A program made the translations under genes and the position numbers. From positions 3,862,482 through 3,926,481 of the forward strand of contig OZ242320.1 of the NCBI GenBank assembly GCA_965208125.1: a stretch of DNA of 64,000 nucleotides, in the 5' to 3' direction. The DNA comes from Candidatus Latescibacterota bacterium. GTDB taxonomy: Bacteria; Latescibacterota; UBA2968. This document shows, one piece after another, positions 1-64,000 of the stretch (positions within the stretch are counted from its first letter, which is position 1; the number at the start of each line of letters is the position of its first letter). The notes beneath the pieces were generated by a model. It saw only the letters and a list, made by a program, of their open reading frames with translations, searched no databases and was not told where the DNA came from.

Positions 1-579
1 CTGCCCGACTGGGGTCACGAAGGTCTTTCCGATGTCCTCTTTCTCGCCAGTAGAGATGGACTGAATTTCACACAGCCTTATGCCGATGCGTTTATGCGTC
101 CCGGTCTGGATCAAAATAACTGGCACGAGCGTTCCATTTTTATCGGACCGCGTGTCGTTTCTACAGCGCCCGGCGAACTCTCACTTTATTCTGTGCAAAA
201 TTATCGCACACCCAATGTACACATTCGGCGTTTCACTCTGCGCGAAGATGGGTTTGTTTCTGTTCGCGCTGACGCGAGGACCGGTGTTCTTACGACCAGG
301 CCGTTCACTTTTGCCGGCACTCAATTGGAAATCAATTATTCTACGAGTGTTGCCGGATCGATTCGCATTGCATTGCTTGACGAAGCGGGCGATCCCCTTC
401 CCAGATTCGCGCTCGACGACTGTCCCCACATTTTCGGCGATGAAATCGCGCGCACTGTTCGCTGGAAAAATGTCAATGCTATCGATGTCGCCCCGAATCA
501 ACCCATTCGTTTGCAATTTGAGCTGATTGAAGCAGACCTTTTTTCCTTTCGGTTCTTCAGTTCCGGAGAAATATCATGA
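1..579 (+). CDS. partial CDS (5' end outside window): C-terminal beta-sandwich part of a glycoside-hydrolase-like protein, function uncertain
   Basis: Frame 1 is open from nt 1 (LPDWGHEGLSDVLFLASRDGLNF...) and runs into the listed 94..579 ORF. Its stop (577-579) overlaps the next start (ATGA at 576-579). The family call rests only on by-eye resemblance of ...TRPFTFAGTQLEINYSTSVAGSIRIALLDEAGDPLPRF... to the C-terminal jelly-roll of GH32/GH43-like enzymes. Confidence 0.4.
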   Translation: MPDWGHEGLSDVLFLASRDGLNFTQPYADAFMRPGLDQNNWHERSIFIGPRVVSTAPGELSLYSVQNYRTPNVHIRRFTLREDGFVSVRADARTGVLTTRPFTFAGTQLEINYSTSVAGSIRIALLDEAGDPLPRFALDDCPHIFGDEIARTVRWKNVNAIDVAPNQPIRLQFELIEADLFSFRFFSSGEIS

Positions 580-1721
580 AAATCGCTAAAATCGAACAAT
601 TCTTTCCCCGCCGGAGAATGCGTTTGATTAAAATTACGACCGATACGGGTATTGTCGGCTGGGGAGAGACCACCCTTGAAGGCAAACCCAGGAGCACTTG
701 GGCTGCCGTAGAAGAACTTGCCGATTACCTGATAGGGAAAGATCCCCTGCGGATTGAGCACCACTGGCAACACATTTACCGATCTGCTTTTTACCGCGGG
801 GGCAATGTGCTTATGACCGCTCTTTCGGGTATTGATCAGGCGCTTTGGGATATTGCGGGCAAATACTTCAATGTGCCGACCTATCAGCTTCTCGGCGGAC
901 CGGTGCGCGATCGCATTCGCGTTTATGCCCATTGGGGGATTCGCGATAGTTCAGAACGCGCTTTGGATGCTGCGCGTGAGCGTCTTGAAATGTTGCAAGA
1001 AAAGGGCGGATACAAAGCTTTTAAATCGGGACCTGGCGGTAAGTGGCGTGCCCACGAACCTCCTGAGGTGATCGACCGCTTTGTCAAATGTGCCTATACC
1101 ATGCGCGAGTGGGTTGGCGACGATTGCGAACTCTGTTTTGATTTTCACGGCAAGATGACGCCTGCGCTTGCCGTGGAGATTTGCCACGAGATCAAAGGCA
1201 TGCGCCCCATGTTCGTCGAAGAACCCGTGCCACAGGAAAATGTCGATGCGCTCAAACACGTTTCCGACCATGTGCCCTTTCCCATTGCCACGGGTGAACG
1301 CCTGCTTTCGCGCTGGGAATTTCGCACTGTTTTTGAAAAAAATGCCGTTGCCTATATCCAGCCCGATGGCTCGCATGCAGGTGGTATTTCCGAACTCAAA
1401 CGCATTGCGAACATGGCAGAAGTGTATTATATGCACATCATGCCGCATTGCGCTATTGGGCCGGTCGCTTTTTCCGCATGTATGCAGGTTGATGCCGCTG
1501 TGCCCAATTTTCTCATTCAAGAGCAAGTCGATGCGGGTCTGGGGGAGGACCTGCTGCAAGATCCCTGGGTTGTCAGGGATGGGCATATTGATTTGCCCAC
1601 CAGGCCCGGTCTGGGTTTTGACCTCATTCCCACAGAAGCAGAACAAAATATCGGGGTGTATGAAGAAGAACTCGGCGGGGAGTATTTTTACGAAACTGAT
1701 GGCAGTGTTGCGGATTGGTAA
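576..1721 (+). CDS. dgoD: enolase-superfamily dehydratase, D-galactonate dehydratase-like
   Basis: 381 aa. MKIAKI..GIVGWGE, SGIDQALWDIAGK, LLGGPVRDRIRVY, FDFHGK, FVEEP, ATGER, IQPD.SHAGGI and MPHC are collinear with E. coli DgoD (mandelate racemase/muconate-lactonizing subgroup). The exact sugar-acid substrate is not provable from sequence. Confidence 0.75.
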   Translation: MKIAKIEQFFPRRRMRLIKITTDTGIVGWGETTLEGKPRSTWAAVEELADYLIGKDPLRIEHHWQHIYRSAFYRGGNVLMTALSGIDQALWDIAGKYFNVPTYQLLGGPVRDRIRVYAHWGIRDSSERALDAARERLEMLQEKGGYKAFKSGPGGKWRAHEPPEVIDRFVKCAYTMREWVGDDCELCFDFHGKMTPALAVEICHEIKGMRPMFVEEPVPQENVDALKHVSDHVPFPIATGERLLSRWEFRTVFEKNAVAYIQPDGSHAGGISELKRIANMAEVYYMHIMPHCAIGPVAFSACMQVDAAVPNFLIQEQVDAGLGEDLLQDPWVVRDGHIDLPTRPGLGFDLIPTEAEQNIGVYEEELGGEYFYETDGSVADW

Positions 1722-1724
1722 TAT

Positions 1725-2618
1725 ATGAACGAAATAACAGAACAACCCGACAAAATGGGCAAGGCGTTTCTCGATCTTGCCAATCGGGGTGAAGCGCGCT
1801 GGACAAGGTATATTTTAACGCTGTTGATCATTATTGCTACCTGGATTTTGGGCAGTGGTACAGTCCTGCTCGCTGTTTATGGCCCTGAACCCGAAGGTTC
1901 TCCCATGGATGGCACAAGTCCTTTTCTGGATTTTATTGCCCTTAACTTGCTCTTTGTCACGGTGCTGATCGGCCTGTGGATTGGTATTTGCAACGCACAC
2001 AAACGCTCTTTACTCACGCTTATTACGCCACGCGATGATATCCGTTGGGGCCGCATATTGCAGGGCTTTGGTTTGCAAATGGGTCTGGGTATTGTCTTCG
2101 CAGCTATTGATGCTCTGCTTTTTCCAGATAACTACACTTATACTCTGGACCCCGAACGTTTTTACAAATTTGCCATCCTCGTCCTGATCCTCACTCCTTT
2201 TCAGACCACTACCGAAGAGCTTCTCACGCGCAGTTACTTCTTACAAATGCTCGGTCACTTCACGCGACATCCCATTGTTCTCGTTATTCTCAATGCTCTG
2301 CCCTTTGCCTTGTTCCATTTGATGAATCCCGAGATCGCGGCGTATGGTGTAGCGCCCATGTTGATTTCCTACTTTGTCGTCGGTGCATTTCTCGCCCTTG
2401 TCACGCTCAAAGATAACGGAGCAGAACTCGCTATTGGCATTCATGCCGCGAATAACATGTTTGCAGCGGTGCTCGTCAATTACGAAGGCTCCGCGCTATC
2501 TACCAATGCCATCTTTACGATAAAGGAGGTCAATGTTTGGTCCGGCACGATTGCCTACATTGTCTCCGCAGCTATTATGTATTGGATATTGTTCCGCAGT
2601 AAACGACCAGTCCCTTGA
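1725..2618 (+). CDS. CPBP-family (CAAX/Abi-type) intramembrane glutamic metalloprotease
   Basis: 297 aa and multi-spanning. Signature motifs are TTEELLTRSY (EExxxR), FALFHL (FxxxH) and HAANNMF (HxxxN). Confidence 0.75.
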   Translation: MNEITEQPDKMGKAFLDLANRGEARWTRYILTLLIIIATWILGSGTVLLAVYGPEPEGSPMDGTSPFLDFIALNLLFVTVLIGLWIGICNAHKRSLLTLITPRDDIRWGRILQGFGLQMGLGIVFAAIDALLFPDNYTYTLDPERFYKFAILVLILTPFQTTTEELLTRSYFLQMLGHFTRHPIVLVILNALPFALFHLMNPEIAAYGVAPMLISYFVVGAFLALVTLKDNGAELAIGIHAANNMFAAVLVNYEGSALSTNAIFTIKEVNVWSGTIAYIVSAAIMYWILFRSKRPVP

Positions 2619-2740
2619 TCTCTTATGGACTGCGATTTTTTGGCCAATGATTGAGTGTAGCCTGGGGTTGCTCAATACCATAGGAGACAGAGCATTTTTC
2701 CCGGTGTACCGTATATTGATTTTGTTGTCCAGACCGACAG

Positions 2741-3829
2741 ATGAAAGGGCTTGCCGTGCCTAAATTTCAAGCGAAGGCTTTGCGCCGGATTGGTTACGAG
2801 CTTTTCGAAGCTGCCGGGTGTACGCCCGAGGACACGCGGACCGTCGTGGACCACCTTGTCGAGTCGAATCTCTTCGGTCACGACTCTCACGGTGCCATCC
2901 GGTTCTACGAGTATGCCCGGGCGGTCCGGGAAGGGCGGTTCCAGCCCCGGGCGGTTCCGGTGGTCGTCGAGGAGTATCCCTGCCTGGCTGTTGTGGATGC
3001 GAAGGGGGCGATGGGACAGGTGGGCGCGACCTTTGCAGCAAAGCTGGCCAGTGAGAAGGCCCGGATACACGGCGTCGGTTGCGTCGCGCTGCGGAATACC
3101 AGCCATATAGGCCGGGCTGGTGCGTATCCGCTCATGGCCGCCCGGGAAGGATTGATTGGTCTGATCTTTGTGAATGCCGGGCACCTGGGTTATCAGATCT
3201 CCCCTTTTGGGGGAATCGACGGACGCCTGAGCACCAATCCGGTCGCATTTGCTGCCCCCCGACGGGAGGCAGAGCCGATTCTGGTGGACATGACGACTTC
3301 GGTGGTGGCAGAAGGAAAGGTGCGGGTGGCGATCAATAGCGGGCACCAGGTCCCCGAGGGTTGGCTGATCGATTCGGAGGGGAATCCGACCGTGGATCCG
3401 GGAGATTTTTCGGCCGATCCGCCGGGCGCCATTCTCCCTATGGGCGGCGTGGTTGCCCACAAAGGCTTTGCGTTGAGCCTGGTGGTGGAGCTTTTGGGAG
3501 GCACTCTCAGCGGGCAGGGATGCGCTGCCGGCGAGCGCCAGATGATCAGCAACGGCGTGCTTTTGACGGTGTACGACATTGCGCACTTTACCGATCGGGA
3601 GGCCTACTACGACGAGGTGGAAGCATTGATCCGGCACGTGAAGTCGAGCCGCGTGGCCCCTGGATTTGAGGAAATCCTGCTGCCCGGAGAGCCGGAGTTC
3701 CGCAGCGCGATGCAGCGGAAGATGGAGGGGATCGAGGTAGATGATACAACCTGGTCGATGATCTGCGAGGAAGCGCGTGCCGTCGGGCTGGAACCCCAGC
3801 GGTGGGAAGCCGAGCGGTATGTCGGTTGA
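2741..3829 (+). CDS. Ldh_2-family NAD(P)H-dependent oxidoreductase (type-2 malate/L-lactate/ureidoglycolate dehydrogenase family)
   Basis: 362 aa. LVESNLFGHDSHG, LRNTSHIGRAGAY, LSTNPVAFAAP and GGVVAHKGFALSL occur in the order typical of Ldh_2 proteins. The gene is visibly GC-richer than both neighbours. Confidence 0.75.
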   Translation: MKGLAVPKFQAKALRRIGYELFEAAGCTPEDTRTVVDHLVESNLFGHDSHGAIRFYEYARAVREGRFQPRAVPVVVEEYPCLAVVDAKGAMGQVGATFAAKLASEKARIHGVGCVALRNTSHIGRAGAYPLMAAREGLIGLIFVNAGHLGYQISPFGGIDGRLSTNPVAFAAPRREAEPILVDMTTSVVAEGKVRVAINSGHQVPEGWLIDSEGNPTVDPGDFSADPPGAILPMGGVVAHKGFALSLVVELLGGTLSGQGCAAGERQMISNGVLLTVYDIAHFTDREAYYDEVEALIRHVKSSRVAPGFEEILLPGEPEFRSAMQRKMEGIEVDDTTWSMICEEARAVGLEPQRWEAERYVG

Positions 3830-3860
3830 GCGCGCGCTGGCTCCGGGAATGAAAAAGACA

Positions 3861-3900
3861 AATGGGAGATATGGCCTTTAGCCGTGTCTCCCATTTTTTT
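3861..3900 (+). terminator. Rho-independent terminator after the Ldh_2 gene
   Basis: AATGGGAGA (3861-3869) pairs with TCTCCCATT (3887-3895), followed by a run of T to 3900. Confidence 0.7.
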
Positions 3901-4011
3901 AGCGATTAGAAAAGGCCAATAGCGTGTCCAGTTTTCAGATATACATCAGCTATAGCTTTGCGAGGATCGGATTCGACAGGGTGAAGCCTGGGAAATGCCT
4001 CGGATTATAAT

Positions 4012-4040
4012 TTGCACCTTAAAACAAATTAGAGTATCTT
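4012..4040 (+). promoter_or_regulatory. possible sigma-70-type promoter for the activator gene
   Basis: TTGCAC (4012-4017), a 17-nt spacer, then TATCTT (4035-4040), about 25 nt upstream of the ATG at 4065. The promoter consensus of this lineage is unknown. Confidence 0.25.
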
Positions 4041-4064
4041 AAAAAACAAATAAGGAAAAGTGCT

Positions 4065-5828
4065 ATGAATGCGATTTATCCTGAAACCGAATACAACTTC
4101 GTAATAGGCAAAAGTCCGCAAATGCGGGAAGTCTATCGCCAGATGCAAACGGCTGCCAAAGGGGCGGGAAGCGTGCTGATTGCAGGAGAAAGCGGCACAG
4201 GAAAAGACCTGGTCGCTCAGTACATCCACCACAAAAGCGGTCGCGCCCCAAATCCCTTTGTGCCCGTGAATTGCGGCGCTATTCCCAAAGAACTCTTTGA
4301 AAGCGAACTGTTCGGACACAAAAAAGGTTCTTTTACCGGCGCCGTAAACGAAACCGCTGGCCTTTTCAGATCTGCTGATACAGGGACCATATTTCTGGAT
4401 GAGATTACCGAAATTCCACTCGAAACCCAGGTCAAACTTTTGCGCGTTCTTCAAGAGAAGCGCATTCGCCCCCTCGGAAGCACGGAAGAAATTCCCCTGG
4501 ATGTCCAGGTCATTGCAGCCACCAACCGCGACCTGGAGCAGGTGCTCTGGAACAGAAGCTTCCGGGAAGATCTCTATTACCGGCTCGGGGCAGTCACCAT
4601 CTATATCCCGCCCCTGCGGGAACATTTAGAAGACATCCCGGAACTGGTCGCCGCTTTCATCCAAAAGCTCAACCGGCGCCTTAAACGCAACATCCTGGGC
4701 GTTCACCCAGATATAATGCAAAACCTCACCAAATATTCCTGGCCCGGCAATGTACGTCAGCTTGAAAACGTCATTGAGAATGCATATTTGTTTACCAAAG
4801 GGAAGTGGATTACCAGGTTGGGGGTGAAACTCGAAGAGGATACCCAATCTCTTGTGAGATCCACAGGAGAAATTAGCACATCCCTGGATCCGAGCGAATT
4901 CTACTTGCCGTCCAAAGCGATGTCAACCTCCTTGAGACGGAAAATTCAAAGTGCAGCAAAAAGTCCGGCAGGCGTGTTGATCCTGGGAGAAGAAGGGACC
5001 GGTTGCCATATGATTGGACGGGAAATTCACCGTCAGAGCACCTATGCCAAGGGTCCCTTTGTCATCGTCAACTGCGATACGATTCCACCCGAACTTTTTG
5101 AAAAAGAGCTGTTCGGGAATTCCATTTTTGAAGATACGCAAGAACATTTTGAAGGATATATGCACCAGGCCGAAAGCGGCACGCTCTTTCTCTACGAAGT
5201 CACGACCATACCGTACCGGATTCAGGTGCTGCTGTGTCGCTTGTTCGAAGCAGACAGGATGCGTCCGACCGGGTTTTCCAGGGACCTTCCGAAAAATCTT
5301 CGCGTTATTGCCTATACGTCGCAAGATCTGCATCAGGCTTTGAAAGAGAAAAGTCTATCCGTTGGGTTATATACCCGATTGAGTGGGTTTGTCATTCACA
5401 TTCCGACTTTGCGGGAACAAAAAGAGAAAATTCCAGAATTCGCAGATTATTTTGTCAAATTATTCGCCACTCAGCAACAACGTCCGGCTCCCCAAATTCA
5501 CGACAAAGCACTGGCATCTCTGATGGCCTATTCCTGGCCGGGCAATCTACTGGAACTGCGCTTTGTTATCCAGGGTGCTCTTACTGCGGCGAACTTTGGC
5601 ACAATTCAAAAACACCACCTGCCAGACCAACTGGGCATACACTGGCAGACGGATGGACACACAGACACACGGGGCAAACTCTACGATGTAGAGCAGGATT
5701 TACTTCAAGAAGCACTTCAAAAAGCCGATGGAAACAAAACCCAGGCCGCTCGACTTCTCGGTATCTCCCGGAAAAAGGTTTACAAAATGTTGGAAAGTTC
5801 ACCCCTTCATCATGAATCCGGATTTTAA
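4065..5828 (+). CDS. sigma-54-dependent transcriptional activator (bEBP) with tandem AAA+ modules (first intact, second degenerate), C-terminal Fis-type HTH and no N-terminal input domain
   Basis: Module 1 has GESGTGKD (Walker A), GSFTGA (GAFTGA loop), FLDEI (Walker B), REDLYYRL and [10 protein letters not shown]. Module 2 (aa ~283-510) aligns to module 1 but reads GEEGTGCH and FLYEV, has no GAFTGA, and reads [10 protein letters not shown]. The HTH is [20 protein letters not shown]. Confidence 0.9.
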
Positions 5829-5970
5829 TCCTTCAGTGTTTCCTTTCGAAACAACTGTATCCTGAGGGAACGTACCAGATGCTTCTCGCCAAACTGGAAT
5901 TCCCGGGCCCTGCAGGAACTCTCCATTCAATTTCATTCACATAAATATATATAAAATAATAGTCTAATTG

Positions 5971-6010
5971 TGCCAGACAATCTGATTTCCATTTTTTTCG
6001 TTGTCTGGCA
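5971..6010. repeat. perfect 10-nt inverted repeat TGCCAGACAA-N20-TTGTCTGGCA
   Basis: Read directly. 5971-5980 is the exact reverse complement of 6001-6010. Confidence 0.9.
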
Positions 6011-6021
6011 TGTTTTTTGCT
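6006..6021 (+). promoter_or_regulatory. candidate sigma-54 (-24/-12) promoter
   Basis: TGGCAT-GTTTT-TTGCT matches TGGCAC-N5-TTGCW with exact GG/GC spacing. It lies 122 nt upstream of the start at 6143, in an AT-rich 314-nt spacer next to a bEBP gene. Caveat: the same bases can be read as the descending arm plus T-tract of a terminator hairpin. Confidence 0.5.
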
Positions 6022-6142
6022 TATAGGTTAAATAAGATAAAATAATTTTTTGATGAATTGATTCAGCCACCTTAAAATTACACTTAATCCCTGCCAAATC
6101 TACTGCCTCAATTTCTGTCCCGATTATCGCGAGGAATATACG

Positions 6143-6544
6143 TTGAACAGGCGCATTTTGATTGTCTCCGAAGATTCCCGGCTGGCCTGGGACGTGAAAA
6201 ATCTTCTGTCTGGCGAACCTGTGGAACAGACTGAAGTGCGTTCCGGGCAGGCATGTCTGGATATGATTGTGAGTACTCCTGTGGAAATTGTCGTGATAGA
6301 CGACCGTCTCCAGGATATGCAGGCAGTGGATCTAATCAGACATATCAAATCCACAGTGCCAGATATAATCGTCATCCTGGGTGCCTATAAACATTCTATC
6401 CAGGATGAAATAGAGGCCAGGCGAGCTGGGGCCTCCTACTGTATCATCGGTCCCGGCGAATACGATACCCTCTACCAGTTTTTGCTACAGGCCATTGCGT
6501 TAGAAAACAGACACCTTTTGAGTAAAAATAAAAAAAGGAGGTGA
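6143..6544 (+). CDS. stand-alone CheY-like receiver domain protein (atypical)
   Basis: 133 aa, TTG start with GAGGA 8 nt upstream. ILIVSED, VVIDD (phospho-acceptor Asp position) and AGASYCIIGP are collinear with CheY. By eye, the Thr87 and Lys109 equivalents are Gly. Confidence 0.75.
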   Translation: MNRRILIVSEDSRLAWDVKNLLSGEPVEQTEVRSGQACLDMIVSTPVEIVVIDDRLQDMQAVDLIRHIKSTVPDIIVILGAYKHSIQDEIEARRAGASYCIIGPGEYDTLYQFLLQAIALENRHLLSKNKKRR

Positions 6545-6623
6545 TATCGCGTTTAACACAGCTACAATAGTCACGATAGATGTGGATTCATCCTGATTAC
6601 ACCAAATCCGAGAGGAGGCGTTT

Positions 6624-7334
6624 ATGATTCGATTTCGAAGTATTTTGTTTGGCGGAGTTCTCGTGCTGATCCTGGGAGGAATCTCATTCGCCCAGGAATT
6701 TACTCCCCGAGTGGGCATCGCGGGGAATATTAGCGTGAACCTGCCTGTACTGGGACTCCGAACCTGGTTTACACAGGCCCCGCAATTCGGGGTCAATATT
6801 GTGTATCATCGCCATGCGCGGATAGAAGTGGAGTACGAATATCACTACGCCCGGTTTGACGGTGGGAGTCTGGAGGATGCCGAGTTTATGTGGGCACCAA
6901 CCGGTACCACAGATCTTCAGTCTTACAAAAGCCCCAACGCGCAATCCAGGATGCGTTTTCACAGCTTTCTGGTCAACGGCGTCTTCTTTTTTGGCAAGCA
7001 ACTCAATGACCAAAAGGCTCGGCCTTATTTCACATTCGGGAGCGGTATGTATCACTATCGTACTACTGAAACAGGGCTGATCTTTCCAGGACAAACGGGT
7101 AACTCGTTGAACACCAGCATTGTTCTGGAATCCGACGGGGATGTCCGAACAACTGTCGGTATCAATTTTGGTCTGGGCGTTGCTTTCTATACATCCGATC
7201 GATTCGCCCTTGATTTGCGTGGTCGATACCACATTATCATAGGTCAGTTACGCCCCATGGAGGCGTGGGGATTGAAGCAGGTTTTTCCCTTCCATGCGCT
7301 GGATCTGGGCATTCGCGTGAAGACCTACTTTTAG
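6624..7334 (+). CDS. small outer-membrane beta-barrel protein
   Basis: 236 aa. Signal peptide (…GGISFAQE), alternating amphipathic strands, and a C-terminal aromatic residue (…IRVKTYF). Confidence 0.7.
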   Translation: MIRFRSILFGGVLVLILGGISFAQEFTPRVGIAGNISVNLPVLGLRTWFTQAPQFGVNIVYHRHARIEVEYEYHYARFDGGSLEDAEFMWAPTGTTDLQSYKSPNAQSRMRFHSFLVNGVFFFGKQLNDQKARPYFTFGSGMYHYRTTETGLIFPGQTGNSLNTSIVLESDGDVRTTVGINFGLGVAFYTSDRFALDLRGRYHIIIGQLRPMEAWGLKQVFPFHALDLGIRVKTYF

Positions 7335-7346
7335 GGGGAACACAAT

Positions 7347-10300
7347 ATGCGAGAATCAAAACAAATTCTCCTGTGGTGCATGGCGCTGAGTCTGGTTCTG
7401 TTCGGTGCTGACTTGACATTCGCCGCCACTACGGGAAAGATTTCTGGTACTGTCAGAGACGCCCAGGGGCAACCGCTTCCCGGAGCCAATGTGGTCGTCA
7501 AGGGGATGCGTTTGGGGGCTACCACAGACGCCGATGGAATTTATTTTATTCTTACCGTACCACCTGGGGTGCACACATTGACTGCCTCTCTGGTGGGCTA
7601 TGGAACGATCTCTCAAACCGATGTAAAAGTCGCCGTTGACCTGACTACGACGGTCGATTTCGCGCTGGAGGAAATAGCTCTACAGGCCACAGAATTGGTT
7701 GTGATTGCCGAGCGTCCACCTGTGGAACCGGATAAAACCACCAGCAAATACATCCTGGGATCAGAGGAAATTGAGTCGCTTCCCATCATCAGGAGCGTTT
7801 CTGGACTCCTCGCTTTACAGCCCGGCGTTTTGCCGGAGGGAAACGACATGATTCGCGGAACTGGTGCCGCGGATGTGACCTATTACATAGATGGAATCCC
7901 CATTGTGACCACCGATGGCGTGGGTGCATTTGACCGTTTCCAGTTTCAAAACACATCGGCTGTCCAGGAACTCACCGTATTGACCGGAGGATGGGAGGCA
8001 GAATATGGCAATGCCCAGGCCGGTATCATCAATCTGGTCACGCGGGAGGCAGGGGAAAACTATTCTGGACGATTGGAGTACAAGTTTGATCCTTCGGGCA
8101 AAAAACACTGGGGTAACGACGTTTACGACGCTCCTCAGTTTAGAGATAACTTGAAGTGGGGAGATGCCGCCTGGGAAAATGAGACAGATCCCGAAACGGG
8201 ACAAACTATTCACCAGCGGATCGATTATGCCGATGCAGCAGGCCATTTCATAGAGGCGAATCTATCTGGACCACTTACGCCTGACGCCGGGCTATTCGTC
8301 AGCACGCGCTTTGATCGGTCCGCCCGTTCGTTTCCTTCCTCTTCCTCGCACACTCCGGGAAATACCCGCAATACAGTCAAGCTAAATTACAATATGTCAG
8401 ACAATGTAAAGTTCAAGCTCGGGGGATTCTACCATTGGAGCAAAGGGTGGAACAACGGCACCAGTTTGGGTAGAAGCGCTACGGCCGGTGCTATCCGGGG
8501 TCTGGGAGACGGTGGGAGAAATGTCTTTCTACCGGAAGGAAGTTCTGCGGGACGGTTCACGGATAGTGAGAGTTTGATCTACGCCTCTTTGACCCACACT
8601 TTGAGTCCAAAGACATTCTATGAAGCCAAAATATCGCGCTCTTTTTCCAGGCAAGATACCAGCGATATTCCCGCAGCGACTCAGCCCCTGCGCAGGGATG
8701 CGGCCGGGTACTTCAACCTGTCGCGCGACGTGCGTGCCTACGAAATTTCAGCGCGCGCGCGTTACAACGTCAAGTTCGATATTTCCAGCCAGATCACGAG
8801 GGGACATCTGGTCAAGACCGGGGCTGACTTCACCTATTCCGACGCCTGGGCATTTGGCGAGATTGGAGAAAACGAGTCCCGTCGCGTCGTTGCCTTTTAC
8901 GCAAAAGATGGGGCTCCAGATGGAAACTTTCAGCGGGGAATCAACCCTTTTCAGTGGGGACTCTATTTGCAAGATAAGATGGAATTCAGCGGCATGATCG
9001 TCAATGCAGGCGTTCGCCTGGATGGATTCCACAATGGAGAAAAAGGCTCCGCAGTTCCACCTTTTGAAACATCACCTATGTACAACAAACTCCGACATTT
9101 TCGAAACGCACCACGGGCAGACGCCGATGCCAAAATCGCGTTCAGCCCTCGATTGGGTGTTTCACATCCCATCACCGCTGCAAGCACCATCCGGTTTTTC
9201 TATGGGAGATTTTACAAATTTCCGAATCTCTGGACGATGAACCGGCAGGTCTGGGTGGGGAGCTTTCCCGACATCGACATCAACGGCAACGGACAGATTG
9301 ATCCCGAGGAGCGGTTCAATGATCTCGGAAAGGAAAACCAGATCGGCGTTGGAAACATAGCCACACCGCCGGAGAAAACCACCAGTTTTGAGGTGGGAAC
9401 CGACTGGAACGTGGTTTCGGACTATACTTTATCGCTAACCGCCTACTACAAAACGGTAGATAATCAGTTATCTACTGGTACAACGGGCGGCGAGACGACG
9501 ATCTGGCAGGATCCCGGCACGGGAAGAACCGAGCAGATCCGTGTCAACCTGAGTATCAGATATGAGGATATCAAGGGAATTGAGCTTGGTTTCCAGAAGC
9601 GATTCAGCAATAACTTCGCGTTTCAGACGTCTTTTAACGCGCAGTGGCTATCGGGAGGGCGTGCAGGGGGAGCAGGGGACAGGTTCTTCCCGGATTCAAC
9701 GTGGGTCGCCGCTGGAAATTACTGGTTTGGCTATGAGATTCGAAACGGGCAGGAGGTTCCGATTCCACTGACCCAGGATGAGATCCGAGAAATCGGATCC
9801 AAAGCGAATCAACTTCTTCGCGACATCCAGGCAGGTGGTGGTCCCAGCAAGGGACAGGCAGGACCGAATGAACATTTTCTGGCAGCTATTGAAAAGGAAC
9901 CCGGCATCTGGGCTATCACCCCCATTCTTTCCGAGTTGAATATTGGCGGCATACGGGGCAGGGACAGAACGGCATTTGGGAGCGTGGCGTTTCTCTACCG
10001 AACGCCGAGCGATTGGGGCCCAATGGTTGGCGAAGCGGGTTTGTTCGGGAATATTCAGGCCAACATGATTTATCGCATGCAGACCGGCAGCCGGTTTGAA
10101 TACTCGCTTCCAGAAGGTGGCGTGGAGGAACGAAATGAGCCACTTCGCACCTGGGTTGATTTGAATGCCCAAAAGACGTTCTACGGCCTGAGGGACCGCT
10201 TCGATGCCACGTTGTTCGTCGAAACATACAATCTGTTCAACCAGAAAGATCGGCGGGCAAACAACTTCGATTATATTCAATGGGGTTTGAGAAGACCCAT

Positions 10301-10400
10301 ACCAACAGACCAGCTCTACAGGAATTTCGGAGATCCGAACGACAGGGCCTTTCTGGGCTCCCCAAGGCAGGTGCATTTGGGATTGAGACTCAGTTTCTAA
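7347..10400 (+). CDS. TonB-dependent receptor with N-terminal carboxypeptidase-regulatory-like domain
   Basis: 1017 aa. Signal peptide (…LTFAATTG), CarboxypepD_reg-like sandwich (GKISGTVRDAQGQPLPGANVVVKG..TDADGIYFI), plug-like segment (IRGTGAADVTYYIDGIPI) and barrel ending …HLGLRLSF. Confidence 0.85.
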   Translation: MRESKQILLWCMALSLVLFGADLTFAATTGKISGTVRDAQGQPLPGANVVVKGMRLGATTDADGIYFILTVPPGVHTLTASLVGYGTISQTDVKVAVDLTTTVDFALEEIALQATELVVIAERPPVEPDKTTSKYILGSEEIESLPIIRSVSGLLALQPGVLPEGNDMIRGTGAADVTYYIDGIPIVTTDGVGAFDRFQFQNTSAVQELTVLTGGWEAEYGNAQAGIINLVTREAGENYSGRLEYKFDPSGKKHWGNDVYDAPQFRDNLKWGDAAWENETDPETGQTIHQRIDYADAAGHFIEANLSGPLTPDAGLFVSTRFDRSARSFPSSSSHTPGNTRNTVKLNYNMSDNVKFKLGGFYHWSKGWNNGTSLGRSATAGAIRGLGDGGRNVFLPEGSSAGRFTDSESLIYASLTHTLSPKTFYEAKISRSFSRQDTSDIPAATQPLRRDAAGYFNLSRDVRAYEISARARYNVKFDISSQITRGHLVKTGADFTYSDAWAFGEIGENESRRVVAFYAKDGAPDGNFQRGINPFQWGLYLQDKMEFSGMIVNAGVRLDGFHNGEKGSAVPPFETSPMYNKLRHFRNAPRADADAKIAFSPRLGVSHPITAASTIRFFYGRFYKFPNLWTMNRQVWVGSFPDIDINGNGQIDPEERFNDLGKENQIGVGNIATPPEKTTSFEVGTDWNVVSDYTLSLTAYYKTVDNQLSTGTTGGETTIWQDPGTGRTEQIRVNLSIRYEDIKGIELGFQKRFSNNFAFQTSFNAQWLSGGRAGGAGDRFFPDSTWVAAGNYWFGYEIRNGQEVPIPLTQDEIREIGSKANQLLRDIQAGGGPSKGQAGPNEHFLAAIEKEPGIWAITPILSELNIGGIRGRDRTAFGSVAFLYRTPSDWGPMVGEAGLFGNIQANMIYRMQTGSRFEYSLPEGGVEERNEPLRTWVDLNAQKTFYGLRDRFDATLFVETYNLFNQKDRRANNFDYIQWGLRRPIPTDQLYRNFGDPNDRAFLGSPRQVHLGLRLSF

Positions 10401-10414
10401 GAGGATAAGACAAC

Positions 10415-12673
10415 ATGATTACTATAAAAAGAAGAAGCATCTTGTTTCTGCTTTTTCCATTGCTGGCGACCCTCTTGCTAACTTCGGAATTGTGGGCGCA
10501 GTCGAGTCCCTTCCAGAGGAAATTCCGACACATGACGCGGGGGAAGGTCTGGCATACGTACAGGAACGGACTCACAGGTCGGGTTCACCGACAGGTGATG
10601 AGGGATATAGCCGGTATGCAATATCCGGGTTCCATCATTCCGCTGGAACCCACCGAGTTTGAGCAATACTGGAGCTTTGTCAACTATCACTGGTATCCGA
10701 GGTTTACCCGCCGATACGACACCTCTCGGGGCGAGGGTGTAATGATTCTAACAAGAGATCACGGCACCTCGGCAGTTGGCCCGAGTCAGGAAACCGAGGA
10801 TATTCGGGAAAAGGTCTATGACATTGTCAACAGCCCGGAAAAAGATCTGGGATTTATGACCGCCTCCCACTTTACCGGGTTCAGCCCGATGTCCAACTAC
10901 TGGCCCGGAGCACCTCCAATTGTGGGTGAGCCTGTGGAAATCCACAACCACGACTATGGGCGGTATATCGGGGACGATTCTCAAGGTGAGGAAATTCTCA
11001 TCACGGCATGGTCCTCCAAAACGGGTATCAGTGTGTCGCAAAAAGCCTTTTCCTGGAGCTATCCCGACTTTGACGACTTCATCATTTACGAATATACTTT
11101 CCACAACAATGGAGACGCCAACGGAGACGGCCAGCCGGATCCCGGTATGCCCGTGCAACTCAACGACGTCTATTTTGCGTTCGTAAACATCATGACCATC
11201 TCTCAGGCGGGGTGCTTTATTTCAAGCCCGGGTGCGTGGTGGGTCGATTTCCCCGAATTGAGGGACGATTTCTACAGATACACCGGTGCAGCTAACTACG
11301 ATGGTCCGGCCGAATACGCTGACCTGAAGCTCAGCTACCACTACGACGGGGACGCGCCTTCTACTTTGTGGAATGACGTTGGTGGACCCTACGTTTCGGC
11401 GCGTCACCATTCACTGTTCAAAGGCACGGCGCGAGTCGATGGAGAACTGACAGACTTCCAGTACTTTGGGTTTGCCCCTCTGGATTATACCCCACCCTTT
11501 ACAAACGATTCGGAAAACTACGTTGCGCCAAAAGTCGCGGATCAGCCGGTGTCGGTAAAGTGGTGGGAAATCTTCAGCAGAAATAACTACACATACCCGG
11601 ATCCCAGTAATGATGGTGATGAGCAACTGTGGAACAAACTCGTCGAAGACCAGGGATTCCAATCCAACCCCACCGACATCGGTGATTACGCCCACAGTCA
11701 AACGTATGGACCATACGATATTGGTCCTGGTGAAAAAGTGAAAATCGTGGCGGTTTTTGCCGGGGGAACAGCTGCCGACGCCAAGGGTACGGGCATCATC
11801 GAATGGGCGCAAACGGGCAATCAAGACGAGGTTTCTCTGGGTCGGGAGGCCCTCGTGGATCACGTGCGCCGTGCTCAATTCGCCTACGATAGCGGCTACG
11901 ATCTGCCCGACCCGCCTCCGGATGTGCGATTTTCAGTGGGAAATAGCGAACGTGGGCAGGTTCTCCTCACATGGCCAGATGATGCCGATCGCGCGTTGGA
12001 TCCAGACTATGGCCAGGCCGACTTAAGAGCCTACCGGGTCTATCGTTCGGGGACCAAGGAAGCGGGGCCTTACAAGTTGCTGAAAGAGATTCCCGTGGGA
12101 GATGCCGCGCATTTGAGTGGCGGCACCTATTCCTTCGAGGATGAGACTTCCGCTCCCGGCTTCAACTACTGGTACTCGGTCCGCTCGGTTGATTCCGGGC
12201 ATTCATCCTGGACTAATAACGACGGTACCAAGACGCTTGCAGACCTGCCCGACAAGGTGCGACAGAATGTCCAGAGTGGCATGGAAAGCGGGCATTCCTC
12301 GCCTGAGCAGCGGATGCAGGTCTTCACCAGTCCGAAGATCCCCGCAACTGCTACCAAAGACAATTTCGGCGATGAAATCCTGGTCGTGCCCAATCCCTAT
12401 CGGGATGATGGCACACACAGGTATCCGGGATCCAGAAAGATTCGATTTACAAATATCCCCAGAAAGGCCCAGATCAAGATCTATTCTCCATCTGGAGACC
12501 TGATCTGGACGATCAATCACGATTCGCCCCTGGGAGAGGCAGAATGGAATCAGGCGCCGCGATCCTTCGCGAGGCCGGAAGTACAGTCAGGCATCTACTT
12601 CTACTCTGTGGAATCCCTTGTGGAATCATCTCAGGGGGAGATGCGGTTCGGTTCATTTGTAATCATCAAATAG
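10415..12673 (+). CDS. secreted protein of unknown function with FN3-like module and T9SS-type (FlgD-Ig/Por_Secre_tail-like) C-terminal sorting domain
   Basis: 752 aa with a signal peptide. FN3-like segment (VLLTWPDDADRA…YRVYRSG…YWYSVRSVD). The last ~90 aa (VVPNPY…IKIYSPSGDLIWTI…SGIYFYSVE…GSFVIIK) fit the T9SS CTD pattern. Confidence 0.65.
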   Translation: MITIKRRSILFLLFPLLATLLLTSELWAQSSPFQRKFRHMTRGKVWHTYRNGLTGRVHRQVMRDIAGMQYPGSIIPLEPTEFEQYWSFVNYHWYPRFTRRYDTSRGEGVMILTRDHGTSAVGPSQETEDIREKVYDIVNSPEKDLGFMTASHFTGFSPMSNYWPGAPPIVGEPVEIHNHDYGRYIGDDSQGEEILITAWSSKTGISVSQKAFSWSYPDFDDFIIYEYTFHNNGDANGDGQPDPGMPVQLNDVYFAFVNIMTISQAGCFISSPGAWWVDFPELRDDFYRYTGAANYDGPAEYADLKLSYHYDGDAPSTLWNDVGGPYVSARHHSLFKGTARVDGELTDFQYFGFAPLDYTPPFTNDSENYVAPKVADQPVSVKWWEIFSRNNYTYPDPSNDGDEQLWNKLVEDQGFQSNPTDIGDYAHSQTYGPYDIGPGEKVKIVAVFAGGTAADAKGTGIIEWAQTGNQDEVSLGREALVDHVRRAQFAYDSGYDLPDPPPDVRFSVGNSERGQVLLTWPDDADRALDPDYGQADLRAYRVYRSGTKEAGPYKLLKEIPVGDAAHLSGGTYSFEDETSAPGFNYWYSVRSVDSGHSSWTNNDGTKTLADLPDKVRQNVQSGMESGHSSPEQRMQVFTSPKIPATATKDNFGDEILVVPNPYRDDGTHRYPGSRKIRFTNIPRKAQIKIYSPSGDLIWTINHDSPLGEAEWNQAPRSFARPEVQSGIYFYSVESLVESSQGEMRFGSFVIIK

Positions 12674-12688
12674 TCAAGGAGCTTTGCT

Positions 12689-13678
12689 ATGATGACCAGG
12701 ATATACGCATCAATCTGCGTATTCGCGATTGTGATTTTGCTGCAATCGCCCGCCCAGGGACAGGGATATGTGGAAATCGAGGATGAGGATATTTATTCCT
12801 CAACCGCTGCTTCGCGAATTGGGCTTACAGGATTTGCATTTCTGAAGATTTCCCAGGGGGCGCGGTCTGCGGGAATGGGGGATGCGTACACGGCCATATC
12901 CAATGATATCAATGCGGCATTCAAGAATCCTGCCGGTTTGACCCATATGAAACGGATTGAGTACGTGTTCTCTTACAACCGATGGTTGGTAAACAGCACG
13001 GTTGCTTCCAGCGCTGTTGCGGCGAATACGCCTTATGGCGTGGTGGGCGTTACTTTTATCGGTTTCTACCCTGAGAAGAGCAAGGAAACCACCATACTCC
13101 AGCCGCTCGGAACAGGAGAGATGGTGAATGCTGGGGATGTCGCCATCGGATTTCTTTACGCGAAGAAAATGACCGATAGGCTCTCCTTCGGCGCTCACGG
13201 TCGCTGGATTCAGGAAACGCTGCACGACAAGAAAATTTCCAGTTACGATGTCTCACTCGGCACGCTGTTCTACACGGGATTTGGCTCCAGCAGGTTGGCG
13301 ATGACATTACAAAATTTCGGCAAAGACGTAACGCCGGAAGCGGTCACTTTCGCCATGCCAATGGTTTTCAATATCGCCGCTGCTATGGAGGTTTACGGAA
13401 CAGTAGAAGATCCCACCTACCTCACAGCCGCAGTCGATTTCAGCTATGCCACTGATTTCGGTGAGCGGTTACATTTTGGCGGTGAGCTCTGGGTCGCAAG
13501 GGTGCTCGCGCTTCGAGCTGGATACAAGACCAATTACGACATCGAGAGTTATTCACTTGGTGCCGGTGTTCGCGTGAACTATGTGGGAGGTAGGCAGGTC
13601 TCTGTCGATTTTGCCTATTCGGCGATTGAGGGTGGCTTTGATCCTCCGCTGCGCGTATCTCTGAGTGGGAGTTTTTAG
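12689..13678 (+). CDS. PorV/PorQ-family (FadL-like) outer-membrane barrel
   Basis: 329 aa with a signal peptide. The family-typical N-terminal motif GARSAGMGDAYTAISNDINAAFKNPAGL is present, and the barrel ends …VSLSGSF. Confidence 0.7.
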   Translation: MMTRIYASICVFAIVILLQSPAQGQGYVEIEDEDIYSSTAASRIGLTGFAFLKISQGARSAGMGDAYTAISNDINAAFKNPAGLTHMKRIEYVFSYNRWLVNSTVASSAVAANTPYGVVGVTFIGFYPEKSKETTILQPLGTGEMVNAGDVAIGFLYAKKMTDRLSFGAHGRWIQETLHDKKISSYDVSLGTLFYTGFGSSRLAMTLQNFGKDVTPEAVTFAMPMVFNIAAAMEVYGTVEDPTYLTAAVDFSYATDFGERLHFGGELWVARVLALRAGYKTNYDIESYSLGAGVRVNYVGGRQVSVDFAYSAIEGGFDPPLRVSLSGSF

Positions 13679-13778
13679 ACCCGATCAGTTTGCGAGATCA
13701 CTGGGCGGCAGGCCCCCTGGACCAGGCCAATGATAGGCCTGATACAAGCCTGTCGCTCAAAGGATTGCGAGGAGAGAT

Positions 13779-15767
13779 TTGTCCTCTCTGCAAGATCCCA
13801 TCGTTAGCCATCCAGCGCCTTCCGCCGCAGAGGAGCGGGGGATCACGTTGCGTTCGTTTCTGATTGGGTTGGGTGTGGTCTGTCTGGTCAACCTGTGGGT
13901 CACGTGGTCGGATTTCATAATTCATTCCTCGGCCTGGAATCTGAGCCACTTCCCCATGGTGAATTTCATTCCGTTTGTCATCCTCACAGTCTTCTCATCG
14001 GTTTCAGACAGATTGTTTGGACCGCGCTGGTCTTTTTCATCTGCCGAACTCGCCACCGTTCTGGCCATGGGGCTGGTGGGCAGCGTCGTGCCGACCAACG
14101 GATTTATGGGATATGTGCTCGGCATTTTGGCCATGCCGTATTACCTGGCCACCCCCGAGAATGGTTGGGCGCTCTACTTTCACCCCCACCTTGCCGACTG
14201 GATGGCGCCGCGAGATGAAAACGACGCCGTGCGCTACTTTTTCGAAGGCCTACCCAAAGGTGTGCACATCCCCTGGGAAACCTGGGCAAGCCCGCTTTTC
14301 TGGTGGCTTACATTTGCAGCGTCGATCACGCTGATCTCGGCCTGCACGGTTGTCATTTTGCGCAAGCAATGGACGGAGAACGAACGGCTCGATTATCCCA
14401 TCATCAGCGTAGGCATCGACATGGCGCTGCGCTCGAATCCCTGGAACTGGCTGCCGGAATACATGAAAGGCAAGCTGTTCTGGGGTGGTTTTTCGGTCGC
14501 CTGCGGAATCGTTTGTTGGAATATTCCCAGTTACTTCATACCCGGCCTGCCCGAATTCCCTCTACTTCCCAGATGGTTTACGCTGGCCGCTGGTTTTCCC
14601 ACAATTGACTTCCACATCAGCTTTTTTGCACTGGCTTTTGCATTTTTTGCCAGGCTTGAAGCCCTGTTCAGCGTCTGGTTCTTCTTCCTGATTTTTCTAA
14701 TCCAGAGCGCGGTATTCAACCGATTCGGATTCACCATCGGCACCTCGGGAGATCCCTGGTCTTCCCACAACCCCGCAGTTGGCTGGCAAAGCTGGGGGTC
14801 TCTCTGCTTCATCGTGGCCTGGGGGATCTGGGTTGCTCGCCACCATCTACGCGACGTTTTTTCAAAGGCCATCTGGGGGGTACCGGGTGAAGGCAGAGCT
14901 GAAGAAATGATGTCTTACCGGATGGCTCTTACCGGCCTGATCAGTGGACTGGTTTATGCCATTGGATTTCTGTACTGTGCGGGTATGAGCTATACCATGG
15001 CCATCGCGCTCTTGCTTTCCACACTCATCGGCTACCTGGGGGTATCCCGCATCCTGGTGGAAACCGGGTTGCTCTACGTGGTCGTACCGGTAACGGGTCA
15101 GTCCTCCACCGTATATTTTCTGGGATCGCGTGGCCTGCCGGAATCCTCGATGACAGCCATGGCATTCACCTATATCCTCGTCACGAGGGGTGCCGGTATG
15201 TTCATGCCTTCGCTGACCCATCTGGGCAAGCTTGCAGATCAGATTCCCCAGATACGAAGGCGTCTGATCTACGCGCTTGGTGCCTCAATTGTGGTCGGAG
15301 TTCTGGTTGCCGCCATTGTAACCCTGTATCTGGGCTACACACATGGGGCATACAACTTCAACGTATGGGTGTTGGGCGGGGGCGGCAGCCAGCGTCCTTT
15401 CATCGATACGCTGGTCAAGATGCAGTCGCCATTCACCACAGACTGGTATCGCGTCTCCTTTTTTTCATTCGGGGTGCTGGTGTCGGCCGCGCTGGTGGCT
15501 TTGCGCTATCGCTTTCCCTGGTGGCCCCTTTCACCCATTGGATTTCCCCTGGCCACTTCCTGGCCCATGCGCAGAGTCGGGTTCACTATCTTTCTGGCCT
15601 GGTTCATCAAGGCCGTCATCATGAAACTGGGAGGTGCCGTGCTCTACCGTCGGTGCCAGCCCTTTGCAGTCGGGCTCCTGGTCGGTTGGGCAGCCGGAGT
15701 CGGCATCTCTTTTCTGATTGACATCTTCTACTTCCCCGGCAACGGACACGGGATTCACTCGTATTGA
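13779..15767 (+). CDS. large polytopic inner-membrane protein, unrecognised family (candidate transporter), paralog 1
   Basis: 662 aa, TTG start with GGAGAG just upstream, and about 14 or more hydrophobic segments. I recognise no MFS/ABC/SSS/APC signatures. It may belong to families catalogued only as DUFs (DUF6784/DUF6785-like), but I cannot verify this. Confidence 0.6.
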   Translation: MSSLQDPIVSHPAPSAAEERGITLRSFLIGLGVVCLVNLWVTWSDFIIHSSAWNLSHFPMVNFIPFVILTVFSSVSDRLFGPRWSFSSAELATVLAMGLVGSVVPTNGFMGYVLGILAMPYYLATPENGWALYFHPHLADWMAPRDENDAVRYFFEGLPKGVHIPWETWASPLFWWLTFAASITLISACTVVILRKQWTENERLDYPIISVGIDMALRSNPWNWLPEYMKGKLFWGGFSVACGIVCWNIPSYFIPGLPEFPLLPRWFTLAAGFPTIDFHISFFALAFAFFARLEALFSVWFFFLIFLIQSAVFNRFGFTIGTSGDPWSSHNPAVGWQSWGSLCFIVAWGIWVARHHLRDVFSKAIWGVPGEGRAEEMMSYRMALTGLISGLVYAIGFLYCAGMSYTMAIALLLSTLIGYLGVSRILVETGLLYVVVPVTGQSSTVYFLGSRGLPESSMTAMAFTYILVTRGAGMFMPSLTHLGKLADQIPQIRRRLIYALGASIVVGVLVAAIVTLYLGYTHGAYNFNVWVLGGGGSQRPFIDTLVKMQSPFTTDWYRVSFFSFGVLVSAALVALRYRFPWWPLSPIGFPLATSWPMRRVGFTIFLAWFIKAVIMKLGGAVLYRRCQPFAVGLLVGWAAGVGISFLIDIFYFPGNGHGIHSY

Positions 15768-15779
15768 AAGAGAGGCACT

Positions 15780-17129
15780 ATGGCAAATGCAATAGAAATC
15801 GGCATTGCGCGTGCTGATATTACCCCTGCGGTTGGCATCCCTATGGTCGGATTTGCGGGGCGAGGACCTTCGACGCGCGTAAATGACCCGTTATATGCCA
15901 CGGCTATGGCAGTTTCCTGCGCGGGGGAGCAAGCCGTATTGATCGCCTCGGATCTCCTCCAGTTTAAGGCGGAAACGGTCGCCGAGTTTCGTGCACTTAT
16001 CCAGGCTGCATCGGGAATTGCCGCTGATCGGATTACCCTGGCCTGTAGCCACACGCATTACGGGCCTGATATCGATCGCGCAGGTAGGCGATCTTCTTCG
16101 CCTGGTCCGAGTTCGACCGAAGGTTCCGAACTGGTCGATGCCTATCGGATTCATCTCGGATTCAAACTGGCAGGTCTGGTACAGGAGGCTCAGCAAAATT
16201 TTAAGCCGGCGCGAATGGGTATTGGCTGGGGCAGTTCCGATATTGGTATCAACCGCAGGGAGAAGACCCCTGATGGGCGGATTATACTCGGCAACAACTA
16301 CGATGGGCCTGTTGACCGCGAGGTCGGCATCGCGCGAATTGAAGATACAGAGGGAAACCCTATCGCCTGTCTGGTCAATTTTGCGACGCATCCGGTTGCA
16401 CAGACTTCTCAGCAGCGCGCTATTTCTGCCGGGTTTTCCGGAAAGATGACCCAGGTGGTAGAAGGTCTTACCGGCGCGTATTGTCTCTTTCTACAGGGGG
16501 CGGCGGGCGATATCAATCCGGCTCTGGGATTCCGCGGACCGGATCAGCGACCAGAAGATCTTCACAAGCCATCGGACAGTCTGGGCATTCGACTGGGCTG
16601 CGAAGTGGTGCGCGTGTGGGAAACCATCAGCGTTGGTGAGGCTCAAGGTTTGAATCTCGCTTCAAAAACTATAAACCTGCCCCGCTACATGTACGGCGAC
16701 TTAAAAAGCGCGAAACAGCTCGATGGGGAATTCGATCAGGAGTTGAAAGCGAGAAATCTCTCAGACGGACAGCGATATTGGACAGAACTGAGGCAAAGTC
16801 GGGTGCGAGAAGCGATTAGTAGCCACGAGACGGGCATTCCACTTGATCCCGTTGAGACGGAATTACAGGCATGGCGAATTGGTGATCTCGCCTTTGTGAC
16901 TGCTCCGGCGGAGATTTTTACTGAAAACGGCACGCTTGTGAAAAATCAATCGCCTTTCGATCACACTTTCTTCGTGGGCTATACCAATGGCTCCATTGGG
17001 TATGTCCCTACCGTGGATGCCTACCCCGAGGGGGGATACGAAGTCACCCACGCCTGCCAGGTCGATCCCGAGGCGGGCGATATGATCAATGAGAATTGCC
17101 TGGCACTGCTCCGGCAGGTCGTGGCATAA
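15780..17129 (+). CDS. neutral/alkaline-ceramidase-N-terminal-domain-like Zn amidohydrolase, paralog P1
   Basis: 449 aa. ARADITPAVGIPMVGF, CSHTHYGP, NFATHPV and GAAGDINP follow the Ceramidase_alk N-domain pattern. No signal peptide. Confidence 0.65.
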   Translation: MANAIEIGIARADITPAVGIPMVGFAGRGPSTRVNDPLYATAMAVSCAGEQAVLIASDLLQFKAETVAEFRALIQAASGIAADRITLACSHTHYGPDIDRAGRRSSSPGPSSTEGSELVDAYRIHLGFKLAGLVQEAQQNFKPARMGIGWGSSDIGINRREKTPDGRIILGNNYDGPVDREVGIARIEDTEGNPIACLVNFATHPVAQTSQQRAISAGFSGKMTQVVEGLTGAYCLFLQGAAGDINPALGFRGPDQRPEDLHKPSDSLGIRLGCEVVRVWETISVGEAQGLNLASKTINLPRYMYGDLKSAKQLDGEFDQELKARNLSDGQRYWTELRQSRVREAISSHETGIPLDPVETELQAWRIGDLAFVTAPAEIFTENGTLVKNQSPFDHTFFVGYTNGSIGYVPTVDAYPEGGYEVTHACQVDPEAGDMINENCLALLRQVVA

Positions 17130-17143
17130 CGGAGGGGATTCAT

Positions 17144-18616
17144 ATGGCAGATAGACCCAATATCCTGGTGATCATGTCCGATCAGCACAGTAAATTCCAC
17201 ATCGGATGTTATGGCGATGAAGTGGTTCGAACCCCGCATATGGACCGGCTTGCTGCCGAAGGCATACGGTTCAACAACGCCTATTGCGCAGCACCGCTTT
17301 GCGTGCCCAGCCGGATGGCTTTTATGACATCCAGAACGCCCACCGCGAACCGCGTCTGGACAAATAGCCATATCCTCTCTTCTGCCATCCCCACCTGGGC
17401 ACATGGCATGGGCGCAGCCGGCTATGAAACTGCCCTGATTGGACGCATGCACTTTGTTGGATCGGATCAGCGGCACGGATTTGAGCGACGGCCCATTGGC
17501 GAATGGGGTGCACATCACCCCGGTGTTTCTTTGCAGGGCGCTCCCCTGTTTCGCAAAATGCCTCTGGGTGTATCTGGGCAGAGCCGCGTGAGCGTAGAAT
17601 ATGCCGGTTATGGGATGTGTACCTATCAGGCGTATGATGACATGGTCGTTGCGTCTGCCCTTGATTATTTGGACGAGAAGGCCCATGATGGGAGAGATCG
17701 TCCCTTTGCCGCTGTGGCTGGCTTTGTTCTTCCGCACTGCCCCTATATCGCCGCTACAAAAGAACTTTTCGAATATTATTACGATAGGGTAGATGTTCCT
17801 CAGCCAACGCCGGAAGAGGCACAGAGAGCACCGGCGGCTATCCGCAAGCTGAAACGCCTGAGAGATCTGGACAGACCACTTCCCGAGGAATGCATTCGCG
17901 TGGCCCGGGCAGCCTATTTTGCCATGTGCGAGTACTTTGACAGCATCGTCGGCCAGATGCTCCAGAAGCTGGACGAGACGGGGCTGGCGGAAAACACGCT
18001 GGTCATCTACTGCTCTGACCACGGCGAAATGGCAGGAGAACACGGACTGTGGTCCAAGAGCAATTACTACGAAGCATCAGTTTCCGTACCTCTCATTGTC
18101 CGTTTGCCCGGGGTTATCCCAGCGGGTGGAATCAGCGATAGTATCTGCAACCTCATGGATATTGGACCAACCCTGACCGAGGTGGCTGGCGCTCCTCCGA
18201 TGCCTGCTACCGATGGACGTTCGCTGTGGCCCCAGATGTGCGGAGAAGACGATCCGAACTGGGTCGATGAAACCTTCAGTGAACATCTCTGGGAAGCCAA
18301 CGAAGTGCCTTCTCGCATGATCCGCAAGGGAGCATGGAAGCTCTACAAGTACAATGAGCCTACACCTCCAGCGCTTTTTAATCTGAAAGAAGACCCCGGA
18401 GAACTCAATGATTTGGGTCTGGACACGCGGTACCAGGATGTGCGAGAGAAGCTCTTGAAACGCCTCCACGAAGACTGGGATCCCGCAGATATCATCAGTG
18501 AAACAGCTATTCTGGATCGGGATTATCGCACCATTTCGGCATGGGGCCAGGCTGTCCAGCCCATACACGAAGACACTGTAGCCGTGCCGGATGTGGAAGA
18601 CATCGAACTTCGATAG
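17144..18616 (+). CDS. sulfatase (Cys-type formylglycine enzyme), no signal peptide
   Basis: I place the start at ATG 17144 (GGAGGGG upstream), not the listed 17096, which overlaps the previous gene. ILVIMSDQH and the FGly motif C-V-P-S-R (17300-17314) are followed by MAFMTSR. Confidence 0.85.
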   Translation: MADRPNILVIMSDQHSKFHIGCYGDEVVRTPHMDRLAAEGIRFNNAYCAAPLCVPSRMAFMTSRTPTANRVWTNSHILSSAIPTWAHGMGAAGYETALIGRMHFVGSDQRHGFERRPIGEWGAHHPGVSLQGAPLFRKMPLGVSGQSRVSVEYAGYGMCTYQAYDDMVVASALDYLDEKAHDGRDRPFAAVAGFVLPHCPYIAATKELFEYYYDRVDVPQPTPEEAQRAPAAIRKLKRLRDLDRPLPEECIRVARAAYFAMCEYFDSIVGQMLQKLDETGLAENTLVIYCSDHGEMAGEHGLWSKSNYYEASVSVPLIVRLPGVIPAGGISDSICNLMDIGPTLTEVAGAPPMPATDGRSLWPQMCGEDDPNWVDETFSEHLWEANEVPSRMIRKGAWKLYKYNEPTPPALFNLKEDPGELNDLGLDTRYQDVREKLLKRLHEDWDPADIISETAILDRDYRTISAWGQAVQPIHEDTVAVPDVEDIELR

Positions 18617-18687
18617 ATGGTGAATCCAAAATTAAGTGTGATCACGTGTCCCAAACATTAGAAACTCCACGCGACCGTCAAGATCAG

Positions 18688-20634
18688 ATGCCCGAATCTT
18701 CTCGAGATAGGGGGTTGACCCTTCGCTCGGTACTCATTGGGCTTTGCTTTGCTGGTCTGGCAAATTTCTGGGTGACCTGGTCCGACTACATCATACATTC
18801 CTCGACATGGAACCTGAGCCATTTTCCGATGGTCAACTTTATTCTTTTTCTATTGTTGACCGTCTTTTCCGCTGTGGCCGGACGAGTGCTTGGCCCCCGG
18901 TTTTCGCTTGCACCTTCGGAATTGGCAACAGTAATGAGCATGGGGCTGGTCGGCAGTGTCGTGCCCACCAATGGATTCATCGGATATGTTCTCGGCATTC
19001 TGGCGACGCCGTATTATCTGGCGACGCCGGAAAACGGATGGGGTATCTATTTTCATCCCTACATTCCCGATTGGATGGCGCCATCAAACTCGGGCGATTC
19101 CATGCGGTATCTCTTTGAGGGATTGCCCGGTGGTATGCGGATTCCCTGGCAGGTCTGGATTGGTCCTCTTCTCTGGTGGCTGAGTTTTGCCGGGGGTATT
19201 GCCCTGGTCTCGGCCTGTATTGTCGTATGCTTGAGAAAACAATGGACTGATTACGAACGCCTCGATTATCCCATCATCGGGGTAGGGATCGATATGGCAA
19301 TGAGGTCGCGGGCTGTGGGTTGGTTACCGGAATATATGCACGGCCGCATTTTCTGGGGTGGATTCGCAGTTTCTTGTGGCATCGTTTGCTGGAATATTCC
19401 AGGCTACTTCATGCCCGGTATTCCCGCTTTCCCGCTCTTGCCTCAGTGGTTTACCTTTGCAACCGGTTTTCCAACGATTGATTTCCACATCAGCTTTTTC
19501 GCCTTTGCCTTCGCCTTCTTTGTCAATCTCGAGGCCCTGTTCAGTGCCTGGTTCTTTTTTTTACTTTTCATTTTACAAAGCGGCGTTTTCAACCGGTTTG
19601 GGTACACCATAGGCACCCGTGGTGATCCCTGGTCCTCTCTAAATCCCGCAGTGGGTTGGCAAAGCTGGGGGGCGATGTGTTTTATCGTCTTCTGGGGACT
19701 CTGGGTTGGGCGAAATCACATCAAGCAAGTCTTCTACCAGGCCTTCCGTTCCGCCCAGGCTGGTCGTTCAGAAGAAATGATGTCCTACCGCATAGCTATT
19801 TTCGGGTTGGTCTTCGGACTCGTATATGTGATCGGTTTTCTGCACCATGCGGGGATGAGCTATAAGATGGCCTTCATTCTGATTTTCTGTACTCTCGTCG
19901 GATACCTTGGTGTTGCCCGTATCGTAGCGGAGACGGGCCTTCTTTATGTCGTCGTACCGGTGACGGGCCAGTCGGCTACCATATATCTTCTGGGGTCATA
20001 TGGTATGCCTCCAGAAAGCATGACGGCCATGGTATTCTCCTATATGCTCGTTACCCGGGGGGCAGCTATGTTCATGCCTTCGTTCACGCAAATGGGCAAG
20101 CTCGCGGATCGAATTCCCCAGGTTCGACGAGGACTGATGTCGGCACTGGGTGGTGCGATCATTGCTGGAGTCGTGATTTCCATAGTGGTTACCTTCTATC
20201 TGGGATATAGCCAGGGCGCCTACAACTTCAACGTCTGGGTATTCGGTCTGGGAAGTCAGGTTCCCTTTATCGACACACTCACGAAAATCCGAACGCCCTT
20301 TTCCACGGACTGGAATCGCCTTTTTTTCTTTGGGATCGGAGTGGCTGTCTCTGCCTTGTTGACCTTTCTGCGTTACAGGTTTCCGGGGTGGCCCCTTTCT
20401 CCGATCGGCTTTCCGCTTTCCACCTCATGGCCAATGCGGAGGATCGGGTTCACAATTTTTCTGGCCTGGTTGGTAAAGGCACTGGTTATGAAGATCGGAG
20501 GCGTTGTCCTCTACAGGCGATTTCAGCCCTTTGCGCTGGGTCTGGTTGTCGGTTGGGCTGTCGGTGTGGGAATATCTTTTGCGGTAGATATCATCTGGTT
20601 TCCCGGTCAAGGACACATGATTCACTGGTATTGA
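18688..20634 (+). CDS. large polytopic inner-membrane protein, paralog 2 of 13779..15767
   Basis: Collinear with paralog 1 over the whole length, roughly three quarters identical by eye. The start is uncertain: ATG 18688, GTG 18646 or ATG 18541, where the last overlaps the sulfatase gene by 76 nt. Confidence 0.6.
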   Translation: MPESSRDRGLTLRSVLIGLCFAGLANFWVTWSDYIIHSSTWNLSHFPMVNFILFLLLTVFSAVAGRVLGPRFSLAPSELATVMSMGLVGSVVPTNGFIGYVLGILATPYYLATPENGWGIYFHPYIPDWMAPSNSGDSMRYLFEGLPGGMRIPWQVWIGPLLWWLSFAGGIALVSACIVVCLRKQWTDYERLDYPIIGVGIDMAMRSRAVGWLPEYMHGRIFWGGFAVSCGIVCWNIPGYFMPGIPAFPLLPQWFTFATGFPTIDFHISFFAFAFAFFVNLEALFSAWFFFLLFILQSGVFNRFGYTIGTRGDPWSSLNPAVGWQSWGAMCFIVFWGLWVGRNHIKQVFYQAFRSAQAGRSEEMMSYRIAIFGLVFGLVYVIGFLHHAGMSYKMAFILIFCTLVGYLGVARIVAETGLLYVVVPVTGQSATIYLLGSYGMPPESMTAMVFSYMLVTRGAAMFMPSFTQMGKLADRIPQVRRGLMSALGGAIIAGVVISIVVTFYLGYSQGAYNFNVWVFGLGSQVPFIDTLTKIRTPFSTDWNRLFFFGIGVAVSALLTFLRYRFPGWPLSPIGFPLSTSWPMRRIGFTIFLAWLVKALVMKIGGVVLYRRFQPFALGLVVGWAVGVGISFAVDIIWFPGQGHMIHWY

Positions 20635-20653
20635 GAGAGGAGGAGTCATATCA

Positions 20654-22084
20654 ATGGACTTATCAGGTTTTTTCATCGTGGCCCCATCTGTGGTCGGAAT
20701 CGGCGAGCCGTTTGAGCTGAAGCTCAAGCTTCTCGGAGAGGTCCGGGAGATCCCTCCCGAATGCTTCCCTCTCAACCAGACCGAGCCGCAATTGAGCAGC
20801 CGGTACAACCTGTCTCCAAGGGGATTGGCTTTCAAGGACAACGTCCTGCCCGAATTCGAGGGTTCGATTGACCTTTCTGGCGGTGACGGCTATGAGGGGC
20901 CGGCTACATATACATTTGAAGGGGGCCGTCGGCCTATTGCCGCCATACCGGGAATCCGCTATACTCGGGAAGGCTTCCACTATATTACCGTCACGGCCAA
21001 TGGAAAGCAGGCCCGCAGCAATCCCATTCGCGTCTGTCAGGATCCCCCGGTAGAACGCCTTTTCTGGGGAGACACCCACGCCCACACCATTTTTAGCGAC
21101 GCTATTCGTTCTCCCGAGGAAGTCTATGGTTTTGCCCGCGACGAAGGATTTCTGGACCTGTTTTCAATGACTGATCACGCCGAAGCCCTGACAGATCGAC
21201 AGTGGGACTACTTCGTCAGCGTCGCAAACGATCACTATGAACCGGGTCGATTTGCCACACTCGTGGCGCTTGAATGGACCAATTTCGAAGTCGGTCACAG
21301 AAACGTCTATTACCCGGGCGACTACGGTCCTATTCTTCGCGCTACGGACTCGCCCTATCAGGACCTGGAAGGTCTCTATCGAGCCGCCAGAGAGCACGGT
21401 GCCCTCCTCGTCCCGCACCATTCGGCCAATACCCAGATGGGTGTCAAATGGCACGCGGGGCACGATCCCGAAATGGAACGCCTTGTAGAAATTCACTCTG
21501 TGTGGGCATGCAGCGAAAGGGCCGAACACCAGGGCAACCCCTATCCCATCCGGGTTCAGGGCGGTGAAACAGACGGTCAGCACGTCATTGATGCTCTGAA
21601 TTTGGGCTACCGGTTCGGCATCATTGGTAGCGGAGACATCCACGATGGAAGGCCAGGAGACGACCTTTCCAGCCTGCAAAACATGGCGCAATCCCACCTC
21701 ACCGCACGGCAGGGCATCATGGGTTTCTGGGCGAAGGAACTCACCCGTGAAGCCGCATTCGAAGCTATGTGGAACCGCCGCGTTTTTGGTACCATGAATG
21801 TCCGCGTGTACCTCCGCTTCGAAGTCTGTGGTGCTTTTATGGGATCCACCGTCAGGCACGACGGTCCCCGTCAGATCCGTCTGGAAGCTGCCAGCGAGTC
21901 CCCCTTTACGCTTATTGAGATTGTGCGGAACGGCGAAACCATCCAGAAGATTGAACCCGGCGAATGCGAAATTCTCTGGGATACGCAAGACGGAGGCTCG
22001 GGCGGCATGGACTACTACTATGGTCGTCTCATGCGAGAAGACGGTCAAATGGCCTGGTCCAGCCCGGTGTGGGTCGAGCCCTGA
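20654..22084 (+). CDS. DUF3604/PHP-like metal-dependent hydrolase with N-terminal Ig-like module
   Basis: 476 aa. LFWGDTHAHTIFSD (HxH), MTDHAE, LEWTN, VPHHS and GSGDIHDG follow the PHP/DUF3604 metal-ligand pattern. Confidence 0.6.
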   Translation: MDLSGFFIVAPSVVGIGEPFELKLKLLGEVREIPPECFPLNQTEPQLSSRYNLSPRGLAFKDNVLPEFEGSIDLSGGDGYEGPATYTFEGGRRPIAAIPGIRYTREGFHYITVTANGKQARSNPIRVCQDPPVERLFWGDTHAHTIFSDAIRSPEEVYGFARDEGFLDLFSMTDHAEALTDRQWDYFVSVANDHYEPGRFATLVALEWTNFEVGHRNVYYPGDYGPILRATDSPYQDLEGLYRAAREHGALLVPHHSANTQMGVKWHAGHDPEMERLVEIHSVWACSERAEHQGNPYPIRVQGGETDGQHVIDALNLGYRFGIIGSGDIHDGRPGDDLSSLQNMAQSHLTARQGIMGFWAKELTREAAFEAMWNRRVFGTMNVRVYLRFEVCGAFMGSTVRHDGPRQIRLEAASESPFTLIEIVRNGETIQKIEPGECEILWDTQDGGSGGMDYYYGRLMREDGQMAWSSPVWVEP

Positions 22085-22101
22085 TTCGCTCTGTGCGGCC
22101 T

Positions 22102-23610
22102 ATGGAGAAAATCATGGATAGAGTGATCATTGCAGAGTGCAAGCAAGAAGTCTCGACGTTTAATCCCGTGCCCAGCCAGTACGACGATTTTCGAATCGTA
22201 CGTGGGCCTGATATGCTCGATTTCCATCGCGGCGTCGGTCACGAAGTCGGCGGTGCTCTGAGCGTTTTGGACCGAGAAGAGGCGCTTCTCCTCGTGCCCA
22301 CATACGGAGCGTGTGCGAATACGTCTGGAGGTGTGCTTTCAAAAGGCGGATTTGACCGCCTGAGCGATGAGTTTCTCGAAAGTATCCGGGATGTCGGTGA
22401 GGTGGATGGAGCTTATTTCTCGCTTCACGGTGCCATGCAGGCCGAGAGCGAAAATGATCCCGAAGGCTACTTGCTACAGGAAGCCCGCCGCATTCTCGGT
22501 GACCAGATTCCGATTGTGGTATCCCTGGACCTGCACGGTATCCTCACTGATCGGATGCTCGAGCACTGTGATGCCGTCGTTACGTACCACACCTATCCGC
22601 ATATTGACTTTGTTGAAACAGGAAAGCGCGCGGCCTTTCTGTTGATCAAGATGCTGGATGGAAACATCCGTCCTGTGACTGCAAGAGTCAAGATCCCGGC
22701 GCTGGTGCGTGGCGATGAAATGATTACTGAGACCGGGGCGATTCGAGAATGTATTCAACTGGCGAAGCAGATCGAAGCCAGCGAAGCGGGTCTTTCTGCG
22801 GGCGTGATGTGGGGAAACCCGTTCACCGATGTTCCGGAGCTTCGAACAAATAGTATCGTTGTCATGGATGGCGATGAAGTTGCCGCCATCCAATACGCGG
22901 TAGATCTGGCAAACCGGTTCTGGAAGCATCACGAAAAGATGCAGGTGCCTCTGACGGGTCTCGAAGAAAGCGTCCGGCTCGCTGCAGAAGTCGATTCTGG
23001 AACCGTCGTCATGATGGATGCAGCCGACGCGACCAGTTCTGGCGCATCGGGTGATAGCAATGCCATTGTGCGAGAACTGATGTGTCAGAGATATTCCGGG
23101 ATGGTCCTTGCACCGGTCGTGGATCCCGCTGCCGTCCAGAAAGCTTTCGACGCGGGCATAGGCGCCACCATCCGCACTACCGTAGGCGGCGTGTTCGACA
23201 GGGCCAGGTACGAACCACTAAAGATAGAGGCCAGGGTTCACCTGCTTTCAGATGGCGTTTTTCGCAGCGAGACCTTCGGCTGGCACTGGAATTCGGGAAA
23301 TACCGCCGTTCTCAAGGTGGATAATTATACTCTTGTGGTCGGTACAAGGCCAGTCAGCCTGTTTGACCGATCGTGGTTTTACGCTCATGGGCAGGATCCG
23401 AAGAAATTCGACCTGGTTGTCGTAAAGTCGCCTCATTGCGAGCCCCACATGTTCGCCGACTGGTGCGCGAAGTTGATTAATGTTGACGCTCCCGGGGCGA
23501 CAAGCGCGAACTTGCAGAGCCTTGGACATACGATTTGTAATCGACCGGTCTTTCCGCTGGATGATGTCATGGCATTTTCTCCGAAAGCGGATGTATTCCG
23601 TCGGAATTGA
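22102..23610 (+). CDS. M81-family metallopeptidase (MlrC-like)
   Basis: Start moved to ATG 22102 (MEKIMDRVIIAECKQEVSTFNP…); the listed 21964 start lies inside the previous gene. The N-terminal DUF1485-like and C-terminal MlrC_C-like order was recognised by eye (SLHGAM, VSLDLHG, TYPHID). Confidence 0.65.
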   Translation: MEKIMDRVIIAECKQEVSTFNPVPSQYDDFRIVRGPDMLDFHRGVGHEVGGALSVLDREEALLLVPTYGACANTSGGVLSKGGFDRLSDEFLESIRDVGEVDGAYFSLHGAMQAESENDPEGYLLQEARRILGDQIPIVVSLDLHGILTDRMLEHCDAVVTYHTYPHIDFVETGKRAAFLLIKMLDGNIRPVTARVKIPALVRGDEMITETGAIRECIQLAKQIEASEAGLSAGVMWGNPFTDVPELRTNSIVVMDGDEVAAIQYAVDLANRFWKHHEKMQVPLTGLEESVRLAAEVDSGTVVMMDAADATSSGASGDSNAIVRELMCQRYSGMVLAPVVDPAAVQKAFDAGIGATIRTTVGGVFDRARYEPLKIEARVHLLSDGVFRSETFGWHWNSGNTAVLKVDNYTLVVGTRPVSLFDRSWFYAHGQDPKKFDLVVVKSPHCEPHMFADWCAKLINVDAPGATSANLQSLGHTICNRPVFPLDDVMAFSPKADVFRRN

Positions 23611-23693
23611 ATAGGAATGATCATCACTAAATTATATATATTGGATCACCCTCGCTTCCATCCAGCATTGGGACTGATACAGAAAGAACGCCT

Positions 23694-25424
23694 ATGCCAC
23701 ACGCCAACCAGATTGATCCCATCCGATTTGAGGTCATCCGCAATGCGCTGTCCGAAGCCACGGAAGAAATGGCGATTGCCCTGCGCCGCAGTGCCTACTC
23801 CACCAATATTAAAACCCGAGCCGACTTCTCCTGTGTCCTTTTTGACAGCCGGGTTCGGGTCGTCGCTCAGGCTTTCGCGCAGCCCGTCCATCTCGGCTCC
23901 CTGTCCTTACTTGTACCCAGGATGGTGGAAGCATACGGGGCTGAAAATCTGGGTCCCGGTGACGCTATCCTGGCCAACGATCCCTACCTGGGTGGCGTAC
24001 ACCTGAATGACATCACCCTCATTTCACCAGTATATTACAACAACACTTGCCTGGGGTATGTTGCCAACCTGGCTCACCATGTAGATGTAGGTGGAGGGGC
24101 CCCCGCGAGCATTGGTGCTTTCAGGGAAGTGTTTCAGGAGGGCGTCATCATTCCGCCAGTCAAGCTCGTTGAGCGGGGCGAACTCGTCCCCAATATCTTC
24201 GATCTCATCCTCGCGCAAATTCGTTCGAAACGCGAAATGGCAGGCGATCTGCGTGCCCAAATCGCAGCCAATAACACAGGCGTTCGCCGTTTATGTGCCC
24301 TCGCCGATCGCATAGGTGGCGACACGGTGTCGTTCTACATTCGCGAATTGATTGCCTACACGGAACGGCGCACGCGCGTGGAAATTAGAAATTTGCCGAA
24401 TGGCGATTTTTCGGCCGATGGGCAGGTGGATAACGACGGTTTTACGGACCGGCCAGTACACCTTGCCGCGCGAATCAGCATTCAGGATGATCAGATATGC
24501 TTTGATTTTACCGGCTCTGACGTTCAGCGTAGCGCACCGGTGAATTCAACCGTAGCGATGACTTTTTCCGCCTGTGCCTATGTTCTCAAGTGCCTCATTG
24601 ACCCGGATGTGCCAGTTAATGCGGGTTTCTATAATACGGTTCAAATGGTTGCGCCAGAGGGAACGGTTGTCAACTGTTCTCCCCACGCACCGGTTGTCGG
24701 AGGCTGGGAGACCCAATTACGGCTAACAGATGTCATATTGAGGGCCCTGGCTCCCGCATTTCCCGATCACATTCCAGCAGGTAGTAAAGCCATGGTATGT
24801 CATGCGGGATTCGGCGGAATTATCGCCAGCACAGGCGAGTATTACTGCTTTTTGGAAACCCTGGCCGGTGGCTATGGTGGTCGTGCCGCGAGCGATGGGC
24901 CGGACGCCGTTCAGACTCATGGGCAGAACACCGAAAACGCACCCATTGAGGAGACAGAAATCAACTACCCGGTACGCATCGCGCGCTACGAACTGGTTGA
25001 GAACTCCGAAGGCCCTGGTAAATTTCGGGGCGGATTGGGCCTCCGGCGTGACTACCTCTTCCCCGATCATGAAGCCTCCTTCACCATCCTCGCTGATCGC
25101 GACAGGAAGGGCCCCGGGGGCCTTTTCGGCGGCAAACCTGGCCGCACGGCCAGTTATTTTCTCAATTCGAATGGAAAAACCGTCCGACTTGGTTCGAAAA
25201 CTACCGTCCAGCTTCAACCGGGAGATATTGTCAGCTATCGCACCTGCGGTGGCGGCGGCTACGGTCTGCCCGCGGATCGGGATCCCGAACGCGTGTTGCG
25301 CGACGTGCGAAACGGTATGGTCAGCCGGGAGCGAGCAAGGGAGATCTACCGAACGGAGATCGATACGGAGGCCTGGCGTGTGAACGATGGAGAAACGATG
25401 AGGTTGCGGAGCGAGATTACCTGA
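23694..25424 (+). CDS. hydantoinase B/oxoprolinase-family subunit (HyuB-1)
   Basis: 576 aa. DPIRFEVIRNAL…, NDPYLGGVHLNDI, AHHVDVGG and GGGGYG near the C-terminus are typical of the Hydantoinase_B family. Confidence 0.85.
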   Translation: MPHANQIDPIRFEVIRNALSEATEEMAIALRRSAYSTNIKTRADFSCVLFDSRVRVVAQAFAQPVHLGSLSLLVPRMVEAYGAENLGPGDAILANDPYLGGVHLNDITLISPVYYNNTCLGYVANLAHHVDVGGGAPASIGAFREVFQEGVIIPPVKLVERGELVPNIFDLILAQIRSKREMAGDLRAQIAANNTGVRRLCALADRIGGDTVSFYIRELIAYTERRTRVEIRNLPNGDFSADGQVDNDGFTDRPVHLAARISIQDDQICFDFTGSDVQRSAPVNSTVAMTFSACAYVLKCLIDPDVPVNAGFYNTVQMVAPEGTVVNCSPHAPVVGGWETQLRLTDVILRALAPAFPDHIPAGSKAMVCHAGFGGIIASTGEYYCFLETLAGGYGGRAASDGPDAVQTHGQNTENAPIEETEINYPVRIARYELVENSEGPGKFRGGLGLRRDYLFPDHEASFTILADRDRKGPGGLFGGKPGRTASYFLNSNGKTVRLGSKTTVQLQPGDIVSYRTCGGGGYGLPADRDPERVLRDVRNGMVSRERAREIYRTEIDTEAWRVNDGETMRLRSEIT

Positions 25425-25454
25425 TCATCCACCCGGTTCTGGAGGAACATAAGA

Positions 25455-27542
25455 ATGGCGTACCGGCTGGGCATTGACACTGGTGGAACATTCACAGATG
25501 CAACGCTCATCGATGAAGAAACTGGAGACATCCGCGTCGGCAAGGTGTCGTCCACACCGGGGGACCCTTCTCTCGGATTTATGGAAGCCACCCGTCGAAT
25601 TCTGGGCGAATCAGAAATTGAACCGAATGAAGTGGGCTATATCGTACACGGAACCACAGTGGTCACCAATGCAATTATCGAAGGCAAAACCGCTCGGACG
25701 GGTTTTATCACCACCGGTGGCTTCCGCGATCTGCTTGAAATCGCGCGCCAGATCCGTCCGTCGCTTTACGACCTGCAGTTTGAAAAGCCCCGGCCGCTGG
25801 TACCGCGCTACCTCTGCTTCGGTGTGCCGGAGCGTCTGGATGCAAGGGGAAAAATTCTCGAACCTCTCGATGAAAAGGCCGTTTCCGCCGCGGCGAGCCA
25901 ACTGCGCCGGGAGGCTGTGGAATCGATCGCGGTCTGCCTGCTTCACGCCTACACCAATCCCACCCACGAGCAGCGAGTCGAAGAGATCCTGAGGAGGGAC
26001 TTTCCCGAAGCGATGGTGTCGCTGTCTTCGGAAGTATCACCGGAATTCAGGGAGTATTTTCGGGCCAGCACCACCGTCATCAACGCCTGTATCCGGCCTA
26101 TTGCTGCGCGCTATTTGGAAAATATCCAGACTCGGTTGCGAGAAGAAGGGTTAACGGCGCAACTTTTGGTGATGCAAAGCAGTGGGGGAGTTCTGACCTT
26201 TGGAGCGGCAGCTAAAAAACCAGTTTTTCTCGTCGAATCAGGTCCCGCAGCCGGGGTGATCGCAGCTACCTATCTGGGCGATACACTGGGCCATCCCAAT
26301 GTGATCTCTTTTGACATGGGCGGAACAACGGCCAAAGCGGGCCTCGTACAGGATGGGCGGCCTCAGGTGACCATGGATTACGAGGTCGGGGCTACTGCTC
26401 AGGCGGGTGCTGGTGGGGCAAGAGGCGGGGGATATCCCATCCGCACGCCTGTCATTGATCTGGTGGAAATTGGCGCTGGTGGGGGGTCAATCGCCTGGGT
26501 AGATCCGGGTGGTGTGTTGCGGGTGGGACCACATAGCGCGGGAGCCGATCCCGGCCCGGTGTGCTACGGAAAGGGCGGCGAAGATCCCACGATCACCGAT
26601 GCCAACCTGGTGCTGGGGCGCCTCAACCCGGATTATTTTTTGGGCGGTGAGATCGCACTGGACGCGGAAGCCGCTCGAATGGCGATTCAGCAGAAATGCG
26701 CTGACCCGCTGGGATTGGATTCCGTAGAAGCCGCCTACGGGATTGTGGAAATCGCCAACGCGGCCATGGTCAACGCCCTCCGGCTGGTTTCTGTTCAGCG
26801 GGGATACGATCCGAGAGAATTCGTGTTGGTGGCCTTCGGCGGGGCAGGCCCGGTACATGCCTGCCGCCTGATGGCAGAAATGGAGATTCCGACTATCCTG
26901 ATTCCGATGAGTCCGGGAACCACTTCGGCGATGGGTCTGCTCGTGACAGATCTCAAGCACGACTATTCGACAACATTTATATGTCAGGTAGATAAGCTGG
27001 ATCTCAAAAAGGTGGCGACGGCATTCCGCAATATGGAACAACAGGGGAGAGCGATACTGGAGGAAGAAGGGGTGCAGGACAAGGACAAGGACTTCCTGCG
27101 CCAGGTAGATATGCGCTATGTAGGCCAGAGCTATGAATTGACCGTGCCGCTTTCCGAAACTGAATTCACACCAGCCGGGATTGAAGCCCTGCTGATCTAC
27201 TTTCATCGGGAACACGACCGGGCCTACGGATACAGCGCTCCTGAAGAACCTGCGGAATTTGTCAATCTCCGTCTTTCAGCAATCGGCCGAATCGCAAAAC
27301 CCCGACTCCGTAGCCTTGATTCAAATTCAGACGCTCCGGCTCTCAAAACCAGCCGCCCCGTTTACTTTGCCGAGCGCAATGGATTTGTGGATTGTCCGAT
27401 TTACGACCGCTATACCCTCGCCGCGGGGAATATTTTGGATGGCCCTGCGATCATTGAAGAAATAGATTCCACGAGCGTTATCCACCCCGGGTACCGGGGA
27501 ACCGTAGATACGTACGGGAACCTGATTTTGACCCGGGAATGA
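25455..27542 (+). CDS. hydantoinase A/oxoprolinase-family subunit (HyuA-1)
   Basis: 695 aa. YRLGIDTGGTFTD, GTTVVTNAIIE, SFDMGGTTAK and EIGAGGGSIA are the Hydant_A_N plus Hydantoinase_A (ASKHA-fold) motifs. Confidence 0.85.
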   Translation: MAYRLGIDTGGTFTDATLIDEETGDIRVGKVSSTPGDPSLGFMEATRRILGESEIEPNEVGYIVHGTTVVTNAIIEGKTARTGFITTGGFRDLLEIARQIRPSLYDLQFEKPRPLVPRYLCFGVPERLDARGKILEPLDEKAVSAAASQLRREAVESIAVCLLHAYTNPTHEQRVEEILRRDFPEAMVSLSSEVSPEFREYFRASTTVINACIRPIAARYLENIQTRLREEGLTAQLLVMQSSGGVLTFGAAAKKPVFLVESGPAAGVIAATYLGDTLGHPNVISFDMGGTTAKAGLVQDGRPQVTMDYEVGATAQAGAGGARGGGYPIRTPVIDLVEIGAGGGSIAWVDPGGVLRVGPHSAGADPGPVCYGKGGEDPTITDANLVLGRLNPDYFLGGEIALDAEAARMAIQQKCADPLGLDSVEAAYGIVEIANAAMVNALRLVSVQRGYDPREFVLVAFGGAGPVHACRLMAEMEIPTILIPMSPGTTSAMGLLVTDLKHDYSTTFICQVDKLDLKKVATAFRNMEQQGRAILEEEGVQDKDKDFLRQVDMRYVGQSYELTVPLSETEFTPAGIEALLIYFHREHDRAYGYSAPEEPAEFVNLRLSAIGRIAKPRLRSLDSNSDAPALKTSRPVYFAERNGFVDCPIYDRYTLAAGNILDGPAIIEEIDSTSVIHPGYRGTVDTYGNLILTRE

Positions 27543-27593
27543 CCCGGACGTCTCCGGATACAGAGCAGAGCGAGAATTCTGGAATACACTGAT

Positions 27594-29522
27594 ATGGCAG
27601 AGGAGCAAAGGATGCCTCATAGTGAAGCTGAATACGGAATCGTCCTGTCGAAAAACGTCATGGTCTCCATGCGGGACGGTACTCGTCTGGCCACAGATAT
27701 TTACCGTCCAGCACGCGATGGAGACCCACTGCCGGGGCCCTTTCCCACAATTCTGTGTCGCACCCCGTATGACAAATCCGATGCACGCTATGAGGAAATA
27801 GGAGACTTCTTTACGCCACATGGGTATGTGACCGTGCTCCAGGACCTGCGAGGCCGACACCGTTCCGAAGGTTTGGGTCAGTACTTCCACGTTGCCAACA
27901 TCAATGACGGCCTGGACGGCTATGACACGGTAGAATGGATCGCTGCCCAGCCCTGGTCAAACAAACGCGTGGGGGCTGTTGGCAGTTCTTTCGCGGCTCT
28001 GGTGCAGACACGAATGGCGTTTCACCGTCCGCCGCATCTCACCGCCATCTGGCCAGACGTAACACCCATCAACAGCTATCACCACCAGGCTCGGGAAGGC
28101 GGGGCTATGCAGATGCACATGTTCTGGGCGCTTTACCTCCATGCTCAGGACGCACAGGAAATCCAGAATGACCCTGAAGCGCAGGACGCTGTCTGGAACG
28201 ATCTCCGTGGGATTCGCGAGCTTCTCGTTTCAATGCCGTTTCAGCCCGGTCAAACTGCTCTATCCGCAGTTCCCAATCTCGAAAAAACGCTTTTTGACTA
28301 CTATCATCGGGGAGAATACGATAGTTTCTGGGAGCGGGAATACAACGATTTCGAGCGGAATTTCGAACGCCACGCAGACATTCCTGGCACCTATTCAAGC
28401 GGCTGGTACGACCCGTACGCGGTAGCCGTCACGGGCTATTTTGCCGCAATGGCCAAACAAAACTTTTCGCCGCAGCGACTGGTGATGGGCCCCTGGAATC
28501 ACGTGGGGATGAGAGGGGATTCTTCTTTCACGGGAGATGTAGATTTTGGATCTGACAGTGTTTGGGGTGTAAGCAGCTACTTCGAAGAACAACGCCGGTT
28601 TTTTGCCGCATGGCTAAGAGGCAAGTCTTCGGGAAAGGAAGACGACCCACCTGTGAGTATATTTGTGATGGGCGGAGGAACAGGTCGCAAAACAGACGAG
28701 GGAAAATACCATCACGGAGGAAGATGGCGTCGTGAGTGGGAGTGGCCGTTGGCCCGTACCCATACCCTCCAGTACCACTTTCATTCGCAAGGCCTGCTGA
28801 GTACAGATGAGCCGGATGAAGAAAGCTCTCCCTTGTCCTTCACCTACGACCCCGCCAATCCGATACCCACGATTGGAGGCAGTCTGTGCGGTATCATGGA
28901 ACTTCCGAAGGATGATGGAGACCTGGACCAGATGTGGAGCCGATTTCTCTCGCCGGTCACGCGACTGCGCAACATCGTCATTCCCGGGCCGGCCCATCAA
29001 AAGGAATCTGCCGACGTATTTGGCGCGAATCCCCCTTACCAGCTTTTGGCGGATCGACCGGATGTGCTGGTCTTTCAGACATCTCCTCTGGAGGAGGATC
29101 TGGAAGTAACCGGATCCGCCATCGTCACATTGTGGATTTCTTCCTCGGCTCCCGATACCGATTTCACCGCGAAGCTCATTGACCTTGCGCCAGCCAACGA
29201 TGACTATCCGGACGGATATGCAATGAACCTCGTGGATTCCGTGATTCGCACGCGGTATCGAAATAGCTGGGAACAGGAAGAACTCATGGAACCCGGTGAA
29301 GTCTATCGGGTTCAGATTCCTCTGCCCCCAACCAGTAATTTGTTTCAGGCCGGGCATCGGATTCGGATCGATATATCCAGCAGCAATTTCCCCCGCCTGG
29401 ACCTGAATCCCAATACGGGCGAGCCGATGGGAAGGCATACACACACGGTACCCGCACGCAACAAGGTATATATGGACAAGCAGCGCCCATCGGGCGTGCT
29501 TCTGCCGACGATCCCCGTCTGA
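27594..29522 (+). CDS. CocE/NonD-family (peptidase S15, Xaa-Pro dipeptidyl-peptidase-like) hydrolase
   Basis: 642 aa. MRDGTRLATDIYRP, RTPYDK, QDLRGR..SEG, WSNKRVGAVGSSF (nucleophile elbow) and a C-terminal beta-sandwich (…RIRIDISSSNFPR). Confidence 0.8.
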   Translation: MAEEQRMPHSEAEYGIVLSKNVMVSMRDGTRLATDIYRPARDGDPLPGPFPTILCRTPYDKSDARYEEIGDFFTPHGYVTVLQDLRGRHRSEGLGQYFHVANINDGLDGYDTVEWIAAQPWSNKRVGAVGSSFAALVQTRMAFHRPPHLTAIWPDVTPINSYHHQAREGGAMQMHMFWALYLHAQDAQEIQNDPEAQDAVWNDLRGIRELLVSMPFQPGQTALSAVPNLEKTLFDYYHRGEYDSFWEREYNDFERNFERHADIPGTYSSGWYDPYAVAVTGYFAAMAKQNFSPQRLVMGPWNHVGMRGDSSFTGDVDFGSDSVWGVSSYFEEQRRFFAAWLRGKSSGKEDDPPVSIFVMGGGTGRKTDEGKYHHGGRWRREWEWPLARTHTLQYHFHSQGLLSTDEPDEESSPLSFTYDPANPIPTIGGSLCGIMELPKDDGDLDQMWSRFLSPVTRLRNIVIPGPAHQKESADVFGANPPYQLLADRPDVLVFQTSPLEEDLEVTGSAIVTLWISSSAPDTDFTAKLIDLAPANDDYPDGYAMNLVDSVIRTRYRNSWEQEELMEPGEVYRVQIPLPPTSNLFQAGHRIRIDISSSNFPRLDLNPNTGEPMGRHTHTVPARNKVYMDKQRPSGVLLPTIPV

Positions 29523-29542
29523 GCATTCATTGGAGAGAACAC

Positions 29543-30844
29543 ATGGAAACTCGATTGCAGGCCGGATTTGCACGAACGGATATTACCCCAGATCTGGGAT
29601 GTCTGCTGCTGGGCTACCCGGCCCCAGACCGCAGAGCCGAATCCGTACGCGACCGACTCAACGCGAATGCGCTCTACCTGGAACAAAATAGCGTGAGAGC
29701 CGTCATCTTGAGCCTTGATGTGTGCATTGTAGATGATGTCGAAGTCGAGTCTATTCGCCAGGGAATCTATGATCGAACAGGCATCCCTTCGGATCATATC
29801 ACTGTCTGTGCTATCCAGACTCACAGTGGACCCTGCACCATTGATTGCTGGGGATGGAGCGAAAAGGACAAACCGTATATCGATAGGCTCGTCGAGAGAA
29901 GCATTGAAGCCGCCGTCACCGCTGCTCAATCACCCATACCTATAACTGTAGGCATCGGCACAACGCAGAGTGACGTGGGGGTCAACCGACGAGAGGTCCT
30001 TGAAAACCACGAAGTTGCCCTGGGTGTCAATCCCTGGGGGCCTTATGATCCCGATATGACCCTTTTGCGATTTGAAGGGAAGGATGGGCCACTTGTCTCA
30101 TTGATCCACTACGGCGCGCATCCAACCGTTTTCTCCAGTGCCAACAGGGCAGTGTCCCGCGATTGGCCAGGTGTCATGATCGACCGGGTGGAACACCTCA
30201 CGGGCGTCCCGACTTTCTTTGTCAATGGTGCCGTAGGTGACATCGCTCCCCGCACCAATAGTCTCCGCGCCGTCGGAGATGGCGAAATGGCGCTCATGGA
30301 AGTCGGAGGGCGAGCGGGTATGGATGCGATGCGTGCTTACCGGTCCATCAAGACGTTCCAAGACCTGCCGTTGTCCATCATTACCGGAGACATCATGATG
30401 CCTTACCGGTCGCTGCCGCCACTGGAAGAAGCAGAGCGGGAGTTTGCCTTGACTAAATCCGAAAAAGATGAGCCAGGGAAGGGCATGTGCGAGTACAAAC
30501 ACTGGGAAGCCGTTATCCATGCCCACAAAACCGAACCGTTACCTGGCACAACTTACCGGCAGGTGATCACTGCTCTCGGGCCGATTGCATTTGTCCCTTT
30601 TCCCGGCGAGCCATTCGCAGAAATCGTTCTTCGATTGCGCCAGTACAGTCCCTTTCAATATACGCTTTGCGCCAGTACTTCGTGTGGCAGCTATGGCTAT
30701 TTCGTCACGCGGGATTCGCTGCACCGCGGTGGGTACGAAGTCTGGGTGGCCAAAGCCTTCGGCGCGTACATTCTGGCTGAAAATATCGACGACGTCCTGG
30801 TCGAAGAAAATCTGGCTCTCCTGCACAATCTGCACGACCTGTAG
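29543..30844 (+). CDS. ceramidase-N-domain-like Zn amidohydrolase, paralog P2
   Basis: 433 aa. ARTDITPDLGCLLLGY, IQTHSGP, HYGAHPT and GAVGDIAP. Same subfamily as P1. Confidence 0.65.
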   Translation: METRLQAGFARTDITPDLGCLLLGYPAPDRRAESVRDRLNANALYLEQNSVRAVILSLDVCIVDDVEVESIRQGIYDRTGIPSDHITVCAIQTHSGPCTIDCWGWSEKDKPYIDRLVERSIEAAVTAAQSPIPITVGIGTTQSDVGVNRREVLENHEVALGVNPWGPYDPDMTLLRFEGKDGPLVSLIHYGAHPTVFSSANRAVSRDWPGVMIDRVEHLTGVPTFFVNGAVGDIAPRTNSLRAVGDGEMALMEVGGRAGMDAMRAYRSIKTFQDLPLSIITGDIMMPYRSLPPLEEAEREFALTKSEKDEPGKGMCEYKHWEAVIHAHKTEPLPGTTYRQVITALGPIAFVPFPGEPFAEIVLRLRQYSPFQYTLCASTSCGSYGYFVTRDSLHRGGYEVWVAKAFGAYILAENIDDVLVEENLALLHNLHDL

Positions 30845-30922
30845 GCCATCACGTTCAGGTTTCACCCATGGATATTCTCCAGGAGAATCAACTTCCGGGC
30901 TGTTGACTCTTCGCCTTAGAGG

Positions 30923-32479
30923 TCAACCCCTGCGTTCGGCGGCTGAGCCAAAGCCGCCGCCGCCGGCCTCGCGCATCGAAATCCGATCACCGGGTGACAG
31001 CTCGACACGCGATTTGGGGTCGACCAGTTGACCATTGACTTCGTACCGGCGAAGTGCCCCGTCGTCGCCGCCTTGTAGCCCCTTGGCTGCAAATTCGGTT
31101 CGCTGACCCATTAGGGCTATCTCGAGGAGATGGCCGGTGTCATTGCGAAAGACCACTTCCTGGCCGTCGCCGCCGCGCCACTTCCCGTCGCCGCCTGTGT
31201 CGGGTAGGATCTCACGCTTTTCGATGGTGATGGACGTGCGGTTTTCCCAGACCTCCGTGGGGACCACAGTCATGTTGGACGGCGCCGGTGTGACGGCGCG
31301 GCCATCCTGCCCCAGCATGGCACCGAGGCCGCCGGCGAGAAAGAAGAGTGAGGAGATTTCCTCGCCGTCACGGTGACGTCCCTGGACGCTGAAGACATTC
31401 ATCATGGCGGCGTCGGCCTGGACACGGTCCGGCAGGGCCGGCGCCATGGCACCCATCACGAGCGGGACAACGAAGTGACCCACCGAATGTCGCCCACCGG
31501 TCGCCCACGGCGGTTGTGCATTGAGGATGCAATGATCGGGTGCCGAGATATCGATCGGCCGTGCCGCGCCGGCATTGTTCGGCAGATTGGGGATCGTCAG
31601 ACACTTGATCACGTAGTTGGCCTGGGCGCGGGTGTAACAGAACGGCACGTTAATTGAGGCCCGCACAGGGCCTTCAGTGCCGGTGAAATCTATGGCGACA
31701 TGACTGCCGTTTACTCTGACGTTGGCGGCCAGTTGAATTGGCCGGCCCGGCCCCTCAATTGCAATGGCATTGGCATAAGAGCCGTCAGGGATCTCGGCGA
31801 TGCGTTCGCACATTGCGGCCTCGGCGTGATCGTTGATGGCGTCGGAGAGTGTTTCGATCTCATCGAGACCGTACTCGTCCATGAACTCCAGCAAGGCCCG
31901 CCCGCCGACTTCGTTACAAGCGATGTTCGCCATCAAATCGCCAACCGTCTGTTCCGGAACGCGGACGTTGGTGCGAACGATATCGAGGAGGAGTTCATTT
32001 AGCTGCCCACCGTCGCTTAGCTTGCACACGGGAAGGCGCAGGCCCTCGTGGTACACCTCCGTGCAGTCAGACGCCATGCCTTTGCCGCCGATATCCGGCA
32101 GATGCGTGACACTCATGGTGAACCCTGTCAGGCGATCGCCACGAAATACCGGACGCATGACATTGATGTCGAATAAGTGACCGGTGCCCATCCATGGATC
32201 GTTGGTGGCGATGACATCGCCGGGTTTCAACGTGTTGGCCGGAAACGCACGCAGCATGTGAGCGATGGTCTGTGGTGCCGTTCCGGTGAAGGACGGCACC
32301 GAGTAGCTGCCCTGCGCCACGAGGTGTGCCCTGGCGTCAAAGATCATACATGACAGGTCGTAGCCCTCTCGAACATTCATGGAGAACGATGTGCGGACGA
32401 GCGACAGGACGAGTTCGTCGGCAATCGAGACCAGGCGGTCCCATAAGATCTTGAGACTGACGGGATCGTACTGGGTCAT
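30923..32479 (-). CDS. hydantoinase B-family subunit (HyuB-2)
   Basis: 518 aa. DPVSLKILWDRL…, NDPWMGTGHLFDI, THLPDIGG and GGGGFG. The start overlaps the HyuA-2 stop (ATGA). Confidence 0.85.
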   Translation of the reverse strand: MTQYDPVSLKILWDRLVSIADELVLSLVRTSFSMNVREGYDLSCMIFDARAHLVAQGSYSVPSFTGTAPQTIAHMLRAFPANTLKPGDVIATNDPWMGTGHLFDINVMRPVFRGDRLTGFTMSVTHLPDIGGKGMASDCTEVYHEGLRLPVCKLSDGGQLNELLLDIVRTNVRVPEQTVGDLMANIACNEVGGRALLEFMDEYGLDEIETLSDAINDHAEAAMCERIAEIPDGSYANAIAIEGPGRPIQLAANVRVNGSHVAIDFTGTEGPVRASINVPFCYTRAQANYVIKCLTIPNLPNNAGAARPIDISAPDHCILNAQPPWATGGRHSVGHFVVPLVMGAMAPALPDRVQADAAMMNVFSVQGRHRDGEEISSLFFLAGGLGAMLGQDGRAVTPAPSNMTVVPTEVWENRTSITIEKREILPDTGGDGKWRGGDGQEVVFRNDTGHLLEIALMGQRTEFAAKGLQGGDDGALRRYEVNGQLVDPKSRVELSPGDRISMREAGGGGFGSAAERRG

Positions 32480-34560
32480 GACGTCTCTCCGGCCAATGTC
32501 GCAATCAAGTTGCCCATGTCATCAACTTCGATCGTGTCGCCAACGCTCAGGACGGTTGTTGCCTCATTCTCCTGGACGAGGGCAGGACCCGTTATGTGCT
32601 GCCCCTGGTCCAGGGCGTAACGATCGTAGATAGGACAATTGGCAAGTCCCGTTGCGTCGTCGCAGAAGATGCTGGCCTCACCAACCTGGTCTTGTGAGGT
32701 CAGAGCGCCGCTGAATGGGCGATAGCGATCTGCGAATTCCGGCTCAGGTCCGCTCGCCTCCACTTTCCAATTGACGATCTCAATTCCGGTATCGATTGGC
32801 GTGGCGGCAAAAATCTTGGCATAGGTTTCGCAAAAGAGATCGGCAATGCCATTGCGGTCAATGCCCGGCGGAAGCGGCACTTCAACCTCGTGGCCCTGGC
32901 CGCAATACCGCATGTCAAGCCGCCTGTCAATTTGAATCTGCGCGTCGTCAATGCCGGCCTCTGCAAGGAGGCAACGTGCCTGGCGTTCAACCAGATTGAA
33001 TCCGGCGTCGAGGCCATCTGCATCCAATTCTTCGAGATTGACCCGCCCAGAGCGCAAGGTTGCATAGGAGATCGGAGTCATCAAGAGTCCAATCGCCGAC
33101 ATCACGCCAGCACCGACGGGGAAAACCACCTTTGGGATTCGCAGCTTTCGAGCAATACGAATAGCGTGTGCCGGACCGGATCCGCCAAACGCGATCATTG
33201 TGCAGCGGCGGTAGTCGAAGCCGATTTCCGCAGCATGGGTGCGGAATGCCCGCGCGACGTCCTCGTTGATGACCTCATGAACACCCCAGGCAGCTCGGAT
33301 CGTGTCGACCCGAAGTGGTTCGGCGACATTCCGGTCAATTGCATGATGTGCGGCTTCGCTGTCCAGGATCATATTCCGACCAAGAAATGCCTCTGGAACC
33401 AGATAGCCGAGGGTCAGGTTGGCATCCGTCAACGTTGCGTTGTCGCCGCCCTGGCTATAACAGGCTGGTCCGGGCTCAGCGCCGGCGCTCTTGGGTCCAA
33501 CGGCCAAAAGATTGCGTTCGTCGACATTGGCGATTGACCCACCACCGGCACCGATCTCAATCATGTCGATCACTGGGATACGGAGTGGGAGACCGCTGCC
33601 TTGCTTGAAGTCATGCTCTCGCGCCACTTCGAACTCGTAGCGGCGCAGGGGGCGGCCATTGCGGATTAGGGCGCCCTTTGCCGTCGTCCCGCCCATGTCA
33701 AATGCCAGTAGATTGGGTTCGCCAATTCGCTGTCCCAAATTGGCCGCCATGAGGGCACCGGCGGCCGGCCCCGACTCGATAAGCCGCACCGGATAGCGCC
33801 GCGCGATTTCAGGCGTGACCATGCCGCCAGATGATGTCATCACCAGAAAACGACCATCAAATCCCATGGTGGACAGTCCGGTCTCCAGGCGTTCGAGATA
33901 GCGATCGGTCAGCGGGCGCACATACGCGTTGATCGTGGTTGTCGACCAGCGTTCATATTCCCGCATGAAGGGCAGTACGTCGGACGAGGTGCTAACATGC
34001 AGGTCGGGAAATGCCTTCGCGACAGTATCTCGGGCCTGGTTTTCGTGATCCGGATTGGCATAGGCATGCAAGAAACAGATGGCCAGAGCCTCTATCCCAT
34101 GCGCAGAAACCAGGTGTGCGACGGCCGCCTGGACCTCTTTTTTATTCAAGGGTGTCTCAACCTGCCCATCAAATAGGATGCGTTCCGAAAGCTCGGCTCG
34201 CAGATCCCGTGGGACGACTGGCTCTGCAAAACCCAGTCGCAGGTCGAACAAATCGTAGCGACGCTCCATGGCGATATCCAGGACATCGCGGAAACCCCTG
34301 GTGACCAACATGCCAGTCGTCGCGCCGCGGCGTTCGATGACGGCATTCGTGACGAGCGTCGTGCCGTGTGACAGGACGGTGACGTCGGAGATATCGACGC
34401 CGGTTCGGCTGAGTAGTGCTGCAATTCCGGTCAGAACGCTGAGCGATGGATCGGACGGTGTGGTCAATTGCTTGTGTGTTGAGAGTTCGCCGGAGTCGTT
34501 ATCGACCAGTGCGAAATCGGTAAAGGTGCCGCCGATATCGACGCCAAGCCTATGGGCCAT
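32476..34560 (-). CDS. hydantoinase A-family subunit (HyuA-2)
   Basis: MAHRLGVDIGGTFTD, GTTLVTNAVIE, AFDMGGTTAK and EIGAGGGSIA. I prefer the ATG at 34560 (GGAG upstream) over the listed 34572. Confidence 0.85.
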   Translation of the reverse strand: MAHRLGVDIGGTFTDFALVDNDSGELSTHKQLTTPSDPSLSVLTGIAALLSRTGVDISDVTVLSHGTTLVTNAVIERRGATTGMLVTRGFRDVLDIAMERRYDLFDLRLGFAEPVVPRDLRAELSERILFDGQVETPLNKKEVQAAVAHLVSAHGIEALAICFLHAYANPDHENQARDTVAKAFPDLHVSTSSDVLPFMREYERWSTTTINAYVRPLTDRYLERLETGLSTMGFDGRFLVMTSSGGMVTPEIARRYPVRLIESGPAAGALMAANLGQRIGEPNLLAFDMGGTTAKGALIRNGRPLRRYEFEVAREHDFKQGSGLPLRIPVIDMIEIGAGGGSIANVDERNLLAVGPKSAGAEPGPACYSQGGDNATLTDANLTLGYLVPEAFLGRNMILDSEAAHHAIDRNVAEPLRVDTIRAAWGVHEVINEDVARAFRTHAAEIGFDYRRCTMIAFGGSGPAHAIRIARKLRIPKVVFPVGAGVMSAIGLLMTPISYATLRSGRVNLEELDADGLDAGFNLVERQARCLLAEAGIDDAQIQIDRRLDMRYCGQGHEVEVPLPPGIDRNGIADLFCETYAKIFAATPIDTGIEIVNWKVEASGPEPEFADRYRPFSGALTSQDQVGEASIFCDDATGLANCPIYDRYALDQGQHITGPALVQENEATTVLSVGDTIEVDDMGNLIATLAGETS

Positions 34561-35626
34561 GGGATGCTCCACTGAGAACTGAGTGAAACGCCTTCAGTGT
34601 GATCTCAACGGCGTTCTCAGTGATTTCGTGATGGGTCACAAGACGCACGTCATCGCCGAACGGCAAAACCAGCACGCCCTCACGTTCAAGCGCGGCGGCA
34701 AGGGTTTCGGGGCGCATTGTGTTTGGACGTGCGAGCACGATGTTCGACTCCACCTGGGACTTGTCAATACTAAGCGTTGGCTGGGAAGACAGATCATTTG
34801 CCAGTTGTCGCGCAGTGGTGTGATCTATGTGCAGTCGTTCGATCATCGTCTCGATCGCAACGATACCTGCCGCGGCAACAATGCCGGCCGGTCGCCAACC
34901 GCCGCCGAACATTTGTCTGATGCGCATCGCCTCGGCGATGAACCCATCGGGTCCGGCAAGGATCGCGCCGAGTGGCGCACCAAGTCCTTTGTTGAGATTG
35001 AAGGAAACGGTATCGCATGTCATGGCGATGTCACGCGCCGGGATTCCTGAGGCGACGGCTGCATTGAAGATCCGCGCGCCGTCAAGGTGCACCGGTACCT
35101 CCTGACTGCTGGCGATGTCGTAAATAGCTGTCATGTGTGCCGTGGGCACGACACGACCTCCAGAACGCACGTGCGTGTTTTCCTGGGCGACTGCGGCGGG
35201 GCGCGGGTGCTGTGCATCGCTGTGTCGGAGGGAATCACGCAAAGCGTCGAGGTCAAGCGCACCGGCCTGGGCCGGGATCATCTTCGGCATGGCACCGGAC
35301 AGCGCGGCGGTGGCGGCCGACTCCGACGTCACAACGTGGGCGTCAGCTTCCGTTACGAACAACTCACCGGGCCTGCAATGAATATGTAGCGCAATTTGGT
35401 TGGCCATCGTGCAAGTCGGCACAAAAAGAGCGTCGTCCTTTCCGATGACCTCCGCCGCGCGATTTTCGAGGTCGGCAACGATCGTGTCTTCGCGCAGCCC
35501 GAAGCCGCAGGGTTGCCTCGCAGCACGCAGCATCGCTTCAACCATGGCCGGAGTTGGTCGGGCAACAAAGTCCGATCTGAGATCGACTATCTGAGCTGCA
35601 CCGCCGTCAGTAATGTTCTGGCACAT
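34550..35626 (-). CDS. threonine-aldolase-family PLP enzyme (Beta_elim_lyase fold)
   Basis: 358 aa. DLRSD..ARPT, TCTMANQIAL, ENTHVRSGGRV, HLDGARIFNA, SFNLNKGLGAP (PLP Lys) and GGGWRPAG are collinear with low-specificity L-threonine aldolases. Confidence 0.75.
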   Translation of the reverse strand: MCQNITDGGAAQIVDLRSDFVARPTPAMVEAMLRAARQPCGFGLREDTIVADLENRAAEVIGKDDALFVPTCTMANQIALHIHCRPGELFVTEADAHVVTSESAATAALSGAMPKMIPAQAGALDLDALRDSLRHSDAQHPRPAAVAQENTHVRSGGRVVPTAHMTAIYDIASSQEVPVHLDGARIFNAAVASGIPARDIAMTCDTVSFNLNKGLGAPLGAILAGPDGFIAEAMRIRQMFGGGWRPAGIVAAAGIVAIETMIERLHIDHTTARQLANDLSSQPTLSIDKSQVESNIVLARPNTMRPETLAAALEREGVLVLPFGDDVRLVTHHEITENAVEITLKAFHSVLSGASHGP

Positions 35627-35784
35627 TATGTTCCTATCACCACCTGATGGCCATGGGCGTCAGCAGCTATGGTCTTTCCTCCCTGCAACTTCGCTGCTTT
35701 CTCCGTCTCTCACCAGGTTTCATAGTTCTCTGCAGGGCATCGTGACACCCAGAGAAGGCTCGAATTCTGGAATTTTCCACCTCA

Positions 35785-37404
35785 TTACCCTGCAAGGTCT
35801 TCTTTATCCAGCCACTGTCGCAACTCAGTTTTCAGGATCTTTCCGTAGTTGTTTTTGGGCAAACTATCCACAAAGAAATAGGCCCTGGGGCGCTTGAAGC
35901 GAGCGATATGATCGAGACAGAGCACATCCAGCTCGTCCTCCATCTTTTCACTGGCATCCTCCGCTACAACAAAAGCAACAACCTCCTCCCCCCATTCTGG
36001 ATGTGGCCGGCCGATCACCGATACCTCCTGGACGGCTCCATGCATCAGCAGGACCTCCTCCACCTCCCGGGGATAGATGTTGGAGCCCCCACTGATAATG
36101 AGATCCTTTGAGCGATCCTTCAACGTCAAAAACCCGTCCTCGTCGAACGTACCCATGTCGCCCGTATGCAGCCAGCCGTTTCGCATGGTCGTTTCGGTTG
36201 CTTCCGGATTTTCCCAGTATCCACACATGACAACATCACCCCTGACAATCACTTCGCCTATTTCGCCAGGAGGGAGCACCCGGTCATTCGAATCGACCAC
36301 CCTGACTTCGACCACCGACTGAGGGATCCCCGCCGATTGAAGCCGTTCTTCAAACCGAGCATGATCTTTCTCGGCATGCAGCCCTTTCGACAACGCCGTA
36401 ATCGTCATCGGGCTTTCGCCTAAACCGTAGATCTGAACCAGCTTGTTGCCAAATAGATTTATGGCCTGCTTCAGATCGGCTACATACATCGGCGCACCGC
36501 CGTACACGATCGTTTTTAAGTTTGACGTATTAGCGCTGCGGCTGGTGGGATGATCGACCAGTCGTTTCACCATTGTCGGCGCTGCGAAAATCGTCATCCC
36601 TTCGTGGGAGACAATCAGGTCGAAAACTTCATCAGGATTGAACCGGCCACTCGCCGGGATGACCTGTTTTGCCGCAACAGCGACGTGGGAGAGGTTGTAC
36701 AGACCCGAGCCGTGGGAGAGGGGAGCTGCATGCAGGATGCAATCTTCTGATGAGACCGCATCGACATCGACAAAGTAATTCAGCGTCAACGCCATCAAGT
36801 TGCGATGACTCAACACAGCTCCCTTGGGGCGACCCGTCGTACCACTCGTGTAGAATATCCAGGCGGGATCGTCGGACGAACGTTCTGCCATCCGAACCGA
36901 TTTGCCCTGTCGCAGGGATTTGTAATCGGATGAGGATACACAGCCCACATACTCGAGCGAAGGTATCAGATCGCGAAGCGAATCAATCGTCTCAAGCAAG
37001 TCAGCGGTGACAAAACAGCAGCGGGCGCCTGAGTTCTCGAGGATATACTGAAACTCACGCGCATGCAGCCTGGCGTTGATCGGGACTGTACACAGCCCGG
37101 CATGCCAGGCAGCGTACATCACTTCGAGGAATTCCGCACAGTTCTGCATGGCGAGTGCGACGCGGTCCCCGGGTTTGAGATGGAGTTGATCGAGGAATCG
37201 ACCTGCCATGGTCGATACGCGACTGTAGAGGTCTCCGTAGGAGCAGTACGCATTCTTACCAATTGCGATCGCGGGCTTTTCGCTGAAAGCGGTCCCCGCT
37301 CTAGCCACCAGATGAGCGACATTCAATGGCAAATCCTCCTCGGGACCGTCGTGTAAAGACCCAATCGGGGTCCGGCATGCCCCCGCGCAATCATAAACCC
37401 GCAC
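35785..37404 (-). CDS. AMP-dependent synthetase/ligase (acyl/aryl-CoA ligase family)
   Basis: 539 aa. YTSGTTGRPKG (A3 core), YGLGE, TGDMG and ISGGSNIYPREVE are the ANL adenylate-forming signatures. Confidence 0.85.
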   Translation of the reverse strand: MRVYDCAGACRTPIGSLHDGPEEDLPLNVAHLVARAGTAFSEKPAIAIGKNAYCSYGDLYSRVSTMAGRFLDQLHLKPGDRVALAMQNCAEFLEVMYAAWHAGLCTVPINARLHAREFQYILENSGARCCFVTADLLETIDSLRDLIPSLEYVGCVSSSDYKSLRQGKSVRMAERSSDDPAWIFYTSGTTGRPKGAVLSHRNLMALTLNYFVDVDAVSSEDCILHAAPLSHGSGLYNLSHVAVAAKQVIPASGRFNPDEVFDLIVSHEGMTIFAAPTMVKRLVDHPTSRSANTSNLKTIVYGGAPMYVADLKQAINLFGNKLVQIYGLGESPMTITALSKGLHAEKDHARFEERLQSAGIPQSVVEVRVVDSNDRVLPPGEIGEVIVRGDVVMCGYWENPEATETTMRNGWLHTGDMGTFDEDGFLTLKDRSKDLIISGGSNIYPREVEEVLLMHGAVQEVSVIGRPHPEWGEEVVAFVVAEDASEKMEDELDVLCLDHIARFKRPRAYFFVDSLPKNNYGKILKTELRQWLDKEDLAG

Positions 37405-37410
37405 AATCCT

Positions 37411-38832
37411 TTAGGTCCCAATCTCGTCCAGCAACCTCACCGCCTCCTCCACGATCTTCTCCAGACACCCCGGCTCCACCTTCGCCCACTTCGCCGGCTT
37501 GTTACGAATCTCATGCCCGCCCCGCGGGTAACTGTGACGCGGGGCGATGTAGCCGGCGAAGTCGGTTGTGTTGTGGGCGACGAAAGTATAGGGGAAGGGC
37601 GACCGGACTTTGATCTCCAGTTGGCCTTCGACGAAGGGCTCGCCGGGGAGTCCGACGAGGGCGATGTCGCCGATGCGCAGGACTTGAATCTCATAGGCGA
37701 GCTCTGGGGAGCGCTCGCGCTCGCGCTCCACGCTCATCAGCATGGCCGCATCCATCCAATCGGCGTTCACGCGGCGAGGCGTACTATCTTCATCCCAGCG
37801 CGGCTCGGGGTGCTCGGCGAGGAGCTTCTCGGCGGCTGCGCGGTCGGCGGAATCGGCCTTCTTCAAGGGGAGCGGGACGAGCTTCACTCGTGCGTCCAGC
37901 GTGGCCTCTTCTTCGAAGGTGAGTGCACTGAGGATGTGCCGTGAGGTCTCGGCCAGCGCGCGCCCCATGCGCCGGTGGTCCGGGACGAAATCGGCGTGGA
38001 ATGCGGGCCACGGGTTTATGTTGCCGCAGCAACCGTTGAGCACCAGGGGAACGCACGTTTCACCGCATTCCTCCTGCATCCCGGCGCACCAAACGCCCGG
38101 CCAGTCCGGCGAGACGGTGTAGTGCTGCGTGGCGAACACATTGACCGGATGGCACGTGAAGTGAAGGAGCATAGCGCTCATCTTCATTTTCTCATTGCGC
38201 AGACACACCATCCCCACCTCGGGGTCCGTCGGACCTTCGAGGAAGGCGATGTCCGTGGGGCCCAGCGGCCTGGACGCCCTGGAGAACTGTCCCGGCATCA
38301 CTATGCCCCCGTCGCGAGTTACTCCCCTCCGGTTAAAGGCCAGATCATCACGGACCGCCCGGCCAGCGCCGAGTTGGACCGGATGCAAGGCTTTGTCCGC
38401 GGCTTCAACGCACGAAAGGATTTTGCCGACGGCGTACTCGCAGTACTCAGATTGGGAGCCGCGGAGGTACTCTAGTTCAGGCGGAATGTTGGGCAGCGCC
38501 TCGTCGATGACAAAGTTGCCGAGGGGCGGCGTGGAATGGGATTGCGGAAGATGTACCATGATGTCGTCGGGCGCGATTCCACAGCGGCGCTCAATGCCCT
38601 GGCGAATCTTCTGCGTCCACGGAAGCGTGGCGATTTCCAGGTCTGGTTGGACGATACAGAGTTTCCGTGTGCGGGATTCCAGCACGAGAGCCCGGGTGTA
38701 TAGCGGTTCCGCCACCGTGCGCGCATCGCGTAACACGCCCCACGTGCCGCCCAAGTGTGTGCCTGCGTTCGGCGTTATGTCAATCAGCGCACCGCCGGCC
38801 CGGAGGACATTGGGTCGGTCGGATGTAGTCAT
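37411..38832 (-). CDS. ceramidase-N-domain-like Zn amidohydrolase, paralog P3
   Basis: 473 aa. ALIDITPNAGTHLGG, PQSHSTPP, LLHFTCHPVNVFA and NGCCGNINPWPAF. Close paralog of P4. Confidence 0.6.
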   Translation of the reverse strand: MTTSDRPNVLRAGGALIDITPNAGTHLGGTWGVLRDARTVAEPLYTRALVLESRTRKLCIVQPDLEIATLPWTQKIRQGIERRCGIAPDDIMVHLPQSHSTPPLGNFVIDEALPNIPPELEYLRGSQSEYCEYAVGKILSCVEAADKALHPVQLGAGRAVRDDLAFNRRGVTRDGGIVMPGQFSRASRPLGPTDIAFLEGPTDPEVGMVCLRNEKMKMSAMLLHFTCHPVNVFATQHYTVSPDWPGVWCAGMQEECGETCVPLVLNGCCGNINPWPAFHADFVPDHRRMGRALAETSRHILSALTFEEEATLDARVKLVPLPLKKADSADRAAAEKLLAEHPEPRWDEDSTPRRVNADWMDAAMLMSVERERERSPELAYEIQVLRIGDIALVGLPGEPFVEGQLEIKVRSPFPYTFVAHNTTDFAGYIAPRHSYPRGGHEIRNKPAKWAKVEPGCLEKIVEEAVRLLDEIGT

Positions 38833-38947
38833 AGCGTCTCCTTCTAAAACAAAAGAATCTGTCGGCTGATCAATGAGAAATTCTGCACGAACGATTCTCG
38901 CTGCATACAGTGCTAACGATGGCGCTGGACACTATCTTCGAGAAGCA

Positions 38948-41896
38948 CTACTGACCGGACAACGCAAGGTTGCCCACTATCTTCCGGAATCGGTTTGCTG
39001 CCTCCTGTATGGTCTTTTCGGTACCGCCGAACATGAGCCTCACATGGTCTCCGGACCCGTACGGTCCGCCGGGCTCGACAGCGACGCCGTATTCTGAAAG
39101 CAGCGCTTCGGCAAATTCCGCGCTGGGAAGGCCGAGTCCGCGTATGTTCAGAAATAGAAATGGCGCTCCTGCCGGGACGGCAAAGGAAATCCCCGGTGCC
39201 CGGTCCATGCCCTCTATCATCAGGTCACGGTACTGCTGGTACCGCCTGGCAATCTCGTGCACCCAGTCCTGCGGTCCCTCCAATGCCGCCTGCGCTGCCC
39301 GCTGGGCGATATGGCTGCAGGTGAGCACATTCCACTCAAGCACCTTCCGGCAAGCAGCTATCAGGTCCGGGGGCCCGACAATATACCCCAACCGCCACGG
39401 CTGCATCGCATAGCTCTTGGTAAAACTACACAATGTCAGTAGCCGGTCCCGGATCTCTGGAATGGAGGCCGCCCTCAAGTGCTTTCGCCCGTCATAGACC
39501 ATCTTGTCGTAGCACTCGTCAGAGAGAATCAAGAGATTGTGCCTGAGGGCCAGCTCCGCGGCCGCCTCGAGATCTCTCTTTGACGCCACATATCCTGTCG
39601 GATTTCCGGGCGAATTCAGGATTACCATGCGGGTCCTTGACGAACAGGCCGCTTCCAGGGCCTCGAGGTCCCAGCGCCAGTTCTGTTCCTGGTGAGTCGG
39701 CACGCAGGCCGCGACGGCGCCGGCGAGGTGAAGCGGGCCGCCAAATTGAAATCCCGGACTGAACATCAGAACCTCATCGCCCGGCGCGAGCAGCGCCAGA
39801 AACGCGATGCTCATGGCATGCATGGCGCCGTGCGTGATCAGGATCTCCGTATCCGAGTCCGGTCGGATCCCGTCATCGGTTTCCCATCTTGCCGCGATGG
39901 CTTTCCGAAGTTCGGGGAAGCCGTTGGAAGGAGCCATTGCATTCTCGCCTATGGCCTGTTCGGCGGCGGCCAGGACATGTTCCGGCGGCGGCCAGGCGGG
40001 CGAACCCTTGAGCGACAGGACTTCGCTTCCCACGACATGGAACGAGGCGACGCGGTCCGCCATTTCCTTCGAGCTGACCCTGCCGGCCAGGGCCGCCCGA
40101 CTCGGTATCCTGGAAAGGTCTTCTGCAGAGAGATCCGCCGATGCCCTATTTTCATGTTCGCCTGCTGCCAGCATCCTCTGCCGGGTCGTGGCTGTTGCCT
40201 CTTCATCCATACTCAGTGTTAGGGGGTCGATCACCACACCATAAACTTCCCTGGCCTGCTCGAGGCTGACCTTATCATTCCGTACATCTTCCAGGACCAT
40301 TTGAGGATTCCGTTCCACAGGCGTGCCCCAGCCGCCGCCGCCTGCCTGAAGATGGCGCAGGATCTCTCCTTTCCTTAACACGATCGCTTCGCTTGGAAGC
40401 ACAGGAAGAAGTGATTGGTTCGGACCGGAATAGAGAGTATTGCAGGTTGGAGACCCGGAAAGGCCGCCCTGTAGCCCGTACGGCCGATGCGCCCGTCGGT
40501 CCGATCGCATGCTCAAAACGGCTTCCTCCGCGAGGATCCTGTATTCTCTCATGAGCGCCAACCCGCCCCGGTATTTTCCCGGTCCGCCGGAATCCATGAC
40601 CAGGCCGTACTGCAATATCTCAATGGGGTGACGTGCTTCGATGAGTTCGACGGGCTGGTTAGATTGATTGGCGCCGGGATTGGGAACGCCTTCGGCGCCG
40701 TCGCGATCCGGCCGACCTCCTGAACAGCCGAGAACGGATTCTGTAAAGACAAATGGCTCGCCCTCGTGATAACCGCCAATCGAGGGAAACGTTGCGCCGC
40801 CCTCCCCTGCCGCTGGCACACGGTCCGGAACGGCCCCGGCCAGCGCGCCCAGAAGGGTGTCCAGCATCCGAAAGCCCGTAATCCCGCGGGTTGAGCAGGC
40901 GGCAGGCAGGACGGGGTTCATAATCGTACCCTCCGGTGCGAGAACCCGGATGGGCCGCATATAACCCTCATTGTTGGGGATATCACGCCCTCCCAGACAT
41001 CGGAAAGCAAGGTAGGATGCTGAGAGAGTCATCGGGAAGGGCGCATTAATGCCGCCTTTCACCTGCGGCGCGCTCCCGCTCCAGTCCACGACTGCCTCCT
41101 CGCCGGCAATCGTGATGGTCACCTGAAACCGGATCGGTTCCGGTTCGCTGCCCAGACCGTCGATGAAATCCGTGAACTCATAGCTGCCGTCTGGGATGGC
41201 CTGAATCTCTTCCCGCATCATGCGTTCGGCGAGTTCGAGAAGTTGGTTGAGATAATGCCCCAGCGAATCCGATCCATATTTTTCCAGAAGCTGCATATAG
41301 GCCTGTTCAGCCTGGCGGCAGGCAGCGAGCTGGGCGCGCATATCGCCCGCGACTTCCACAGGTACCCTGACATTTTTTTCAATAAATTTGAATACCGTAT
41401 CATTGGGTGTTCCCCGGTCGTAAAGTTTGACGAGTGGAATGCGGAGACCTTCCTGGTAAATCTCGGTGGAGAACGACGTATTGCTCCCGGGTGCGATCCC
41501 GCCAACGTCTGCATGGTGGACAAGGGCAACCGCAAAGCCCTCCAGTACGCCAGCAAAAAATATGGGCAGGGTGAGATAGATATCCGGCAGATGCATGCCG
41601 CCGGCACCGTAAGGGTCATTGGTAATAAACACGTCGTCCGCATGTATTCTGCCTTCATATGCCCGGGTGAGTTCTGCGATGGCCACGGGAAACGAGCCGA
41701 GATGCAGCGCGGTCGTGAGACCCTGGGCGATCATTCTGCCTTTTGCGTCAAACAGCGCGGTGGAATAGTCCATGGAATCTCGCACCACTGATGAATAGGC
41801 ACTGCGCATCAGCACAAGCGCCATTGTATCAGCGATCATTTCCAGGGCGTTGCGAATGACTTCAAGAGTTACAGGGTCTGTCTTGTTCATGTCCAC
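38948..41896 (-). CDS. fusion protein: hydantoinase B-family domain (HyuB-3, aa ~1-570) + class I/II aminotransferase domain (aa ~612-982)
   Basis: A single uninterrupted 982-aa ORF. N-terminal part: DPVTLEVIRNAL, NDPYGAGGMHLPDI, HHADVGG, GGGGWG. C-terminal part (nt ~38951-40063): ILNSPGNPTG, SFTKSYAMQPWRLGY (PLP Lys) and a GD…RL tail. Confidence 0.85.
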   Translation of the reverse strand: MDMNKTDPVTLEVIRNALEMIADTMALVLMRSAYSSVVRDSMDYSTALFDAKGRMIAQGLTTALHLGSFPVAIAELTRAYEGRIHADDVFITNDPYGAGGMHLPDIYLTLPIFFAGVLEGFAVALVHHADVGGIAPGSNTSFSTEIYQEGLRIPLVKLYDRGTPNDTVFKFIEKNVRVPVEVAGDMRAQLAACRQAEQAYMQLLEKYGSDSLGHYLNQLLELAERMMREEIQAIPDGSYEFTDFIDGLGSEPEPIRFQVTITIAGEEAVVDWSGSAPQVKGGINAPFPMTLSASYLAFRCLGGRDIPNNEGYMRPIRVLAPEGTIMNPVLPAACSTRGITGFRMLDTLLGALAGAVPDRVPAAGEGGATFPSIGGYHEGEPFVFTESVLGCSGGRPDRDGAEGVPNPGANQSNQPVELIEARHPIEILQYGLVMDSGGPGKYRGGLALMREYRILAEEAVLSMRSDRRAHRPYGLQGGLSGSPTCNTLYSGPNQSLLPVLPSEAIVLRKGEILRHLQAGGGGWGTPVERNPQMVLEDVRNDKVSLEQAREVYGVVIDPLTLSMDEEATATTRQRMLAAGEHENRASADLSAEDLSRIPSRAALAGRVSSKEMADRVASFHVVGSEVLSLKGSPAWPPPEHVLAAAEQAIGENAMAPSNGFPELRKAIAARWETDDGIRPDSDTEILITHGAMHAMSIAFLALLAPGDEVLMFSPGFQFGGPLHLAGAVAACVPTHQEQNWRWDLEALEAACSSRTRMVILNSPGNPTGYVASKRDLEAAAELALRHNLLILSDECYDKMVYDGRKHLRAASIPEIRDRLLTLCSFTKSYAMQPWRLGYIVGPPDLIAACRKVLEWNVLTCSHIAQRAAQAALEGPQDWVHEIARRYQQYRDLMIEGMDRAPGISFAVPAGAPFLFLNIRGLGLPSAEFAEALLSEYGVAVEPGGPYGSGDHVRLMFGGTEKTIQEAANRFRKIVGNLALSGQ

Positions 41897-41911
41897 TCTC
41901 TCACACCGTGG

Positions 41912-44020
41912 TCAGGCATGTCGAAGAATGATGTTCTGGAAGCCGTCCAAAGATGCCTGCCAACCTGGCGGCACGACGGTGGTTGAGTCCAATTCTTCGA
42001 TGATCAAAGGTCCTCCAGTGGGCGCAGCGCAGAGGGATTGCCGTGAACAAACCACGGTTTTCAGGTCATCGCCGTCCGGCCCGAAAAAGGTTCTTCTGCA
42101 GCCGTTTTTTACGACGTTCTCTTCCCGGTGATCCGCACGGAACAGGTCCCGGGGCTCATCCGCTCCGAACTCTCGAATGACGCTCGAGACAATCCTGAGG
42201 TTGACCAGTTCGATGGGGTCATGGTTTGCCCGGTGGCCGTAGGTCGTGAGGTGCTCCTGCTCGAATGCCTCCGCCAATGTCGTTAGTTCCCCGGGTCCAA
42301 GCGGAACGCCGGGTGCAGGCACGGTCAGCTCGGTGGTCTGGTTGACATAGCGCAAATCGGCAAGCCGCCGTACTCGAATCTGTTCGGGGCGATATCCTTC
42401 GGCAACGAGCGTCTCCACCGCCTGCGACTCGAGTTCGGTATAGAGCCGGTTCAAGTCTTCGGGCCTGACCTCTTCCAGTCTGCGACACCAGGTTCGGACG
42501 GATTCATGCTCGGGTTCGGACACAAGCAGCCCGAAGGCACTGAACAGGCCGGGATGCGGCGGAATAATCACCTCTCGCATGCCCAGAGCCTGTGCAAGGG
42601 TTGTGGCTACGAGGGGCCCGCACCCTCCGAACGCCAACAGGGCGGCCTCACGCGGATCTCTTCCGCGATACGTAGAAACGGACTTCACGGCCCGAATCAT
42701 GGTCGCACAGGCCAGTGTAAAAGCCCCAAAGGCGGCCTTCATCAGACATTGTTGCATCGGTCTGGCCACTTTCTCCTCGAATATCCTCCTCGCTTGATCT
42801 GTCTCCAGTTTCATCTTCCCGCAAAGCAGAGCATCGGGACTGAGATAGCCGAGAAGGACGGCGGCGTCCGTGAAGGTCGGCTCATCGCCTCCAAGCCCGT
42901 AGCAGACGGGCCCGGGGTCAGCGCCGGCACTTTCCGGCCCGACCCGGAGCCGGCCGTGCCGGTCAACCGAAACGATACTCCCGCCGCCGGCTCCGATCTC
43001 CGCGATATCGATGACAGGCAGCTTGAGCGCATATCCTGCGCCTTTGACCAGGCGGCTGCTCAGGTTGATACCGGCACCGACTTCATATTCGGAAGTCCGG
43101 GCAACGGTTCCGTTCTCAACTATGGCGGTCTTGGCGGTTGTGCCGCCCATGTCCAGGGTAATCACGTTTGTGTAGCCTGCTTTGCCGGCCATCCAGGCTG
43201 CGGCCATCACCCCGGCCGCGGGTCCGGATTCAATCAGGTGGGCGGGCTTCTTCTGCGCCGAGTCGGCTGTCATCACTCCGCCCCCTGAATGCAGAACCTC
43301 CAGCGGCGCACGAATGCCCATTGACTGGAGTTGTTCGCTCAGGGAATTCAGATATCGCTGCACGACCGGCCCGAGGTAGGCATTAATCACTGTCGTGCTC
43401 GTACGCTCATATTCGCGGATTTCAGGAAGGACCTCGCAGGAGGCGGTGACAAATACATCGGGAAGCGACTCCCGGGCCGCGGCGACCGCCCGGAGTTCGT
43501 GCTCCGGGTTGGCATAGGAATGGAGCAGACAGATCGCCAGTGCTTCGATCTCCTGCTGCTGCACGGTGTTCAGGACATTTTCCAGGGACACCTGCTGGAG
43601 AGGTTCCCGCACCCCGCCGCGAGAGTCCATTCGTTCATCCAATTCGAATCGCAGGCGGCGTGGAACAAGAGGACTGGGCGGGCTGTAAAAAAGGTTGTAA
43701 AGCTCGGGGATCCGAATTCGTCGCATCTCGAGAACGTCTCGGAATCCTTTTGTCGTGATCAGGGCAGTCCGGGCTCCCTTGCCTTCCAGGATCGCATTTG
43801 TGGCAACAGTCGTGGCATGTGCGATTCTCTCAATGGAAACCTCTGAAATCCGGCGATCTTCAATCAATTCGCGAAGCCCCTGAATGATACCCCGGGCGTA
43901 GTCCTCCGGCGTGGAAAGGACCTTCCGGACAGCGAGCGAACCGTCACTGCCCAAGACAGCAATGTCGGTAAATGTTCCGCCGATATCGATGCCGATATGA
44001 GATGATGGCGGTGATATCAT
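41912..44020 (-). CDS. hydantoinase A-family subunit (HyuA-3)
   Basis: 702 aa. HIGIDIGGTFTD, ATTVATNAILE, TLDMGGTTAK and EIGAGGGSIV, with CAGGAGG upstream. Confidence 0.85.
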   Translation of the reverse strand: MISPPSSHIGIDIGGTFTDIAVLGSDGSLAVRKVLSTPEDYARGIIQGLRELIEDRRISEVSIERIAHATTVATNAILEGKGARTALITTKGFRDVLEMRRIRIPELYNLFYSPPSPLVPRRLRFELDERMDSRGGVREPLQQVSLENVLNTVQQQEIEALAICLLHSYANPEHELRAVAAARESLPDVFVTASCEVLPEIREYERTSTTVINAYLGPVVQRYLNSLSEQLQSMGIRAPLEVLHSGGGVMTADSAQKKPAHLIESGPAAGVMAAAWMAGKAGYTNVITLDMGGTTAKTAIVENGTVARTSEYEVGAGINLSSRLVKGAGYALKLPVIDIAEIGAGGGSIVSVDRHGRLRVGPESAGADPGPVCYGLGGDEPTFTDAAVLLGYLSPDALLCGKMKLETDQARRIFEEKVARPMQQCLMKAAFGAFTLACATMIRAVKSVSTYRGRDPREAALLAFGGCGPLVATTLAQALGMREVIIPPHPGLFSAFGLLVSEPEHESVRTWCRRLEEVRPEDLNRLYTELESQAVETLVAEGYRPEQIRVRRLADLRYVNQTTELTVPAPGVPLGPGELTTLAEAFEQEHLTTYGHRANHDPIELVNLRIVSSVIREFGADEPRDLFRADHREENVVKNGCRRTFFGPDGDDLKTVVCSRQSLCAAPTGGPLIIEELDSTTVVPPGWQASLDGFQNIILRHA

Positions 44021-44130
44021 TTTCAGCCTCCTGATTCGGGCTCAGCTATCTTGATAGATTTGCATTTCTTCAGGCGTTAGCATAAACTCGGACTGAACGT
44101 TCAGCCGGTCCTTCATCCTCGGGACCGTCT

Positions 44131-47103
44131 TCACCACCTGATGGACACGGGCGTCAGCAGCCCGGCGGCCTGGCGTTCCCGTCGGGCCGTCGCGGCTTTC
44201 CCTTTCAGGAAGAGCTCAGGCTGGTTCAAACCCAATAGGTTCGTCGCGCAACTCGTGACCTCTAACTCGATCTCGTTCGGTCCCGGCAACACGAGATCGG
44301 TAAGGTCGAACGTGTAGGGGCGCCAGAGGCGCGGTGCGAGACGATGCCCGTTGACAATCAGTGCTGCCACTGCGGCGACCTCCTCTGCATGAGCCCAGAC
44401 GCGGCCCCCCAGTGGCGGCAACTCGCATCGCCAGCGGTACCGTGCCGTGCCTGTGTAGTTTGGAAAGCCCGCCTCAGCCCATGACCCGGAGCCGAGACGC
44501 CCTCGTGTCTTGACCAGGCACCCGTCGTCCACGCAGAAATCGCCGCGGATCGCTGTGAGTGGCGGCGTGTGAGGCCCATCCCATCCGGGTGTGCGGCTCC
44601 GGAACGTGACCACATTCTCGCCCGGCACGACCAGAGCACGGATGTCTGCCCGCAGGTTGCGCCAATCCCAGATCCGCGCCCACTCGAAGCCGGTGAGCGG
44701 ACGTTCGTTGAGCTCGAGATGAAACGCTTCGGTCAGATCCTCGGTCACGATCTCGACTGGCTCCGCACCTTCCTCGATTCGGAAGGTCCACTTGAGCTCA
44801 TACTCGTCGCCGGGCTGAACCGCACATGTGGCGGGGAAGTGCAGTCCGTCAAGGTACTGCCACTCCTCGGCATCGGACGTCCGGACCTGCCAGGCGGCGG
44901 CCAGTAAATTCGCCTCGAGGAGTGAGAACTCGGCCTCGCCCAACACCATCTCCTGCGTCCAGCTCTGCTCCGGTCCCCGGCTGGCGCAGCCCGGCCCGTC
45001 GGTCCGGGCTGCAATAAGCGTCTGGAACGGAGCTAGGTCAACGTTCGCGTCGATACTCCCGGCGTCCCCTGTTTCGGGATCAAGGACTGTGTTGACGTCA
45101 GCAGGCAAGGGCACGGACACGCGCTCCGTTCCCTGGTTGTAGAGGAACAGCAGCGGCTCGCCGTCGAACACCCGCCGACTTGCCCGCACGGAGGACGGCA
45201 TCTCGGGCAGGGCCCGGAATTCGCGTGGAATGACGGCATCGAGGGCATTCCTCAGCGGGTCCCGGGCGTCGGGTGGCAGGTCGTTGCTCACGATCCAGGT
45301 CACGCGATCCCGGCCGAAGAGATGTGTGCCCGTCCCCTCCTGGAGTGCGGCGGCCGCTTCACGCCCCTCGTTGTCCGGCAGCGCCGAGAGATGATCGGTC
45401 ACTCGTTTGAGGAGCGCGGGATCGCCTTCCGCCCAGCCGGGCACGCTGTTGACGAAGACCGTGCGTCCCCCGGCTTCCAGGAAACCTGCCAGCTTCTCTG
45501 CGATCTTCCGAGTCAGGCAAGTGACGTTTGGCAAGATCAGCAGTTCATACTCAGCCTCGGCGGTCAGAACGGTCCCACGGTCCACGTTCGCAGAAGCCAG
45601 GACGTCCTCGAAGAGGTAGTCGTAGTCGACTCCGAGTTCCAGGAGCAGGTTTGTCACAGCAAGGAAGGCTTGCTGCATCGCCTCGAAGGCGGGCGGTCCC
45701 GGGACTCCCCGGGCCAGGTCTTCCGCACTACCCGCCCACTCACAGAACGCTGTGGTGATCGGGTGCAGTACGGCGACCTTCCCGGTGGACCGTGACAGAG
45801 CCAGCGTTTGGCAGATACGCGCGACATAGTCGCCGAACGTCCGATAGAACGGCCAGAACGGATTCTGGTGGCCGTGTGAGGGTGGATACCCGCCCGGCAG
45901 CACCTTGCGCATGCCGGCGATTGAGTAGTAGGCGCCCATGTACTGCAGGAGGTTGACACCGCCCAGGGAGAGCTTGTCGAAGATGATTTTCATCTGCTCG
46001 GGCGTGAGTTCCCAGCCGCTGCCCGTGTAGGTTTCGCAGAGCAGTCGGTCGCTTCCGAGCTGGCGGATGGCGGACCCCCCGCTCTTAGCGGCGACCATGA
46101 AGTGGTCGGCCTCGTGGTTCAGTCGAGGGAAGATGGCGTCGATCCCGGGGATGTCGAGCCAGCGGAGGCACCGGTAGAAATCTCCGAAGAAGAGAATGTT
46201 GTGGCGGAAAAGCTCCTCCCCCGAAAGGTGTCCCGTGAGCGTTAGCCCCTGCTCTCGGCACCACTCCGCGCACTGCCGGTAGTAGGCGCTCTCCAGGCGG
46301 TCGGTCAGGTAGTGCCAGTAGTCGCACCTGATTCTCCGGTAATCTCCCACGTTCGCCAGCAAGCTCGGGAGGTGCGCCGCGACGTCATAGCCATGGCGCT
46401 CAAGAAACGTTTCGCGCATGCCATGAGTCCAGGGGAGAGGGCGCTCGGACTCGCCGTAGAAGCCGGCCAGGCAGTACGACACCTCATCCGTAAAGAGGCC
46501 GGCAATCGTCTTGCCCAGCTCTCCAGGGAAACGGCTACGGTAGGCTTCATGAGTGAGCTCGATGAATGCCCGTACCGTCTCCGGGTCGGAAACATCGCCG
46601 TAGCCCTCTTGCCCCCAGCAGAAGGGCGACCACTGCGCAAAAGGGCATACCCCATTCTGTGGCGTCTCGTGGAAGACGGTCGCTTTGCCCGATTCGTCCA
46701 CGCATTGCCAGGCAGCGTGATCGTCCTGGGGTTCATGCTCCGATGCCTGATCGTCGCTCGTCACCACGAGCATGCGACGATCAGGGTTGTCGCGGATCAG
46801 GTACCCGCCTGCGGAGCCGCTGGGCCAGTTGTATTCGTCATAGATCCAGAAGCGCATGCCGTGCTTCTTGGCCTCATCGACAGCCCAGCCGATGGCCTCG
46901 AACATTTCCTCGGACAGGTAATCGACCGGGAAACCGTACATGGGGTGGATGTAGAAATCGAGGATGCCTGCGTCCCTGAAGTCCCGTACCTGTCGGCGCA
47001 CCTCGTCTTCCTCAAGCGGGGCGTTCCAGAACCACATGATGTGCGGACGGTAGTCGTCCCCAGGTGTGGCGAACTGCTTGATGAAGTCGTTGCTCAGGGG
47101 CAT
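44131..47103 (-). CDS. large glycoside-hydrolase-like protein (family uncertain), no signal peptide
   Basis: 990 aa. The N-terminus (DDYRPHIMWFWNAPLEEDEVRRQVRDFRDAGILDFYIHPMYG…WIYDEYNWPSG) resembles the TIM-barrel start of rhamnosidase/GH106-type and related uncharacterised glycosidases. The C-terminus has galactose-binding-like sandwiches. This is pattern recognition only. Confidence 0.45.
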   Translation of the reverse strand: MPLSNDFIKQFATPGDDYRPHIMWFWNAPLEEDEVRRQVRDFRDAGILDFYIHPMYGFPVDYLSEEMFEAIGWAVDEAKKHGMRFWIYDEYNWPSGSAGGYLIRDNPDRRMLVVTSDDQASEHEPQDDHAAWQCVDESGKATVFHETPQNGVCPFAQWSPFCWGQEGYGDVSDPETVRAFIELTHEAYRSRFPGELGKTIAGLFTDEVSYCLAGFYGESERPLPWTHGMRETFLERHGYDVAAHLPSLLANVGDYRRIRCDYWHYLTDRLESAYYRQCAEWCREQGLTLTGHLSGEELFRHNILFFGDFYRCLRWLDIPGIDAIFPRLNHEADHFMVAAKSGGSAIRQLGSDRLLCETYTGSGWELTPEQMKIIFDKLSLGGVNLLQYMGAYYSIAGMRKVLPGGYPPSHGHQNPFWPFYRTFGDYVARICQTLALSRSTGKVAVLHPITTAFCEWAGSAEDLARGVPGPPAFEAMQQAFLAVTNLLLELGVDYDYLFEDVLASANVDRGTVLTAEAEYELLILPNVTCLTRKIAEKLAGFLEAGGRTVFVNSVPGWAEGDPALLKRVTDHLSALPDNEGREAAAALQEGTGTHLFGRDRVTWIVSNDLPPDARDPLRNALDAVIPREFRALPEMPSSVRASRRVFDGEPLLFLYNQGTERVSVPLPADVNTVLDPETGDAGSIDANVDLAPFQTLIAARTDGPGCASRGPEQSWTQEMVLGEAEFSLLEANLLAAAWQVRTSDAEEWQYLDGLHFPATCAVQPGDEYELKWTFRIEEGAEPVEIVTEDLTEAFHLELNERPLTGFEWARIWDWRNLRADIRALVVPGENVVTFRSRTPGWDGPHTPPLTAIRGDFCVDDGCLVKTRGRLGSGSWAEAGFPNYTGTARYRWRCELPPLGGRVWAHAEEVAAVAALIVNGHRLAPRLWRPYTFDLTDLVLPGPNEIELEVTSCATNLLGLNQPELFLKGKAATARRERQAAGLLTPVSIRW

Positions 47104-47113
47104 CTATCACCTC

Positions 47114-48511
47114 TCAGTCATTTTCGAATAATTCCGTCAGTATTGCCACCGTCGCTTCGACGATGCGCTCCAACGAGTCCGGCGCAAACTTGGCCCAGTA
47201 GGTGCAGTTGGCGTTGGTTTCGTGCCCTGGTCTTGCGCAGGCGTCGCTCGTGGGGAGGTAGCCGACGTATTGCGTGGACATGTGAGCGATGAAGGTGAGC
47301 TTCGCAGGCGACCTGGTCTTAATCTCCAATTGACCTTCCACGAACGGCTCGCCGGGCAGAGAAATGATAGCCATGTCGCCGATGCGGAAGACCTGGATTT
47401 CATACATGAATTGCGGCTCACGATTTCGGCAAAGCTCGATGCTTTTCGTCGATGCGGCATGAAACCATGTGGGATCTACTTCGCCGTTGTCTTGTAGTTT
47501 CAGCGTTGGGTGTTCGGCCAGAATGCGGTTGACCTGGTCTTGCCGATCGTTGGGAATATCGCGATACGCCAGAGGGATTTTTTTGAAACGCCAATCGATC
47601 GAATCAACGTCTGCAAAGCTCAGCGATTCGATGACGGCCTGTGTGGTGTCCGCCAATTCATTCCCCATGCGCACGTGGTCGGGCGTGAAGTTGGGGGTAA
47701 AGGCAGGCCATGGATTGACGTTGCCACAACATCCGTTGATGACCATGGGCGGGCAAGTCAGACTGTTCAGGTCTTTGACTTTTGCGCTCCACGCGCCGGG
47801 CCAGTCGGCGCAGACGGTATTTTTTTCCCGAGCAAACACGTTGACCGGATGACAGGTAAAGTGCAGCAGCATCGCGGCCACATCACCCGCGGCCGATTGC
47901 GCGCACCACACACCCACCTGTGGGTCGGCAGGGCCTTCCATGTAAACGATGTCTGTCGGCCCCAGGGGTTTGGCGTCACTGGTGAAGGGCCACGGCATGC
48001 AGATATTGCCGCCGCGCATCACGCCACGCCGATTAAAGGCCAGGTCGTCGCGAACGGCATGCCCCATGGCGACCTGCACTGGCGTTAACGCATCGTTCGC
48101 TTCCCGGATCGCGCGGGTCGCGCCGGCGACGGCCTGCTTCGTATAAGCGGCTTCACTACCGGTGATGTGCTCCTGATTAGCTCTCAGGTCAAGCGGGAAA
48201 TCCGGGTCGAGCATGAGGGCGCCGCAACTCGGTGCCGAGTGATTCTGCAACGAATGCACCATCACGGCGTGGGGTTCAAAGCCCAGCGCGACAGCGCTTT
48301 CTCGAATGGCCCGGGTGTAGGGCAAAGTAACCGCCAACGTGTCTAACGTGATGATACACAATTTCGCGTCTTTGGCCTGGGCGACCATCACTTTGGCGTA
48401 AAGTGGATCGAGGATTTTTCGAGCAGGGCGGTGTTCTCCCATGCCGCTTCCGGCCAGGTGCGTGCCCAAAGGCGGTGTGATGCCGACGGCGGCTTGGCCT
48501 ATTTGAAGCAT
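47114..48511 (-). CDS. ceramidase-N-domain-like Zn amidohydrolase, paralog P4
   Basis: 465 aa. AAVGITPPLGTHLAG, LQNHSAPS, LLHFTCHPVNVFA and NGCCGNVNPWPAF. Confidence 0.6.
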   Translation of the reverse strand: MLQIGQAAVGITPPLGTHLAGSGMGEHRPARKILDPLYAKVMVAQAKDAKLCIITLDTLAVTLPYTRAIRESAVALGFEPHAVMVHSLQNHSAPSCGALMLDPDFPLDLRANQEHITGSEAAYTKQAVAGATRAIREANDALTPVQVAMGHAVRDDLAFNRRGVMRGGNICMPWPFTSDAKPLGPTDIVYMEGPADPQVGVWCAQSAAGDVAAMLLHFTCHPVNVFAREKNTVCADWPGAWSAKVKDLNSLTCPPMVINGCCGNVNPWPAFTPNFTPDHVRMGNELADTTQAVIESLSFADVDSIDWRFKKIPLAYRDIPNDRQDQVNRILAEHPTLKLQDNGEVDPTWFHAASTKSIELCRNREPQFMYEIQVFRIGDMAIISLPGEPFVEGQLEIKTRSPAKLTFIAHMSTQYVGYLPTSDACARPGHETNANCTYWAKFAPDSLERIVEATVAILTELFEND

Positions 48512-48730
48512 AGCACAACATCCTTGACGGGGAATGACCGGGTTTTTGGCTGAATTAATTCAATATACTCTGTATTTATGGTGAGTAATACTGAAATCGA
48601 ACTGGGTAAGGCAAGCGTTATTTGAATTATAACTTGCACCATCACCCCATCAGGGATAAATTGCAGACGAAGGTCGTTTAACCTATCCATATCGTCATAG
48701 GAATAAAAGCCGAGATCACTAATTATCTTT

Positions 48731-49567
48731 ATGCACTGGCTCTTTTTTTCTATTATCCTCGACTTCGGTTTTGTCCAGCTTTTCAAGCTGGGACAAAGAC
48801 GCGGCTGTTACGCGCCAGTGGTTGTTTCTGTAAACTACCTCGTCTTGGCTCTCGCAATTGCCATTTATCTCTTTGTTACCGATGCGTGGACATTTCCCCG
48901 TCTTGCCCTTTATACGGGGTTGGGAACTGGTACGGTTTTTATCAGTTCCATGTTGCTGATGAATCACGCGCTTACCCTCGCGCCTATCGGTTCTGTGGTT
49001 ACGGCTTTTCGAATGTCCATTGTCGTGCCCATTGTGCTGGGTATTTATCTCTGGGGCGAGTCTATGGCCCCAACGCAGTTTGTGGGGCTGCTTCTCGCGC
49101 TCAGTGCTCTGGCACTTATGACTTCTCATCCGGGCAGAACCGCGCAAGTCAGAGGAATAAGAGCGTTTGGGTTGCTTATCGCGGTTTGTCTCTGTCAGGG
49201 TATAAGCCATACGTGCTTGCGATCTGTTCACTACAATGGTCTCGATCCCGTCTATTTACATGTCTTGATGTTCATCGGAGCAACCGCTGGACTGATAGGT
49301 GGTGTTGTCATTGCCCTGAAAAAACACCGACCACAAGGACCTGCGGTCAAACTCGGCGTTTTCATCGGTCTTTACAATGTCCTGGCGCTTTGCGTCATTA
49401 TGACCGCATTAAGCAAGTTGCCAGGCACGCTTTTTTTTCCGACATTGGGATGTAGCGTTGTTGTGCTGGATAACCTCTTTGCCCATTTCTACTGGAAAGA
49501 ACGCCTCGCCCGACCCGCGATAGCCGGTGTGGGGATCGCTGTTCTTGCCGTTCTTCTGGTTTTGTGA
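48731..49567 (+). CDS. DMT-superfamily (EamA-like) membrane transporter
   Basis: 278 aa with about 10 hydrophobic segments in two similar halves. No stronger motif evidence. Confidence 0.5.
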   Translation: MHWLFFSIILDFGFVQLFKLGQRRGCYAPVVVSVNYLVLALAIAIYLFVTDAWTFPRLALYTGLGTGTVFISSMLLMNHALTLAPIGSVVTAFRMSIVVPIVLGIYLWGESMAPTQFVGLLLALSALALMTSHPGRTAQVRGIRAFGLLIAVCLCQGISHTCLRSVHYNGLDPVYLHVLMFIGATAGLIGGVVIALKKHRPQGPAVKLGVFIGLYNVLALCVIMTALSKLPGTLFFPTLGCSVVVLDNLFAHFYWKERLARPAIAGVGIAVLAVLLVL

Positions 49568-49580
49568 ACAGGAGCTTTTT

Positions 49581-50918
49581 ATGAGCCGACCCAATATTGT
49601 TTTTGTATTCGCCGATGACTGGGGATGGGGCGATTTGAGTTGTTATGGACATCCCCATGCCAGGACGCCAAATCTGGACCGCCTCGCCGCACAGGGTACT
49701 CTTTTTTCTCAATTCTACGTTTGCTCTGGGGTTTGTTCCCCAAGCCGTGCCGCTGTTATGACCGGGCGTTTTCCAGCGCACTGGGGCATACACGGGCATT
49801 TTGCGCAGCACGAACAAAACGCGTCACGGGGCATGCCCAATTTTCTCGATCCCGATGCGGTTACAGTTACTGGTCTGTTACAACAAAGCGGTTACGCAGT
49901 GGGACACTTTGGCAAGTGGCATCTCGGTAGCGGCAAGGGCGCGCCCGCGCCTTATGATTACGGTATTGACGAGAGTAAAATTAATGTGGGAAATGGCCCG
50001 TTGCTCGATTTTACCGATTTGCAGACTGGCGAGGGCCGCAGCCGCTCTACAGAGGTGATTATTGACGAAACGATTGGTTTTATTGAGCGCAACAAAAACG
50101 AGCCTTTTTTTGTTCAGGCATGGCTCAACGATACCCACGCGATTCTCGATCCGACTGAAGAACAGATGGAGCCTTACAAGCAATTCACGGCGAATGGTCT
50201 GGAAGACAAACACAAGGGCGCGTTGCGGATTTACTATTCGGTTGTTACCAATGCAGACCGCCACATTGGCCGCCTGATGGATAAACTCGACGAATTGAAT
50301 TTGAGCGATAATACCATTGTCATTTTTTCTGCGGACAACGGTCCCGAAGATATCCATATTCGCAATGCCACGCATAGCGGCGTCGGTTCTTCCGGTCCTT
50401 TTCGCGGTCGCAAACGCAGTCTCTATGAAGGCGGTGTGCGTACGCCTTTTATTATTCGCTGGCCCAATGGCGTTTCTGCCGGGCGGATTGATAACGATAC
50501 GCCGATTTGCGCGGTCGATTTTTTGCCCACTTTTTGCAATCTGGCTGGCGTTGATATCGGTGGTCTGGTGCTCGACGGGGAAGATATGACCGATGCATTG
50601 CGCGGTCACAGTGTTATAAGAAAAAAACCGCTTATGTGGGAATGGCGGTTCAATATTGCCGGACATTGTTTGCACAAAAGCCCCATGCTTTCCATCCGCG
50701 AAGGCGATTGGAAATTGCTTTTGAATCCCGACCGCAGCCGCGTCGAACTTTTCAATATTCCGCGAGATCCTATGGAACTCAACAATCGCGCAGAATATAT
50801 GCCAGAGCGCGTCGCGGAAATGGCTGATCGGGTGCTGGCATGGCAAGATACCCTGCCCGAAGGTCCGATTGATGCCAATGCGGGGTCCAATGCGTATCCC
50901 TGGCCCGGCACGTTTTAG
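49581..50918 (+). CDS. sulfatase (Cys-type formylglycine enzyme), no signal peptide
   Basis: Start set to ATG 49581 (AGGAG at 49570-49574), since the listed 49527 start overlaps the previous gene. IVFVFADDWGWGD, the FGly motif C-S-P-S-R (49734-49748) followed by AAVMTGR, and GKWHLG. Confidence 0.85.
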   Translation: MSRPNIVFVFADDWGWGDLSCYGHPHARTPNLDRLAAQGTLFSQFYVCSGVCSPSRAAVMTGRFPAHWGIHGHFAQHEQNASRGMPNFLDPDAVTVTGLLQQSGYAVGHFGKWHLGSGKGAPAPYDYGIDESKINVGNGPLLDFTDLQTGEGRSRSTEVIIDETIGFIERNKNEPFFVQAWLNDTHAILDPTEEQMEPYKQFTANGLEDKHKGALRIYYSVVTNADRHIGRLMDKLDELNLSDNTIVIFSADNGPEDIHIRNATHSGVGSSGPFRGRKRSLYEGGVRTPFIIRWPNGVSAGRIDNDTPICAVDFLPTFCNLAGVDIGGLVLDGEDMTDALRGHSVIRKKPLMWEWRFNIAGHCLHKSPMLSIREGDWKLLLNPDRSRVELFNIPRDPMELNNRAEYMPERVAEMADRVLAWQDTLPEGPIDANAGSNAYPWPGTF

Positions 50919-50921
50919 AAT

Positions 50922-51323
50922 ATGGACGCACGTAAAACTGTACACGCCTATTTTGACGCGCTTACTGCGGAAGACGCCCGGCGATTGATCGGTCTTATGT
51001 CTCGTGCGCCCTATTATGTCAAAATAGGTACAGATGAAAACGAATATATCCAGGGTTGTGAAAATATGCCCGAGTACTATCGTCACCATGTGGATAGTAC
51101 AGAGGATTTTGCCATTACATGCGATTATCTCGATGTTCAGGAGCGCGAGGCAGTTGCATGGTTTTACACACGTCAGACCTGGAATCTCAAATGGCAGGGC
51201 CAGCGCGAACAATTGGCTATGCGTTTGACGGGTGTTCTCGAAAAAGAAGATGATCAGTGGAAATTTGTTCAGATCCACGCTTCACTCGGTGTACCTGAAT
51301 CAGGAGATATGCACGATGGATGA
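50922..51323 (+). CDS. NTF2-like (SnoaL/DUF4440-type) small protein
   Basis: 133 aa. VHAYFDALTAEDARRL at the N-terminus and a W-rich beta-sheet half are typical of the NTF2-like fold. The call is weak. Confidence 0.45.
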   Translation: MDARKTVHAYFDALTAEDARRLIGLMSRAPYYVKIGTDENEYIQGCENMPEYYRHHVDSTEDFAITCDYLDVQEREAVAWFYTRQTWNLKWQGQREQLAMRLTGVLEKEDDQWKFVQIHASLGVPESGDMHDG

Positions 51324-52539
51324 ACTCGCCATTAACGGTGGAGAAAAGGCCAAAACCGTTCCGTACAATCAACCGAATAAATACACAGATGAAGAGCGCG
51401 AATTGTTGCTCGAGGTTCTCGATTCGGGTAAACTGATGGGGCCGGATGGAAAAGTCGCGGATTTTGAAGCTGAAATTTGTCGCGCATTCGATGTCAAGCA
51501 CGCGATTATGGTGACATCTGGCACGGCTGCACTGCAAACAGCCCTTGCCGCGCTCGGAGTTTCTGAAGGCGATGAGGTTATTACCACGCCTATGACGGAT
51601 TTTGGCACGACTGCGGCGATACTCGCGCTGCACGCTATCCCGATTTTTTCTGATATCGATTTGTCAACCCGCTTGCTCGATCCGCAAAGGGTGCGCGAGA
51701 AAATTACAGATAAGACCAGGGTTATTATTACCGTCCACATGGCCGGTATGCCGTGTGAGATGGATGCGTTTCTGGAGATTAGCGAGGAAACAGGGGTTAA
51801 AATCCTCGAAGACTGCGCGCAGGCACACGGCGCGACTTATCGGGGGCGGTTTGTCGGTGCGATTGGACACGCCGCGGGATTTTCCATGAATGAGTCCAAG
51901 CAGATTTCCACTGGCGATGGCGGTTTTGTCACGACCAATGACGATGAAACCGCTGAAATCGCCCGTCTTTTCCGAGATAAAACCTATTTGCGTGGTCAGA
52001 AACTCGAACGCGGTGTGCAACCTATTCCTTTTTTGGGCACTAATTTGCGTCCGACCTGCTTGCAAGCCGCTGTCGCTATTGCGCAACTCCACAAGCTCGA
52101 GTATCTCGTTGCCCGCCGCGATCAGATTGTTAGGCGATACTATGCCGAACTCGGGGATCTGCCTCATCTCGATTTTCCGAAAATTGCCGATAAAGCCCAC
52201 CCGTCGTGGTGGCCGCTTGCCATTCGCTATACGGGTAGCACGCCAACGCGGGATGAACTCGTCGCTATTTTTCGCGCCGAGGGCATTTCCATCAATACGA
52301 GCATGTCCGCAGTGAAAAATATTTTACGCACGGAAGTCATTCAGAAACGCAAGTACTATCCTTTAACGGACGATATTCCGATATTCTGGCAATATACCGC
52401 GTACAATCCCGACGACTGCCCCAATGTCGATACCCTGCAAGCCACTTGTCTGCGCCTTCCCGTGAATGAACGCTATACGGACGAGGATATTGATCAGACG
52501 ATTGCGGCGGTGAAGAAGGTTTGGGCGCATTATTTTTAG
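51316..52539 (+). CDS. DegT/DnrJ/EryC1/StrS-family PLP-dependent (amino)sugar aminotransferase/dehydratase
   Basis: Start at ATG 51316 (AGGAG upstream, overlapping the previous stop by 8 nt). TSGTAALQ, DEVITTP, DCAQAHGA and SMNESKQISTGDGG (PLP Lys). Confidence 0.8.
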   Translation: MDELAINGGEKAKTVPYNQPNKYTDEERELLLEVLDSGKLMGPDGKVADFEAEICRAFDVKHAIMVTSGTAALQTALAALGVSEGDEVITTPMTDFGTTAAILALHAIPIFSDIDLSTRLLDPQRVREKITDKTRVIITVHMAGMPCEMDAFLEISEETGVKILEDCAQAHGATYRGRFVGAIGHAAGFSMNESKQISTGDGGFVTTNDDETAEIARLFRDKTYLRGQKLERGVQPIPFLGTNLRPTCLQAAVAIAQLHKLEYLVARRDQIVRRYYAELGDLPHLDFPKIADKAHPSWWPLAIRYTGSTPTRDELVAIFRAEGISINTSMSAVKNILRTEVIQKRKYYPLTDDIPIFWQYTAYNPDDCPNVDTLQATCLRLPVNERYTDEDIDQTIAAVKKVWAHYF

Positions 52540-52623
52540 ATAGCGTTGTTTGTTGTCTTGACCGATCATTCAGAAGTGAGTAAATTGTCCATCGCAAATC
52601 TACAATAACTGGTAAAGCTAACC

Positions 52624-53445
52624 ATGCCTATAGATATTGAATCCGGCATTCGCCGTCCCAAAATTGATATGCACTGCCATGTCTGGCTTATGGATGGGTG
52701 GGAGCAGTCCGCTGATCATCTCGTCGCTTCGGGTGATATGCTCGGTATTACCGAATACTGGTGTTCCTCCGTTATCCAGCAGGGCATTCTGGCACCTGTT
52801 GAGGATGTTCCTCCTCACAACAATACTATTTTGAGCGCGATGGCGCGCCATCCCAAACGCATTCGCGGCTGGTGTTTTGTCATTCCCGGTCATTTTCAAG
52901 GTGCTATAGACGAAGCAGAGCGCTGTCTTGATGCGGGCATGATTGGCATTAAGCTCTACAATCAGTACCGCATCGATGATCCGGTTTTGCACCCTGTTCT
53001 CGAATTGGCGAGCGAACGCCGCGTACCCATTCTTCAGCATGCGGGATATCCCGTTCCCGAACACCGCGCAAGCCAGCCGCTCATTTCACACGGTATTCAT
53101 TTTAGCGAAGCCAGTGAAAAATATCCCGATGCGATTCTCGTTCACGCCCATATCGGGGGTGGGGGCGATTGGGAACACACTGTGCGCGAAATGCGCCAGG
53201 CGTCTCCCAATGTTTATGTCGATGTGTCGGGTAGCAACCTGGACGATGGACAGGTCGAATACGCGGTTTCAGAACTCGGTGTCGAGCGCGTGCTTTTTGG
53301 CACCGATGGCACGATGGCTGGCTCAGTGGGCAAAGTTCTCGATGCAGATCTTACAGAGGACGAACGCGAACACATTTTTTGGACCAATGCCGAGCGCATT
53401 CTCGCGCAACAGGGGGCTACGCCTACAGAACCTCGTAACAATTAA
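52624..53445 (+). CDS. Amidohydro_2-family metal-dependent hydrolase (TIM barrel; lactonase/decarboxylase-type family)
   Basis: 273 aa. IDMHCHVW (HxH), GIKLY, LQHAG, HAHIGGG and LFGTDG. Confidence 0.7.
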   Translation: MPIDIESGIRRPKIDMHCHVWLMDGWEQSADHLVASGDMLGITEYWCSSVIQQGILAPVEDVPPHNNTILSAMARHPKRIRGWCFVIPGHFQGAIDEAERCLDAGMIGIKLYNQYRIDDPVLHPVLELASERRVPILQHAGYPVPEHRASQPLISHGIHFSEASEKYPDAILVHAHIGGGGDWEHTVREMRQASPNVYVDVSGSNLDDGQVEYAVSELGVERVLFGTDGTMAGSVGKVLDADLTEDEREHIFWTNAERILAQQGATPTEPRNN

Positions 53446-53461
53446 AGGAAGAAAACATCAA

Positions 53462-54259
53462 ATGCTTATAGATGTAAATGCCTGGCTCGGCACATGGCCT
53501 TTTCGTTCTCTGCGAGACAATACACCCGATGCGCTTATCAAACGCCTCGACCGCTCGGGCATTGACAAAGCCGTTGTCTCTTATATCGAAGCCGCATTTC
53601 ACAGGCATCCGCAATCGGCGAATGAACGGCTCGTCCGCGATGTTGAATCACATGGCGATCGCCTTATTCCAGTGGGTACTATTAATCCTCTGTCGCCGCA
53701 TTGGGAGGATGATCTGACGTCCTGTATTAATCTCGGTATGAAGGGGATTCGCCTTTTTCCTCAATATCACAATTACCAGACCGATGGTGCTGAAAGCCGA
53801 AGCGTCGTTCAAGCCTGCGCTCAGTGCAATCTTCCGGTTTTTATTCCGCACAGACTCGAAGATGTTCGCCAACATCACTGGATGGACCCGGGCCAGAGTG
53901 TTGACCTGGCACAACTCGCCAATTTGATTGAGGCTGTACCCGATGCCGCGATTATTATACCGAATGCCCGTCCGCTCGCGCGGTCGCCGCTCTGGATGCG
54001 AGAGGATCTGCGCGATTTGAACTGGTACGTCGATCTTTCGCTGGCAGAAATTCACTATGGTCTGCACAAAAGTACCAATGCGATGAAGGATTTGGGATAT
54101 TTGATTGAGGAAGGCGGTGCGAATCATATTCTCTTTGGCACGCATTTGCCCATTTCCTATGCTGGTCCGGCTCTTGTCAAACTCGCTATTCTGCCCGTCG
54201 ATGAAGAGACGCTCGAAGATATCAAATACCGTAAAGCTGCTAAACTTCTGAATCTTTAG
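53462..54259 (+). CDS. second Amidohydro_2-family hydrolase-like protein
   Basis: Start at ATG 53462; the listed 52943 start is an out-of-frame read-through of the previous gene. LIDVNAWLG replaces the HxH motif. GIRLFP, FIPHR and LFGTHLP are present. Confidence 0.6.
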   Translation: MLIDVNAWLGTWPFRSLRDNTPDALIKRLDRSGIDKAVVSYIEAAFHRHPQSANERLVRDVESHGDRLIPVGTINPLSPHWEDDLTSCINLGMKGIRLFPQYHNYQTDGAESRSVVQACAQCNLPVFIPHRLEDVRQHHWMDPGQSVDLAQLANLIEAVPDAAIIIPNARPLARSPLWMREDLRDLNWYVDLSLAEIHYGLHKSTNAMKDLGYLIEEGGANHILFGTHLPISYAGPALVKLAILPVDEETLEDIKYRKAAKLLNL

Positions 54260-54285
54260 ATTGTACCATCAAAATAGTGCAAACA

Positions 54286-54322
54286 AAATGCCCCTGTTTC
54301 TGCGAATGAAACAGGGGCATTT
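54286..54322. terminator. bidirectional hairpin terminator between convergent genes
   Basis: AAATGCCCCTGTTTC (54286-54300) pairs with GAAACAGGGGCATTT (54308-54322), with A/T-rich flanks on both sides. Confidence 0.7.
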
Positions 54323-54345
54323 GAGTAAGTATCAAGGAGATTTAA

Positions 54346-55956
54346 TCACACTTCTCGACACGGCTTTCGCACGATGACGAGGTTGAGGGTGGGATCCTGA
54401 AGGGCGTCTCGGAAGACGCTACGCATATGGTCGTCGGTGTCTTGTTCCTGTACTTCGCGGACTCGCGACGCACCGCAGGCAAGGGCGAGGTCGCGCATGG
54501 TGACTTGCGGTCCGGCTTCGCCGTTTATTTCAACGCCCTGATCGGGAGTGGTTTGTCCGCCAGTGGTAAGCGAGCCTCCATTGTCGAGTACCATAACAAT
54601 GGGTGTCGCACCTGTGGCGCGTGCATGGACGAGGGCATTGATGCCGCCGTGATAAAAGGCGGAGTCGCCACATATCGCAATGGTGCGTTCGGCAATGTCC
54701 GTTTTGCTCAGGCCACAGGCCACGCCAATGGCGGATCCCATCGAAAGTTTGGTGTCGAGCATAGGAGCGGCCATTACCACGCATCCCGGATCGGCAGATA
54801 TAAAGGGGTTTTGACCGAGGGCATTGGCTTCTTCGCGCAGTGCAGTAAGGATTTCCGTGAAGGGGCAGCCAGCGCAGTGGTTTTTGCGAAAGGGTTTTTC
54901 GCTTTCCCAATTTTCTTCGGTGTAGCGCGTGGTTGGCGAGAAATCGGGGAGATAGTCGTCGAGTGCGTTTTGTATGTGCCAGCGGAAGAGTTCGCCCACG
55001 CTGGTGAGATGTCCCGTGCGTTTGCCAAGGATTGGCGGGGTAAAACCGGTGTCGTAACCAATGGCTTTAATGGCGTCTTCAACATAGGGATCGACTTCTT
55101 CAACGACGAGTACTTCGCTACACTTTCCGAGAAAGTCCGCGATGAGTTTTTGCGGGAGGGGATACAGGGCACTGAGTTTGAGGATGGAGAGGTCAGATGT
55201 GTCGGCTCCGTCGAGTGCGTCGAGGAGTTTGGCGTGTACCATGCCACAGGCGATGATGCCTTTTTTTCCATCGCCATCTATGCTATTGAAGGGCAGGTCG
55301 CTAAATTGTGCGGTGGCGCGTGCGACTTTTTCGTGTAATTCTGCGTGGTTGCCTTCGGTTGTGCGAAGTGCCGATATCCAGCTCATTGGCTCGCGGTCGG
55401 GTTCACGGGTGGGGTGTTGCGCTGCGGGGCGAAAGTCGGAAAGAGCCTGCGTGCTGACGCTGTAACTTCTGGTCAGGCGCAATATCACGATGGATTGCAG
55501 GCTTTCTGAGTAGTCGAAAGCCCATTTTATCATGTCGCGGCCTTCCCCAGGCGTGGCGGGTTCGAGCATTGGAAGTTCGGCCAGGGGACCAAGGGTGCGT
55601 GTATCTTGTTCGTTTTGCGATCCCCATGCGCCGGGGTCATCGCCCATGACAATGACGAGTCCGGCGTGTACACCGGTCATGTTGAGCACCATCAGGGTAT
55701 CGAGTGCGACGTTCATGCCCACGCTTTTGAGGCATACGAGCGCGCGCTTGCCGCCCTGTGATACACCGGCAGCCATATCCAGGGCAATGCGTTCATTGAT
55801 ACACCATTCGGCATGGTGTCCGTGGTCTTTGGCCATTTCGGCCATGGCGTTAAATGTGTTTGTGCCGGGTGAGCCGGGATACCCGGTTACAACGCCGACG
55901 CCCGCTTCTACTGCACCCCAGGCCAGGGCGCGTTCTCCATCAATGGTTTGGGTCAT
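54346..55956 (-). CDS. TPP-dependent 2-oxoacid oxidoreductase alpha-like protein (IorA-like) lacking a recognisable Fe-S domain
   Basis: Start set to ATG 55956 (AGGAG upstream). GYPGSPGT, VCLKSVGMNVA and GDDPGAWGSQNEQD form the N-terminal Pyr domain. GDSAFYHGG…LDNGG forms the C-terminal PP-binding domain. No CxxCxxCxxxCP motif. Confidence 0.6.
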   Translation of the reverse strand: MTQTIDGERALAWGAVEAGVGVVTGYPGSPGTNTFNAMAEMAKDHGHHAEWCINERIALDMAAGVSQGGKRALVCLKSVGMNVALDTLMVLNMTGVHAGLVIVMGDDPGAWGSQNEQDTRTLGPLAELPMLEPATPGEGRDMIKWAFDYSESLQSIVILRLTRSYSVSTQALSDFRPAAQHPTREPDREPMSWISALRTTEGNHAELHEKVARATAQFSDLPFNSIDGDGKKGIIACGMVHAKLLDALDGADTSDLSILKLSALYPLPQKLIADFLGKCSEVLVVEEVDPYVEDAIKAIGYDTGFTPPILGKRTGHLTSVGELFRWHIQNALDDYLPDFSPTTRYTEENWESEKPFRKNHCAGCPFTEILTALREEANALGQNPFISADPGCVVMAAPMLDTKLSMGSAIGVACGLSKTDIAERTIAICGDSAFYHGGINALVHARATGATPIVMVLDNGGSLTTGGQTTPDQGVEINGEAGPQVTMRDLALACGASRVREVQEQDTDDHMRSVFRDALQDPTLNLVIVRKPCREV

Positions 55957-56061
55957 TTTTGTACTCCTGAATGAAAAATCGGGTGATAACATTGGAAATA
56001 TTAAAGTATGTGTAGGTGTATTTGTCAAGTAGAGAAGGGGTTGTACGGCGATGGGATAAAA

Positions 56062-57432
56062 TCAAATAAATCCAATTATACGCCAGTATAACAGGGTCAG
56101 CGGTAGCAGTGCGATGAGCGTTACCAGAGAAATTAGCGACATTACGAGTGCGAATTGGCCCATTCGAGCATAGCGAAAGCTGTATGCGACAATAAATGGC
56201 GCGCCCTGATAGGGAATGAAAACCACGCCTGTGCCGATTGCCAGACTGAGGGCGATGGGTAGGGGCGACAGGCCGAGTTGTGGACCGAGGTCGAGTAGAA
56301 AGGGGGCGAGCACGCCGCCAACCGCAGCGGTGTCCATTAAAAAATCAAATGGCACGGCCAAATACGCTATGATGGCGAGTTGGGCAATGGGGGTTTCGAC
56401 TGTTTGGAGATGGTGGATGAATACGGATGCGAGGGCGCGGTTGAGGCCAGATTGTTCGAGGGCGTGACCAATGGCAAAAACCGCGGAGATAAATATGAGA
56501 AGGGGAAAATTGACTTTTTTGATGGTGTCAAAGGGCAGGGGACCCCAGCCGGGCAGGTAGCAGAGGAGGACGAGGCCCAGGCCGATATAGACCGGGTGAA
56601 TGCCGTGTATAATATCGGTCGTCCACAGGAGAACACCTGCGATGAGAATGCCGAGTATTTTTTTTTCGGGACCGGTCATGTGTGTGGGAACATCGGCGAT
56701 AGTGGAATGGCCCGAGAGATCGGGTTCCCGCGAGGGGCGAAATAGCAAGCGGATAAGGCCGTAGAGCAGGCCAACGCGCAGTAGGCCAATGATGGGAAAG
56801 AGATAATAGGCCCATTCGCTCCAGTAGATTGTGATATTGCGCGATTCCAAAACGCCGAGAATGACCAGGTTGGGTACGCCGGCCGTCAGGATGCCCGTGC
56901 CGCTGTAATACGTGGCGCAGGTCAGCGAGAGAACGAGGGCAGCACTGACTTTTGAGTTGGGGGCTTCGCCGAGGGTTTTGAGCAGAGAGACGACCATTGG
57001 CATCAAGATGAGGACGCGCACGACGCCAGAGGGGATCAGCAGTGCCATTGTTAGGCCCAGGATGTGCAGGCCAAAGACGAGTTGCCGATACCCACTCAGG
57101 CGACCGAGTACGCTTTGGGCCATTCGCGCCCCCAGCGGTGTTTCGGTAATGCCCAGGCTCAATGCCATTCCGGCAAAGACGAGCCAGACGGCTTTGCCGG
57201 AGAAGCCCTGAAATGTGGTTTCAAAAGAGAGAATTTTGAGAAGTGGAAAGAGTGTGAGGATGAAGATGGCGGTGTAGGAAATGGGGATGGGTTCAAAGGT
57301 CCAGAAAATAACGGTGAGCGCGGTGAGTGCGAGCGCCATGCGGGCAGATATGCCGAGGTCACTGGGAAAGATGAAAATAAATAGTGCCAGCGCGGGACCG
57401 AGGATAAGGCCAATGATTTGAGATCGGGTCAT
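56062..57432 (-). CDS. SLC13/DASS-family anion:Na+ symporter (sulfate/di-tricarboxylate type)
   Basis: 456 aa and polytopic. The N-terminal region (…LTALTVIFWTFEPIPISYTAIFILTLFPLL…FAGMALSLGI) has the DASS family pattern. Confidence 0.7.
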   Translation of the reverse strand: MTRSQIIGLILGPALALFIFIFPSDLGISARMALALTALTVIFWTFEPIPISYTAIFILTLFPLLKILSFETTFQGFSGKAVWLVFAGMALSLGITETPLGARMAQSVLGRLSGYRQLVFGLHILGLTMALLIPSGVVRVLILMPMVVSLLKTLGEAPNSKVSAALVLSLTCATYYSGTGILTAGVPNLVILGVLESRNITIYWSEWAYYLFPIIGLLRVGLLYGLIRLLFRPSREPDLSGHSTIADVPTHMTGPEKKILGILIAGVLLWTTDIIHGIHPVYIGLGLVLLCYLPGWGPLPFDTIKKVNFPLLIFISAVFAIGHALEQSGLNRALASVFIHHLQTVETPIAQLAIIAYLAVPFDFLMDTAAVGGVLAPFLLDLGPQLGLSPLPIALSLAIGTGVVFIPYQGAPFIVAYSFRYARMGQFALVMSLISLVTLIALLPLTLLYWRIIGFI

Positions 57433-57644
57433 AGGATTAGCGGTCAGCGGTCAGCTTTCAGCCCTCTCCCATCCACCCCAAAGGCGATCAATCTGTTTTA
57501 TTGTTGGGATTGGATTGGGCGATGAAACAACTAACAACATAATAGCGCAGTGAAGGAGAGACAAATGAATTGTGGGCAGATGGATTCGCTATTGATTAAG
57601 TACAAGAAATCGCGTAGTTTAGCGCGGAGAAAGGAGATAAGACT

Positions 57645-58814
57645 ATGAATTTTAGAGGCAAATTGGTTGATACGTCGCAGGTTGTGACCGTGCAAACAGA
57701 TGGCGAGCAGATCGCTGCTATTCATCGCGGGGTGGAGGGTGATGCGATTGGTGGAGATGATGTGTGGATTGCACCGGCGATTTTTGATGTGCAGGTCAAT
57801 GGTGTGGGTGGGATCAACTATAAAGCTAAAGATTTGACGGTGGAGAAAATTGTGGAGACAGCGGGGTGGATGCACAGGACTGGTACGGGTTTGTGGTGTC
57901 CAACGGTGACGACTTCATCTGAGGAAGATGCGGTTCACGGTCTGGAACTGTTGGCAAAGGCGTGTGAAGAATCAGAAGTCGCGCGCGCGTCTTTTGTCGG
58001 GTTTCACGTTGAGGGGCCTTATATCGCGTCTGAAGATGGTCCCCGCGGGGCGCATCCCCTGGCGCATGTGCGCGATCCGGATTGGGATGAATTTCAGCGG
58101 TATCAAGAAGCGGCTGGTGGGCGTATTGCGATTTTTACGCTTGCGCCCGAGCGAGACGGCGCATTGGAATTTATTGAGAAGGTGGCTGCAACAGGTGTTA
58201 TTGTTTCAATTGGTCATTCGGGTGCGAGTCCCGAGCGCATCCAGGCGGCGGTTGCCGCCGGTGCCCAAATGTCAACCCATCTGGGCAATGGCGCGCATGC
58301 CGAGTTGCCGCGCCATCCCAATTATATATGGGAACAACTCGCGGCAGATGCGTTGTGGGCAGGGATTATTCCCGATGGATTTCATCTGCCGCCTGCGGTG
58401 TTGAAGAGTTTTTATCGCGCAAAAGGCAAAGAACGCCTGTGTTTGGTGAGCGATGTGGCATCTATCGCTGGTCTGCCGCCGGGTATTTACGGCAGCGAGA
58501 GCGGGTTGGGACAGAGCGAGTTACACGCCAATGGCAAAATTTCTCTGGCGGGAACGCCTTATCTGGCGGGTGCGGGTTTGTTTTTGGATAGTGGCATTCC
58601 CAATGCCGTGCGGTTTACAGACGCTTCGCTGTCCGATGCCATTGAAATGACATCGATCAATCCGGCGCGTTTGTTGGGGATAGAAGAGCGCGTGGGGTCT
58701 GTGGAAGCCGGCAAAGAGGCGAGTCTGTCTCTGTTCCGCTGGGAAGAGGGACAGGAGAAATTGGACGTGGTGGCAACGGTGGTGCGCGGGCGGATTGTTT
58801 ATCAGGCTGCATAA
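57645..58814 (+). CDS. nagA: N-acetylglucosamine-6-phosphate deacetylase-family amidohydrolase
   Basis: 389 aa. FDVQVNGVGG (E. coli-type DVQLNG in place of HxH), GFHVEGPYI, SIGHSGAS and STHLGNG are collinear with NagA. The substrate could be a related N-acetyl-hexosamine derivative. Confidence 0.7.
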   Translation: MNFRGKLVDTSQVVTVQTDGEQIAAIHRGVEGDAIGGDDVWIAPAIFDVQVNGVGGINYKAKDLTVEKIVETAGWMHRTGTGLWCPTVTTSSEEDAVHGLELLAKACEESEVARASFVGFHVEGPYIASEDGPRGAHPLAHVRDPDWDEFQRYQEAAGGRIAIFTLAPERDGALEFIEKVAATGVIVSIGHSGASPERIQAAVAAGAQMSTHLGNGAHAELPRHPNYIWEQLAADALWAGIIPDGFHLPPAVLKSFYRAKGKERLCLVSDVASIAGLPPGIYGSESGLGQSELHANGKISLAGTPYLAGAGLFLDSGIPNAVRFTDASLSDAIEMTSINPARLLGIEERVGSVEAGKEASLSLFRWEEGQEKLDVVATVVRGRIVYQAA

Positions 58815-58825
58815 AGGAATGCGAT

Positions 58826-59674
58826 ATGGCGAAGAAAAAGGTTGTTCTAACAGGTGCATCGGGCTATGTGGCAGGGCGGATGTTGCCGGCATTGCGCGAG
58901 AGGTACGATCTGACATTGCTGGATGTGAAGACGACCAACCGCGAGAGTGAAGAGGTTGAAGGCGTGCAAGTTGTGGATTTGGAAAATCCGGATCGGGATG
59001 CGTATCGCGCCCATTTTCAAGGTGCCGATGCCGTGGTACACAGTGGGTTTAAGGGGACCGTAGATTGGCAACACACGGATTATTGGAAAGAGTCCGATAA
59101 TATTCGGATGTGCTACAATGTGTACCAAACGTGTGTCGAAGAAGGTGTGAAACGCATTGTGGTGATGAGTTCAAATCACGCATGCGATTTTTACGAGCGG
59201 TTGATCTGGGCTGACCGATTGGATTTTGCCACGACTGATATGCTGCCTTTGTCTGATAATTTTTACGGTTGGGCAAAGTCGTCGTACGAACATCTGGCTT
59301 TTGTGTTTGCAACGGGTAATGCGACCAATGGCAAGCGGTTGGAGAGTGTTCACATCCGCATTGGCGCGCCCCGAGATACCATTATGGAAGGGCAGTCGGC
59401 AGATGATTTGAAGCAGTTGCACCGGGAATTGGGCGCGTATTTGAGTGCGCGGGATTTGTCGCAATTGGTGATTAAGAGTATTGAGGCAGAGAATATTGAG
59501 GATGAAAATGGGGTGCCGTTTCAGGTGTTTTTTGGCATTAGTGGGAATACGCACCGGTTCTGGAATATCGACAATGCAAGACGCGTTGTGGGATACGCGC
59601 CAGAGGATGATAGTCAGATTCGATTTGCGGGGAATATTGCAGATATTATTCGAGAAGCGCAGAAAAAGCAATAA
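58826..59674 (+). CDS. NAD-dependent SDR, uronate-dehydrogenase-like
   Basis: 282 aa. LTGASGYVAG (Rossmann), SSNH, YGWAKSSYE (YxxxK), IRIGAP and a WNIDNARRVVGYAPED tail resemble Agrobacterium/Pseudomonas Udh. Confidence 0.6.
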   Translation: MAKKKVVLTGASGYVAGRMLPALRERYDLTLLDVKTTNRESEEVEGVQVVDLENPDRDAYRAHFQGADAVVHSGFKGTVDWQHTDYWKESDNIRMCYNVYQTCVEEGVKRIVVMSSNHACDFYERLIWADRLDFATTDMLPLSDNFYGWAKSSYEHLAFVFATGNATNGKRLESVHIRIGAPRDTIMEGQSADDLKQLHRELGAYLSARDLSQLVIKSIEAENIEDENGVPFQVFFGISGNTHRFWNIDNARRVVGYAPEDDSQIRFAGNIADIIREAQKKQ

Positions 59675-59686
59675 CGGGTTTTGAAT

Positions 59687-60811
59687 ATGAAAATTACGGG
59701 GTTTGAGACGATTCCCATTCGGGGTCGGGCGATGATTTTGAAGATGTTTACGGATGAGGGATTGGTGGGGTATGGCGAGCCGATGAATTACGAGCATTGG
59801 CGCGTGGTGGCGCAGGCTGTAGAGGATATGGCCGAGTACCTGGTGGGCAAAGATCCGCTGAATATCGAAGATCACTGGCAGGCGATGTATCGCTCGAGTT
59901 ATAGCCGGAGTATGCCGGTGTTGGTCGGTGCGCTGAGTGGGATTGAGATGGCGATGTGGGATGTGTTTGGCAAAATGGTTGGGTTGCCGGTTTGGAAACT
60001 TTTGGGTGGGAAAGTTCGCGATCGCATTCGCGTGTACACAGGTACGGGCGGGACGACGCCAGAAGAATGTGCGGAGAATGCGAGCCAGAAGGTGGCAGAG
60101 GGCTTTCGCGCTGTGAAGATGGGAGCTTCACCGAGTCCTGTGAGATTTGTCGATACGCCAGAGAAAATAGATTTTATGGTTTCTCGCGTTGCTGCTGTGC
60201 GCGAAGCTGTGGGCTATTCGGTCGATATTGCGGTGGATTTGCATCGGCGGTTGAGTCCGACGATGGCTGCGATTCTGGTGAAGGAGTTGGAGCCGCTGCG
60301 TCCTCTGTTCGCAGAGGAGCCGTGTCATCCGGAAAATAACGAGGCGTTATTGGCGCTGTCCCGGGGTACAACTGTGCCCATTGCCACGGGTGAACGGCAT
60401 TTGACGCGCTGGGGATTTCGCGAGCTCATCGAGCGAGAGATGTGCGCGATTTTGCAACCGGATATTCGCCATTGTGGGGGTATGTTGGAATTGAAAAAGA
60501 TTGCGGGGATGGCAGAGATTCACAATATGGCGATTGCACCGCATAACGCGGCAGGGCCTGTGGGGGTGGCAGCGTCGGTGCATGTGATGGCAACGATTCC
60601 AAATCTGTTGATTTGCGAGGGGGGGCATAACCGTGGAGAGGGCTTGTTTAAGACGCCTCTAATTTTTCGAGATGGTTTTATTGAATTGCCAACCGAGCCG
60701 GGTTTGGGTGTGGATATGGACGATGATACGCTCGAGGCATTGCGCGATGAATCTTATCGCCTGCGCGGGATGTTCTGGCATGAAGATGACGGTTCTTTTG
60801 CGGATTATTGA
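59687..60811 (+). CDS. enolase-superfamily sugar-acid dehydratase/cycloisomerase (paralog of 576..1721)
   Basis: GLVGYGE, SGIEMAMWDVFGK, LLGGKVRDRIRVY, VDLHRR, FAEEP, ATGER, LQPD.RHCGG and APHN. Start is ATG 59687, or TTG 59681. Confidence 0.8.
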   Translation: MKITGFETIPIRGRAMILKMFTDEGLVGYGEPMNYEHWRVVAQAVEDMAEYLVGKDPLNIEDHWQAMYRSSYSRSMPVLVGALSGIEMAMWDVFGKMVGLPVWKLLGGKVRDRIRVYTGTGGTTPEECAENASQKVAEGFRAVKMGASPSPVRFVDTPEKIDFMVSRVAAVREAVGYSVDIAVDLHRRLSPTMAAILVKELEPLRPLFAEEPCHPENNEALLALSRGTTVPIATGERHLTRWGFRELIEREMCAILQPDIRHCGGMLELKKIAGMAEIHNMAIAPHNAAGPVGVAASVHVMATIPNLLICEGGHNRGEGLFKTPLIFRDGFIELPTEPGLGVDMDDDTLEALRDESYRLRGMFWHEDDGSFADY

Positions 60812-62015
60812 GAAAAAGCGTTTGATGATCGTTGTGATTCTGTTGCTATTTGCCAGCAGTTATGTGGAGGCGATAGAGAGGGATGTGCTGGCAGTCCGGC
60901 GAGAATACAACGATGTGTCCGCTGCTGTAGATAGTCTCGTGCGGATGATGCAGGTGGCAGATGCCGAGGTGTTGAAGAAGCTGCCCGAAACGCGTCCCGA
61001 GCGCATTTTGCCCGAGGGGATGACGGCTGTGATGATTTTTTGGGCAGATGACGAAGCGCGGGTTTGGCTCAATGATTTTCCCGTGGGTGAGACCCGGTTG
61101 ACACCCGTGGAAGTAACCGTTCCGGATTTGTATTTTCAAGGACAAAATCGCCTGCGTGTGCGGTGCTGGGATACAGATAGGGTAGAGAGTGGTTTTTTGG
61201 GTGGGTTATACCTGAAAGATGGTGCTGGCAAGTTGTACCCCATTGTGGTTTCCAATGGGGCCTGGGAGACCTCAGGAGGACGGGCAACGGAAATTACTTA
61301 TGCCCATCCGATGCCGGATATTCCCGGTGCGCAACCGATTTGGGACGTGCGTATGTTTGGGTTTGTAGATATGGCCATCACATTTGACCGGGGTGCGATT
61401 GATCGCGCTGTAGAAACCGCGTCTGCAAGACCAATGGCTGCGCGGCAACAGGCGATGGATTATCACACCTTTGCCCAACAACTCGCTATTTTGCAGGGTC
61501 GGCGAGAAAAATTAAGAGCAGATTTAGCGCGTCAGGGCGATCTCAGTGTGCCGCTTTACAATTGGGAACGCGCCCGTTCTGCATCGCTGACACTGGGAAA
61601 AGCCGCGCCTTTGACTGAAAAGGTGTCGGCGCCAGTGGCAGAAAATGTGCGGTCTTGGTCGGAGAAGTTACCGGCGGTGCAGCAGCAGTTGATTTATCCA
61701 GACCGCCGCGCGTTAAAAGGAGAAGGTGCTGTAACTGCGGTCGAGGATGATGTGGTTTCCACTGCGAGTGATCGCGGTAGTCGCGAGCAGGCGTATCGCC
61801 CTCCTGAAGAGCGCGGTGGGACGAAAAGTGAAACAAAAACAAAAGATGAGGGAGTCGATGCCCAGGTGCAGCCGCAGAGGATGAGACGCGGTGGTGGGGG
61901 TGGGCAATCGAGTCAGGCTACGCGATTGGGATTGTTGTTGCCAACGCTGATAGTGGGAATTTATGTGTTATATGTGGCCATACGCTGGCAATCATTAATG
62001 GGAGAAAGCGATTGA
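60780..62015 (+). CDS. bitopic envelope protein of unknown function: N-terminal signal/anchor, beta-sandwich, coiled/disordered region, C-terminal TM helix
   Basis: The in-frame ORF starts at 60672 inside the previous gene. Plausible starts are ATG 60780, ATG 60786 or ATG 60825. Hydrophobic N-terminus (LMIVVILLLFASSYVEA), sandwich-like segment (AVMIFWADDEARVWLNDFPVGE…RLRVRCWD) and C-terminal TM (LGLLLPTLIVGIYVLYVAI). The stop overlaps the next start. Confidence 0.55.
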   Translation: MKMTVLLRIIEKKRLMIVVILLLFASSYVEAIERDVLAVRREYNDVSAAVDSLVRMMQVADAEVLKKLPETRPERILPEGMTAVMIFWADDEARVWLNDFPVGETRLTPVEVTVPDLYFQGQNRLRVRCWDTDRVESGFLGGLYLKDGAGKLYPIVVSNGAWETSGGRATEITYAHPMPDIPGAQPIWDVRMFGFVDMAITFDRGAIDRAVETASARPMAARQQAMDYHTFAQQLAILQGRREKLRADLARQGDLSVPLYNWERARSASLTLGKAAPLTEKVSAPVAENVRSWSEKLPAVQQQLIYPDRRALKGEGAVTAVEDDVVSTASDRGSREQAYRPPEERGGTKSETKTKDEGVDAQVQPQRMRRGGGGGQSSQATRLGLLLPTLIVGIYVLYVAIRWQSLMGESD

Positions 62016-62773
62016 TGTACGGATTACACTGGTCTGAATTGTTATCACTGGTTCTTTTTTGGGTGGTGTGTGCGATAGCAGGTGCATTGATTTTAATGCA
62101 ACGCTTAAGTACTATTTGTCGTTACGAAAAGCAATTTGGCCTGCCCGAGTCCAATTGGTCTGGTGCTATAATAGGTGGATTGAGCGGTGCTGGCGTGGCG
62201 AGTATTGGTATTTATTTTTATTTTTTTGCACCAGCAGCCGCGGGTTGGGTCGAGTGGACGGGGCGTTCGGCTTATGTGCTCGTTTTGGGCAGTTCGGCAG
62301 CGCATCTGGTCACGTTTATTCATTTTTGGCGGCGATGGGGTGCAGAAGGCGCGGAAACAGGTAATTTGACGGCATTGCGCCAGGAGCAGGTGGATAAATT
62401 TCGCCAGAGCCGCGAGAATTATGCGGACTTAAAAGCTCGCGATGACGAGGCAGTAGATGAGTTACTCGCTGTGTTTGGCGAGCGTTTGTTGTCCGAGCAG
62501 CGCGCTTTGAGTCGCATTCCGTTTTATGGGTATTTGGGTACTGTGTGCGGTATTTTGCTGATGGCCCAAGAGCTGACCAGACTGGATGAAGCGACCGAGA
62601 CGTTTAAGGTGTTGCGCGATATGGCAGGTGGACTGGTGCTGGCATTTCAGACAACGCTCGTCGCCTTGCTTGCCTATTTGCCGCTTCGAAAGGGCTATGA
62701 TATGTTGCTGAATCGCATGTCTGATCTGGAACGCAAATGGCTGGATATGCGCGAAGAGGAGAAAAGAGGGTGA
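62012..62773 (+). CDS. MotA/TolQ/ExbB-family proton-channel protein (divergent, 5 predicted TM)
   Basis: 253 aa. The C-terminal pair of helices (GYLGTVCGILLMAQ… and GGLVLAFQTTLVALLAYLPL) fits the MotA_ExbB signature, preceded by a cytoplasmic helical loop. The start is coupled to the upstream stop (TGATG). Confidence 0.65.
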   Translation: MMYGLHWSELLSLVLFWVVCAIAGALILMQRLSTICRYEKQFGLPESNWSGAIIGGLSGAGVASIGIYFYFFAPAAAGWVEWTGRSAYVLVLGSSAAHLVTFIHFWRRWGAEGAETGNLTALRQEQVDKFRQSRENYADLKARDDEAVDELLAVFGERLLSEQRALSRIPFYGYLGTVCGILLMAQELTRLDEATETFKVLRDMAGGLVLAFQTTLVALLAYLPLRKGYDMLLNRMSDLERKWLDMREEEKRG

Positions 62774-63192
62774 GACGACGTTTTTTACAGCGCGCGGTGG
62801 CCGAAGCCGAAGCGCACGACGTGAGCAAAGAGTTGTTCCTGGGCATTATGATGTTGATGCTGTGCCTGGGGATTATGATTTTGAATGTGTCACAGCCCGT
62901 GTGGCGCGTCTATCACCACAATCCCGAACCGGGAGATGTGGTGATTTTATATACTTCCAGAGGTCTGGCGTTTTCAGAAGATGGACGATCTGCAACACGC
63001 AGTTTGGGACCGGGCGAGTTTCGCAAAACAGTAAATGATCTGGTTGCAGAACCCGATCGGCATTTGCATCTGTTTCTGAAGGGGGGCAGCCGAGAGCGTA
63101 TGGTGAATGACGCGGCTTATGCAGATTCTCTTTTGTCTGCTGGCACAGCGGGTCAAAAGGTGCGCCCCGCCGTATATGTGCATCTGTGGTAA
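62770..63192 (+). CDS. ExbD/TolR-like single-pass partner protein
   Basis: GTG 62770 overlaps the previous stop (GTGA); ATG 62737 is the alternative. A basic N-terminus, one TM (LFLGIMMLMLCLGIMIL) and a ~100-aa periplasmic domain with an ExbD-like pattern (HLHLFLKGGSRERM…SLLSAG). Confidence 0.5.
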   Translation: MRRRFLQRAVAEAEAHDVSKELFLGIMMLMLCLGIMILNVSQPVWRVYHHNPEPGDVVILYTSRGLAFSEDGRSATRSLGPGEFRKTVNDLVAEPDRHLHLFLKGGSRERMVNDAAYADSLLSAGTAGQKVRPAVYVHLW

Positions 63193-63218
63193 ATCGCAAT
63201 ATTTCAATATTAAACAAC

Positions 63219-63250
63219 AACCCCGGTAGTAGTATCACTGGGGTTTTGTG
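63219..63250. terminator. hairpin between convergent genes (possible bidirectional terminator)
   Basis: AACCCCGGT (63219-63227) pairs with ACTGGGGTT (63237-63245) with one G-U pair, and the flanks are T-rich on both strands. It overlaps the stop of the minus-strand gene. Confidence 0.45.
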
Positions 63251-63795
63251 TTTCGTTTATCGCGTTCATCTTTGTATTTCTGCATAAAGTACTCAAAAGA
63301 GGTATTCTTACTCGACGCCGTTTCTCGATCAAATAACTTCATGATCTCCTGCATAAAATCTATTCTTGAGTCGAATCTCTCTGGTATCATACTATCAAAC
63401 TGTTCTTTTGAAATACGATCTGTTTTGTTGAAGCCTTTCCGCATTCTGATTTGACGGCGAGAATCATCATTTAGCCCAGCGAGATACCAACTTTCTATTT
63501 CCCGACGCACGATTAAAATTCGATCCTCTGATAGCTTCTCAAACTGGGATGTAATCCACTCTTTCTTGGCTGTCACGCAGGGGGAATCGTCCATGTCCGC
63601 TACAAAAATGTAATCGGCGTACGGCATAGAATTGATACTATTCAGGAAACCATTTACCTTTTTTAATTTTTGCTGACTATATTTCCAAAGAGAGACGTGA
63701 TCACAAATTTGTTTATACAGGGGGCTGATTACGCGATCAAAGAATCGTTCATCGTCGTCTCCTTCTATGAGAATAAAGAGCCTCCGATACGCCAA
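63235..63795 (-). CDS. small Toprim-fold protein (DUF4276/RloB-AbiLii/AriB-like)
   Basis: N-terminal RRLFILIEGDDDERFFDRVISPLY fits the EGxx[DE]ExF motif of DUF4276/RloB-type Toprim proteins. A later acidic cluster (FVADMDDSP) is DxD-like. I prefer the TTG at 63795, 1 nt after the upstream stop; the listed start is 63834. Confidence 0.6.
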   Translation of the reverse strand: MAYRRLFILIEGDDDERFFDRVISPLYKQICDHVSLWKYSQQKLKKVNGFLNSINSMPYADYIFVADMDDSPCVTAKKEWITSQFEKLSEDRILIVRREIESWYLAGLNDDSRRQIRMRKGFNKTDRISKEQFDSMIPERFDSRIDFMQEIMKLFDRETASSKNTSFEYFMQKYKDERDKRNTKPQ

Positions 63796-63796
63796 C

Positions 63797-64000
63797 CTAT
63801 ACCTCCAACAAGTTCTGGATAAATAGATCGTCAATACCTATTTCATTTTTCAAGAAAATTTTGATTTCATCACTATCCGCTGGCTTTGTTATCTTGGAAA
63901 ATCCTTCATCGTCTCTCGTTATGAGCAAGATATTCTCCAGATCTGCCTGTTTAACCATTTCTGGATTATGAGTTGTTGCCAGTATCTGTTTACTTCTTGA
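63797..64000 (-). CDS. partial CDS (5' end outside window): C-terminus of an ABC/AAA_21-type ATPase
   Basis: This ORF is not in the supplied track. The minus-strand frame is open from nt 64000 and reads SRSKQILATTHNPEMVKQADLENILLITRDDEGFSKI…NLLEV, with the stop at 63799-63797. ILATTHNPEM is the H-loop region typical of AAA_15/AAA_21 ATPases. Confidence 0.55.
   Translation of the reverse strand, partial: SRSKQILATTHNPEMVKQADLENILLITRDDEGFSKITKPADSDEIKIFLKNEIGIDDLFIQNLLEV

Follow-up and report, generated by a model that had tools for sequence, protein, structure and literature searches.

A window of 64,000 nucleotides, the whole stretch of DNA analysed here, harbours a gene (4065..5828, + strand) whose product carries two AAA+ modules in tandem on one chain of 587 aa plus stop: the first module is complete and the second is degenerate. 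By its domains and residues the product is a sigma-54-dependent activator (bEBP) without sensory domain, and it is predicted to be functional. A Shine-Dalgarno-like AAGGA lies 9 nt 5' of the ATG, and a longer N-terminus is impossible as the open reading frame (4065..5828, +) runs from its first start to its stop. Just 12 residues precede module 1, and a fused receiver in the style of NtrC is absent. Pfam detects two non-overlapping Sigma54_activat matches in the activator, each followed by AAA_lid_14, plus one HTH_8. When the halves are scanned alone, aa 13–179 in the N half reach 230.1 bits and half-protein residues 17–175 in the C half (∼aa 286–444) reach 126.3 bits, so the second of the two matches is the lower one, as the initial annotation had predicted. 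The modules share 42% identity over 216 aa (BLASTP E = 2e-56). A Fis-type helix-turn-helix (HTH_8, aa 541–574; 5685..5786, +; 45.7 bits) is the sole DNA-binding domain, and the Pfam scan of the activator revealed no HTH remnant between modules 1 and 2.

The activator gene is a genuine, conserved gene of Gemmatimonadota and not an assembly artefact. A 5.75-Mb contig in NCBI/ENA encodes the identical protein, which belongs to a 90% cluster with 55 members. Full-length homologues (P0001–P0013), sharing 96–50% identity, stem from several independent assemblies, and the tandem architecture, with lengths of 572–592 aa, recurs in independent ENA, NCBI, JGI and Logan assemblies down to 50% identity. 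At the DNA level the two modules display only short similar patches (63 nt at 73%), which excludes a collapsed or chimeric repeat. The artefact that the initial annotation had asked to be checked is thus excluded by the independent assemblies, the long contig and the lack of a collapsible repeat.

Module 1 (aa 13–251; 4101..4817, +; Pfam 230 bits) consists of a complete bEBP AAA+ core and lid. It is equipped with a Walker A motif GESGTGKD (4185–4208, +), an L1 loop GSFTGA (4326–4343, +), a Walker B motif FLDEI (4392–4406, +), the RxDxxxR motif (R167/D169/R173; 4563–4583, +) and a sensor II residue, R231. K47, D112/E113, T153/N154, R231 and R167/D169/R173 are invariant in 12/12 aligned family members, which for RxDxxxR represent about four independent sublineages. 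Expressed in PspF numbering, K42, N64, D107, E108, T148, N149, R227, R122, R162, D164 and R168 are all kept (12/12). The sigma-54 loop reads GSFTGA in the window protein and GAFTGA or GAYTGA in homologues. The best outside match of module 1 is to NtrC-family response regulators, at 61% identity, and its dN/dS amounts to 0.08–0.11 in three independent pairs.

Module 2 (aa 286–511; 4920..5597, +; Pfam 126 bits) retains the AAA+ core and lid in a degenerate form. Its Walker A motif has become GEEGTGCH, with Lys replaced by Cys (4986–5009, +), and its Walker B motif FLYEV, with Asp replaced by Tyr (5187–5201, +). These strings and those of the module 1 Walker A and L1 loop agree with the translation at the positions first assigned to them, and together with the Pfam matches the residue comparison bears out the original description of an input-less activator whose first module is intact and whose second is degenerate. 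The losses are family-wide. Throughout the 12 aligned members the L1 loop is shortened, variable and devoid of GAFTGA; in PspF numbering, K42 is changed to C/S/G, D107 to Y/H/R, the sensor II R227 to L/M, R162 to S/A/V/T and D164 to G/A/R/T/I (12/12 in each case), and R122 is unconserved. Among the tracked residues only E108 (E378), T148 (T418) and R168 (R438; 5376–5378, +) are kept, and these are invariant, as are the P-loop glycines and many positions specific to module 2. The module evolves at roughly double the rate of module 1 and is under purifying selection, with a dN/dS of ∼0.18 (0.17–0.20 in three independent pairs). In distant members its core is 46% identical, compared to 15% for the linker, and its lid is conserved to 49%, compared to 51% for the lid of module 1. 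The best outside match of module 2 is again to NtrC-family response regulators, at 42% identity. A homology search with module 2 plus the HTH listed no free-standing module 2-like gene, in a result that missed most known family members too: one of these (P0005) was listed, and the rest were ordinary NtrC-type regulators at ≤39% identity.

The pattern of losses bears on which subunit interfaces can work. In PspF, R122, R162, D164 and R168 act in trans to complete the ATP site of the neighbour; single substitutions at R162, D164 or R168 nearly abolish ATPase activity, and single substitutions at R122, R162 or D164 lower it by one to two orders of magnitude (PMC3419264). Of these four trans-acting residues module 2 keeps the R168 equivalent alone. 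If the rules established by PspF mutagenesis carry over to the activator, as this argument presumes, module 2 would not be a competent trans partner. Module 1 keeps the entire RxDxxxR motif, which points to contacts between one module 1 and another. Module 2 is thus predicted to be unable to hydrolyse ATP, to complete an adjoining ATP site or to contact sigma-54. A partly functional site between module 1 and module 2 may nevertheless be formed through R438.

The two modules are joined by a linker (aa 252–285; 4818..4919, +) that shares ∼15% identity with distant members and is predicted to be disordered: in an AlphaFold2 model built from a 12-sequence alignment, aa 255–277 have a pLDDT <50. 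Each module folds well in the model, whose pTM is 0.45 and which lacks a confident inter-module geometry. Foldseek matches in the PDB comprised single-module bEBP domains only, with no two-module bEBP chain among them.

Downstream of the activator gene lies a sigma-54-type promoter, TGGCATgttttTTGCt (6006..6021, +), with the -24 GG and the -12 GC, 123 bp 5' of the next gene. It is the sole intergenic exact match to GGCAYN5TTGC in the 64-kb window. A second match, at 54279 on the reverse strand, falls within a terminator hairpin and was rejected as a promoter. The element TGGCAY-N5-TTGC is present in the activator–receiver intergenic region of the window and of loci L081, L082, L083, L084, L085/86/87, L088 and L089, and is identically placed in all family loci. 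Its -24 element forms the right arm of an inverted repeat, TGCCAGACAA ... TTGTCTGGCA (5971..6010, +). As RNA, this repeat would fold into a hairpin followed by a U-run and resembles a terminator of the activator gene; it has a dG of -17.3 and a z of -4.5, and compensating changes are observed in L085. Further upstream, the block 5840..5882 (+), which contains TTTCGAAA and a GTATC half-site, is a candidate enhancer (UAS) situated 125–165 bp upstream of the -24 element. Positions 5840–5865 are identical in the orthologous locus L085 (78% identity), and strong inverted repeats built from GTATC/GATAC or ATATC/GATAT half-sites occur in other sublineages at a comparable distance. No RpoN box was found within the 64-kb window; RpoN is recorded for cultured Gemmatimonadota in the supplement of PMC12316311.

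The first gene behind this promoter encodes an atypical single-domain receiver of 133 aa with a TTG start (6143..6544, +; Pfam Response_reg 37.6 bits). Its phospho-acceptor Asp is conserved in all homologues. The conserved Lys has been replaced in all of them (..YCxIG..), and the Thr/Ser position varies, being Gly/Ala in the clade of the window and Thr in some others, so that by these residues the protein would not qualify as a canonical CheY-like receiver. The best NCBIfam matches are the receiver domains of LuxO/ZraR/GlrR/AtoC/NtrC. The family comprises ∼30 clusters at 90% identity, beyond which a gap extends from E = 1e-30 to 1e-6. A shared origin of the receiver with the closest relatives of module 1 was also considered and set aside, as comparison with their REC domains gave generic similarity only.

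A receiver homologue follows the tandem activator in every locus for which downstream DNA is available. The association also holds in the opposite direction, since two activator loci were reached from the distant receiver homologues P0431 and P0438: beside P0438 lies a 576-aa gene with two Sigma54_activat matches, and beside P0431 an edge-cut 565-aa gene with the N-terminus of the window activator's family. The link to the neighbouring orphan receiver, proposed when the sequence was first annotated, is hence backed by conserved synteny in every checkable locus. The link is strongly supported by this synteny, which also underlies the proposed interaction of the two proteins. The receiver gene is followed by the probable target operon of the activator (6624..13678, +), which encodes an OMP beta-barrel (6624–7334, +), a TonB-dependent receptor with CarboxypepD_reg and Plug domains (7347–10400, +), a conserved 752-aa protein without family match (10415–12673, +) and a PorV/PorQ-family protein (12689–13678, +). 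The gene order of the operon is kept in L082, L083, L085, L087 and L088. The operon runs on beyond 13678 into genes for DUF6785/6784 membrane proteins, a sulfatase, peptidases and hydantoinase A/B.

From these observations we infer a mode of action which, taken as a whole, has about an even chance of being correct. The module 1 domains of different chains would most likely form an ATP-hydrolysing ring among themselves. Standing in for the usual N-terminal regulatory domain, module 2 would have a non-catalytic role in control or assembly, governing the assembly of the module 1 ring and serving as the likely contact point for the atypical NtrC-type receiver; the roles of intramolecular brake and receiver docking site, suggested for it from the outset, are both plausible. 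The activator would bind the inverted repeats 125–240 bp upstream of the promoter at 6006–6021 and switch on the receiver and the operon for the OMP, the TonB-dependent transporter and the PorV-family protein. In turn the receiver would exert feedback in trans on the activator, much like that of PspA on PspF and of HrpV on HrpS; the sign of this feedback, like the composition of the ring, the role of module 2 and the receiver–activator contact, belongs to the model and is drawn from the arrangement of genes and residues. The receiver gene itself lies behind the sigma-54 promoter, so that in the off state of the system the receiver cannot serve as the primary input.

Other arrangements have to be weighed against a ring made of module 1 alone. 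Three chains might build one alternating m1-m2-m1-m2-m1-m2 ring, a covalent analogue of HrpR/HrpS with three sites, each composed of the cis residues of module 1 and the R438 finger of module 2, and with three sigma-54 loops. R438 is the one catalytic-interface residue that is invariant in module 2, and its counterpart in NtrC1, R299 (equivalent to PspF R168), has been described as a finger touching the gamma-phosphate in trans (PMC7175178); HrpRS hetero-hexamers, moreover, withstand catalytic defects in one type of subunit (PMC3105312), and the complementary degeneracy of another tandem group, group B, described below, suggests that alternating arrangements occur among tandem bEBPs. The invariance of R438 was nevertheless dropped as proof of alternation, because the other PspF trans residues have been lost and R162 and D164 are needed as well (PMC3419264). 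The equivalents of R162, D164 and R122 are gone from module 2. The complete trans motif of module 1 would be pointless opposite a dead pocket, and it has not decayed as that of group B has. Three chains would also supply three HTHs, yet the upstream inverted repeats suit dimers, and both GAFTGA loops are required in HrpRS, whereas module 2 has none. An alternating ring is hence considered unlikely. The trimer-of-dimers scaffold put forward in the initial annotation is disfavoured for the same reason, as module 2 is left without an ATP site of its own and without three of the four trans residues (the R122, R162 and D164 equivalents).

A stacked double ring of the type II AAA+ kind, in which six chains place a catalytic module 1 tier over an inert module 2 tier, would make module 2 a constitutive hexamerization scaffold sitting on the DNA-binding domains, with regulation exerted via expression or the receiver in trans. 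This reading overlaps with the preferred one and differs in the purely structural, unregulated role given to module 2. The self-sufficiency of module 1 and the inertness of module 2 at both faces are in keeping with it, and module 2 could hold ring contacts given that it keeps the AAA+ fold, the P-loop glycines, the WPGN motif of the lid and R438, along with a lid as well conserved as that of module 1. The D1–D2 linkers of stacked AAA+ proteins are short and ordered, however, while the 34-residue linker here is unconserved and predicted to be disordered. Scaffold rings of the NSF D2 type retain nucleotide binding, a property at odds with the absent Walker A Lys of module 2. As the AlphaFold2 packing is undefined and the PDB matches lack a two-module chain, stacking appears rather improbable. 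It is more doubtful still that the degenerate pocket of module 2 binds a metabolite or second messenger and signals to module 1, in the manner of the FleQ AAA+ domain with c-di-GMP. Such a sensor would provide the primary input that the system otherwise lacks. The P-loop glycines and E378 do not vary, and module 2 keeps both the Arg after Walker A (R319) and R438, which align with FleQ R185 and R334, residues that we take to be c-di-GMP contacts. These arginines are, though, ancestral in most bEBPs and thus unspecific evidence, the equivalent of the Glu in FleQ ExxxR is lost, and the sequence points to no particular ligand. Finally, the faster evolution of module 2 would fit an ORF fusion or a neutral remnant in the process of being lost. 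This notion is effectively refuted by the recurrence of the 572–592-aa architecture across independent assemblies, the low dN/dS and invariant module 2-specific positions, and the lack of both a collapsible DNA repeat and an inter-module HTH remnant.

With a ring of module 1 subunits as the preferred reading, the activator can be set beside known systems. PspF of Escherichia coli likewise lacks an N-terminal regulatory domain, is composed of AAA+ and a C-terminal HTH, and is encoded next to its sigma-54-dependent target operon; it differs in possessing a single AAA+ module. Feedback by PspA, the product of the first gene of that operon, is established, whereas feedback by the receiver is deduced here from synteny, and the candidate partner has a receiver fold rather than the PspA/IM30 coiled coil. 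HrpR and HrpS of Pseudomonas syringae, a co-dependent pair, resemble the activator in that they combine two paralogous bEBP AAA+ modules, products of a duplication, and lack input domains. One of the partners is partially degenerate, in that mutations in Walker B and sensor II are tolerated in HrpS, and the negative regulator HrpV acts in trans by binding a single type of subunit (PMC3105312). The pair is made up of two polypeptides with an HTH apiece, in contrast to one chain with one HTH, and both of their GAFTGA loops are needed. Module 2 is far more degenerate, as GAFTGA, the Walker A Lys and the majority of the trans residues are gone. The conserved promoter, receiver gene and transporter operon next to the activator suggest that it is under PspA- or HrpV-like control in trans. 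NtrC-family response regulators (REC-AAA+-HTH) share the Fis-type HTH and provide the closest outside matches to both modules; their receiver is fused, while here it is separate, atypical and deprived of the conserved Lys, and they lack the extra dead AAA+ module. Type II AAA+ proteins with one inactive module are exemplified by NSF D2 and p97 D1. They too contain two AAA+ modules per chain, one of which is non-hydrolytic and structural or regulatory, but they form part of another AAA+ clade, with inactive rings that still bind nucleotide, short linkers and protein substrates that are threaded through a pore.

No description of a tandem, duplicated or two-domain sigma-54 AAA+ architecture was found in the literature or in curated families, which upholds the view that the architecture is undescribed; the phrase matches in the literature concerned subunit interfaces or sequence comparisons only. 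The activator reaches none of the NCBIfam equivalog cutoffs (PrdR, NifA, PEP-CTERM response regulator, AtoC, NorR, RtcR, NtrC and others): it scores 506 against 795 for PrdR, 473.5 against 528.85 for NifA, 454.5 against 476 for NorR and 379 bits against 443.55 for the PspF family TIGR02974. Two modules per chain inflate whole-protein HMM scores, those of the activator included, so that tandem bEBPs can pass the NorR, NifA or PEP-CTERM response regulator cutoffs and be misnamed.

The uniqueness implied by the initial annotation proved too strong. Approximately 28 other 50%-identity clusters have two or three bEBP AAA+ modules, and thus other tandem bEBP lineages exist, none of which was found described in the literature or curated families. 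P0124, for instance, combines FleQ-N with two AAA+ modules. In tandem bEBPs that have lost one ATP site it is usually module 2 that is affected, P0140 with its degenerate module 1 being an exception. When genome contigs were scanned with patterns back-translated from the best-conserved stretch of module 1, all matches (∼930 nt) were to ordinary single-module bEBPs. Group B (P0123–P0146) forms separate 50%-identity clusters and is not orthologous to the window activator. Its members likewise carry two collinear Sigma54_activat+lid modules per chain, and are set apart by a linker of ∼10–15 aa, an extension at the N-terminus and two HTH-like repeats at the C-terminus. They also differ in their degeneracy, which is complementary: in module 1 the cis residues are invariant and RxDxxxR is lost in 8/12 members, whereas in module 2 RxDxxxR and R122 are invariant (12/12) and Walker A/B are variably lost. 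Alternating arrangements therefore do seem to exist among tandem bEBPs.

It has long been asked how many ATP sites of a bEBP ring need to fire, how many GAFTGA loops have to touch sigma-54 and how assembly is gated. The division of labour among bEBP subunits has so far been approached through mixed mutants and the HrpR/HrpS pair. The window activator, with one complete and one dead module, and group B offer defined constructs for direct tests. A broad and tentative proposition, with a modest chance of holding in full, is that covalent tandem bEBPs constitute an unrecognized class of several origins. In the family of the window the dead module would mimic a neighbouring subunit and gate assembly under the direction of a detached, operon-encoded receiver, and in group B the complementary halves would build alternating rings with three working sites. 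If so, tandem bEBPs would be natural experiments on the number of active subunits and sigma-54 loops per ring. The pairing of a pseudo-ATPase module with a detached atypical receiver may represent a new way of controlling an input-less activator. In Gemmatimonadota, where regulation has hardly been studied, the window activator would connect sigma-54 with loci for TonB-dependent nutrient uptake.

The activator gene, 4065-5828 on the plus strand, encodes 587 aa; the frame opens at the first start codon behind a stop and closes at the stop that follows, with a Shine-Dalgarno-like AAGGA 9 nt 5' of its start. Pfam models recognize two Sigma54_activat stretches, each followed by AAA_lid_14, and a single Fis-type HTH_8 at aa 541-574. 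The initial annotation had predicted two such matches, the second weaker, and this is borne out when the halves are scanned separately: 230 bits for the N half (aa 13-179) against 126 bits for the C half. Its motif strings and nucleotide coordinates are all correct, and its claim that an input domain is absent holds, as just 12 residues precede module 1 and leave no space for one. Modules 1 and 2 are 42% identical across 216 residues (E = 2e-56); at the DNA level the likeness is confined to short patches (63 nt at 73% identity), so that a collapsed or chimeric repeat is not an issue.

The exact protein is recorded in NCBI/ENA on a 5.75-Mb contig, and its 90% cluster has 55 members, of which those with a name are 'sigma 54-interacting transcriptional regulator [Gemmatimonadota bacterium]' (e.g. 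MCY3681477.1). Its full-length homologues, here termed family A, measure 572-592 aa and form 13 clusters of 96-50% identity from independent ENA, JGI, NCBI and Logan assemblies, with one further member in the related locus L089; in the databases they carry generic automatic names only. Below family A the homologue list falls to single-module NtrC/NifA proteins covering ∼40% of the query, and one cluster (P0012, 984 bits) makes up the whole family in the library clustered at 50% identity. A word-indexed search with module 2 plus the HTH retrieved only one of the 13 known clusters and missed the rest, which are 50-92% identical to the query, so its negatives need caution. Foldseek and sequence searches of the PDB returned single-module bEBP domains only and no two-module match.

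All modules were aligned to an HMM with E. coli PspF; F85, T86, T148, N149 and R227 match the numbering of the PspF sequence used. The numbering also reproduces every residue given in PMC3419264: L9, K42, E43, L44, N64, D107, E108, E118, R122, E125, Y126, R162, D164 and R168. Module 1 (aa 13-251) is canonical in 12 of 12 members: Walker A K42, the glutamate-switch N64, Walker B D107 and E108, sensor I T148 and N149, sensor II R227 and the trans residues R122, R162, D164 and R168 are all present, and the L1 loop reads GAFTGA, GSFTGA or GAYTGA. In module 2 (aa 286-511) the Walker A Lys is replaced by C/S/G, the Walker B Asp by Y/H/R, sensor II by L/M, R162 by S/A/V/T and D164 by G/A/R/T/I; N149 is mostly S, the N64 position is variable, R122 is not conserved and the L1 loop is shortened and variable. 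E378, T418 and R438, the equivalents of E108, T148 and R168, are invariant, and the P-loop glycines and the WPGN motif of the lid are retained. Between distant family A members the core of module 2 is 46% identical, the linker 15% and the core of module 1 68%, and Nei-Gojobori dN/dS over three pairs is 0.17-0.20 for module 2 and 0.08-0.11 for module 1. Module 2 is not decaying: it is dead but under selection. AlphaFold2 folds both modules well (pLDDT 80-90), with a disordered linker at aa 255-277 and a pTM of 0.45, which gives no confident packing between them.

Two subunits build each bEBP ATP site: one contributes Walker A, Walker B and sensor II, its neighbour RxDxxxR and R122. Single substitutions of R162, D164 or R168 almost abolish the ATPase activity of PspF, and R162 has been argued to be its genuine finger (PMC3419264); in NtrC1 the residue seen on the gamma-phosphate is R299, equivalent to R168 (PMC7175178). 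As module 2 retains the R168 equivalent alone among the trans residues, it is a poor trans partner by PspF criteria. The trans motif of module 1 is complete, and would be pointless if always opposite a dead pocket. Both points weigh against the trimer-of-dimers ring that the initial annotation had suggested.

A control for this argument is found elsewhere. A search of representatives of 50%-identity clusters yielded about 28 other clusters with two or three bEBP AAA+ modules. A coherent family within this set, group B (alignment A3: P0123, P0126, P0128, P0130, P0132-P0136, P0139, P0141 and P0146, with P0136 at L091 6001-8250) is unrelated to family A: its members have 650-930 aa, a linker of ∼10-15 aa and two C-terminal HTH-like repeats. 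In its module 1 the cis residues (Walker A/B, sensor II) are invariant and RxDxxxR is lost in 8 of 12 members; in its module 2 R122 and RxDxxxR are invariant (12/12), and the presence of Walker A, Walker B and sensor II varies, with Walker A/B often missing. Many members carry GAFTDA in module 1. This pattern is exactly that expected of an alternating ring and agrees with an active site to which both modules contribute. Complementary degeneracy is seen in group B but not in the window's family, where a trimer of tandems forming an alternating ring is consequently unlikely. For family A, judged from about four independent sublineages, the residue pattern instead favours a catalytic ring made up solely of module 1 domains, to which module 2 would be a non-catalytic accessory. 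Besides the alternating ring, rival readings are a stacked ring in which module 2 is purely structural, and a module 2 pocket that senses a ligand.

Further putative multi-module bEBP-like proteins of metagenomic origin are P0121, P0122 (three modules), P0124, P0149, P0131, P0138, P0156 and P0192 (1885 aa). P0124 and P0149 measure 717 aa, and P0124 joins a FleQ N-domain to two AAA+ modules and HTH_8. Module 2 is without GAFTGA and the catalytic Glu or Asp in P0124, P0131, P0138, P0149 and P0156; the Walker A Lys is kept in the first four and absent from P0156, and the R168 equivalent is present in nearly all of these proteins. Among NCBIfam models, P0136 scores 501.8 for NorR (cutoff 476), P0123 and P0124 exceed the cutoffs of NifA, NorR and the PEP-CTERM response regulator, and P0124 that of NtrC as well. 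Because two modules sum in whole-protein scores, tandem proteins exceed cutoffs that were curated for unrelated equivalogs, which probably gives rise to misannotation.

The 315-bp spacer 3' of the activator gene holds TGGCATgttttTTGCt at 6006-6021, 123 bp upstream of the next gene, and the same promoter element occurs in the matching spacer of all family loci (L081, L082, L083, L084, L085-87, L088 and L089). Only two exact GGCAYN5TTGC matches exist in the 64 kb. The other, at 54279 on the minus strand (region 54279-54330), is a chance look-alike belonging to a clean terminator hairpin, CCCCTGTTTC...GAAACAGGGG plus T-run, after an ORF ending at 54346. In every sublineage a strong inverted repeat lies 150-240 bp upstream of the promoter, with half-sites GTATC/GATAC or ATATC/GATAT, and a block at 5840-5865 that includes GTATC is fully conserved between the window and L085, an orthologous locus at 78% identity; these are candidate enhancers for the HTH. 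Another inverted repeat overlaps the -24 element, with compensating changes between the window (5971-6021, TGCCAGACAA/TTGTCTGGCA) and L085 (9929-9979, GCCGAACG/CGTTCGGC); in L082 (2574-2604) a perfect palindrome of 12 bp has the promoter itself as its left arm. Transcribed into RNA, these repeats fold into hairpins with a U-run behind them (z = -4.5 and -7.9) and resemble a terminator of the activator gene; the T-rich promoter spacer would double as its U-tract. One sublineage (L084 3908-4807, L088 2018-2917) has a PhyH gene (phytanoyl-CoA dioxygenase family) inserted between promoter and receiver gene; the called start of PhyH coincides with the promoter match and is therefore probably wrong. 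No rpoN was found within the 64-kb window; cultured Gemmatimonadota possess rpoN (PMC12316311 supplement).

The first gene after the promoter, 6143-6544, encodes a receiver-fold protein of 133 aa, and wherever a locus includes the DNA downstream of the activator, a homologue lies there. The receiver family is as narrow as that of the activator: it comprises ∼30 clusters, beyond which E-values jump from 1e-30 to 1e-6. The distant receivers P0438 and P0431, used as independent entry points, both adjoin this activator family again: P0438 has as its neighbour a 576-aa gene with two Sigma54_activat matches, P0431 a 565-aa gene cut by the contig edge, the N-terminus of which matches family A. Throughout the receiver family (the window protein and P0412-P0441) the phospho-acceptor Asp is kept and the conserved Lys is absent (YCxIG, not K-P); the Thr/Ser position is not conserved and is Gly/Ala in the window clade. 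The best curated matches are receiver domains of the sigma-54 response regulators LuxO, ZraR, GlrR, AtoC and NtrC. The protein could be a pseudo-receiver; alternatively, its signalling might not depend on the usual Lys/Thr switch.

The receiver gene is followed by an OMP beta-barrel gene, a gene for a TonB-dependent receptor that carries a CarboxypepD_reg domain and, directly after it, one for a conserved 752-aa protein (10415-12673) without Pfam or NCBIfam match. Counterparts of the latter occur at L082 6366-8435, L085 14379-16643 and L088 6716-8785 (689-754 aa); its position suggests a possible SusD-like or surface lipoprotein partner. A PorV/PorQ-family gene comes next, and the long same-strand run includes two paralogous DUF6785+DUF6784 membrane proteins of 662 and 697 aa (13779-15767 and 18541-20634), with a sulfatase, a ceramidase-like protein, DUF3604, an M81/MlrC peptidase, hydantoinase B and A and an S15 peptidase among or after them. 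In L083, too, a DUF6785 gene is found close to the activator, and related loci carry sulfatases, GH43 and heparinase-type genes on the upstream side. From the gene content here and in related loci, the locus looks like a nutrient-acquisition cluster.

The activator thus has a canonical motor module, a dead but selected module 2 and only one HTH, and next to it lie a sigma-54 promoter and an atypical receiver gene, both conserved. The activator would bind the upstream repeats, and its module 1 domains would assemble into an ATPase ring remodelling E-sigma54 at 6006-6021. Module 2, flexibly tethered between motor and HTH, may gate or scaffold ring assembly and probably makes the contact with the receiver. 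Since the receiver is itself a product of the operon that is switched on, it would complete a feedback loop resembling those of PspA on PspF and HrpV on HrpS (PMC3105312).

The activator belongs to the bEBP superfamily, having the module 1 features tested for, and scores under the cutoff of every NCBIfam equivalog. Unlike NtrC-type response regulators it has no fused receiver; it scores under the PspF family cutoff and has two modules; and it differs from HrpR/HrpS in being one chain whose module 2 is without GAFTGA. In the literature searched no description was found of a bEBP with two sigma-54 AAA+ modules, in keeping with the initial annotation, to which the architecture was not known as a described bEBP class. 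The activator is moderately surprising to a specialist, and useful in providing, along with group B, natural constructs with which to address the unsettled matter of subunit asymmetry in bEBP rings.

Follow-up and report, generated by a model that had tools for sequence, protein, structure and literature searches.

The window, i.e., the whole 64-kb stretch of DNA analysed, comes from a Latescibacterota MAG. The examination of the ORF list and of the translations revealed fifteen genes, all on the + strand, extending from position 6143 to position 30844, as a preliminary description of this DNA had stated; the intergenic gaps were measured again and were identical to those given there (79, 12, 14, 15, 100, 12, 14, 71, 19, 17, 83, 30, 51 and 20 nt), and the family assignments were recovered with Pfam and NCBIfam profiles. 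N-terminal hydrophobic leaders are present in the four outer-membrane proteins only; their absence from the translations of all the enzymes (0/8) agrees with what had been claimed. A domain search of the 15 genes disclosed no SusD-family domain. The first gene (6143-6544), previously left unnamed, encodes a stand-alone response-regulator receiver domain.

The receiver gene is followed by the outer-membrane genes. A small beta-barrel protein of 236 aa (6624-7334), with a signal peptide and a weak OMP_b-brl match, precedes a TonB-dependent transporter of 1017 aa (7347-10400), which has a signal peptide, a CarboxypepD_reg N-terminal domain, a Plug domain and a large divergent barrel with a Phe at the C-terminus. 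The next gene (10415-12673) encodes a secreted, all-beta, multidomain protein of 752 aa (the "cargo"), whose signal peptide is not followed by a lipobox Cys and in which an N-terminal supersandwich is accompanied by a domain of FN3-like type and by a T9SS-like C-terminal domain (CTD, about 655-752). The cargo family (1,021 clusters at 50% identity, E<=1e-30) has no Pfam model; the protein itself shows a weak CHU_C/PorZ-C-terminal match, and a structure search carried out with it also returns PorZ (5m11). The CTDs of 36 family members matched the PorZ C-terminus (17), the PorU C-terminus (7), FlgD_ig (7), CHU_C (5) and Por_Secre_tail (3), all the T9SS-CTD matches scoring under the curated cut-offs. 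The fourth protein (12689-13678, 329 aa) is a PorV/PorQ-family barrel (NF033709, 145 bits vs. a cut-off of 90), and the PorV-like profile has F. johnsoniae PorV as its sole match in the PDB (E 1.4e-17).

It is known that PorU and PorZ retain their CTDs and that their anchors are PorV and PorQ (PMC5562754); moreover, for type B CTDs, cargo genes adjoining the gene of their own anchor/shuttle barrel have been described (PMC9143113, PMC12618676). Since the 752-aa protein has no lipid anchor, it is proposed that, once exported, it would be retained at the surface through its uncleaved CTD bound to the adjacent PorV/PorQ-family barrel, resembling PorZ held by PorQ and PorU held by PorV. The surface protein might then capture the substrate as the proposed partner of the TonB-dependent transporter, a role that in Bacteroidota belongs to SusD and to the surface glycan-binding proteins.

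The gene at 13779-15767 (TTG start) encodes a polytopic inner-membrane protein of 662 aa containing DUF6785 and DUF6784. When its structural model (pLDDT 85, pTM 0.87) was searched against the PDB folds, the only significant matches were those with barley YS1 (7wst/7wsr; E 5e-9, TM 0.61-0.66, full length), so that the permease models onto the OPT/YSL fold. The relation is one of fold only: no sequence-level match was found in the PDB, and none of 24 DUF6785 members matched Pfam OPT at E<=10. The "unknown permeases" of the preliminary description are thus not simply unknown. Members of the OPT/YSL family (TC 2.A.67) are known to transport peptides as well as chelates derived from amino acids. 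A second DUF6785+DUF6784 permease (18688-20634, 648 aa) is 70% identical to the first, and the duplication is limited to the permease gene itself (about 70-73% DNA identity between the copies).

The remaining genes encode eight leaderless hydrolases. The first is a ceramidase-fold Zn amidase (15780-17129, 449 aa) that shows both the HTHxGP and the C-terminal Tyr motif, having the Ceramidase_alk N-terminal domain without the C-terminal Ig-like one; it is followed by a Cys-type sulfatase (17144-18616, 490 aa), whose formylglycine motif is CVPSR and which is choline-sulfatase-like with a score under the equivalog cut-off. The sulfatases carry an SGSH_C domain. Downstream of the second permease there are a DUF3604/CehA-McbA family metallohydrolase (20654-22084, 476 aa) and an M81 (MlrC-like; DUF1485+MlrC_C) metallopeptidase (22102-23610, 502 aa). 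HyuB (23694-25424, Hydantoinase_B) and HyuA (25455-27542, Hydantoinase_A) form an ATP-dependent amide-ring hydrolase pair of the hydantoinase/oxoprolinase type, whose best named relatives are caprolactamase subunits, both scoring under the cut-offs. An S15 serine hydrolase of the CocE/NonD family (27594-29522, 642 aa) and a second ceramidase-fold amidase (29543-30844, 433 aa) close the array; the latter has the same Ceramidase_alk N-terminal domain, is 29% identical to the first and belongs to a subfamily kept at 53-76% identity across many phyla. A convergent array on the - strand (30923-48511) repeats the same enzyme themes, with HyuB, HyuA, a beta-eliminating lyase, an AMP-binding ligase, a further HyuA, a GH106-like protein, a fourth ceramidase-like paralogue (37411-38832), a HyuB::aminotransferase fusion (38948-41896) and a third ceramidase-like protein (47114-48511) adjoined by the GH106-like gene; it is reported here as context and does not imply co-regulation with the + strand array.

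The analysis of the 80 best DUF6785 loci disclosed 32 instances of the cargo gene in 19 assemblies, up to six per genome. The PorV-like gene lies directly after the cargo gene in all instances but one (31/32), and the outer-membrane barrel, which opens the Latescibacterota cassette, and the transporter are found upstream wherever the flank reaches, with few exceptions. The proteins share 30-50% identity between instances, gene order and strand being constant. The 5' half of the array is a conserved cassette (small outer-membrane barrel, TonB-dependent transporter, ~750-aa all-beta protein, PorV/PorQ barrel and DUF6785/DUF6784). The genes downstream of it vary, and include TPR and FG-GAP/ASPIC proteins, heparinase II/III, RGL11, UxuA, GFO/IDH/MocA and PhyH, or arylsulfotransferase with FGE and sulfatase, or GGT with an aminotransferase. 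At 23-29% cargo identity, the transporter, the cargo and the PorV-like barrel (homology of the partners by profiles, E 1e-55 to 1e-122) still lie together, their neighbours being GH106, GH39, sugar kinases and ABC transporters for sugars. Since the cassette recurs within and across genomes in a fixed order and with varied enzyme sets, its genes are not chance neighbours. A PUL-like logic without SusD, suggested previously, is therefore supported and extended by the recurring cassette, the varied enzymes and their lack of leaders.

The organization of the enzyme half is less constant. The order of the whole array is kept in four relatives (L001-L004), whose nucleotide identity is roughly 90-98% across the greater part of it, and on a TARA scaffold; L003 and L004 harbor an additional DUF3604 paralogue. 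The complete order, with these particular enzymes coupled to the cassette, was seen only where nucleotide identity is at least 90%. L169 maintains only sulfatase...DUF3604-M81-ceramidase-like: no second permease lies between the sulfatase and DUF3604, HyuB, HyuA and S15 are missing, and six further sulfatases are found beside the orthologue of the window sulfatase, together with Polysacc_deac_1, DegT and GH2. None of 80 metagenome loci with M81 orthologues (58-76% identity) has the array neighbours. In the light of these comparisons, the enzyme half is not a fixed pathway but a mosaic peculiar to the lineage, in which sulfatase...DUF3604-M81-ceramidase-like would be the core, and the second permease and HyuB-HyuA-S15 add-on modules.

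On the whole, we favor, with a probability of about 0.6, the reading that the array belongs to a group of modular PUL-like nutrient-acquisition loci, where the cassette and the eight hydrolases would act by import followed by hydrolysis. After capture at the surface, the TonB-dependent transporter would move the substrate into the periplasm, and the OPT-fold permease, in two copies, would pass it on uncleaved to the cytoplasm, probably as a proton symporter. There, the sulfatase would strip sulfate ester(s), while the ceramidase-fold amidases, DUF3604, M81, S15 and the ATP-dependent HyuAB might hydrolyse bonds of the amide, ester or lactam type. The substrate may be an organic compound that is sulfated, bears N-acyl or amide groups and is of a size that can pass both membranes, possibly a peptide-like or amino-sugar derivative. 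Of the sulfated, amide-rich small molecule or peptide-like compound envisaged earlier, the first two attributes are retained as a proposal; the peptide-like nature is one candidate, and the contexts of the ceramidase-like orthologues (sugar ABC operons, GH2, GH43, many sulfatases) point to sulfated N-acyl amino-sugar material at least as much as to peptides.

The same mechanism might indeed serve a carbohydrate-derived substrate, i.e., amino-sugar oligomers or glycoconjugates that are both sulfated and N-acylated (glycosaminoglycan-like material, or that of an algal or sponge matrix), a possibility that we regard as tentative. The CerB orthologue in L169 lies near the further sulfatases, Polysacc_deac_1, DegT and GH2, and that of Caldilinea (L171) is embedded in an ABC operon of the sugar type, which also contains GH43 and FGE; the SGSH_C domain of the sulfatases, the GH106-like neighbour of the third ceramidase-like gene, and heparinase II/III, RGL11, UxuA, GH106 and GH39 in sister cassettes point in the same direction. 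However, neither glycoside hydrolases nor lyases are encoded in the + strand array; no carbohydrate-related role is known for M81, S15 CocE/NonD or the three HyuAB pairs, and the known substrates of OPT/YSL transporters are of another kind. If the substrate were carbohydrate-derived, the ceramidase-fold enzymes would be amino-sugar N-deacylases, and the array a genuine locus for glycan utilisation whose finishing steps take place in the cytoplasm.

As regards expression, a sigma-54 activator (bEBP) is encoded at 4065-5828 (+); it has two tandem AAA+ modules and a C-terminal HTH_8 and no N-terminal sensor domain, module 1 being intact and module 2, 42% identical to it, degenerate (GEEGTGCH, no GAFTGA). 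Directly downstream, at 6006-6020 (+), there is a -24/-12 promoter-like site, TGGCATgttttTTGC, which is located in an AT-rich spacer and whose equivalent in L002 is a perfect TGGCACaatttTTGC. The pattern has 3 matches in the window vs. 5.5 expected and is not rarer than chance, so that the putative site is backed by its position. An inverted repeat (TGCCAGACAA/TTGTCTGGCA, 5971-6010) with perfect 10-bp arms 20 nt apart, the right one overlapping the -24 element, shows one change in L002 and may be a site for regulator binding or an RNA hairpin. The receiver (133 aa, TTG start), closest to the NtrC-family ones, still has the phospho-acceptor Asp (D53) and an acidic pocket, with Ile/Gly replacing the conserved Thr/Lys. 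Activator, promoter and receiver form a 2.5-kb segment (about 4019-6581) that is missing in L003/L004, where the array is kept; therefore, the sigma-54 promoter is not its general driver, and the segment is an accessory regulatory insert that, in this strain, would add sigma-54 control. In L003/L004, the conserved non-coding region 3848-4064 (+) abuts the first outer-membrane gene and is thus the likely ancestral promoter region; it comprises a terminator-like hairpin after the Ldh_2 gene (GGGAGATATGGCC...GTCTCCC followed by T7, about 3863-3900) and a spacer containing GGATTATAATTTGCA (4002-4016).

On a reading in line with the preliminary description, the array would be a single 15-gene operon driven solely by the sigma-54 promoter and encoding one pathway for one sulfated, amide-rich small molecule or peptide-like compound imported intact, which we consider improbable as a whole. 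The genes are co-directional, and no terminator-like hairpin was found in any gap of the array. Promoter-like and terminator-like sites are as numerous as expected from shuffled sequence, and the scans have no statistical weight; a single transcript may be inferred solely from the short gaps and the absence of such sites. The position of the sigma-54 site next to the activator gene and its consensus in L002 stand, and peptide/lactam chemistry fits M81, S15, HyuAB and an OPT-fold permease. The absence of the regulatory segment from L003/L004 and of any sigma-54 site within 500 nt upstream of the other cassettes argues against one general promoter, and the single pathway was not borne out, given the lack of HyuBA, S15 and the second permease in L169, the extra DUF3604 of L003/L004 and the M81 orthologues located elsewhere beside other neighbours.

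It is also quite unlikely that the two halves are unrelated, the cassette ending at the first DUF6785 or the first sulfatase and the hydrolases being an independent catabolic island on a shared strand. The mosaic, lineage-specific enzyme set, the abundance of similar enzymes on both strands throughout the window and the 71, 83 and 100 nt gaps, which could house promoters, would agree with it, but catabolic genes follow every sampled cassette on the same strand with short gaps, a second copy of the cassette permease sits among the enzymes, and the order is kept in the four relatives and on the TARA scaffold. Myxococcus Oar is a CarboxypepD_reg-type TonB-dependent protein implicated in protein secretion, and this kinship, with the PorV/PorQ family and the T9SS-like CTD signals, might suggest T9SS-type or Oar-like secretion or surface display of the 752-aa protein, for export or adhesion and unrelated to permease and enzymes, but this is very improbable given the importer-typical Plug and transporter architecture; moreover, in the loci sampled (more than 30), the outer-membrane module is constantly accompanied by catabolic enzymes and by a transporter of the inner membrane, either DUF6785 or ABC.

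Returning to the modular import-then-hydrolysis loci, no published description of the cassette was found, and it is apparently undescribed so far. This class of loci is strongly expanded in Latescibacterota and is also present in MAGs labelled Gemmatimonadota.

The 15 genes of the array (6143-30844) all lie on the + strand, as stated in the preliminary description, and the list of open reading frames and their translations returned exactly the same intergenic gaps (79, 12, 14, 15, 100, 12, 14, 71, 19, 17, 83, 30, 51, and 20 nt). All the gene families named there were found again with Pfam and NCBIfam, and the first gene (6143-6544), which had been left unnamed, encodes a stand-alone receiver domain. 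It is followed by genes for a small outer-membrane barrel (6624-7334), a TonB-dependent transporter (7347-10400), a 752-aa protein (10415-12673), a PorV-like barrel (12689-13678), and a DUF6785 permease (DUF6785a, 13779-15767), here referred to together as the cassette. The remainder of the array encodes eight enzymes, i.e., two ceramidase-like proteins (CerA, 15780-17129, and CerB, 29543-30844), a sulfatase (17144-18616), a DUF3604 protein (20654-22084), an M81 peptidase (22102-23610), HyuB and HyuA (23694-27542), and an S15 hydrolase (27594-29522), with a second permease gene (DUF6785b, 18688-20634) located between the sulfatase and DUF3604 genes. The enzymes had been described as lacking signal peptides, and hydrophobic leaders are in fact present on the four outer-membrane proteins only and on none of the eight enzymes. 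For three genes, longer alternative starts (17096, 18541, and 21964) would create an overlap with the gene before, and the shorter starts are immediately followed by the domain matches. No terminator-like hairpin is found in any intergenic gap of the array; the counts returned by the promoter and terminator consensus scans equal the shuffled expectation and carry no weight either way. Since the Rfam scan of the whole 64-kb window, which derives from a Latescibacterota MAG, gave no match at the gathering thresholds, the window contains no known riboswitch or leader.

A pattern scan of contigs from one genome per species disclosed at least 578 confirmed stretches with DUF6785 relatives, and the best 80 of these loci were compared with the proteins of the window by tblastn and clustering. 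Nearly all of the best 80 belong to Latescibacterota or to MAGs labelled Gemmatimonadota, often with several loci per genome. The same order recurs in them on one strand, that is, small outer-membrane barrel, TonB-dependent transporter, 752-aa protein, PorV-like barrel, zero to five genes, and DUF6785, with a protein identity between cassettes of merely 30-50%. The family of the 752-aa protein is represented in these 80 loci by 32 instances from 19 assemblies; the PorV-like gene is located directly 3' of it in 31 cases, and the barrel and transporter genes are upstream of it wherever the flank is long enough, with few exceptions. One genome (OZ244960.1) harbors six instances of the cassette, and two loci hold two cassettes within 22 kb. 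The genes located 3' of the cassettes vary and include those for TPR and FG-GAP/ASPIC proteins, heparinase II/III-like proteins, RGL11, UxuA, GFO/IDH/MocA, and PhyH; in other cases, a gamma-glutamyltranspeptidase and an aminotransferase are present, and in the locus L081 the cassette is followed by an FGE-domain protein, an arylsulfotransferase, DegT, a sulfatase, and PhyH.

Even at 23-29% identity, homologues of the 752-aa protein are flanked by a CarboxypepD_reg-type transporter and by a protein of about 330 aa, which the profiles assign to the same transporter family (E 1e-109 to 1e-122) and to the same PorV-like family (E 1e-55 to 1e-79). These loci also contain GH106, GH39, sugar kinases, and Por_Secre_tail-domain proteins, and an ABC sugar transporter is found where DUF6785 would be. 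The transporter, the 752-aa protein, and the PorV-like barrel (the trio) are therefore the conserved core, to which the Latescibacterota version of the cassette adds the small barrel and DUF6785.

Other features of these loci can be recorded here. Tandem pairs of DUF6785 genes are common elsewhere (L036, L037, L043, L044, L046, L055, L057, L061, L068, L078, L082, and other loci), often together with SBP_bac_1, PhyH, and beta-helix/PKD proteins, so that pairing may be a regular feature of these permeases, for example as a heteromer or as two specificities. A GWxTD-domain protein of about 460-480 aa is often encoded between the PorV-like gene and DUF6785 (L005, L031, L035, L047, L051, and L081), and TPR+GWxTD proteins of about 830 aa are located 3' of several cassettes. 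In L001, a close relative of the window (first DUF6785 protein 99% identical, nucleotide identity 96-98%), a 1.2-kb insertion (L001:4536-5733) breaks the transporter gene at the equivalent of window position ~9440. The open reading frame of this insertion shares a protein cluster (c67) with the one at the left end of the locus (L001:1-1025), where the homology with the window stops at 5942, and the two may be copies of one insertion sequence bracketing the 5' part with promoter, receiver, barrel, and transporter.

The product of 7347-10400 (1017 aa) is a TonB-dependent transporter, with a signal peptide, a CarboxypepD_reg domain, a Plug domain (34 bits versus a cut-off of 23.9), a large C-terminal barrel, and a terminal aromatic residue (...LRLSF). 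Its family profile matches the plugs of FepA and PirA at about 1e-12 and, in a SusC homologue, no more than the N-terminal extension and the plug. No Pfam barrel match was obtained for the window transporter itself, TonB_dep_Rec_b-barrel being recorded for homologues in the loci L086 and L088. The SusC/RagA model (TIGR04056) gives 68.5 bits versus a cut-off of 368 and covers residues 31-248 only. The PorV-like barrel scores 145.1 bits with the PorV/PorQ family model NF033709 (cut-off 90), and the sole PDB match of its family profile is the Flavobacterium PorV (6h3i_F, E 1.4e-17); since none of the equivalog cut-offs for PorV, PorQ, and PorV2 is reached, it is a member of the PorV/PorQ family and not the orthologue of any one of them. 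The profile of the small outer-membrane barrel gave no meaningful match in the PDB. At the right end of the window, a gene of the MotA/TolQ/ExbB family (62012-62773) is present, whose product could be part of a TonB-ExbBD system energising the transporters.

The 752-aa protein is modelled as all-beta (pLDDT 84, pTM 0.85), with an N-terminal supersandwich, an FN3-like domain, and a C-terminal beta-sandwich, which excludes a SusD-like fold. The fold matches are at the domain level only (the N-terminal beta-sandwiches of GH94, GH65, GH116, and GH15, TM about 0.2; FN3; and PorZ, 5m11), and no catalytic domain was recognised. The protein has no lipobox. The best conserved part of the family is represented by the C-terminal ~100 residues (mean pairwise identity 0.50 versus 0.41-0.46 elsewhere), whose consensus holds a V-P-N-P motif, typical of type A sorting domains. 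The window protein itself gives 18.4 bits with CHU_C (below the cut-off of 27) and 23.7 bits with the PorZ C-terminus (below the curated cut-off); among 36 family members, at uncurated thresholds, matches were obtained to the C-termini of PorZ (17) and PorU (7), to Por_Secre_tail (3), to FlgD_ig (7), and to CHU_C (5). A profile search of 1.84 billion representatives disclosed 1,021 clusters of this family at 50% identity (E<=1e-30), mostly full length; no Pfam model exists for it, and all the named members are annotated as 'hypothetical protein'.

The two T9SS proteins retaining their CTD, PorU and PorZ, are held at the cell surface by PorV and PorQ, respectively (PMC5562754); type B CTD cargo genes, in turn, adjoin the gene for their own PorP/SprF-like barrel (PMC9143113, PMC12618676). 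On the basis of the CTD matches, of this mode of anchoring, and of the known pairs of cargo and barrel genes, we infer that the 752-aa protein would be displayed at the surface through its CTD docked to the adjacent PorV-like barrel. In this position it might act as the substrate-capture partner of the transporter. The arrangement proposed here would resemble PorZ-PorQ and PorU-PorV of the Porphyromonas T9SS attachment complex in that a secreted protein retaining its CTD is combined with a PorV/PorQ-family barrel. However, PorZ and PorU serve in the secretion machine and not in nutrient capture, and their genes are not beside those of TonB-dependent transporters. The adjacency of a cargo gene and the gene of its own outer-membrane barrel for anchoring or targeting is shared with the type B systems; unlike in these, the barrel is a PorV/PorQ-family member instead of a PorP/SprF one, the CTD, with PNP in its consensus, seems nearer to those of type A, PorZ, and PorU, and the function would be tied to import.

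Both permease copies carry DUF6785 and DUF6784; they are 70% identical, and the duplication is confined to the gene itself. The DUF6785a protein is 99% identical to a homologue on OZ242311.1. The hydropathy scan gives 15 partly overlapping hydrophobic segments for each permease, and the model (AF2, pLDDT 85, pTM 0.87) about 20 helices. The only two significant PDB matches of the model are both to barley Yellow Stripe 1 (7wst and 7wsr, E 5e-9 and 3e-8, respectively); they are full length (TM 0.59-0.66 over about 680 columns), and all the other matches have a probability <=0.15. A link to the OPT family at the sequence level can be discarded, because the Pfam OPT model (PF03169) matched none of 24 DUF6785 members at E<=10 and the DUF6785 profile had no match among the PDB sequences, so that the fold link alone holds; one source labels a DUF6785 homologue 'OPT/YSL family transporter'. 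DUF6785/DUF6784 is accordingly treated here as a predicted OPT-fold secondary transporter and not as a member of the OPT family. With the OPT/YSL transporters (TC 2.A.67, 7wst) it shares the full-length predicted fold, a similar size, and a similar number of helices, but no detectable sequence similarity; from the model, it could plausibly act as a secondary importer of organic molecules of some size. The fold says little on the substrate, because the paralogues occur in loci of very different enzyme content; since they lie beside both glycan-type and amide-type enzymes, their substrate range is probably wider than peptides and chelates.

The enzyme half of the array is a mosaic. In L001-L004, the array is conserved at roughly 90-98% nucleotide identity over most of its length, and its order is kept as far as the flanks go (about 25.8 kb of the window). 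In L003 and L004, 1.6 kb encoding a second DUF3604-like protein are located between DUF6785b and DUF3604. The order sulfatase-DUF6785b-DUF3604 is also found on a TARA scaffold. The locus L169 contains orthologues of the sulfatase (88%), DUF3604 (91%), M81 (86%), and CerB (76%) and has no DUF6785b, HyuB, HyuA, or S15; the sulfatase is followed by four other genes (two sulfatases, a DegT/beta-lyase-type enzyme, and a polysaccharide deacetylase), then by DUF3604, M81, CerB, and two more sulfatases, with a GH2 nearby. A deep synteny of the enzyme block is ruled out by 80 metagenome loci retrieved with M81 as bait (58-76% identity), where the other array genes are absent save for an occasional ceramidase-like gene (7). 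An MR/MLE (enolase-superfamily) gene is near the M81 orthologue in 10 of these 80 loci and immediately downstream of it in several (e.g., L157, L160, L164, and L167), so that the two may be a functional pair; neither of the MR/MLE genes of the window (576-1721 and 59681-60811) adjoins M81. The CerB subfamily (~433 aa) shows 53-76% identity across many phyla; one homologue, in a Caldilinea MAG, is embedded in a sugar-type ABC operon with a GH43 and an FGE-domain gene, and one in another Latescibacterota genome has unrelated neighbours.

The domain architectures of the enzymes are those of caprolactamase, 5-oxoprolinase, and N-methylhydantoinase (HyuA/HyuB), of MlrC (M81), of the choline sulfatase BetC, and of neutral ceramidase. 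The N-terminal domains of the two ceramidase-like proteins score 36.7 and 41.1 bits (cut-off 32.1), and the alignment of CerA with the Pseudomonas neutral ceramidase (2zws) shows that HTHxGP, the His of the 'HST' region, and the C-terminal Tyr region (GY...Y) are kept; they are about 200 aa shorter than neutral ceramidase and lack its C-terminal domain and a leader. The product of 17144-18616 is, from its sequence, a predicted formylglycine-dependent sulfatase (PF00884, 166 bits), with the CxPxR motif present as CVPSR at residue 53. HyuA and HyuB clearly contain the Hydantoinase_A and Hydantoinase_B Pfam domains, respectively, and the S15 protein has no exact-sequence match on record. The scores with the equivalog models are, however, all far below the cut-offs: 343.7 bits versus 433.45 for choline sulfatase (TIGR03417), 163 versus 999 for MlrC (NF041767), the protein being a member of the M81 Pfam families only, and 617 and 278 versus 1000 for CapA and CapB (NF050156 and NF050157). 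The amide, lactam, and peptidase enzymes together with the OPT fold favour a peptide-like substrate; the gene neighbourhoods in which orthologues of the ceramidase-like proteins and of the sulfatase occur speak instead for sulfated N-acyl amino-sugar material.

In total, the window contains three HyuA/HyuB pairs, four ceramidase-like paralogues, two sulfatases, two MR/MLE enzymes, and amidohydrolases. On the - strand, 38948-41896 encodes a 982-aa protein in which Hydantoinase_B is fused to a class I/II aminotransferase; its HyuA partner (41912-44020) is adjacent. The fusion suggests that the opening of a lactam ring might be followed by the direct transamination of the released amino acid. The fourth ceramidase-like paralogue (37411-38832, - strand, 473 aa) has no Pfam match and is about 26-28% identical to CerB orthologues. 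Between 54300 and 62800, G greatly exceeds C on the + strand independently of gene orientation (GC skew 0.15-0.41 per 500 nt). At third codon positions, the skew is +0.39 to +0.55 in five + strand genes and -0.46 to -0.50 (coding strand) in two - strand genes, versus about -0.2 to 0 elsewhere in the window; the open reading frames are intact, with good Pfam matches. This looks like a strand-specific bias of synonymous sites over about 8.5 kb.

That a single sigma-54 promoter drives the array is not supported. The sigma-54-like site (6006-6020), downstream of a sigma-54 activator gene, differs by one mismatch from TGGCAC-N5-TTGC in the window and is perfect in L002; a 10-bp inverted repeat overlapping its -24 element is also kept in L002. 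In the window, matches to the pattern are no more frequent than expected by chance. L003 and L004, which keep the array, lack 2599-3847 (Ldh_2) and about 4019-6581, i.e., the activator, the site, and the receiver; there, the MR/MLE and CAAX genes are followed by a terminator-like hairpin and a conserved spacer of ~120 nt, with the first outer-membrane gene immediately next to it. This makes the regulatory module an accessory segment, either inserted or deleted, and places a putative older promoter within the conserved spacer, now located in the window 5' of the activator gene. Sigma-54 control as a general property of the cassette can be excluded as well, no site being found within 500 nt upstream of 22 other cassette outer-membrane barrel starts (background 0.12 per 500 nt). 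Short GATTyATCCTGA-like sequences are present at both edges of the 4019-6581 segment (about 4071-4085 and 6598-6611; the stretches compared with the two missing segments are L003:2585-2843 and L004:2564-2860), which suggests that recombination at a short repeat is behind its presence or absence. The activator (4065-5828) has no N-terminal sensor domain and contains two tandem AAA+ modules, 42% identical, which is an unusual architecture for an enhancer-binding protein; the first module is intact ([19 protein letters not shown]) and the second is degenerate (GEEGTGCH, no GAFTGA, LFLYE). The receiver is located downstream of the sigma-54-like site, as though split from the activator; in an alignment with CheY, its acidic pocket and phospho-acceptor Asp are retained, with the conserved Thr replaced by Ile and the conserved Lys by Gly.

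The reading of the locus as following the logic of a Bacteroidota PUL without SusD is supported. As in the SusC/SusD PULs, the gene of a TonB-dependent outer-membrane transporter adjoins that of a partner, here proposed to be surface-exposed, followed by substrate-specific enzymes and an inner-membrane transporter, and many paralogous copies occur in one genome, each with its own enzyme set. Since no array gene has a SusD-family Pfam match and the transporter scores too low for the SusC/RagA family, the locus nevertheless falls outside the PULs as defined by these two families. The differences extend to the parts: SusD is an all-alpha TPR lipoprotein, whereas the partner is here all-beta and non-lipidated, with a T9SS-like CTD; a PorV/PorQ-family barrel is always encoded beside it; the hydrolases are cytoplasmic and act on amides and sulfate esters instead of being periplasmic or surface glycosidases; and the inner-membrane carrier is DUF6785, with its OPT fold, instead of an MFS protein.

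All these data led us to propose, tentatively and with a probability of roughly 0.4, that the trio is a widespread, unnamed alternative to SusC/SusD in FCB phyla outside Bacteroidota, in which a T9SS-type CTD held in a PorV-like barrel would replace the lipid anchor, and that in Latescibacterota DUF6785/DUF6784 would be a new family of OPT-fold permeases importing diverse organic substrates intact, to be broken down in the cytoplasm, including sulfated ones for cytoplasmic sulfatases. The literature, incompletely covered and thus providing absence of evidence only, yielded no description of the cassette, of DUF6785, or of T9SS elements in Latescibacterota; the genome papers on Latescibacteria, PAUC34f, and Caldithrix do not describe the cassette, and the only work found on PorV, TonB, and SusD concerns Bacteroidota.

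Sediments, soils, and sponges commonly contain Latescibacterota and related uncultured FCB phyla, whose uptake of complex organic matter is, to our knowledge, known from generic annotation only. If the proposal is true, the cassette would be a marker to find and count substrate-utilisation loci in these phyla, as SusC/SusD is in Bacteroidota, and a role would be assigned to three function-less families, i.e., DUF6785/DUF6784, the ~750-aa cargo family (more than 1,000 clusters, no Pfam), and the PorV-like paralogues. The principle of docking a CTD to PorV/PorQ would then extend from the secretion machinery to nutrient capture. Lastly, since sulfatases without a leader are encoded behind an OPT-fold permease, the cytoplasm may be where some sulfated compounds lose their sulfate, which would contrast with the periplasmic scheme of Bacteroidota PULs.

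Follow-up and report, generated by a model that had tools for sequence, protein, structure and literature searches.

Within the 64,000-nucleotide window of the Candidatus Latescibacterota contig analyzed here, a hydantoinase B-type (HyuB) subunit is joined in frame to a class I aminotransferase (AT), a rare fusion that probably marks an uncharacterized module in which a carboxylated cyclic amide is converted to an amino acid that is then deaminated. That the two halves are functionally linked, with transamination following ring opening, is most likely. To our knowledge, substrates are established for only a handful of the HyuA/HyuB enzymes that abound in genomes. Those known are N-methylhydantoin, 5-substituted hydantoins, 5-oxoproline, capro- and valerolactam, oxindole-acetate, acetone, and acetophenone.

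Table 1. Features of the fusion locus, in window coordinates
Feature	Coordinates	Strand	Remarks
hyuA, ATP-binding (ASKHA) alpha subunit, 702 aa	41912..44020	minus	Pfam Hydant_A_N, Hydantoinase_A, Hydant_A_C
hyuB::aminotransferase fusion ORF	38948..41896	minus	982 codons from GTG; 980 aa from ATG at 41890
HyuB (beta subunit) domain, residues 1-580	40157..41896	minus	PF02538; includes a small C-terminal alpha/beta subdomain
RSDRR loop (R464, R467, R468), clade-specific arginine cluster	40493..40507	minus	Alignment; R464 opposite CapB pocket residue F468
Interdomain linker, residues 581-597, HENRASADLSAEDLSRI	40106..40156	minus	Between the ends of free-standing HyuB and the starts of free-standing AT
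Class I AT domain, residues 598-982 plus stop	38948..40105	minus	PF00155
Codon of PLP Schiff-base lysine K827 (SFTK)	39416..39418	minus	Invariant in alignments A1 and A3
Codon of R953, equivalent of the alpha-carboxylate-binding Arg	39038..39040	minus	Invariant in alignments A1 and A3
473-aa ORF, uncharacterized, amidase-like	37411..38832	minus	Weak neutral-ceramidase-like similarity; directly downstream of the fusion
AMP-binding acyl-CoA-synthetase-like gene	35785..37404	minus	Pfam; possible accessory

The uninterrupted frame described in an earlier note was confirmed, on the minus strand, with zero internal stops across 982 codons read from GTG (Table 1). The ATG start is likely the true one, as the resulting length equals that of the database protein P0001 and GAGAGAG lies upstream of this codon. 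The HyuB domain is complete, as had been claimed, matching Hydantoinase_B over profile positions 1 to 519 of 519 (residues 7 to 526, E value of 1.7e-168, 561.8 bits against a cutoff of 26.8). This half is assigned to the Hydantoinase_B/oxoprolinase family, and ATP-dependent cyclic-amide hydrolysis is predicted for it. The C-terminal half matches Aminotran_1_2 (residues 637 to 970, E value of 3.2e-57, 194.8 bits against a gathering score of 19.7), and both motifs cited earlier for a fold type I aminotransferase, NSPGNPTG and SFTKSYAMQPWRLGY, were found; Aminotran_3 (PF00202), the family of the class III omega-aminotransferases of caprolactam and valerolactam catabolism, gave no match in the fusion at an E value of ≤0.001. 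The linker had been put at about 40 aa, which is too long: orthologues that stand alone end at the position of residue ~581 in the case of HyuB and begin at that of residues ~590 to 597 in the case of AT, so the alignment places its true length at ~10 to 17 aa. An AlphaFold2 model of moderate quality (pLDDT of 71, pTM of 0.48) confirms, at the level of a prediction, two folded halves joined by a flexible linker, the low-confidence stretch (pLDDT of <50) being residues 580 to 606, and is uninformative on their relative arrangement. Its input was alignment A4; alignment A2 (110 sequences), which misplaced ATs onto the HyuB half, was dropped. The partner gene hyuA does end 15 nt upstream of the fusion's GTG, its product carrying all three Hydantoinase_A Pfam domains and the ASKHA ATP motifs DIGGTFTD, DMGGT, and GADPGP, as defined in PMC8453981.

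A sequencing or assembly artifact, or a decaying gene that makes no bifunctional protein, might be suspected, as most relatives are unfused and a stop/start overlap occurs in relatives, so that one indel could mimic a fusion. We regard this explanation as exceedingly improbable. The ORF is intact, with an identical junction length, in five other assemblies (L002 and L008 to L011), three of them closed chromosomes, so that one in-frame junction recurs in six assemblies. At 90% identity, P0001 clusters with proteins of several sources, 91 members in all, and P0002, 57% identical and of the same architecture, belongs to a second fusion clade of three members. Across the five assemblies, dN/dS values of 0.14 to 0.33 for the HyuB half and 0.19 to 0.40 for the AT half point to purifying selection on both, and every catalytic residue is retained. 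To the extent that sequence data can show it, the frameshift that could have made a false fusion is excluded. When the whole protein was compared with 1.84 billion cluster representatives, among which the window fusion itself is unrepresented as a fusion, no two-domain match appeared in the top 150, which is weak evidence of rarity and no census. Searches with the AT half and with a junction fragment returned neither P0001 nor P0002 and are thus uninformative on further fusions. The view of this fusion as undescribed stands for the literature searched, in which nothing relevant was found on the fusion, on HyuAB in sponge symbionts or Latescibacterota, on fitness data, or on agropinic acid; it does not extend to NCBI, where the 980-aa proteins already appear, named only "aminotransferase class I/II-fold PLP-dependent enzyme," a public annotation that the present analysis corrects.

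Evidence that the two activities belong together comes from the unfused hyuA-hyuB-AT cassettes of the closest relatives, present in Thermodesulfobacteriota, Vicinamibacterales, Ca. Moanabacter, and several metagenomic lineages. These cassettes are uncharacterized, often with adjoining Dpp/Opp-type ABC transporters and LysR- or PucR-type regulators. In these cassettes, examples of which are those of Thermodesulfobacteriota (CAYXRH010000007.1) and Vicinamibacterales (CBDAOD010000003.1), the orthologues follow the window's gene order and share 52 to 60% (HyuA), 60 to 69% (HyuB), and 51 to 59% (AT) identity with its proteins. They form three genes, separated by gaps of ~20 to 95 nt or meeting in a 4-nt stop/start overlap, whereas hyuB and AT are one ORF in the window. 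Judged by this comparison, the fusion arose by the joining of neighboring genes of a conserved cassette. It probably happened twice, independently, since the two fusion clades were monophyletic in 0 of 200 bootstraps, in trees of the HyuB and AT domains alike, and the window linker is unrelated in alignment to the longer one of the P0002 clade. As a background control, 80 generic class I AT loci were taken from a metagenome scan with the AT alignment, which was swamped by generic ATs at 32 to 39% identity; none (0/80) had HyuA or HyuB in its flanks. The orthologous cassettes, the probable two fusions, and the control loci all support the coupling of ring opening to transamination that the earlier note had proposed.

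What the HyuB half may bind can be approached through its solved relatives, of which the best is N-methylhydantoinase (NMHase; PDB 7hk5/9h03, 1,288 aa, 313 bits, Foldseek E value of 4e-37), a fusion of the A and B subunits with no AT; the caprolactamase subunit CapB (6yra_B, 240 bits) is another. The metal ligands of CapB, D41/H99/D102/H124, are all kept as D43/H102/D105/H127 and show no variation across the two fusion clades, and CapAB also shares the ATP motifs of the window proteins. NMHase, at 33% identity in the Foldseek structural alignment, has Gln for ligand H127. The pocket departs from that of CapB, which is hydrophobic and holds a vicinal disulfide, Cys410-Cys411. By sequence alignment at 34% identity to the 4.0-Å CapB structure, L38, I60, Y136, C411, L415, and F468 correspond to D40, T62, N139, N406, N410, and R464, and C410 falls opposite a gap, giving the fusion a polar or charged pocket with no vicinal disulfide. 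Within the clade, the arginines of the RSDRR loop are conserved in 95 (R464), 91 (R467), and 93 (R468) of 95 members; with R39, D40, and N410, they form a set kept in 91 to 95 of the 95 but not in CapB or NMHase. This pocket signature is common to at least 95 sequences at ≥55% identity. The window holds two further HyuB paralogues, and in alignment the arginine cluster was not found in either of these, in CapB, or in NMHase.

The AT half is closest to I-beta aspartate (AspAT), aromatic, and prephenate ATs (Pyrococcus horikoshii 1gd9/1dju, 210 bits; Thermus thermophilus AspAT 1bkg, 193 bits; Arabidopsis thaliana PAT 5wmh/6f5v), with which it shares the fold and ~30% identity; none of these is joined to HyuB. 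Foldseek TM scores, normalized to the target, are 0.86 to 0.92 against AspAT and prephenate AT structures. N765, D793, Y796, K827, R835, and R953 align with their counterparts in 1gd9 and 1bkg and are invariant across both fusion clades. From AspATs we take K827 to be the PLP lysine, D793 to contact the pyridine N, N765 and Y796 the O3', R835 the phosphate, and R953 the alpha-carboxylate. The Aminotran_1_2 assignment, these nearest relatives, and the retained alpha-carboxylate Arg indicate that the AT half should act on an alpha-amino acid. Glutamate as that amino acid is without specific support, since the GGKQ of 1bkg and 1j32, whose Lys is presumably T. thermophilus AspAT Lys109, the distal-carboxylate binder of I-beta AspATs for acidic side chains, reads GAMH in the fusion (Met692-His693), the Met-His being kept throughout the AT orthogroup. 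This orthogroup has motifs of its own as well: the W in G-x-P-x-W-x-P-P, WRWD, LEWN, and PQDW. The cyclodehydratase GntC was considered as an identity for the AT half, as its model (NF041364) is the top NCBIfam match and a GntG-family aldolase gene lies near the locus. It was rejected, the score being 279 bits against a cutoff of 415 and AspAT-like structures scoring better than 8fft (75.7 bits), which we take to be the GntC structure.

Homologues of HyuAB in cultured bacteria, 45 to 55% identical, offer a further view of the product. The slot after hyuB holds an alanine racemase in Paraburkholderia and Bosea and a DAO-family oxidoreductase plus RidA in Marinibacterium. At the Pseudosulfitobacter locus, DAO and RidA are accompanied by a TRAP DctP transporter, and at that of Sinorhizobium fredii RidA occurs with a polar-amino-acid ABC system. 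Since racemases and DAO act on the alpha-amino group, and RidA on the resulting imine, these neighbors point to an alpha-amino-acid product. Amino-acid, peptide, or TRAP transporters adjoin such loci. Read as a Rosetta stone alongside these racemase and DAO/RidA variants, the fusion suggests that one large HyuAB clade yields an alpha-amino acid, which would narrow the substrate search to carboxy-lactams; Bosea, Paraburkholderia, Marinibacterium, and the plasmids of Sinorhizobium are tractable cultured hosts. An oxoproline-type lactam releases an alpha-amino acid on opening, and an omega-lactam does not.

On balance, then, we think it somewhat probable that HyuAB opens an oxoproline-like carboxy-lactam to an L-alpha-amino acid, which the fused class I AT would convert to a 2-oxo acid, the substrate being putative. 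The locus would encode a two-polypeptide, three-activity catabolic enzyme, supplied by uptake through peptide- or amino-acid-type transporters. HyuA, which would bind ATP, and the HyuB domain, with its metal site, would together hydrolyze cyclic amides at the expense of ATP, as an enzyme of the hydantoinase/oxoprolinase family, and the L-alpha-amino acid released would pass to the PLP-dependent AT on the HyuB C terminus. The substrate is predicted to be a polar, carboxylate-bearing lactam whose ring nitrogen becomes the alpha-nitrogen of the amino acid released; candidates are 5-oxoproline itself and analogues with a substituted or expanded ring. The reaction order, the alpha-amino-acid intermediate, the carboxy-lactam substrate, and an (HyuA)2(HyuB-AT)2 assembly are what we infer; the assembly is plausible, as CapB is the dimeric core of CapABBA and class I ATs are homodimers. 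Such lactams open in an endergonic reaction driven by ATP (PMC8453981), and a consuming step right beside it makes sense for that reason.

Known systems illuminate this proposal from several sides. The eukaryotic ATP-dependent 5-oxoprolinase OPLAH/OXP1 (~1,290 aa), of the same superfamily, has HyuA rather than an AT as its fusion partner, and its conversion of a carboxy-lactam to an alpha-amino acid, glutamate, would suit a class I AT acting next. Fusions of HyuA to HyuB with lengths of 1,269 to 1,324 aa are 40 to 47% identical to the HyuB half, and some of them bear the name "5-oxoprolinase" through automatic annotation. AgaF/AgaG of octopine-type Ti plasmids are HyuA/HyuB-like proteins proposed to open an N-substituted 5-oxoproline, agropinic acid, with genes that adjoin an SBP_bac_5-type ABC importer. 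Their product, mannopinic acid, is presumably a secondary amine that is oxidized rather than transaminated, and there is no AT. Some observations count against an oxoproline-like substrate or a glutamate intermediate: the nearest solved HyuB relative is an N-methylhydantoinase and not an oxoprolinase, and housekeeping enzymes would make an AT dedicated to glutamate largely superfluous. In two lineages the cassette comes with an AMP-binding ligase and in one with a molybdenum hydroxylase; plain 5-oxoproline would account for neither, and a different or substituted substrate is hinted at by both. We know of no characterized member of either the HyuAB clade or the AT orthogroup. A stronger version of the proposal, to which we give limited credence, is an obligate (HyuA)2(HyuB-AT)2 "lactam deaminase," in which opening of an unrecognized carboxy-lactam is pulled by immediate, possibly channeled transamination and the clade is a widespread, unstudied family of modules for the catabolism of amino-acid lactams. 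Candidate substrates would include substituted or D/L-pyroglutamate and 6-oxopipecolate or similar, perhaps host derived, and the family would be one HyuAB clade whose partners are an AT, a racemase, or DAO/RidA.

Other chemistries were weighed against opening of a carboxy-lactam. If HyuAB instead opened a 5-substituted hydantoin or a dihydropyrimidine-like ureide, a separate carbamoylase would have to free the amino acid before the fused AT deaminated it. The kinship with NMHase favors such a route, as do an Amidohydro_1 or Amidohydro_3 gene after hyuB in more distant clusters (L023, L025), the amidase-like ORF following the fusion, and isochorismatase- and creatininase-family genes a few kilobases away in Bosea (L139). 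However, no carbamoylase-type gene is conserved: L003, L005, and L054 have none, and the sole CN_hydrolase, that of L007, lies at a distance of 2.5 kb. Moreover, the consistently adjoining enzyme needs a free alpha-amino group, whereas in an N-carbamoyl product that group is blocked, and NMHase lacks the RSDRR arginines and the H127 ligand, so we find the hydantoin route unlikely. Cyclic dipeptides (diketopiperazines), to which Dpp-type transporters and S15 peptidases might point, are not favored, as an anionic substrate is what the conserved Arg cluster suggests, together with transporters of the TRAP and amino-acid types.

The earlier note had preferred a lactam or cyclic amine to oxoproline. 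In such a model, a caprolactam- or valerolactam-type omega-lactam, or a cyclic amine, would be opened to an omega-amino acid whose terminal amine the AT would take. There is precedent in Pseudomonas jessenii, where an ATP-dependent HyuA/HyuB-type lactamase, CapAB, is likewise followed by transamination (PMC8453981, PMC6061476), and among NCBIfam models HyuA scores best with CapA (537.5 bits) and the HyuB half with CapB (NF050157, 311.6 bits). These scores fall far under the equivalog cutoff of 1,000, however, and no curated NCBIfam equivalog model was reached by either protein. In addition, the caprolactam-pathway enzyme PjAT is a separate, subgroup II/class III omega-aminotransferase (PMC6061476), whereas the fused AT is of class I with the alpha-carboxylate Arg R953. 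With polar or charged residues in place of the hydrophobic pocket and vicinal cysteines of CapB, and with racemase or DAO/RidA neighbors of homologues indicating an alpha-amino acid, the omega-lactam preference is not borne out and appears very unlikely. As little can be said for a reverse, glutaminase II-like order, in which the AT would act on glutamine or a similar amide amino acid and HyuAB would open the resulting lactam with ATP. The 2-oxo-amide would cyclize spontaneously to 2-hydroxy-5-oxoproline, which HyuAB would convert to 2-oxoglutarate and ammonia. Glutamine transaminases (T. thermophilus 1v2d, KAT I) are class I ATs and among the AT-half matches, the HyuB pocket is polar with arginines, polar-amino-acid transporters adjoin related clusters, and a fusion would presumably stop a dead-end lactam from accumulating. 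Yet glutamine ATs score 133 to 146 bits, below the 193 to 210 bits of AspAT and aromatic ATs, and the racemase or DAO plus RidA in the AT slot of homologous clusters could not make 2-hydroxy-5-oxoproline; we know of no precedent for such a cycle and rate it highly improbable.

The natural fusion would suit the testing of kinetic coupling between ATP-driven ring opening and the step that follows; biocatalytic use, with mild lactam hydrolysis and deamination in one protein, is of real but secondary interest. Around the fusion, a promoter and terminator scan from 30.5 to 49 kb gave sites no more frequent than in shuffled sequence. The 473-aa ORF, which has no sequence relative in the PDB, is kept after the fusion in L002. 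Membership of the AMP-binding gene in the module is uncertain, since it is not in other cassettes; a 45%-identical homologue does lie between hyuB and AT in Ca. Moanabacter (L013).

A hydantoinase B-type subunit (HyuB) and a class I aminotransferase (AT) are encoded by one ORF of the window. Pfam matches its N-terminal half to Hydantoinase_B over the whole profile (residues 7-526 to positions 1-519 of 519; E = 1.7e-168) and its C-terminal half to Aminotran_1_2 (residues 637-970; E = 3.2e-57). The upstream HyuA carries the ASKHA ATP motifs DIGGTFTD, DMGGT and GADPGP, as defined in PMC8453981. The earlier note had described the ORF, its two domains and the adjacent hyuA correctly, giving no strand, and had placed a linker of ~40 residues between the domains; a linker exists, but by alignment it is shorter, ~10-17 residues. 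Judged from the sequence, translation more likely starts at an ATG at 41890, two codons past the GTG, with GAGAGAG upstream and a resulting length that agrees with the 980-aa database protein P0001.

Features in the window, with positions on the forward strand
Feature	Position	Strand	Remarks
Sigma-54 activator	4065-5828		upstream of DUF6785+DUF6784 genes
TonB-receptor-like protein	7347-10400		upstream of DUF6785+DUF6784 genes
DUF6785+DUF6784, large	13779-15767	+	then ceramidase-like ORF and sulfatase (hydrolase genes)
Ceramidase-like ORF	15780-17129	+	433-473 aa (range of the four); N-terminal part of PF04734
DUF6785+DUF6784, large	18541-20634	+	then DUF3604 and M81 peptidase (hydrolase genes)
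HyuA/HyuB pair	23694-27542	+	
Ceramidase-like ORF	29543-30844	+	N-terminal part of PF04734
HyuA/HyuB pair	30923-34572	-	
Threonine-aldolase-like PLP enzyme	34550-35626	-	NCBIfam 'GntG family PLP-dependent aldolase', 318 bits vs cut-off 230
AMP-binding ligase	35785-37404	-	two genes downstream of fusion
Ceramidase-like ORF	37411-38832	-	N-terminal part of PF04734
HyuA/HyuB pair	38948-44020	-	contains the fusion
hyuB::AT fusion ORF	38948..41896	-	982 codons from GTG, no stop inside
hyuA	41912..44020	-	complete; all three HyuA Pfam domains; stops 15 nt before fusion GTG
Ceramidase-like ORF	47114-48511	-	N-terminal part of PF04734

The fusion is genuine. A frameshift creating a false fusion, the concern raised with the original observation, can be dismissed, as the ORF is intact and its junction unchanged in length in a Logan contig and in the four 'Candidatus Latescibacterota' genomes found to carry the locus in a scan of GTDB species genomes (97-99% identity; three of the four are closed chromosomes of 6.2-6.3 Mb), and as a second fused group (P0002, P0135 and P0136; 992 aa) shares the architecture at 57% identity over 98% of the length, likewise directly after a hyuA. 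With the window as reference, Nei-Gojobori dN/dS ranges from 0.14 to 0.33 in the HyuB half and from 0.19 to 0.40 in the AT half. P0001, 99% identical to the fusion, stands for 91 sequences clustered at 90% identity, which come from Logan, ENA, JGI and NCBI. The NCBI proteins at least 90% identical come from MAGs labelled Caldilineaceae, Gemmatimonadota and 'Candidatus ...', whereas the closed genomes carry the Latescibacterota label; this conflict suggests mis-binned or mislabelled MAGs, with recent transfer the less likely explanation. At one homologous locus (L056, ERZ25039469:contig_21747, 1-1470), the HyuB gene near an orthologous AT is broken up into four short gene calls, which looks like the opposite artefact, frameshift errors of a noisy assembly.

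Evidence of the fusion's origin comes from its free-standing relatives. The best HyuB matches (60-69% identity, ~580 aa) and AT matches (51-59% identity, ~390-400 aa) share contigs, as hyuA-hyuB-AT cassettes in one MAG each of Thermodesulfobacteriota and Vicinamibacterales, in two metagenomes from JGI and in a Logan contig. The second fusion clade's closest relative has the cassette too, with a 4-nt overlap between the stop codon of hyuB and the start codon of AT. Ca. Moanabacter has the gene of an AMP-binding ligase between hyuB and AT. Flanks of generic class I ATs held neither HyuA nor HyuB at any of 80 metagenomic control loci (ATs 32-39% identical; 50 of the loci span 8 kb or more). When aligned with the fusion, unfused HyuBs reach as far as residue ~581 and unfused ATs set in at ~590-597, which indicates that two complete neighboring genes were joined end to start. 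The junction of the P0002 clade consists of ~25 residues unrelated to those of Latescibacterota. In neighbor-joining trees of either domain, the two fusion clades grouped together in none of 200 bootstraps and each has unfused nearest relatives; two independent fusion events would be the parsimonious reading.

By both sequence and fold, the HyuB half is closest to N-methylhydantoinase (7hk5/9h03; 313 bits, Foldseek E = 4e-37), followed by CapB, a caprolactamase subunit of Pseudomonas jessenii (6yra_B; 240 bits, 34% identity). The CapB metal ligands D41, H99, D102 and H124, which are essential (PMC8453981), correspond to D43, H102, D105 and H127. Of the residues reported to line the hydrophobic pocket of CapB, L38, I60, Y136, C411, L415 and F468 are replaced by D40, T62, N139, N406, N410 and R464, and the vicinal disulfide is missing. 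Scores fall far short of the equivalog cut-off of 1000 bits, with 311 for the HyuB half against CapB and 537 for HyuA against CapA. R39, D40, N410, R464, R467 and R468 are kept in 91-95 of the 95 members of the fusion's HyuB clade, while most of these positions are occupied by other residues in CapB, N-methylhydantoinase and the two other HyuBs of the window. Since the remaining pocket positions vary inside the clade, we infer from low-resolution structure and sequence alignment that its substrates share a polar or anionic head group and differ in a substituent.

The AT half has among its nearest solved relatives the aspartate/aromatic AT of P. horikoshii (210 bits) and the AspATs of Phormidium and Thermus (193-203 bits), and it aligns with prephenate ATs at Foldseek TM-scores of 0.86-0.92, normalized to the target. 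The domain retains every PLP-binding residue as well as the alpha-carboxylate Arg (R953), all of them invariant, and gives no Aminotran_3 signal in Pfam. The Lys that binds the distal carboxylate in I-beta AspATs is replaced by Met692, so likeness to these enzymes does not fix the side-chain specificity; the His that follows is invariant across the AT orthogroup. GntC was rejected as an identity: it is the top NCBIfam model, yet at 279 bits against a cut-off of 415, and AspAT-like structures by far outscore the one that we take to be GntC.

AT-linked cassettes often adjoin Dpp/Opp-type ABC importers and LysR or PucR-type regulators, some adjoin S15 peptidases, and one comes after a molybdenum hydroxylase. 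Among cultured bacteria, we compared annotated plasmids whose HyuB homologues are 45-55% identical and carry the same core signature, with partner families checked in Pfam. An alanine racemase gene follows hyuB in Paraburkholderia and Bosea; a DAO-family oxidoreductase and then RidA follow in Marinibacterium; DAO, LysR, hyuAB, a TRAP (DctP) transporter and RidA occur together in Pseudosulfitobacter; and S. fredii has RidA with a polar-amino-acid ABC system. Related alphaproteobacterial and Gaiellaceae clusters have a more distant class I AT. Such swapping of AT, racemase, and amino acid dehydrogenase with imine deaminase would require HyuAB to yield an alpha-amino acid. Carboxylated substrates are an established property of the TRAP and amino acid transporter families, and the presence of both near these clusters argues for a carboxylated HyuAB substrate.

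We propose that HyuA and the HyuB domain would open a carboxy-lactam with ATP, the ring nitrogen becoming an alpha-amino group that the fused AT would hand to a 2-oxo acid, releasing a 2-oxo product. The simplest instance would be conversion of 5-oxoproline through glutamate to 2-oxoglutarate; a substituted or ring-expanded 5-oxoproline analogue is suggested instead by the absence of the Lys for acidic side chains, by the existence of a dedicated AT and by the CoA ligase or Mo-hydroxylase that occasionally accompanies the cassette. The earlier note's proposal that ring opening is coupled to transamination is supported, but its choice of a caprolactam-like lactam or cyclic amine, away from oxoproline, is contradicted by the polar pocket, the comparative context and the AT class, as PjAT, the AT of the caprolactam pathway, belongs to class III and that of the fusion to class I. 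An AlphaFold2 model of the fusion (pLDDT 71, pTM 0.48) shows each half as a folded unit, with low confidence for residues 580-606, and is uninformative on domain packing. The CapABBA tetramer is built around a dimer of CapB (PMC8453981). Class I ATs are homodimers as well, and together these properties would make an A2(B-AT)2 assembly geometrically plausible. Lactam hydrolysis is described in PMC8453981 as endergonic and ATP driven, which makes a consuming enzyme on the same polypeptide sensible, and the intermediate may be channelled between the two domains.

Neither a Hydantoinase_B-aminotransferase fusion nor a hyuA-hyuB-AT cassette was found in the literature searched, in keeping with the first reading of the sequence, which knew of no described fusion; NCBI names the fusion proteins as aminotransferases only. 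Both domains come from well-known families, and neighboring genes of a pathway commonly fuse in evolution. What the fusion offers is a clue to the function of a large uncharacterized HyuAB clade.

Several observations concern relatives and neighbors. The fusion's HyuB clade includes a 1,328-aa HyuA-HyuB fusion (P0016, 63% identity) and a 745-aa protein joining PF01243 and PF12900 to Hydantoinase_B (P0026). In a Vicinamibacterales locus (L050, 4564-7834), hyuA is immediately preceded by a molybdopterin hydroxylase (MoCoBD and FAD subunit). The window's AMP-binding ligase is 45% identical to the one between hyuB and AT in Ca. Moanabacter (Verrucomicrobiota; L013, 11749-13299) and may be a fourth, facultative module member. 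Three HyuA/HyuB pairs fall within 21 kb. Besides the fusion, they comprise two HyuBs that share only 34-36% identity with its HyuB half, lack its Arg signature and probably serve different substrates. One pair, in B-A order, adjoins an M81 MlrC-like peptidase and an S15 peptidase. The GntG-like aldolase gene overlaps the second hyuA start by 23 nt at its 3' end; GntG and GntC belong to the same guanitoxin pathway, a co-occurrence that may be coincidence. Of the ceramidase-like ORFs, two match PF04734 with scores slightly over the gathering threshold and two fall short of it, and the one tested, at 37411-38832, matched nothing in NCBIfam and had no sequence relative in the PDB; they may form an uncharacterized amidase family expanded in this genome. 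The DUF6785+DUF6784 region, with a 752-aa ORF lacking a Pfam match and a FadL-like outer membrane protein also upstream, looks like a large substrate-utilization island.
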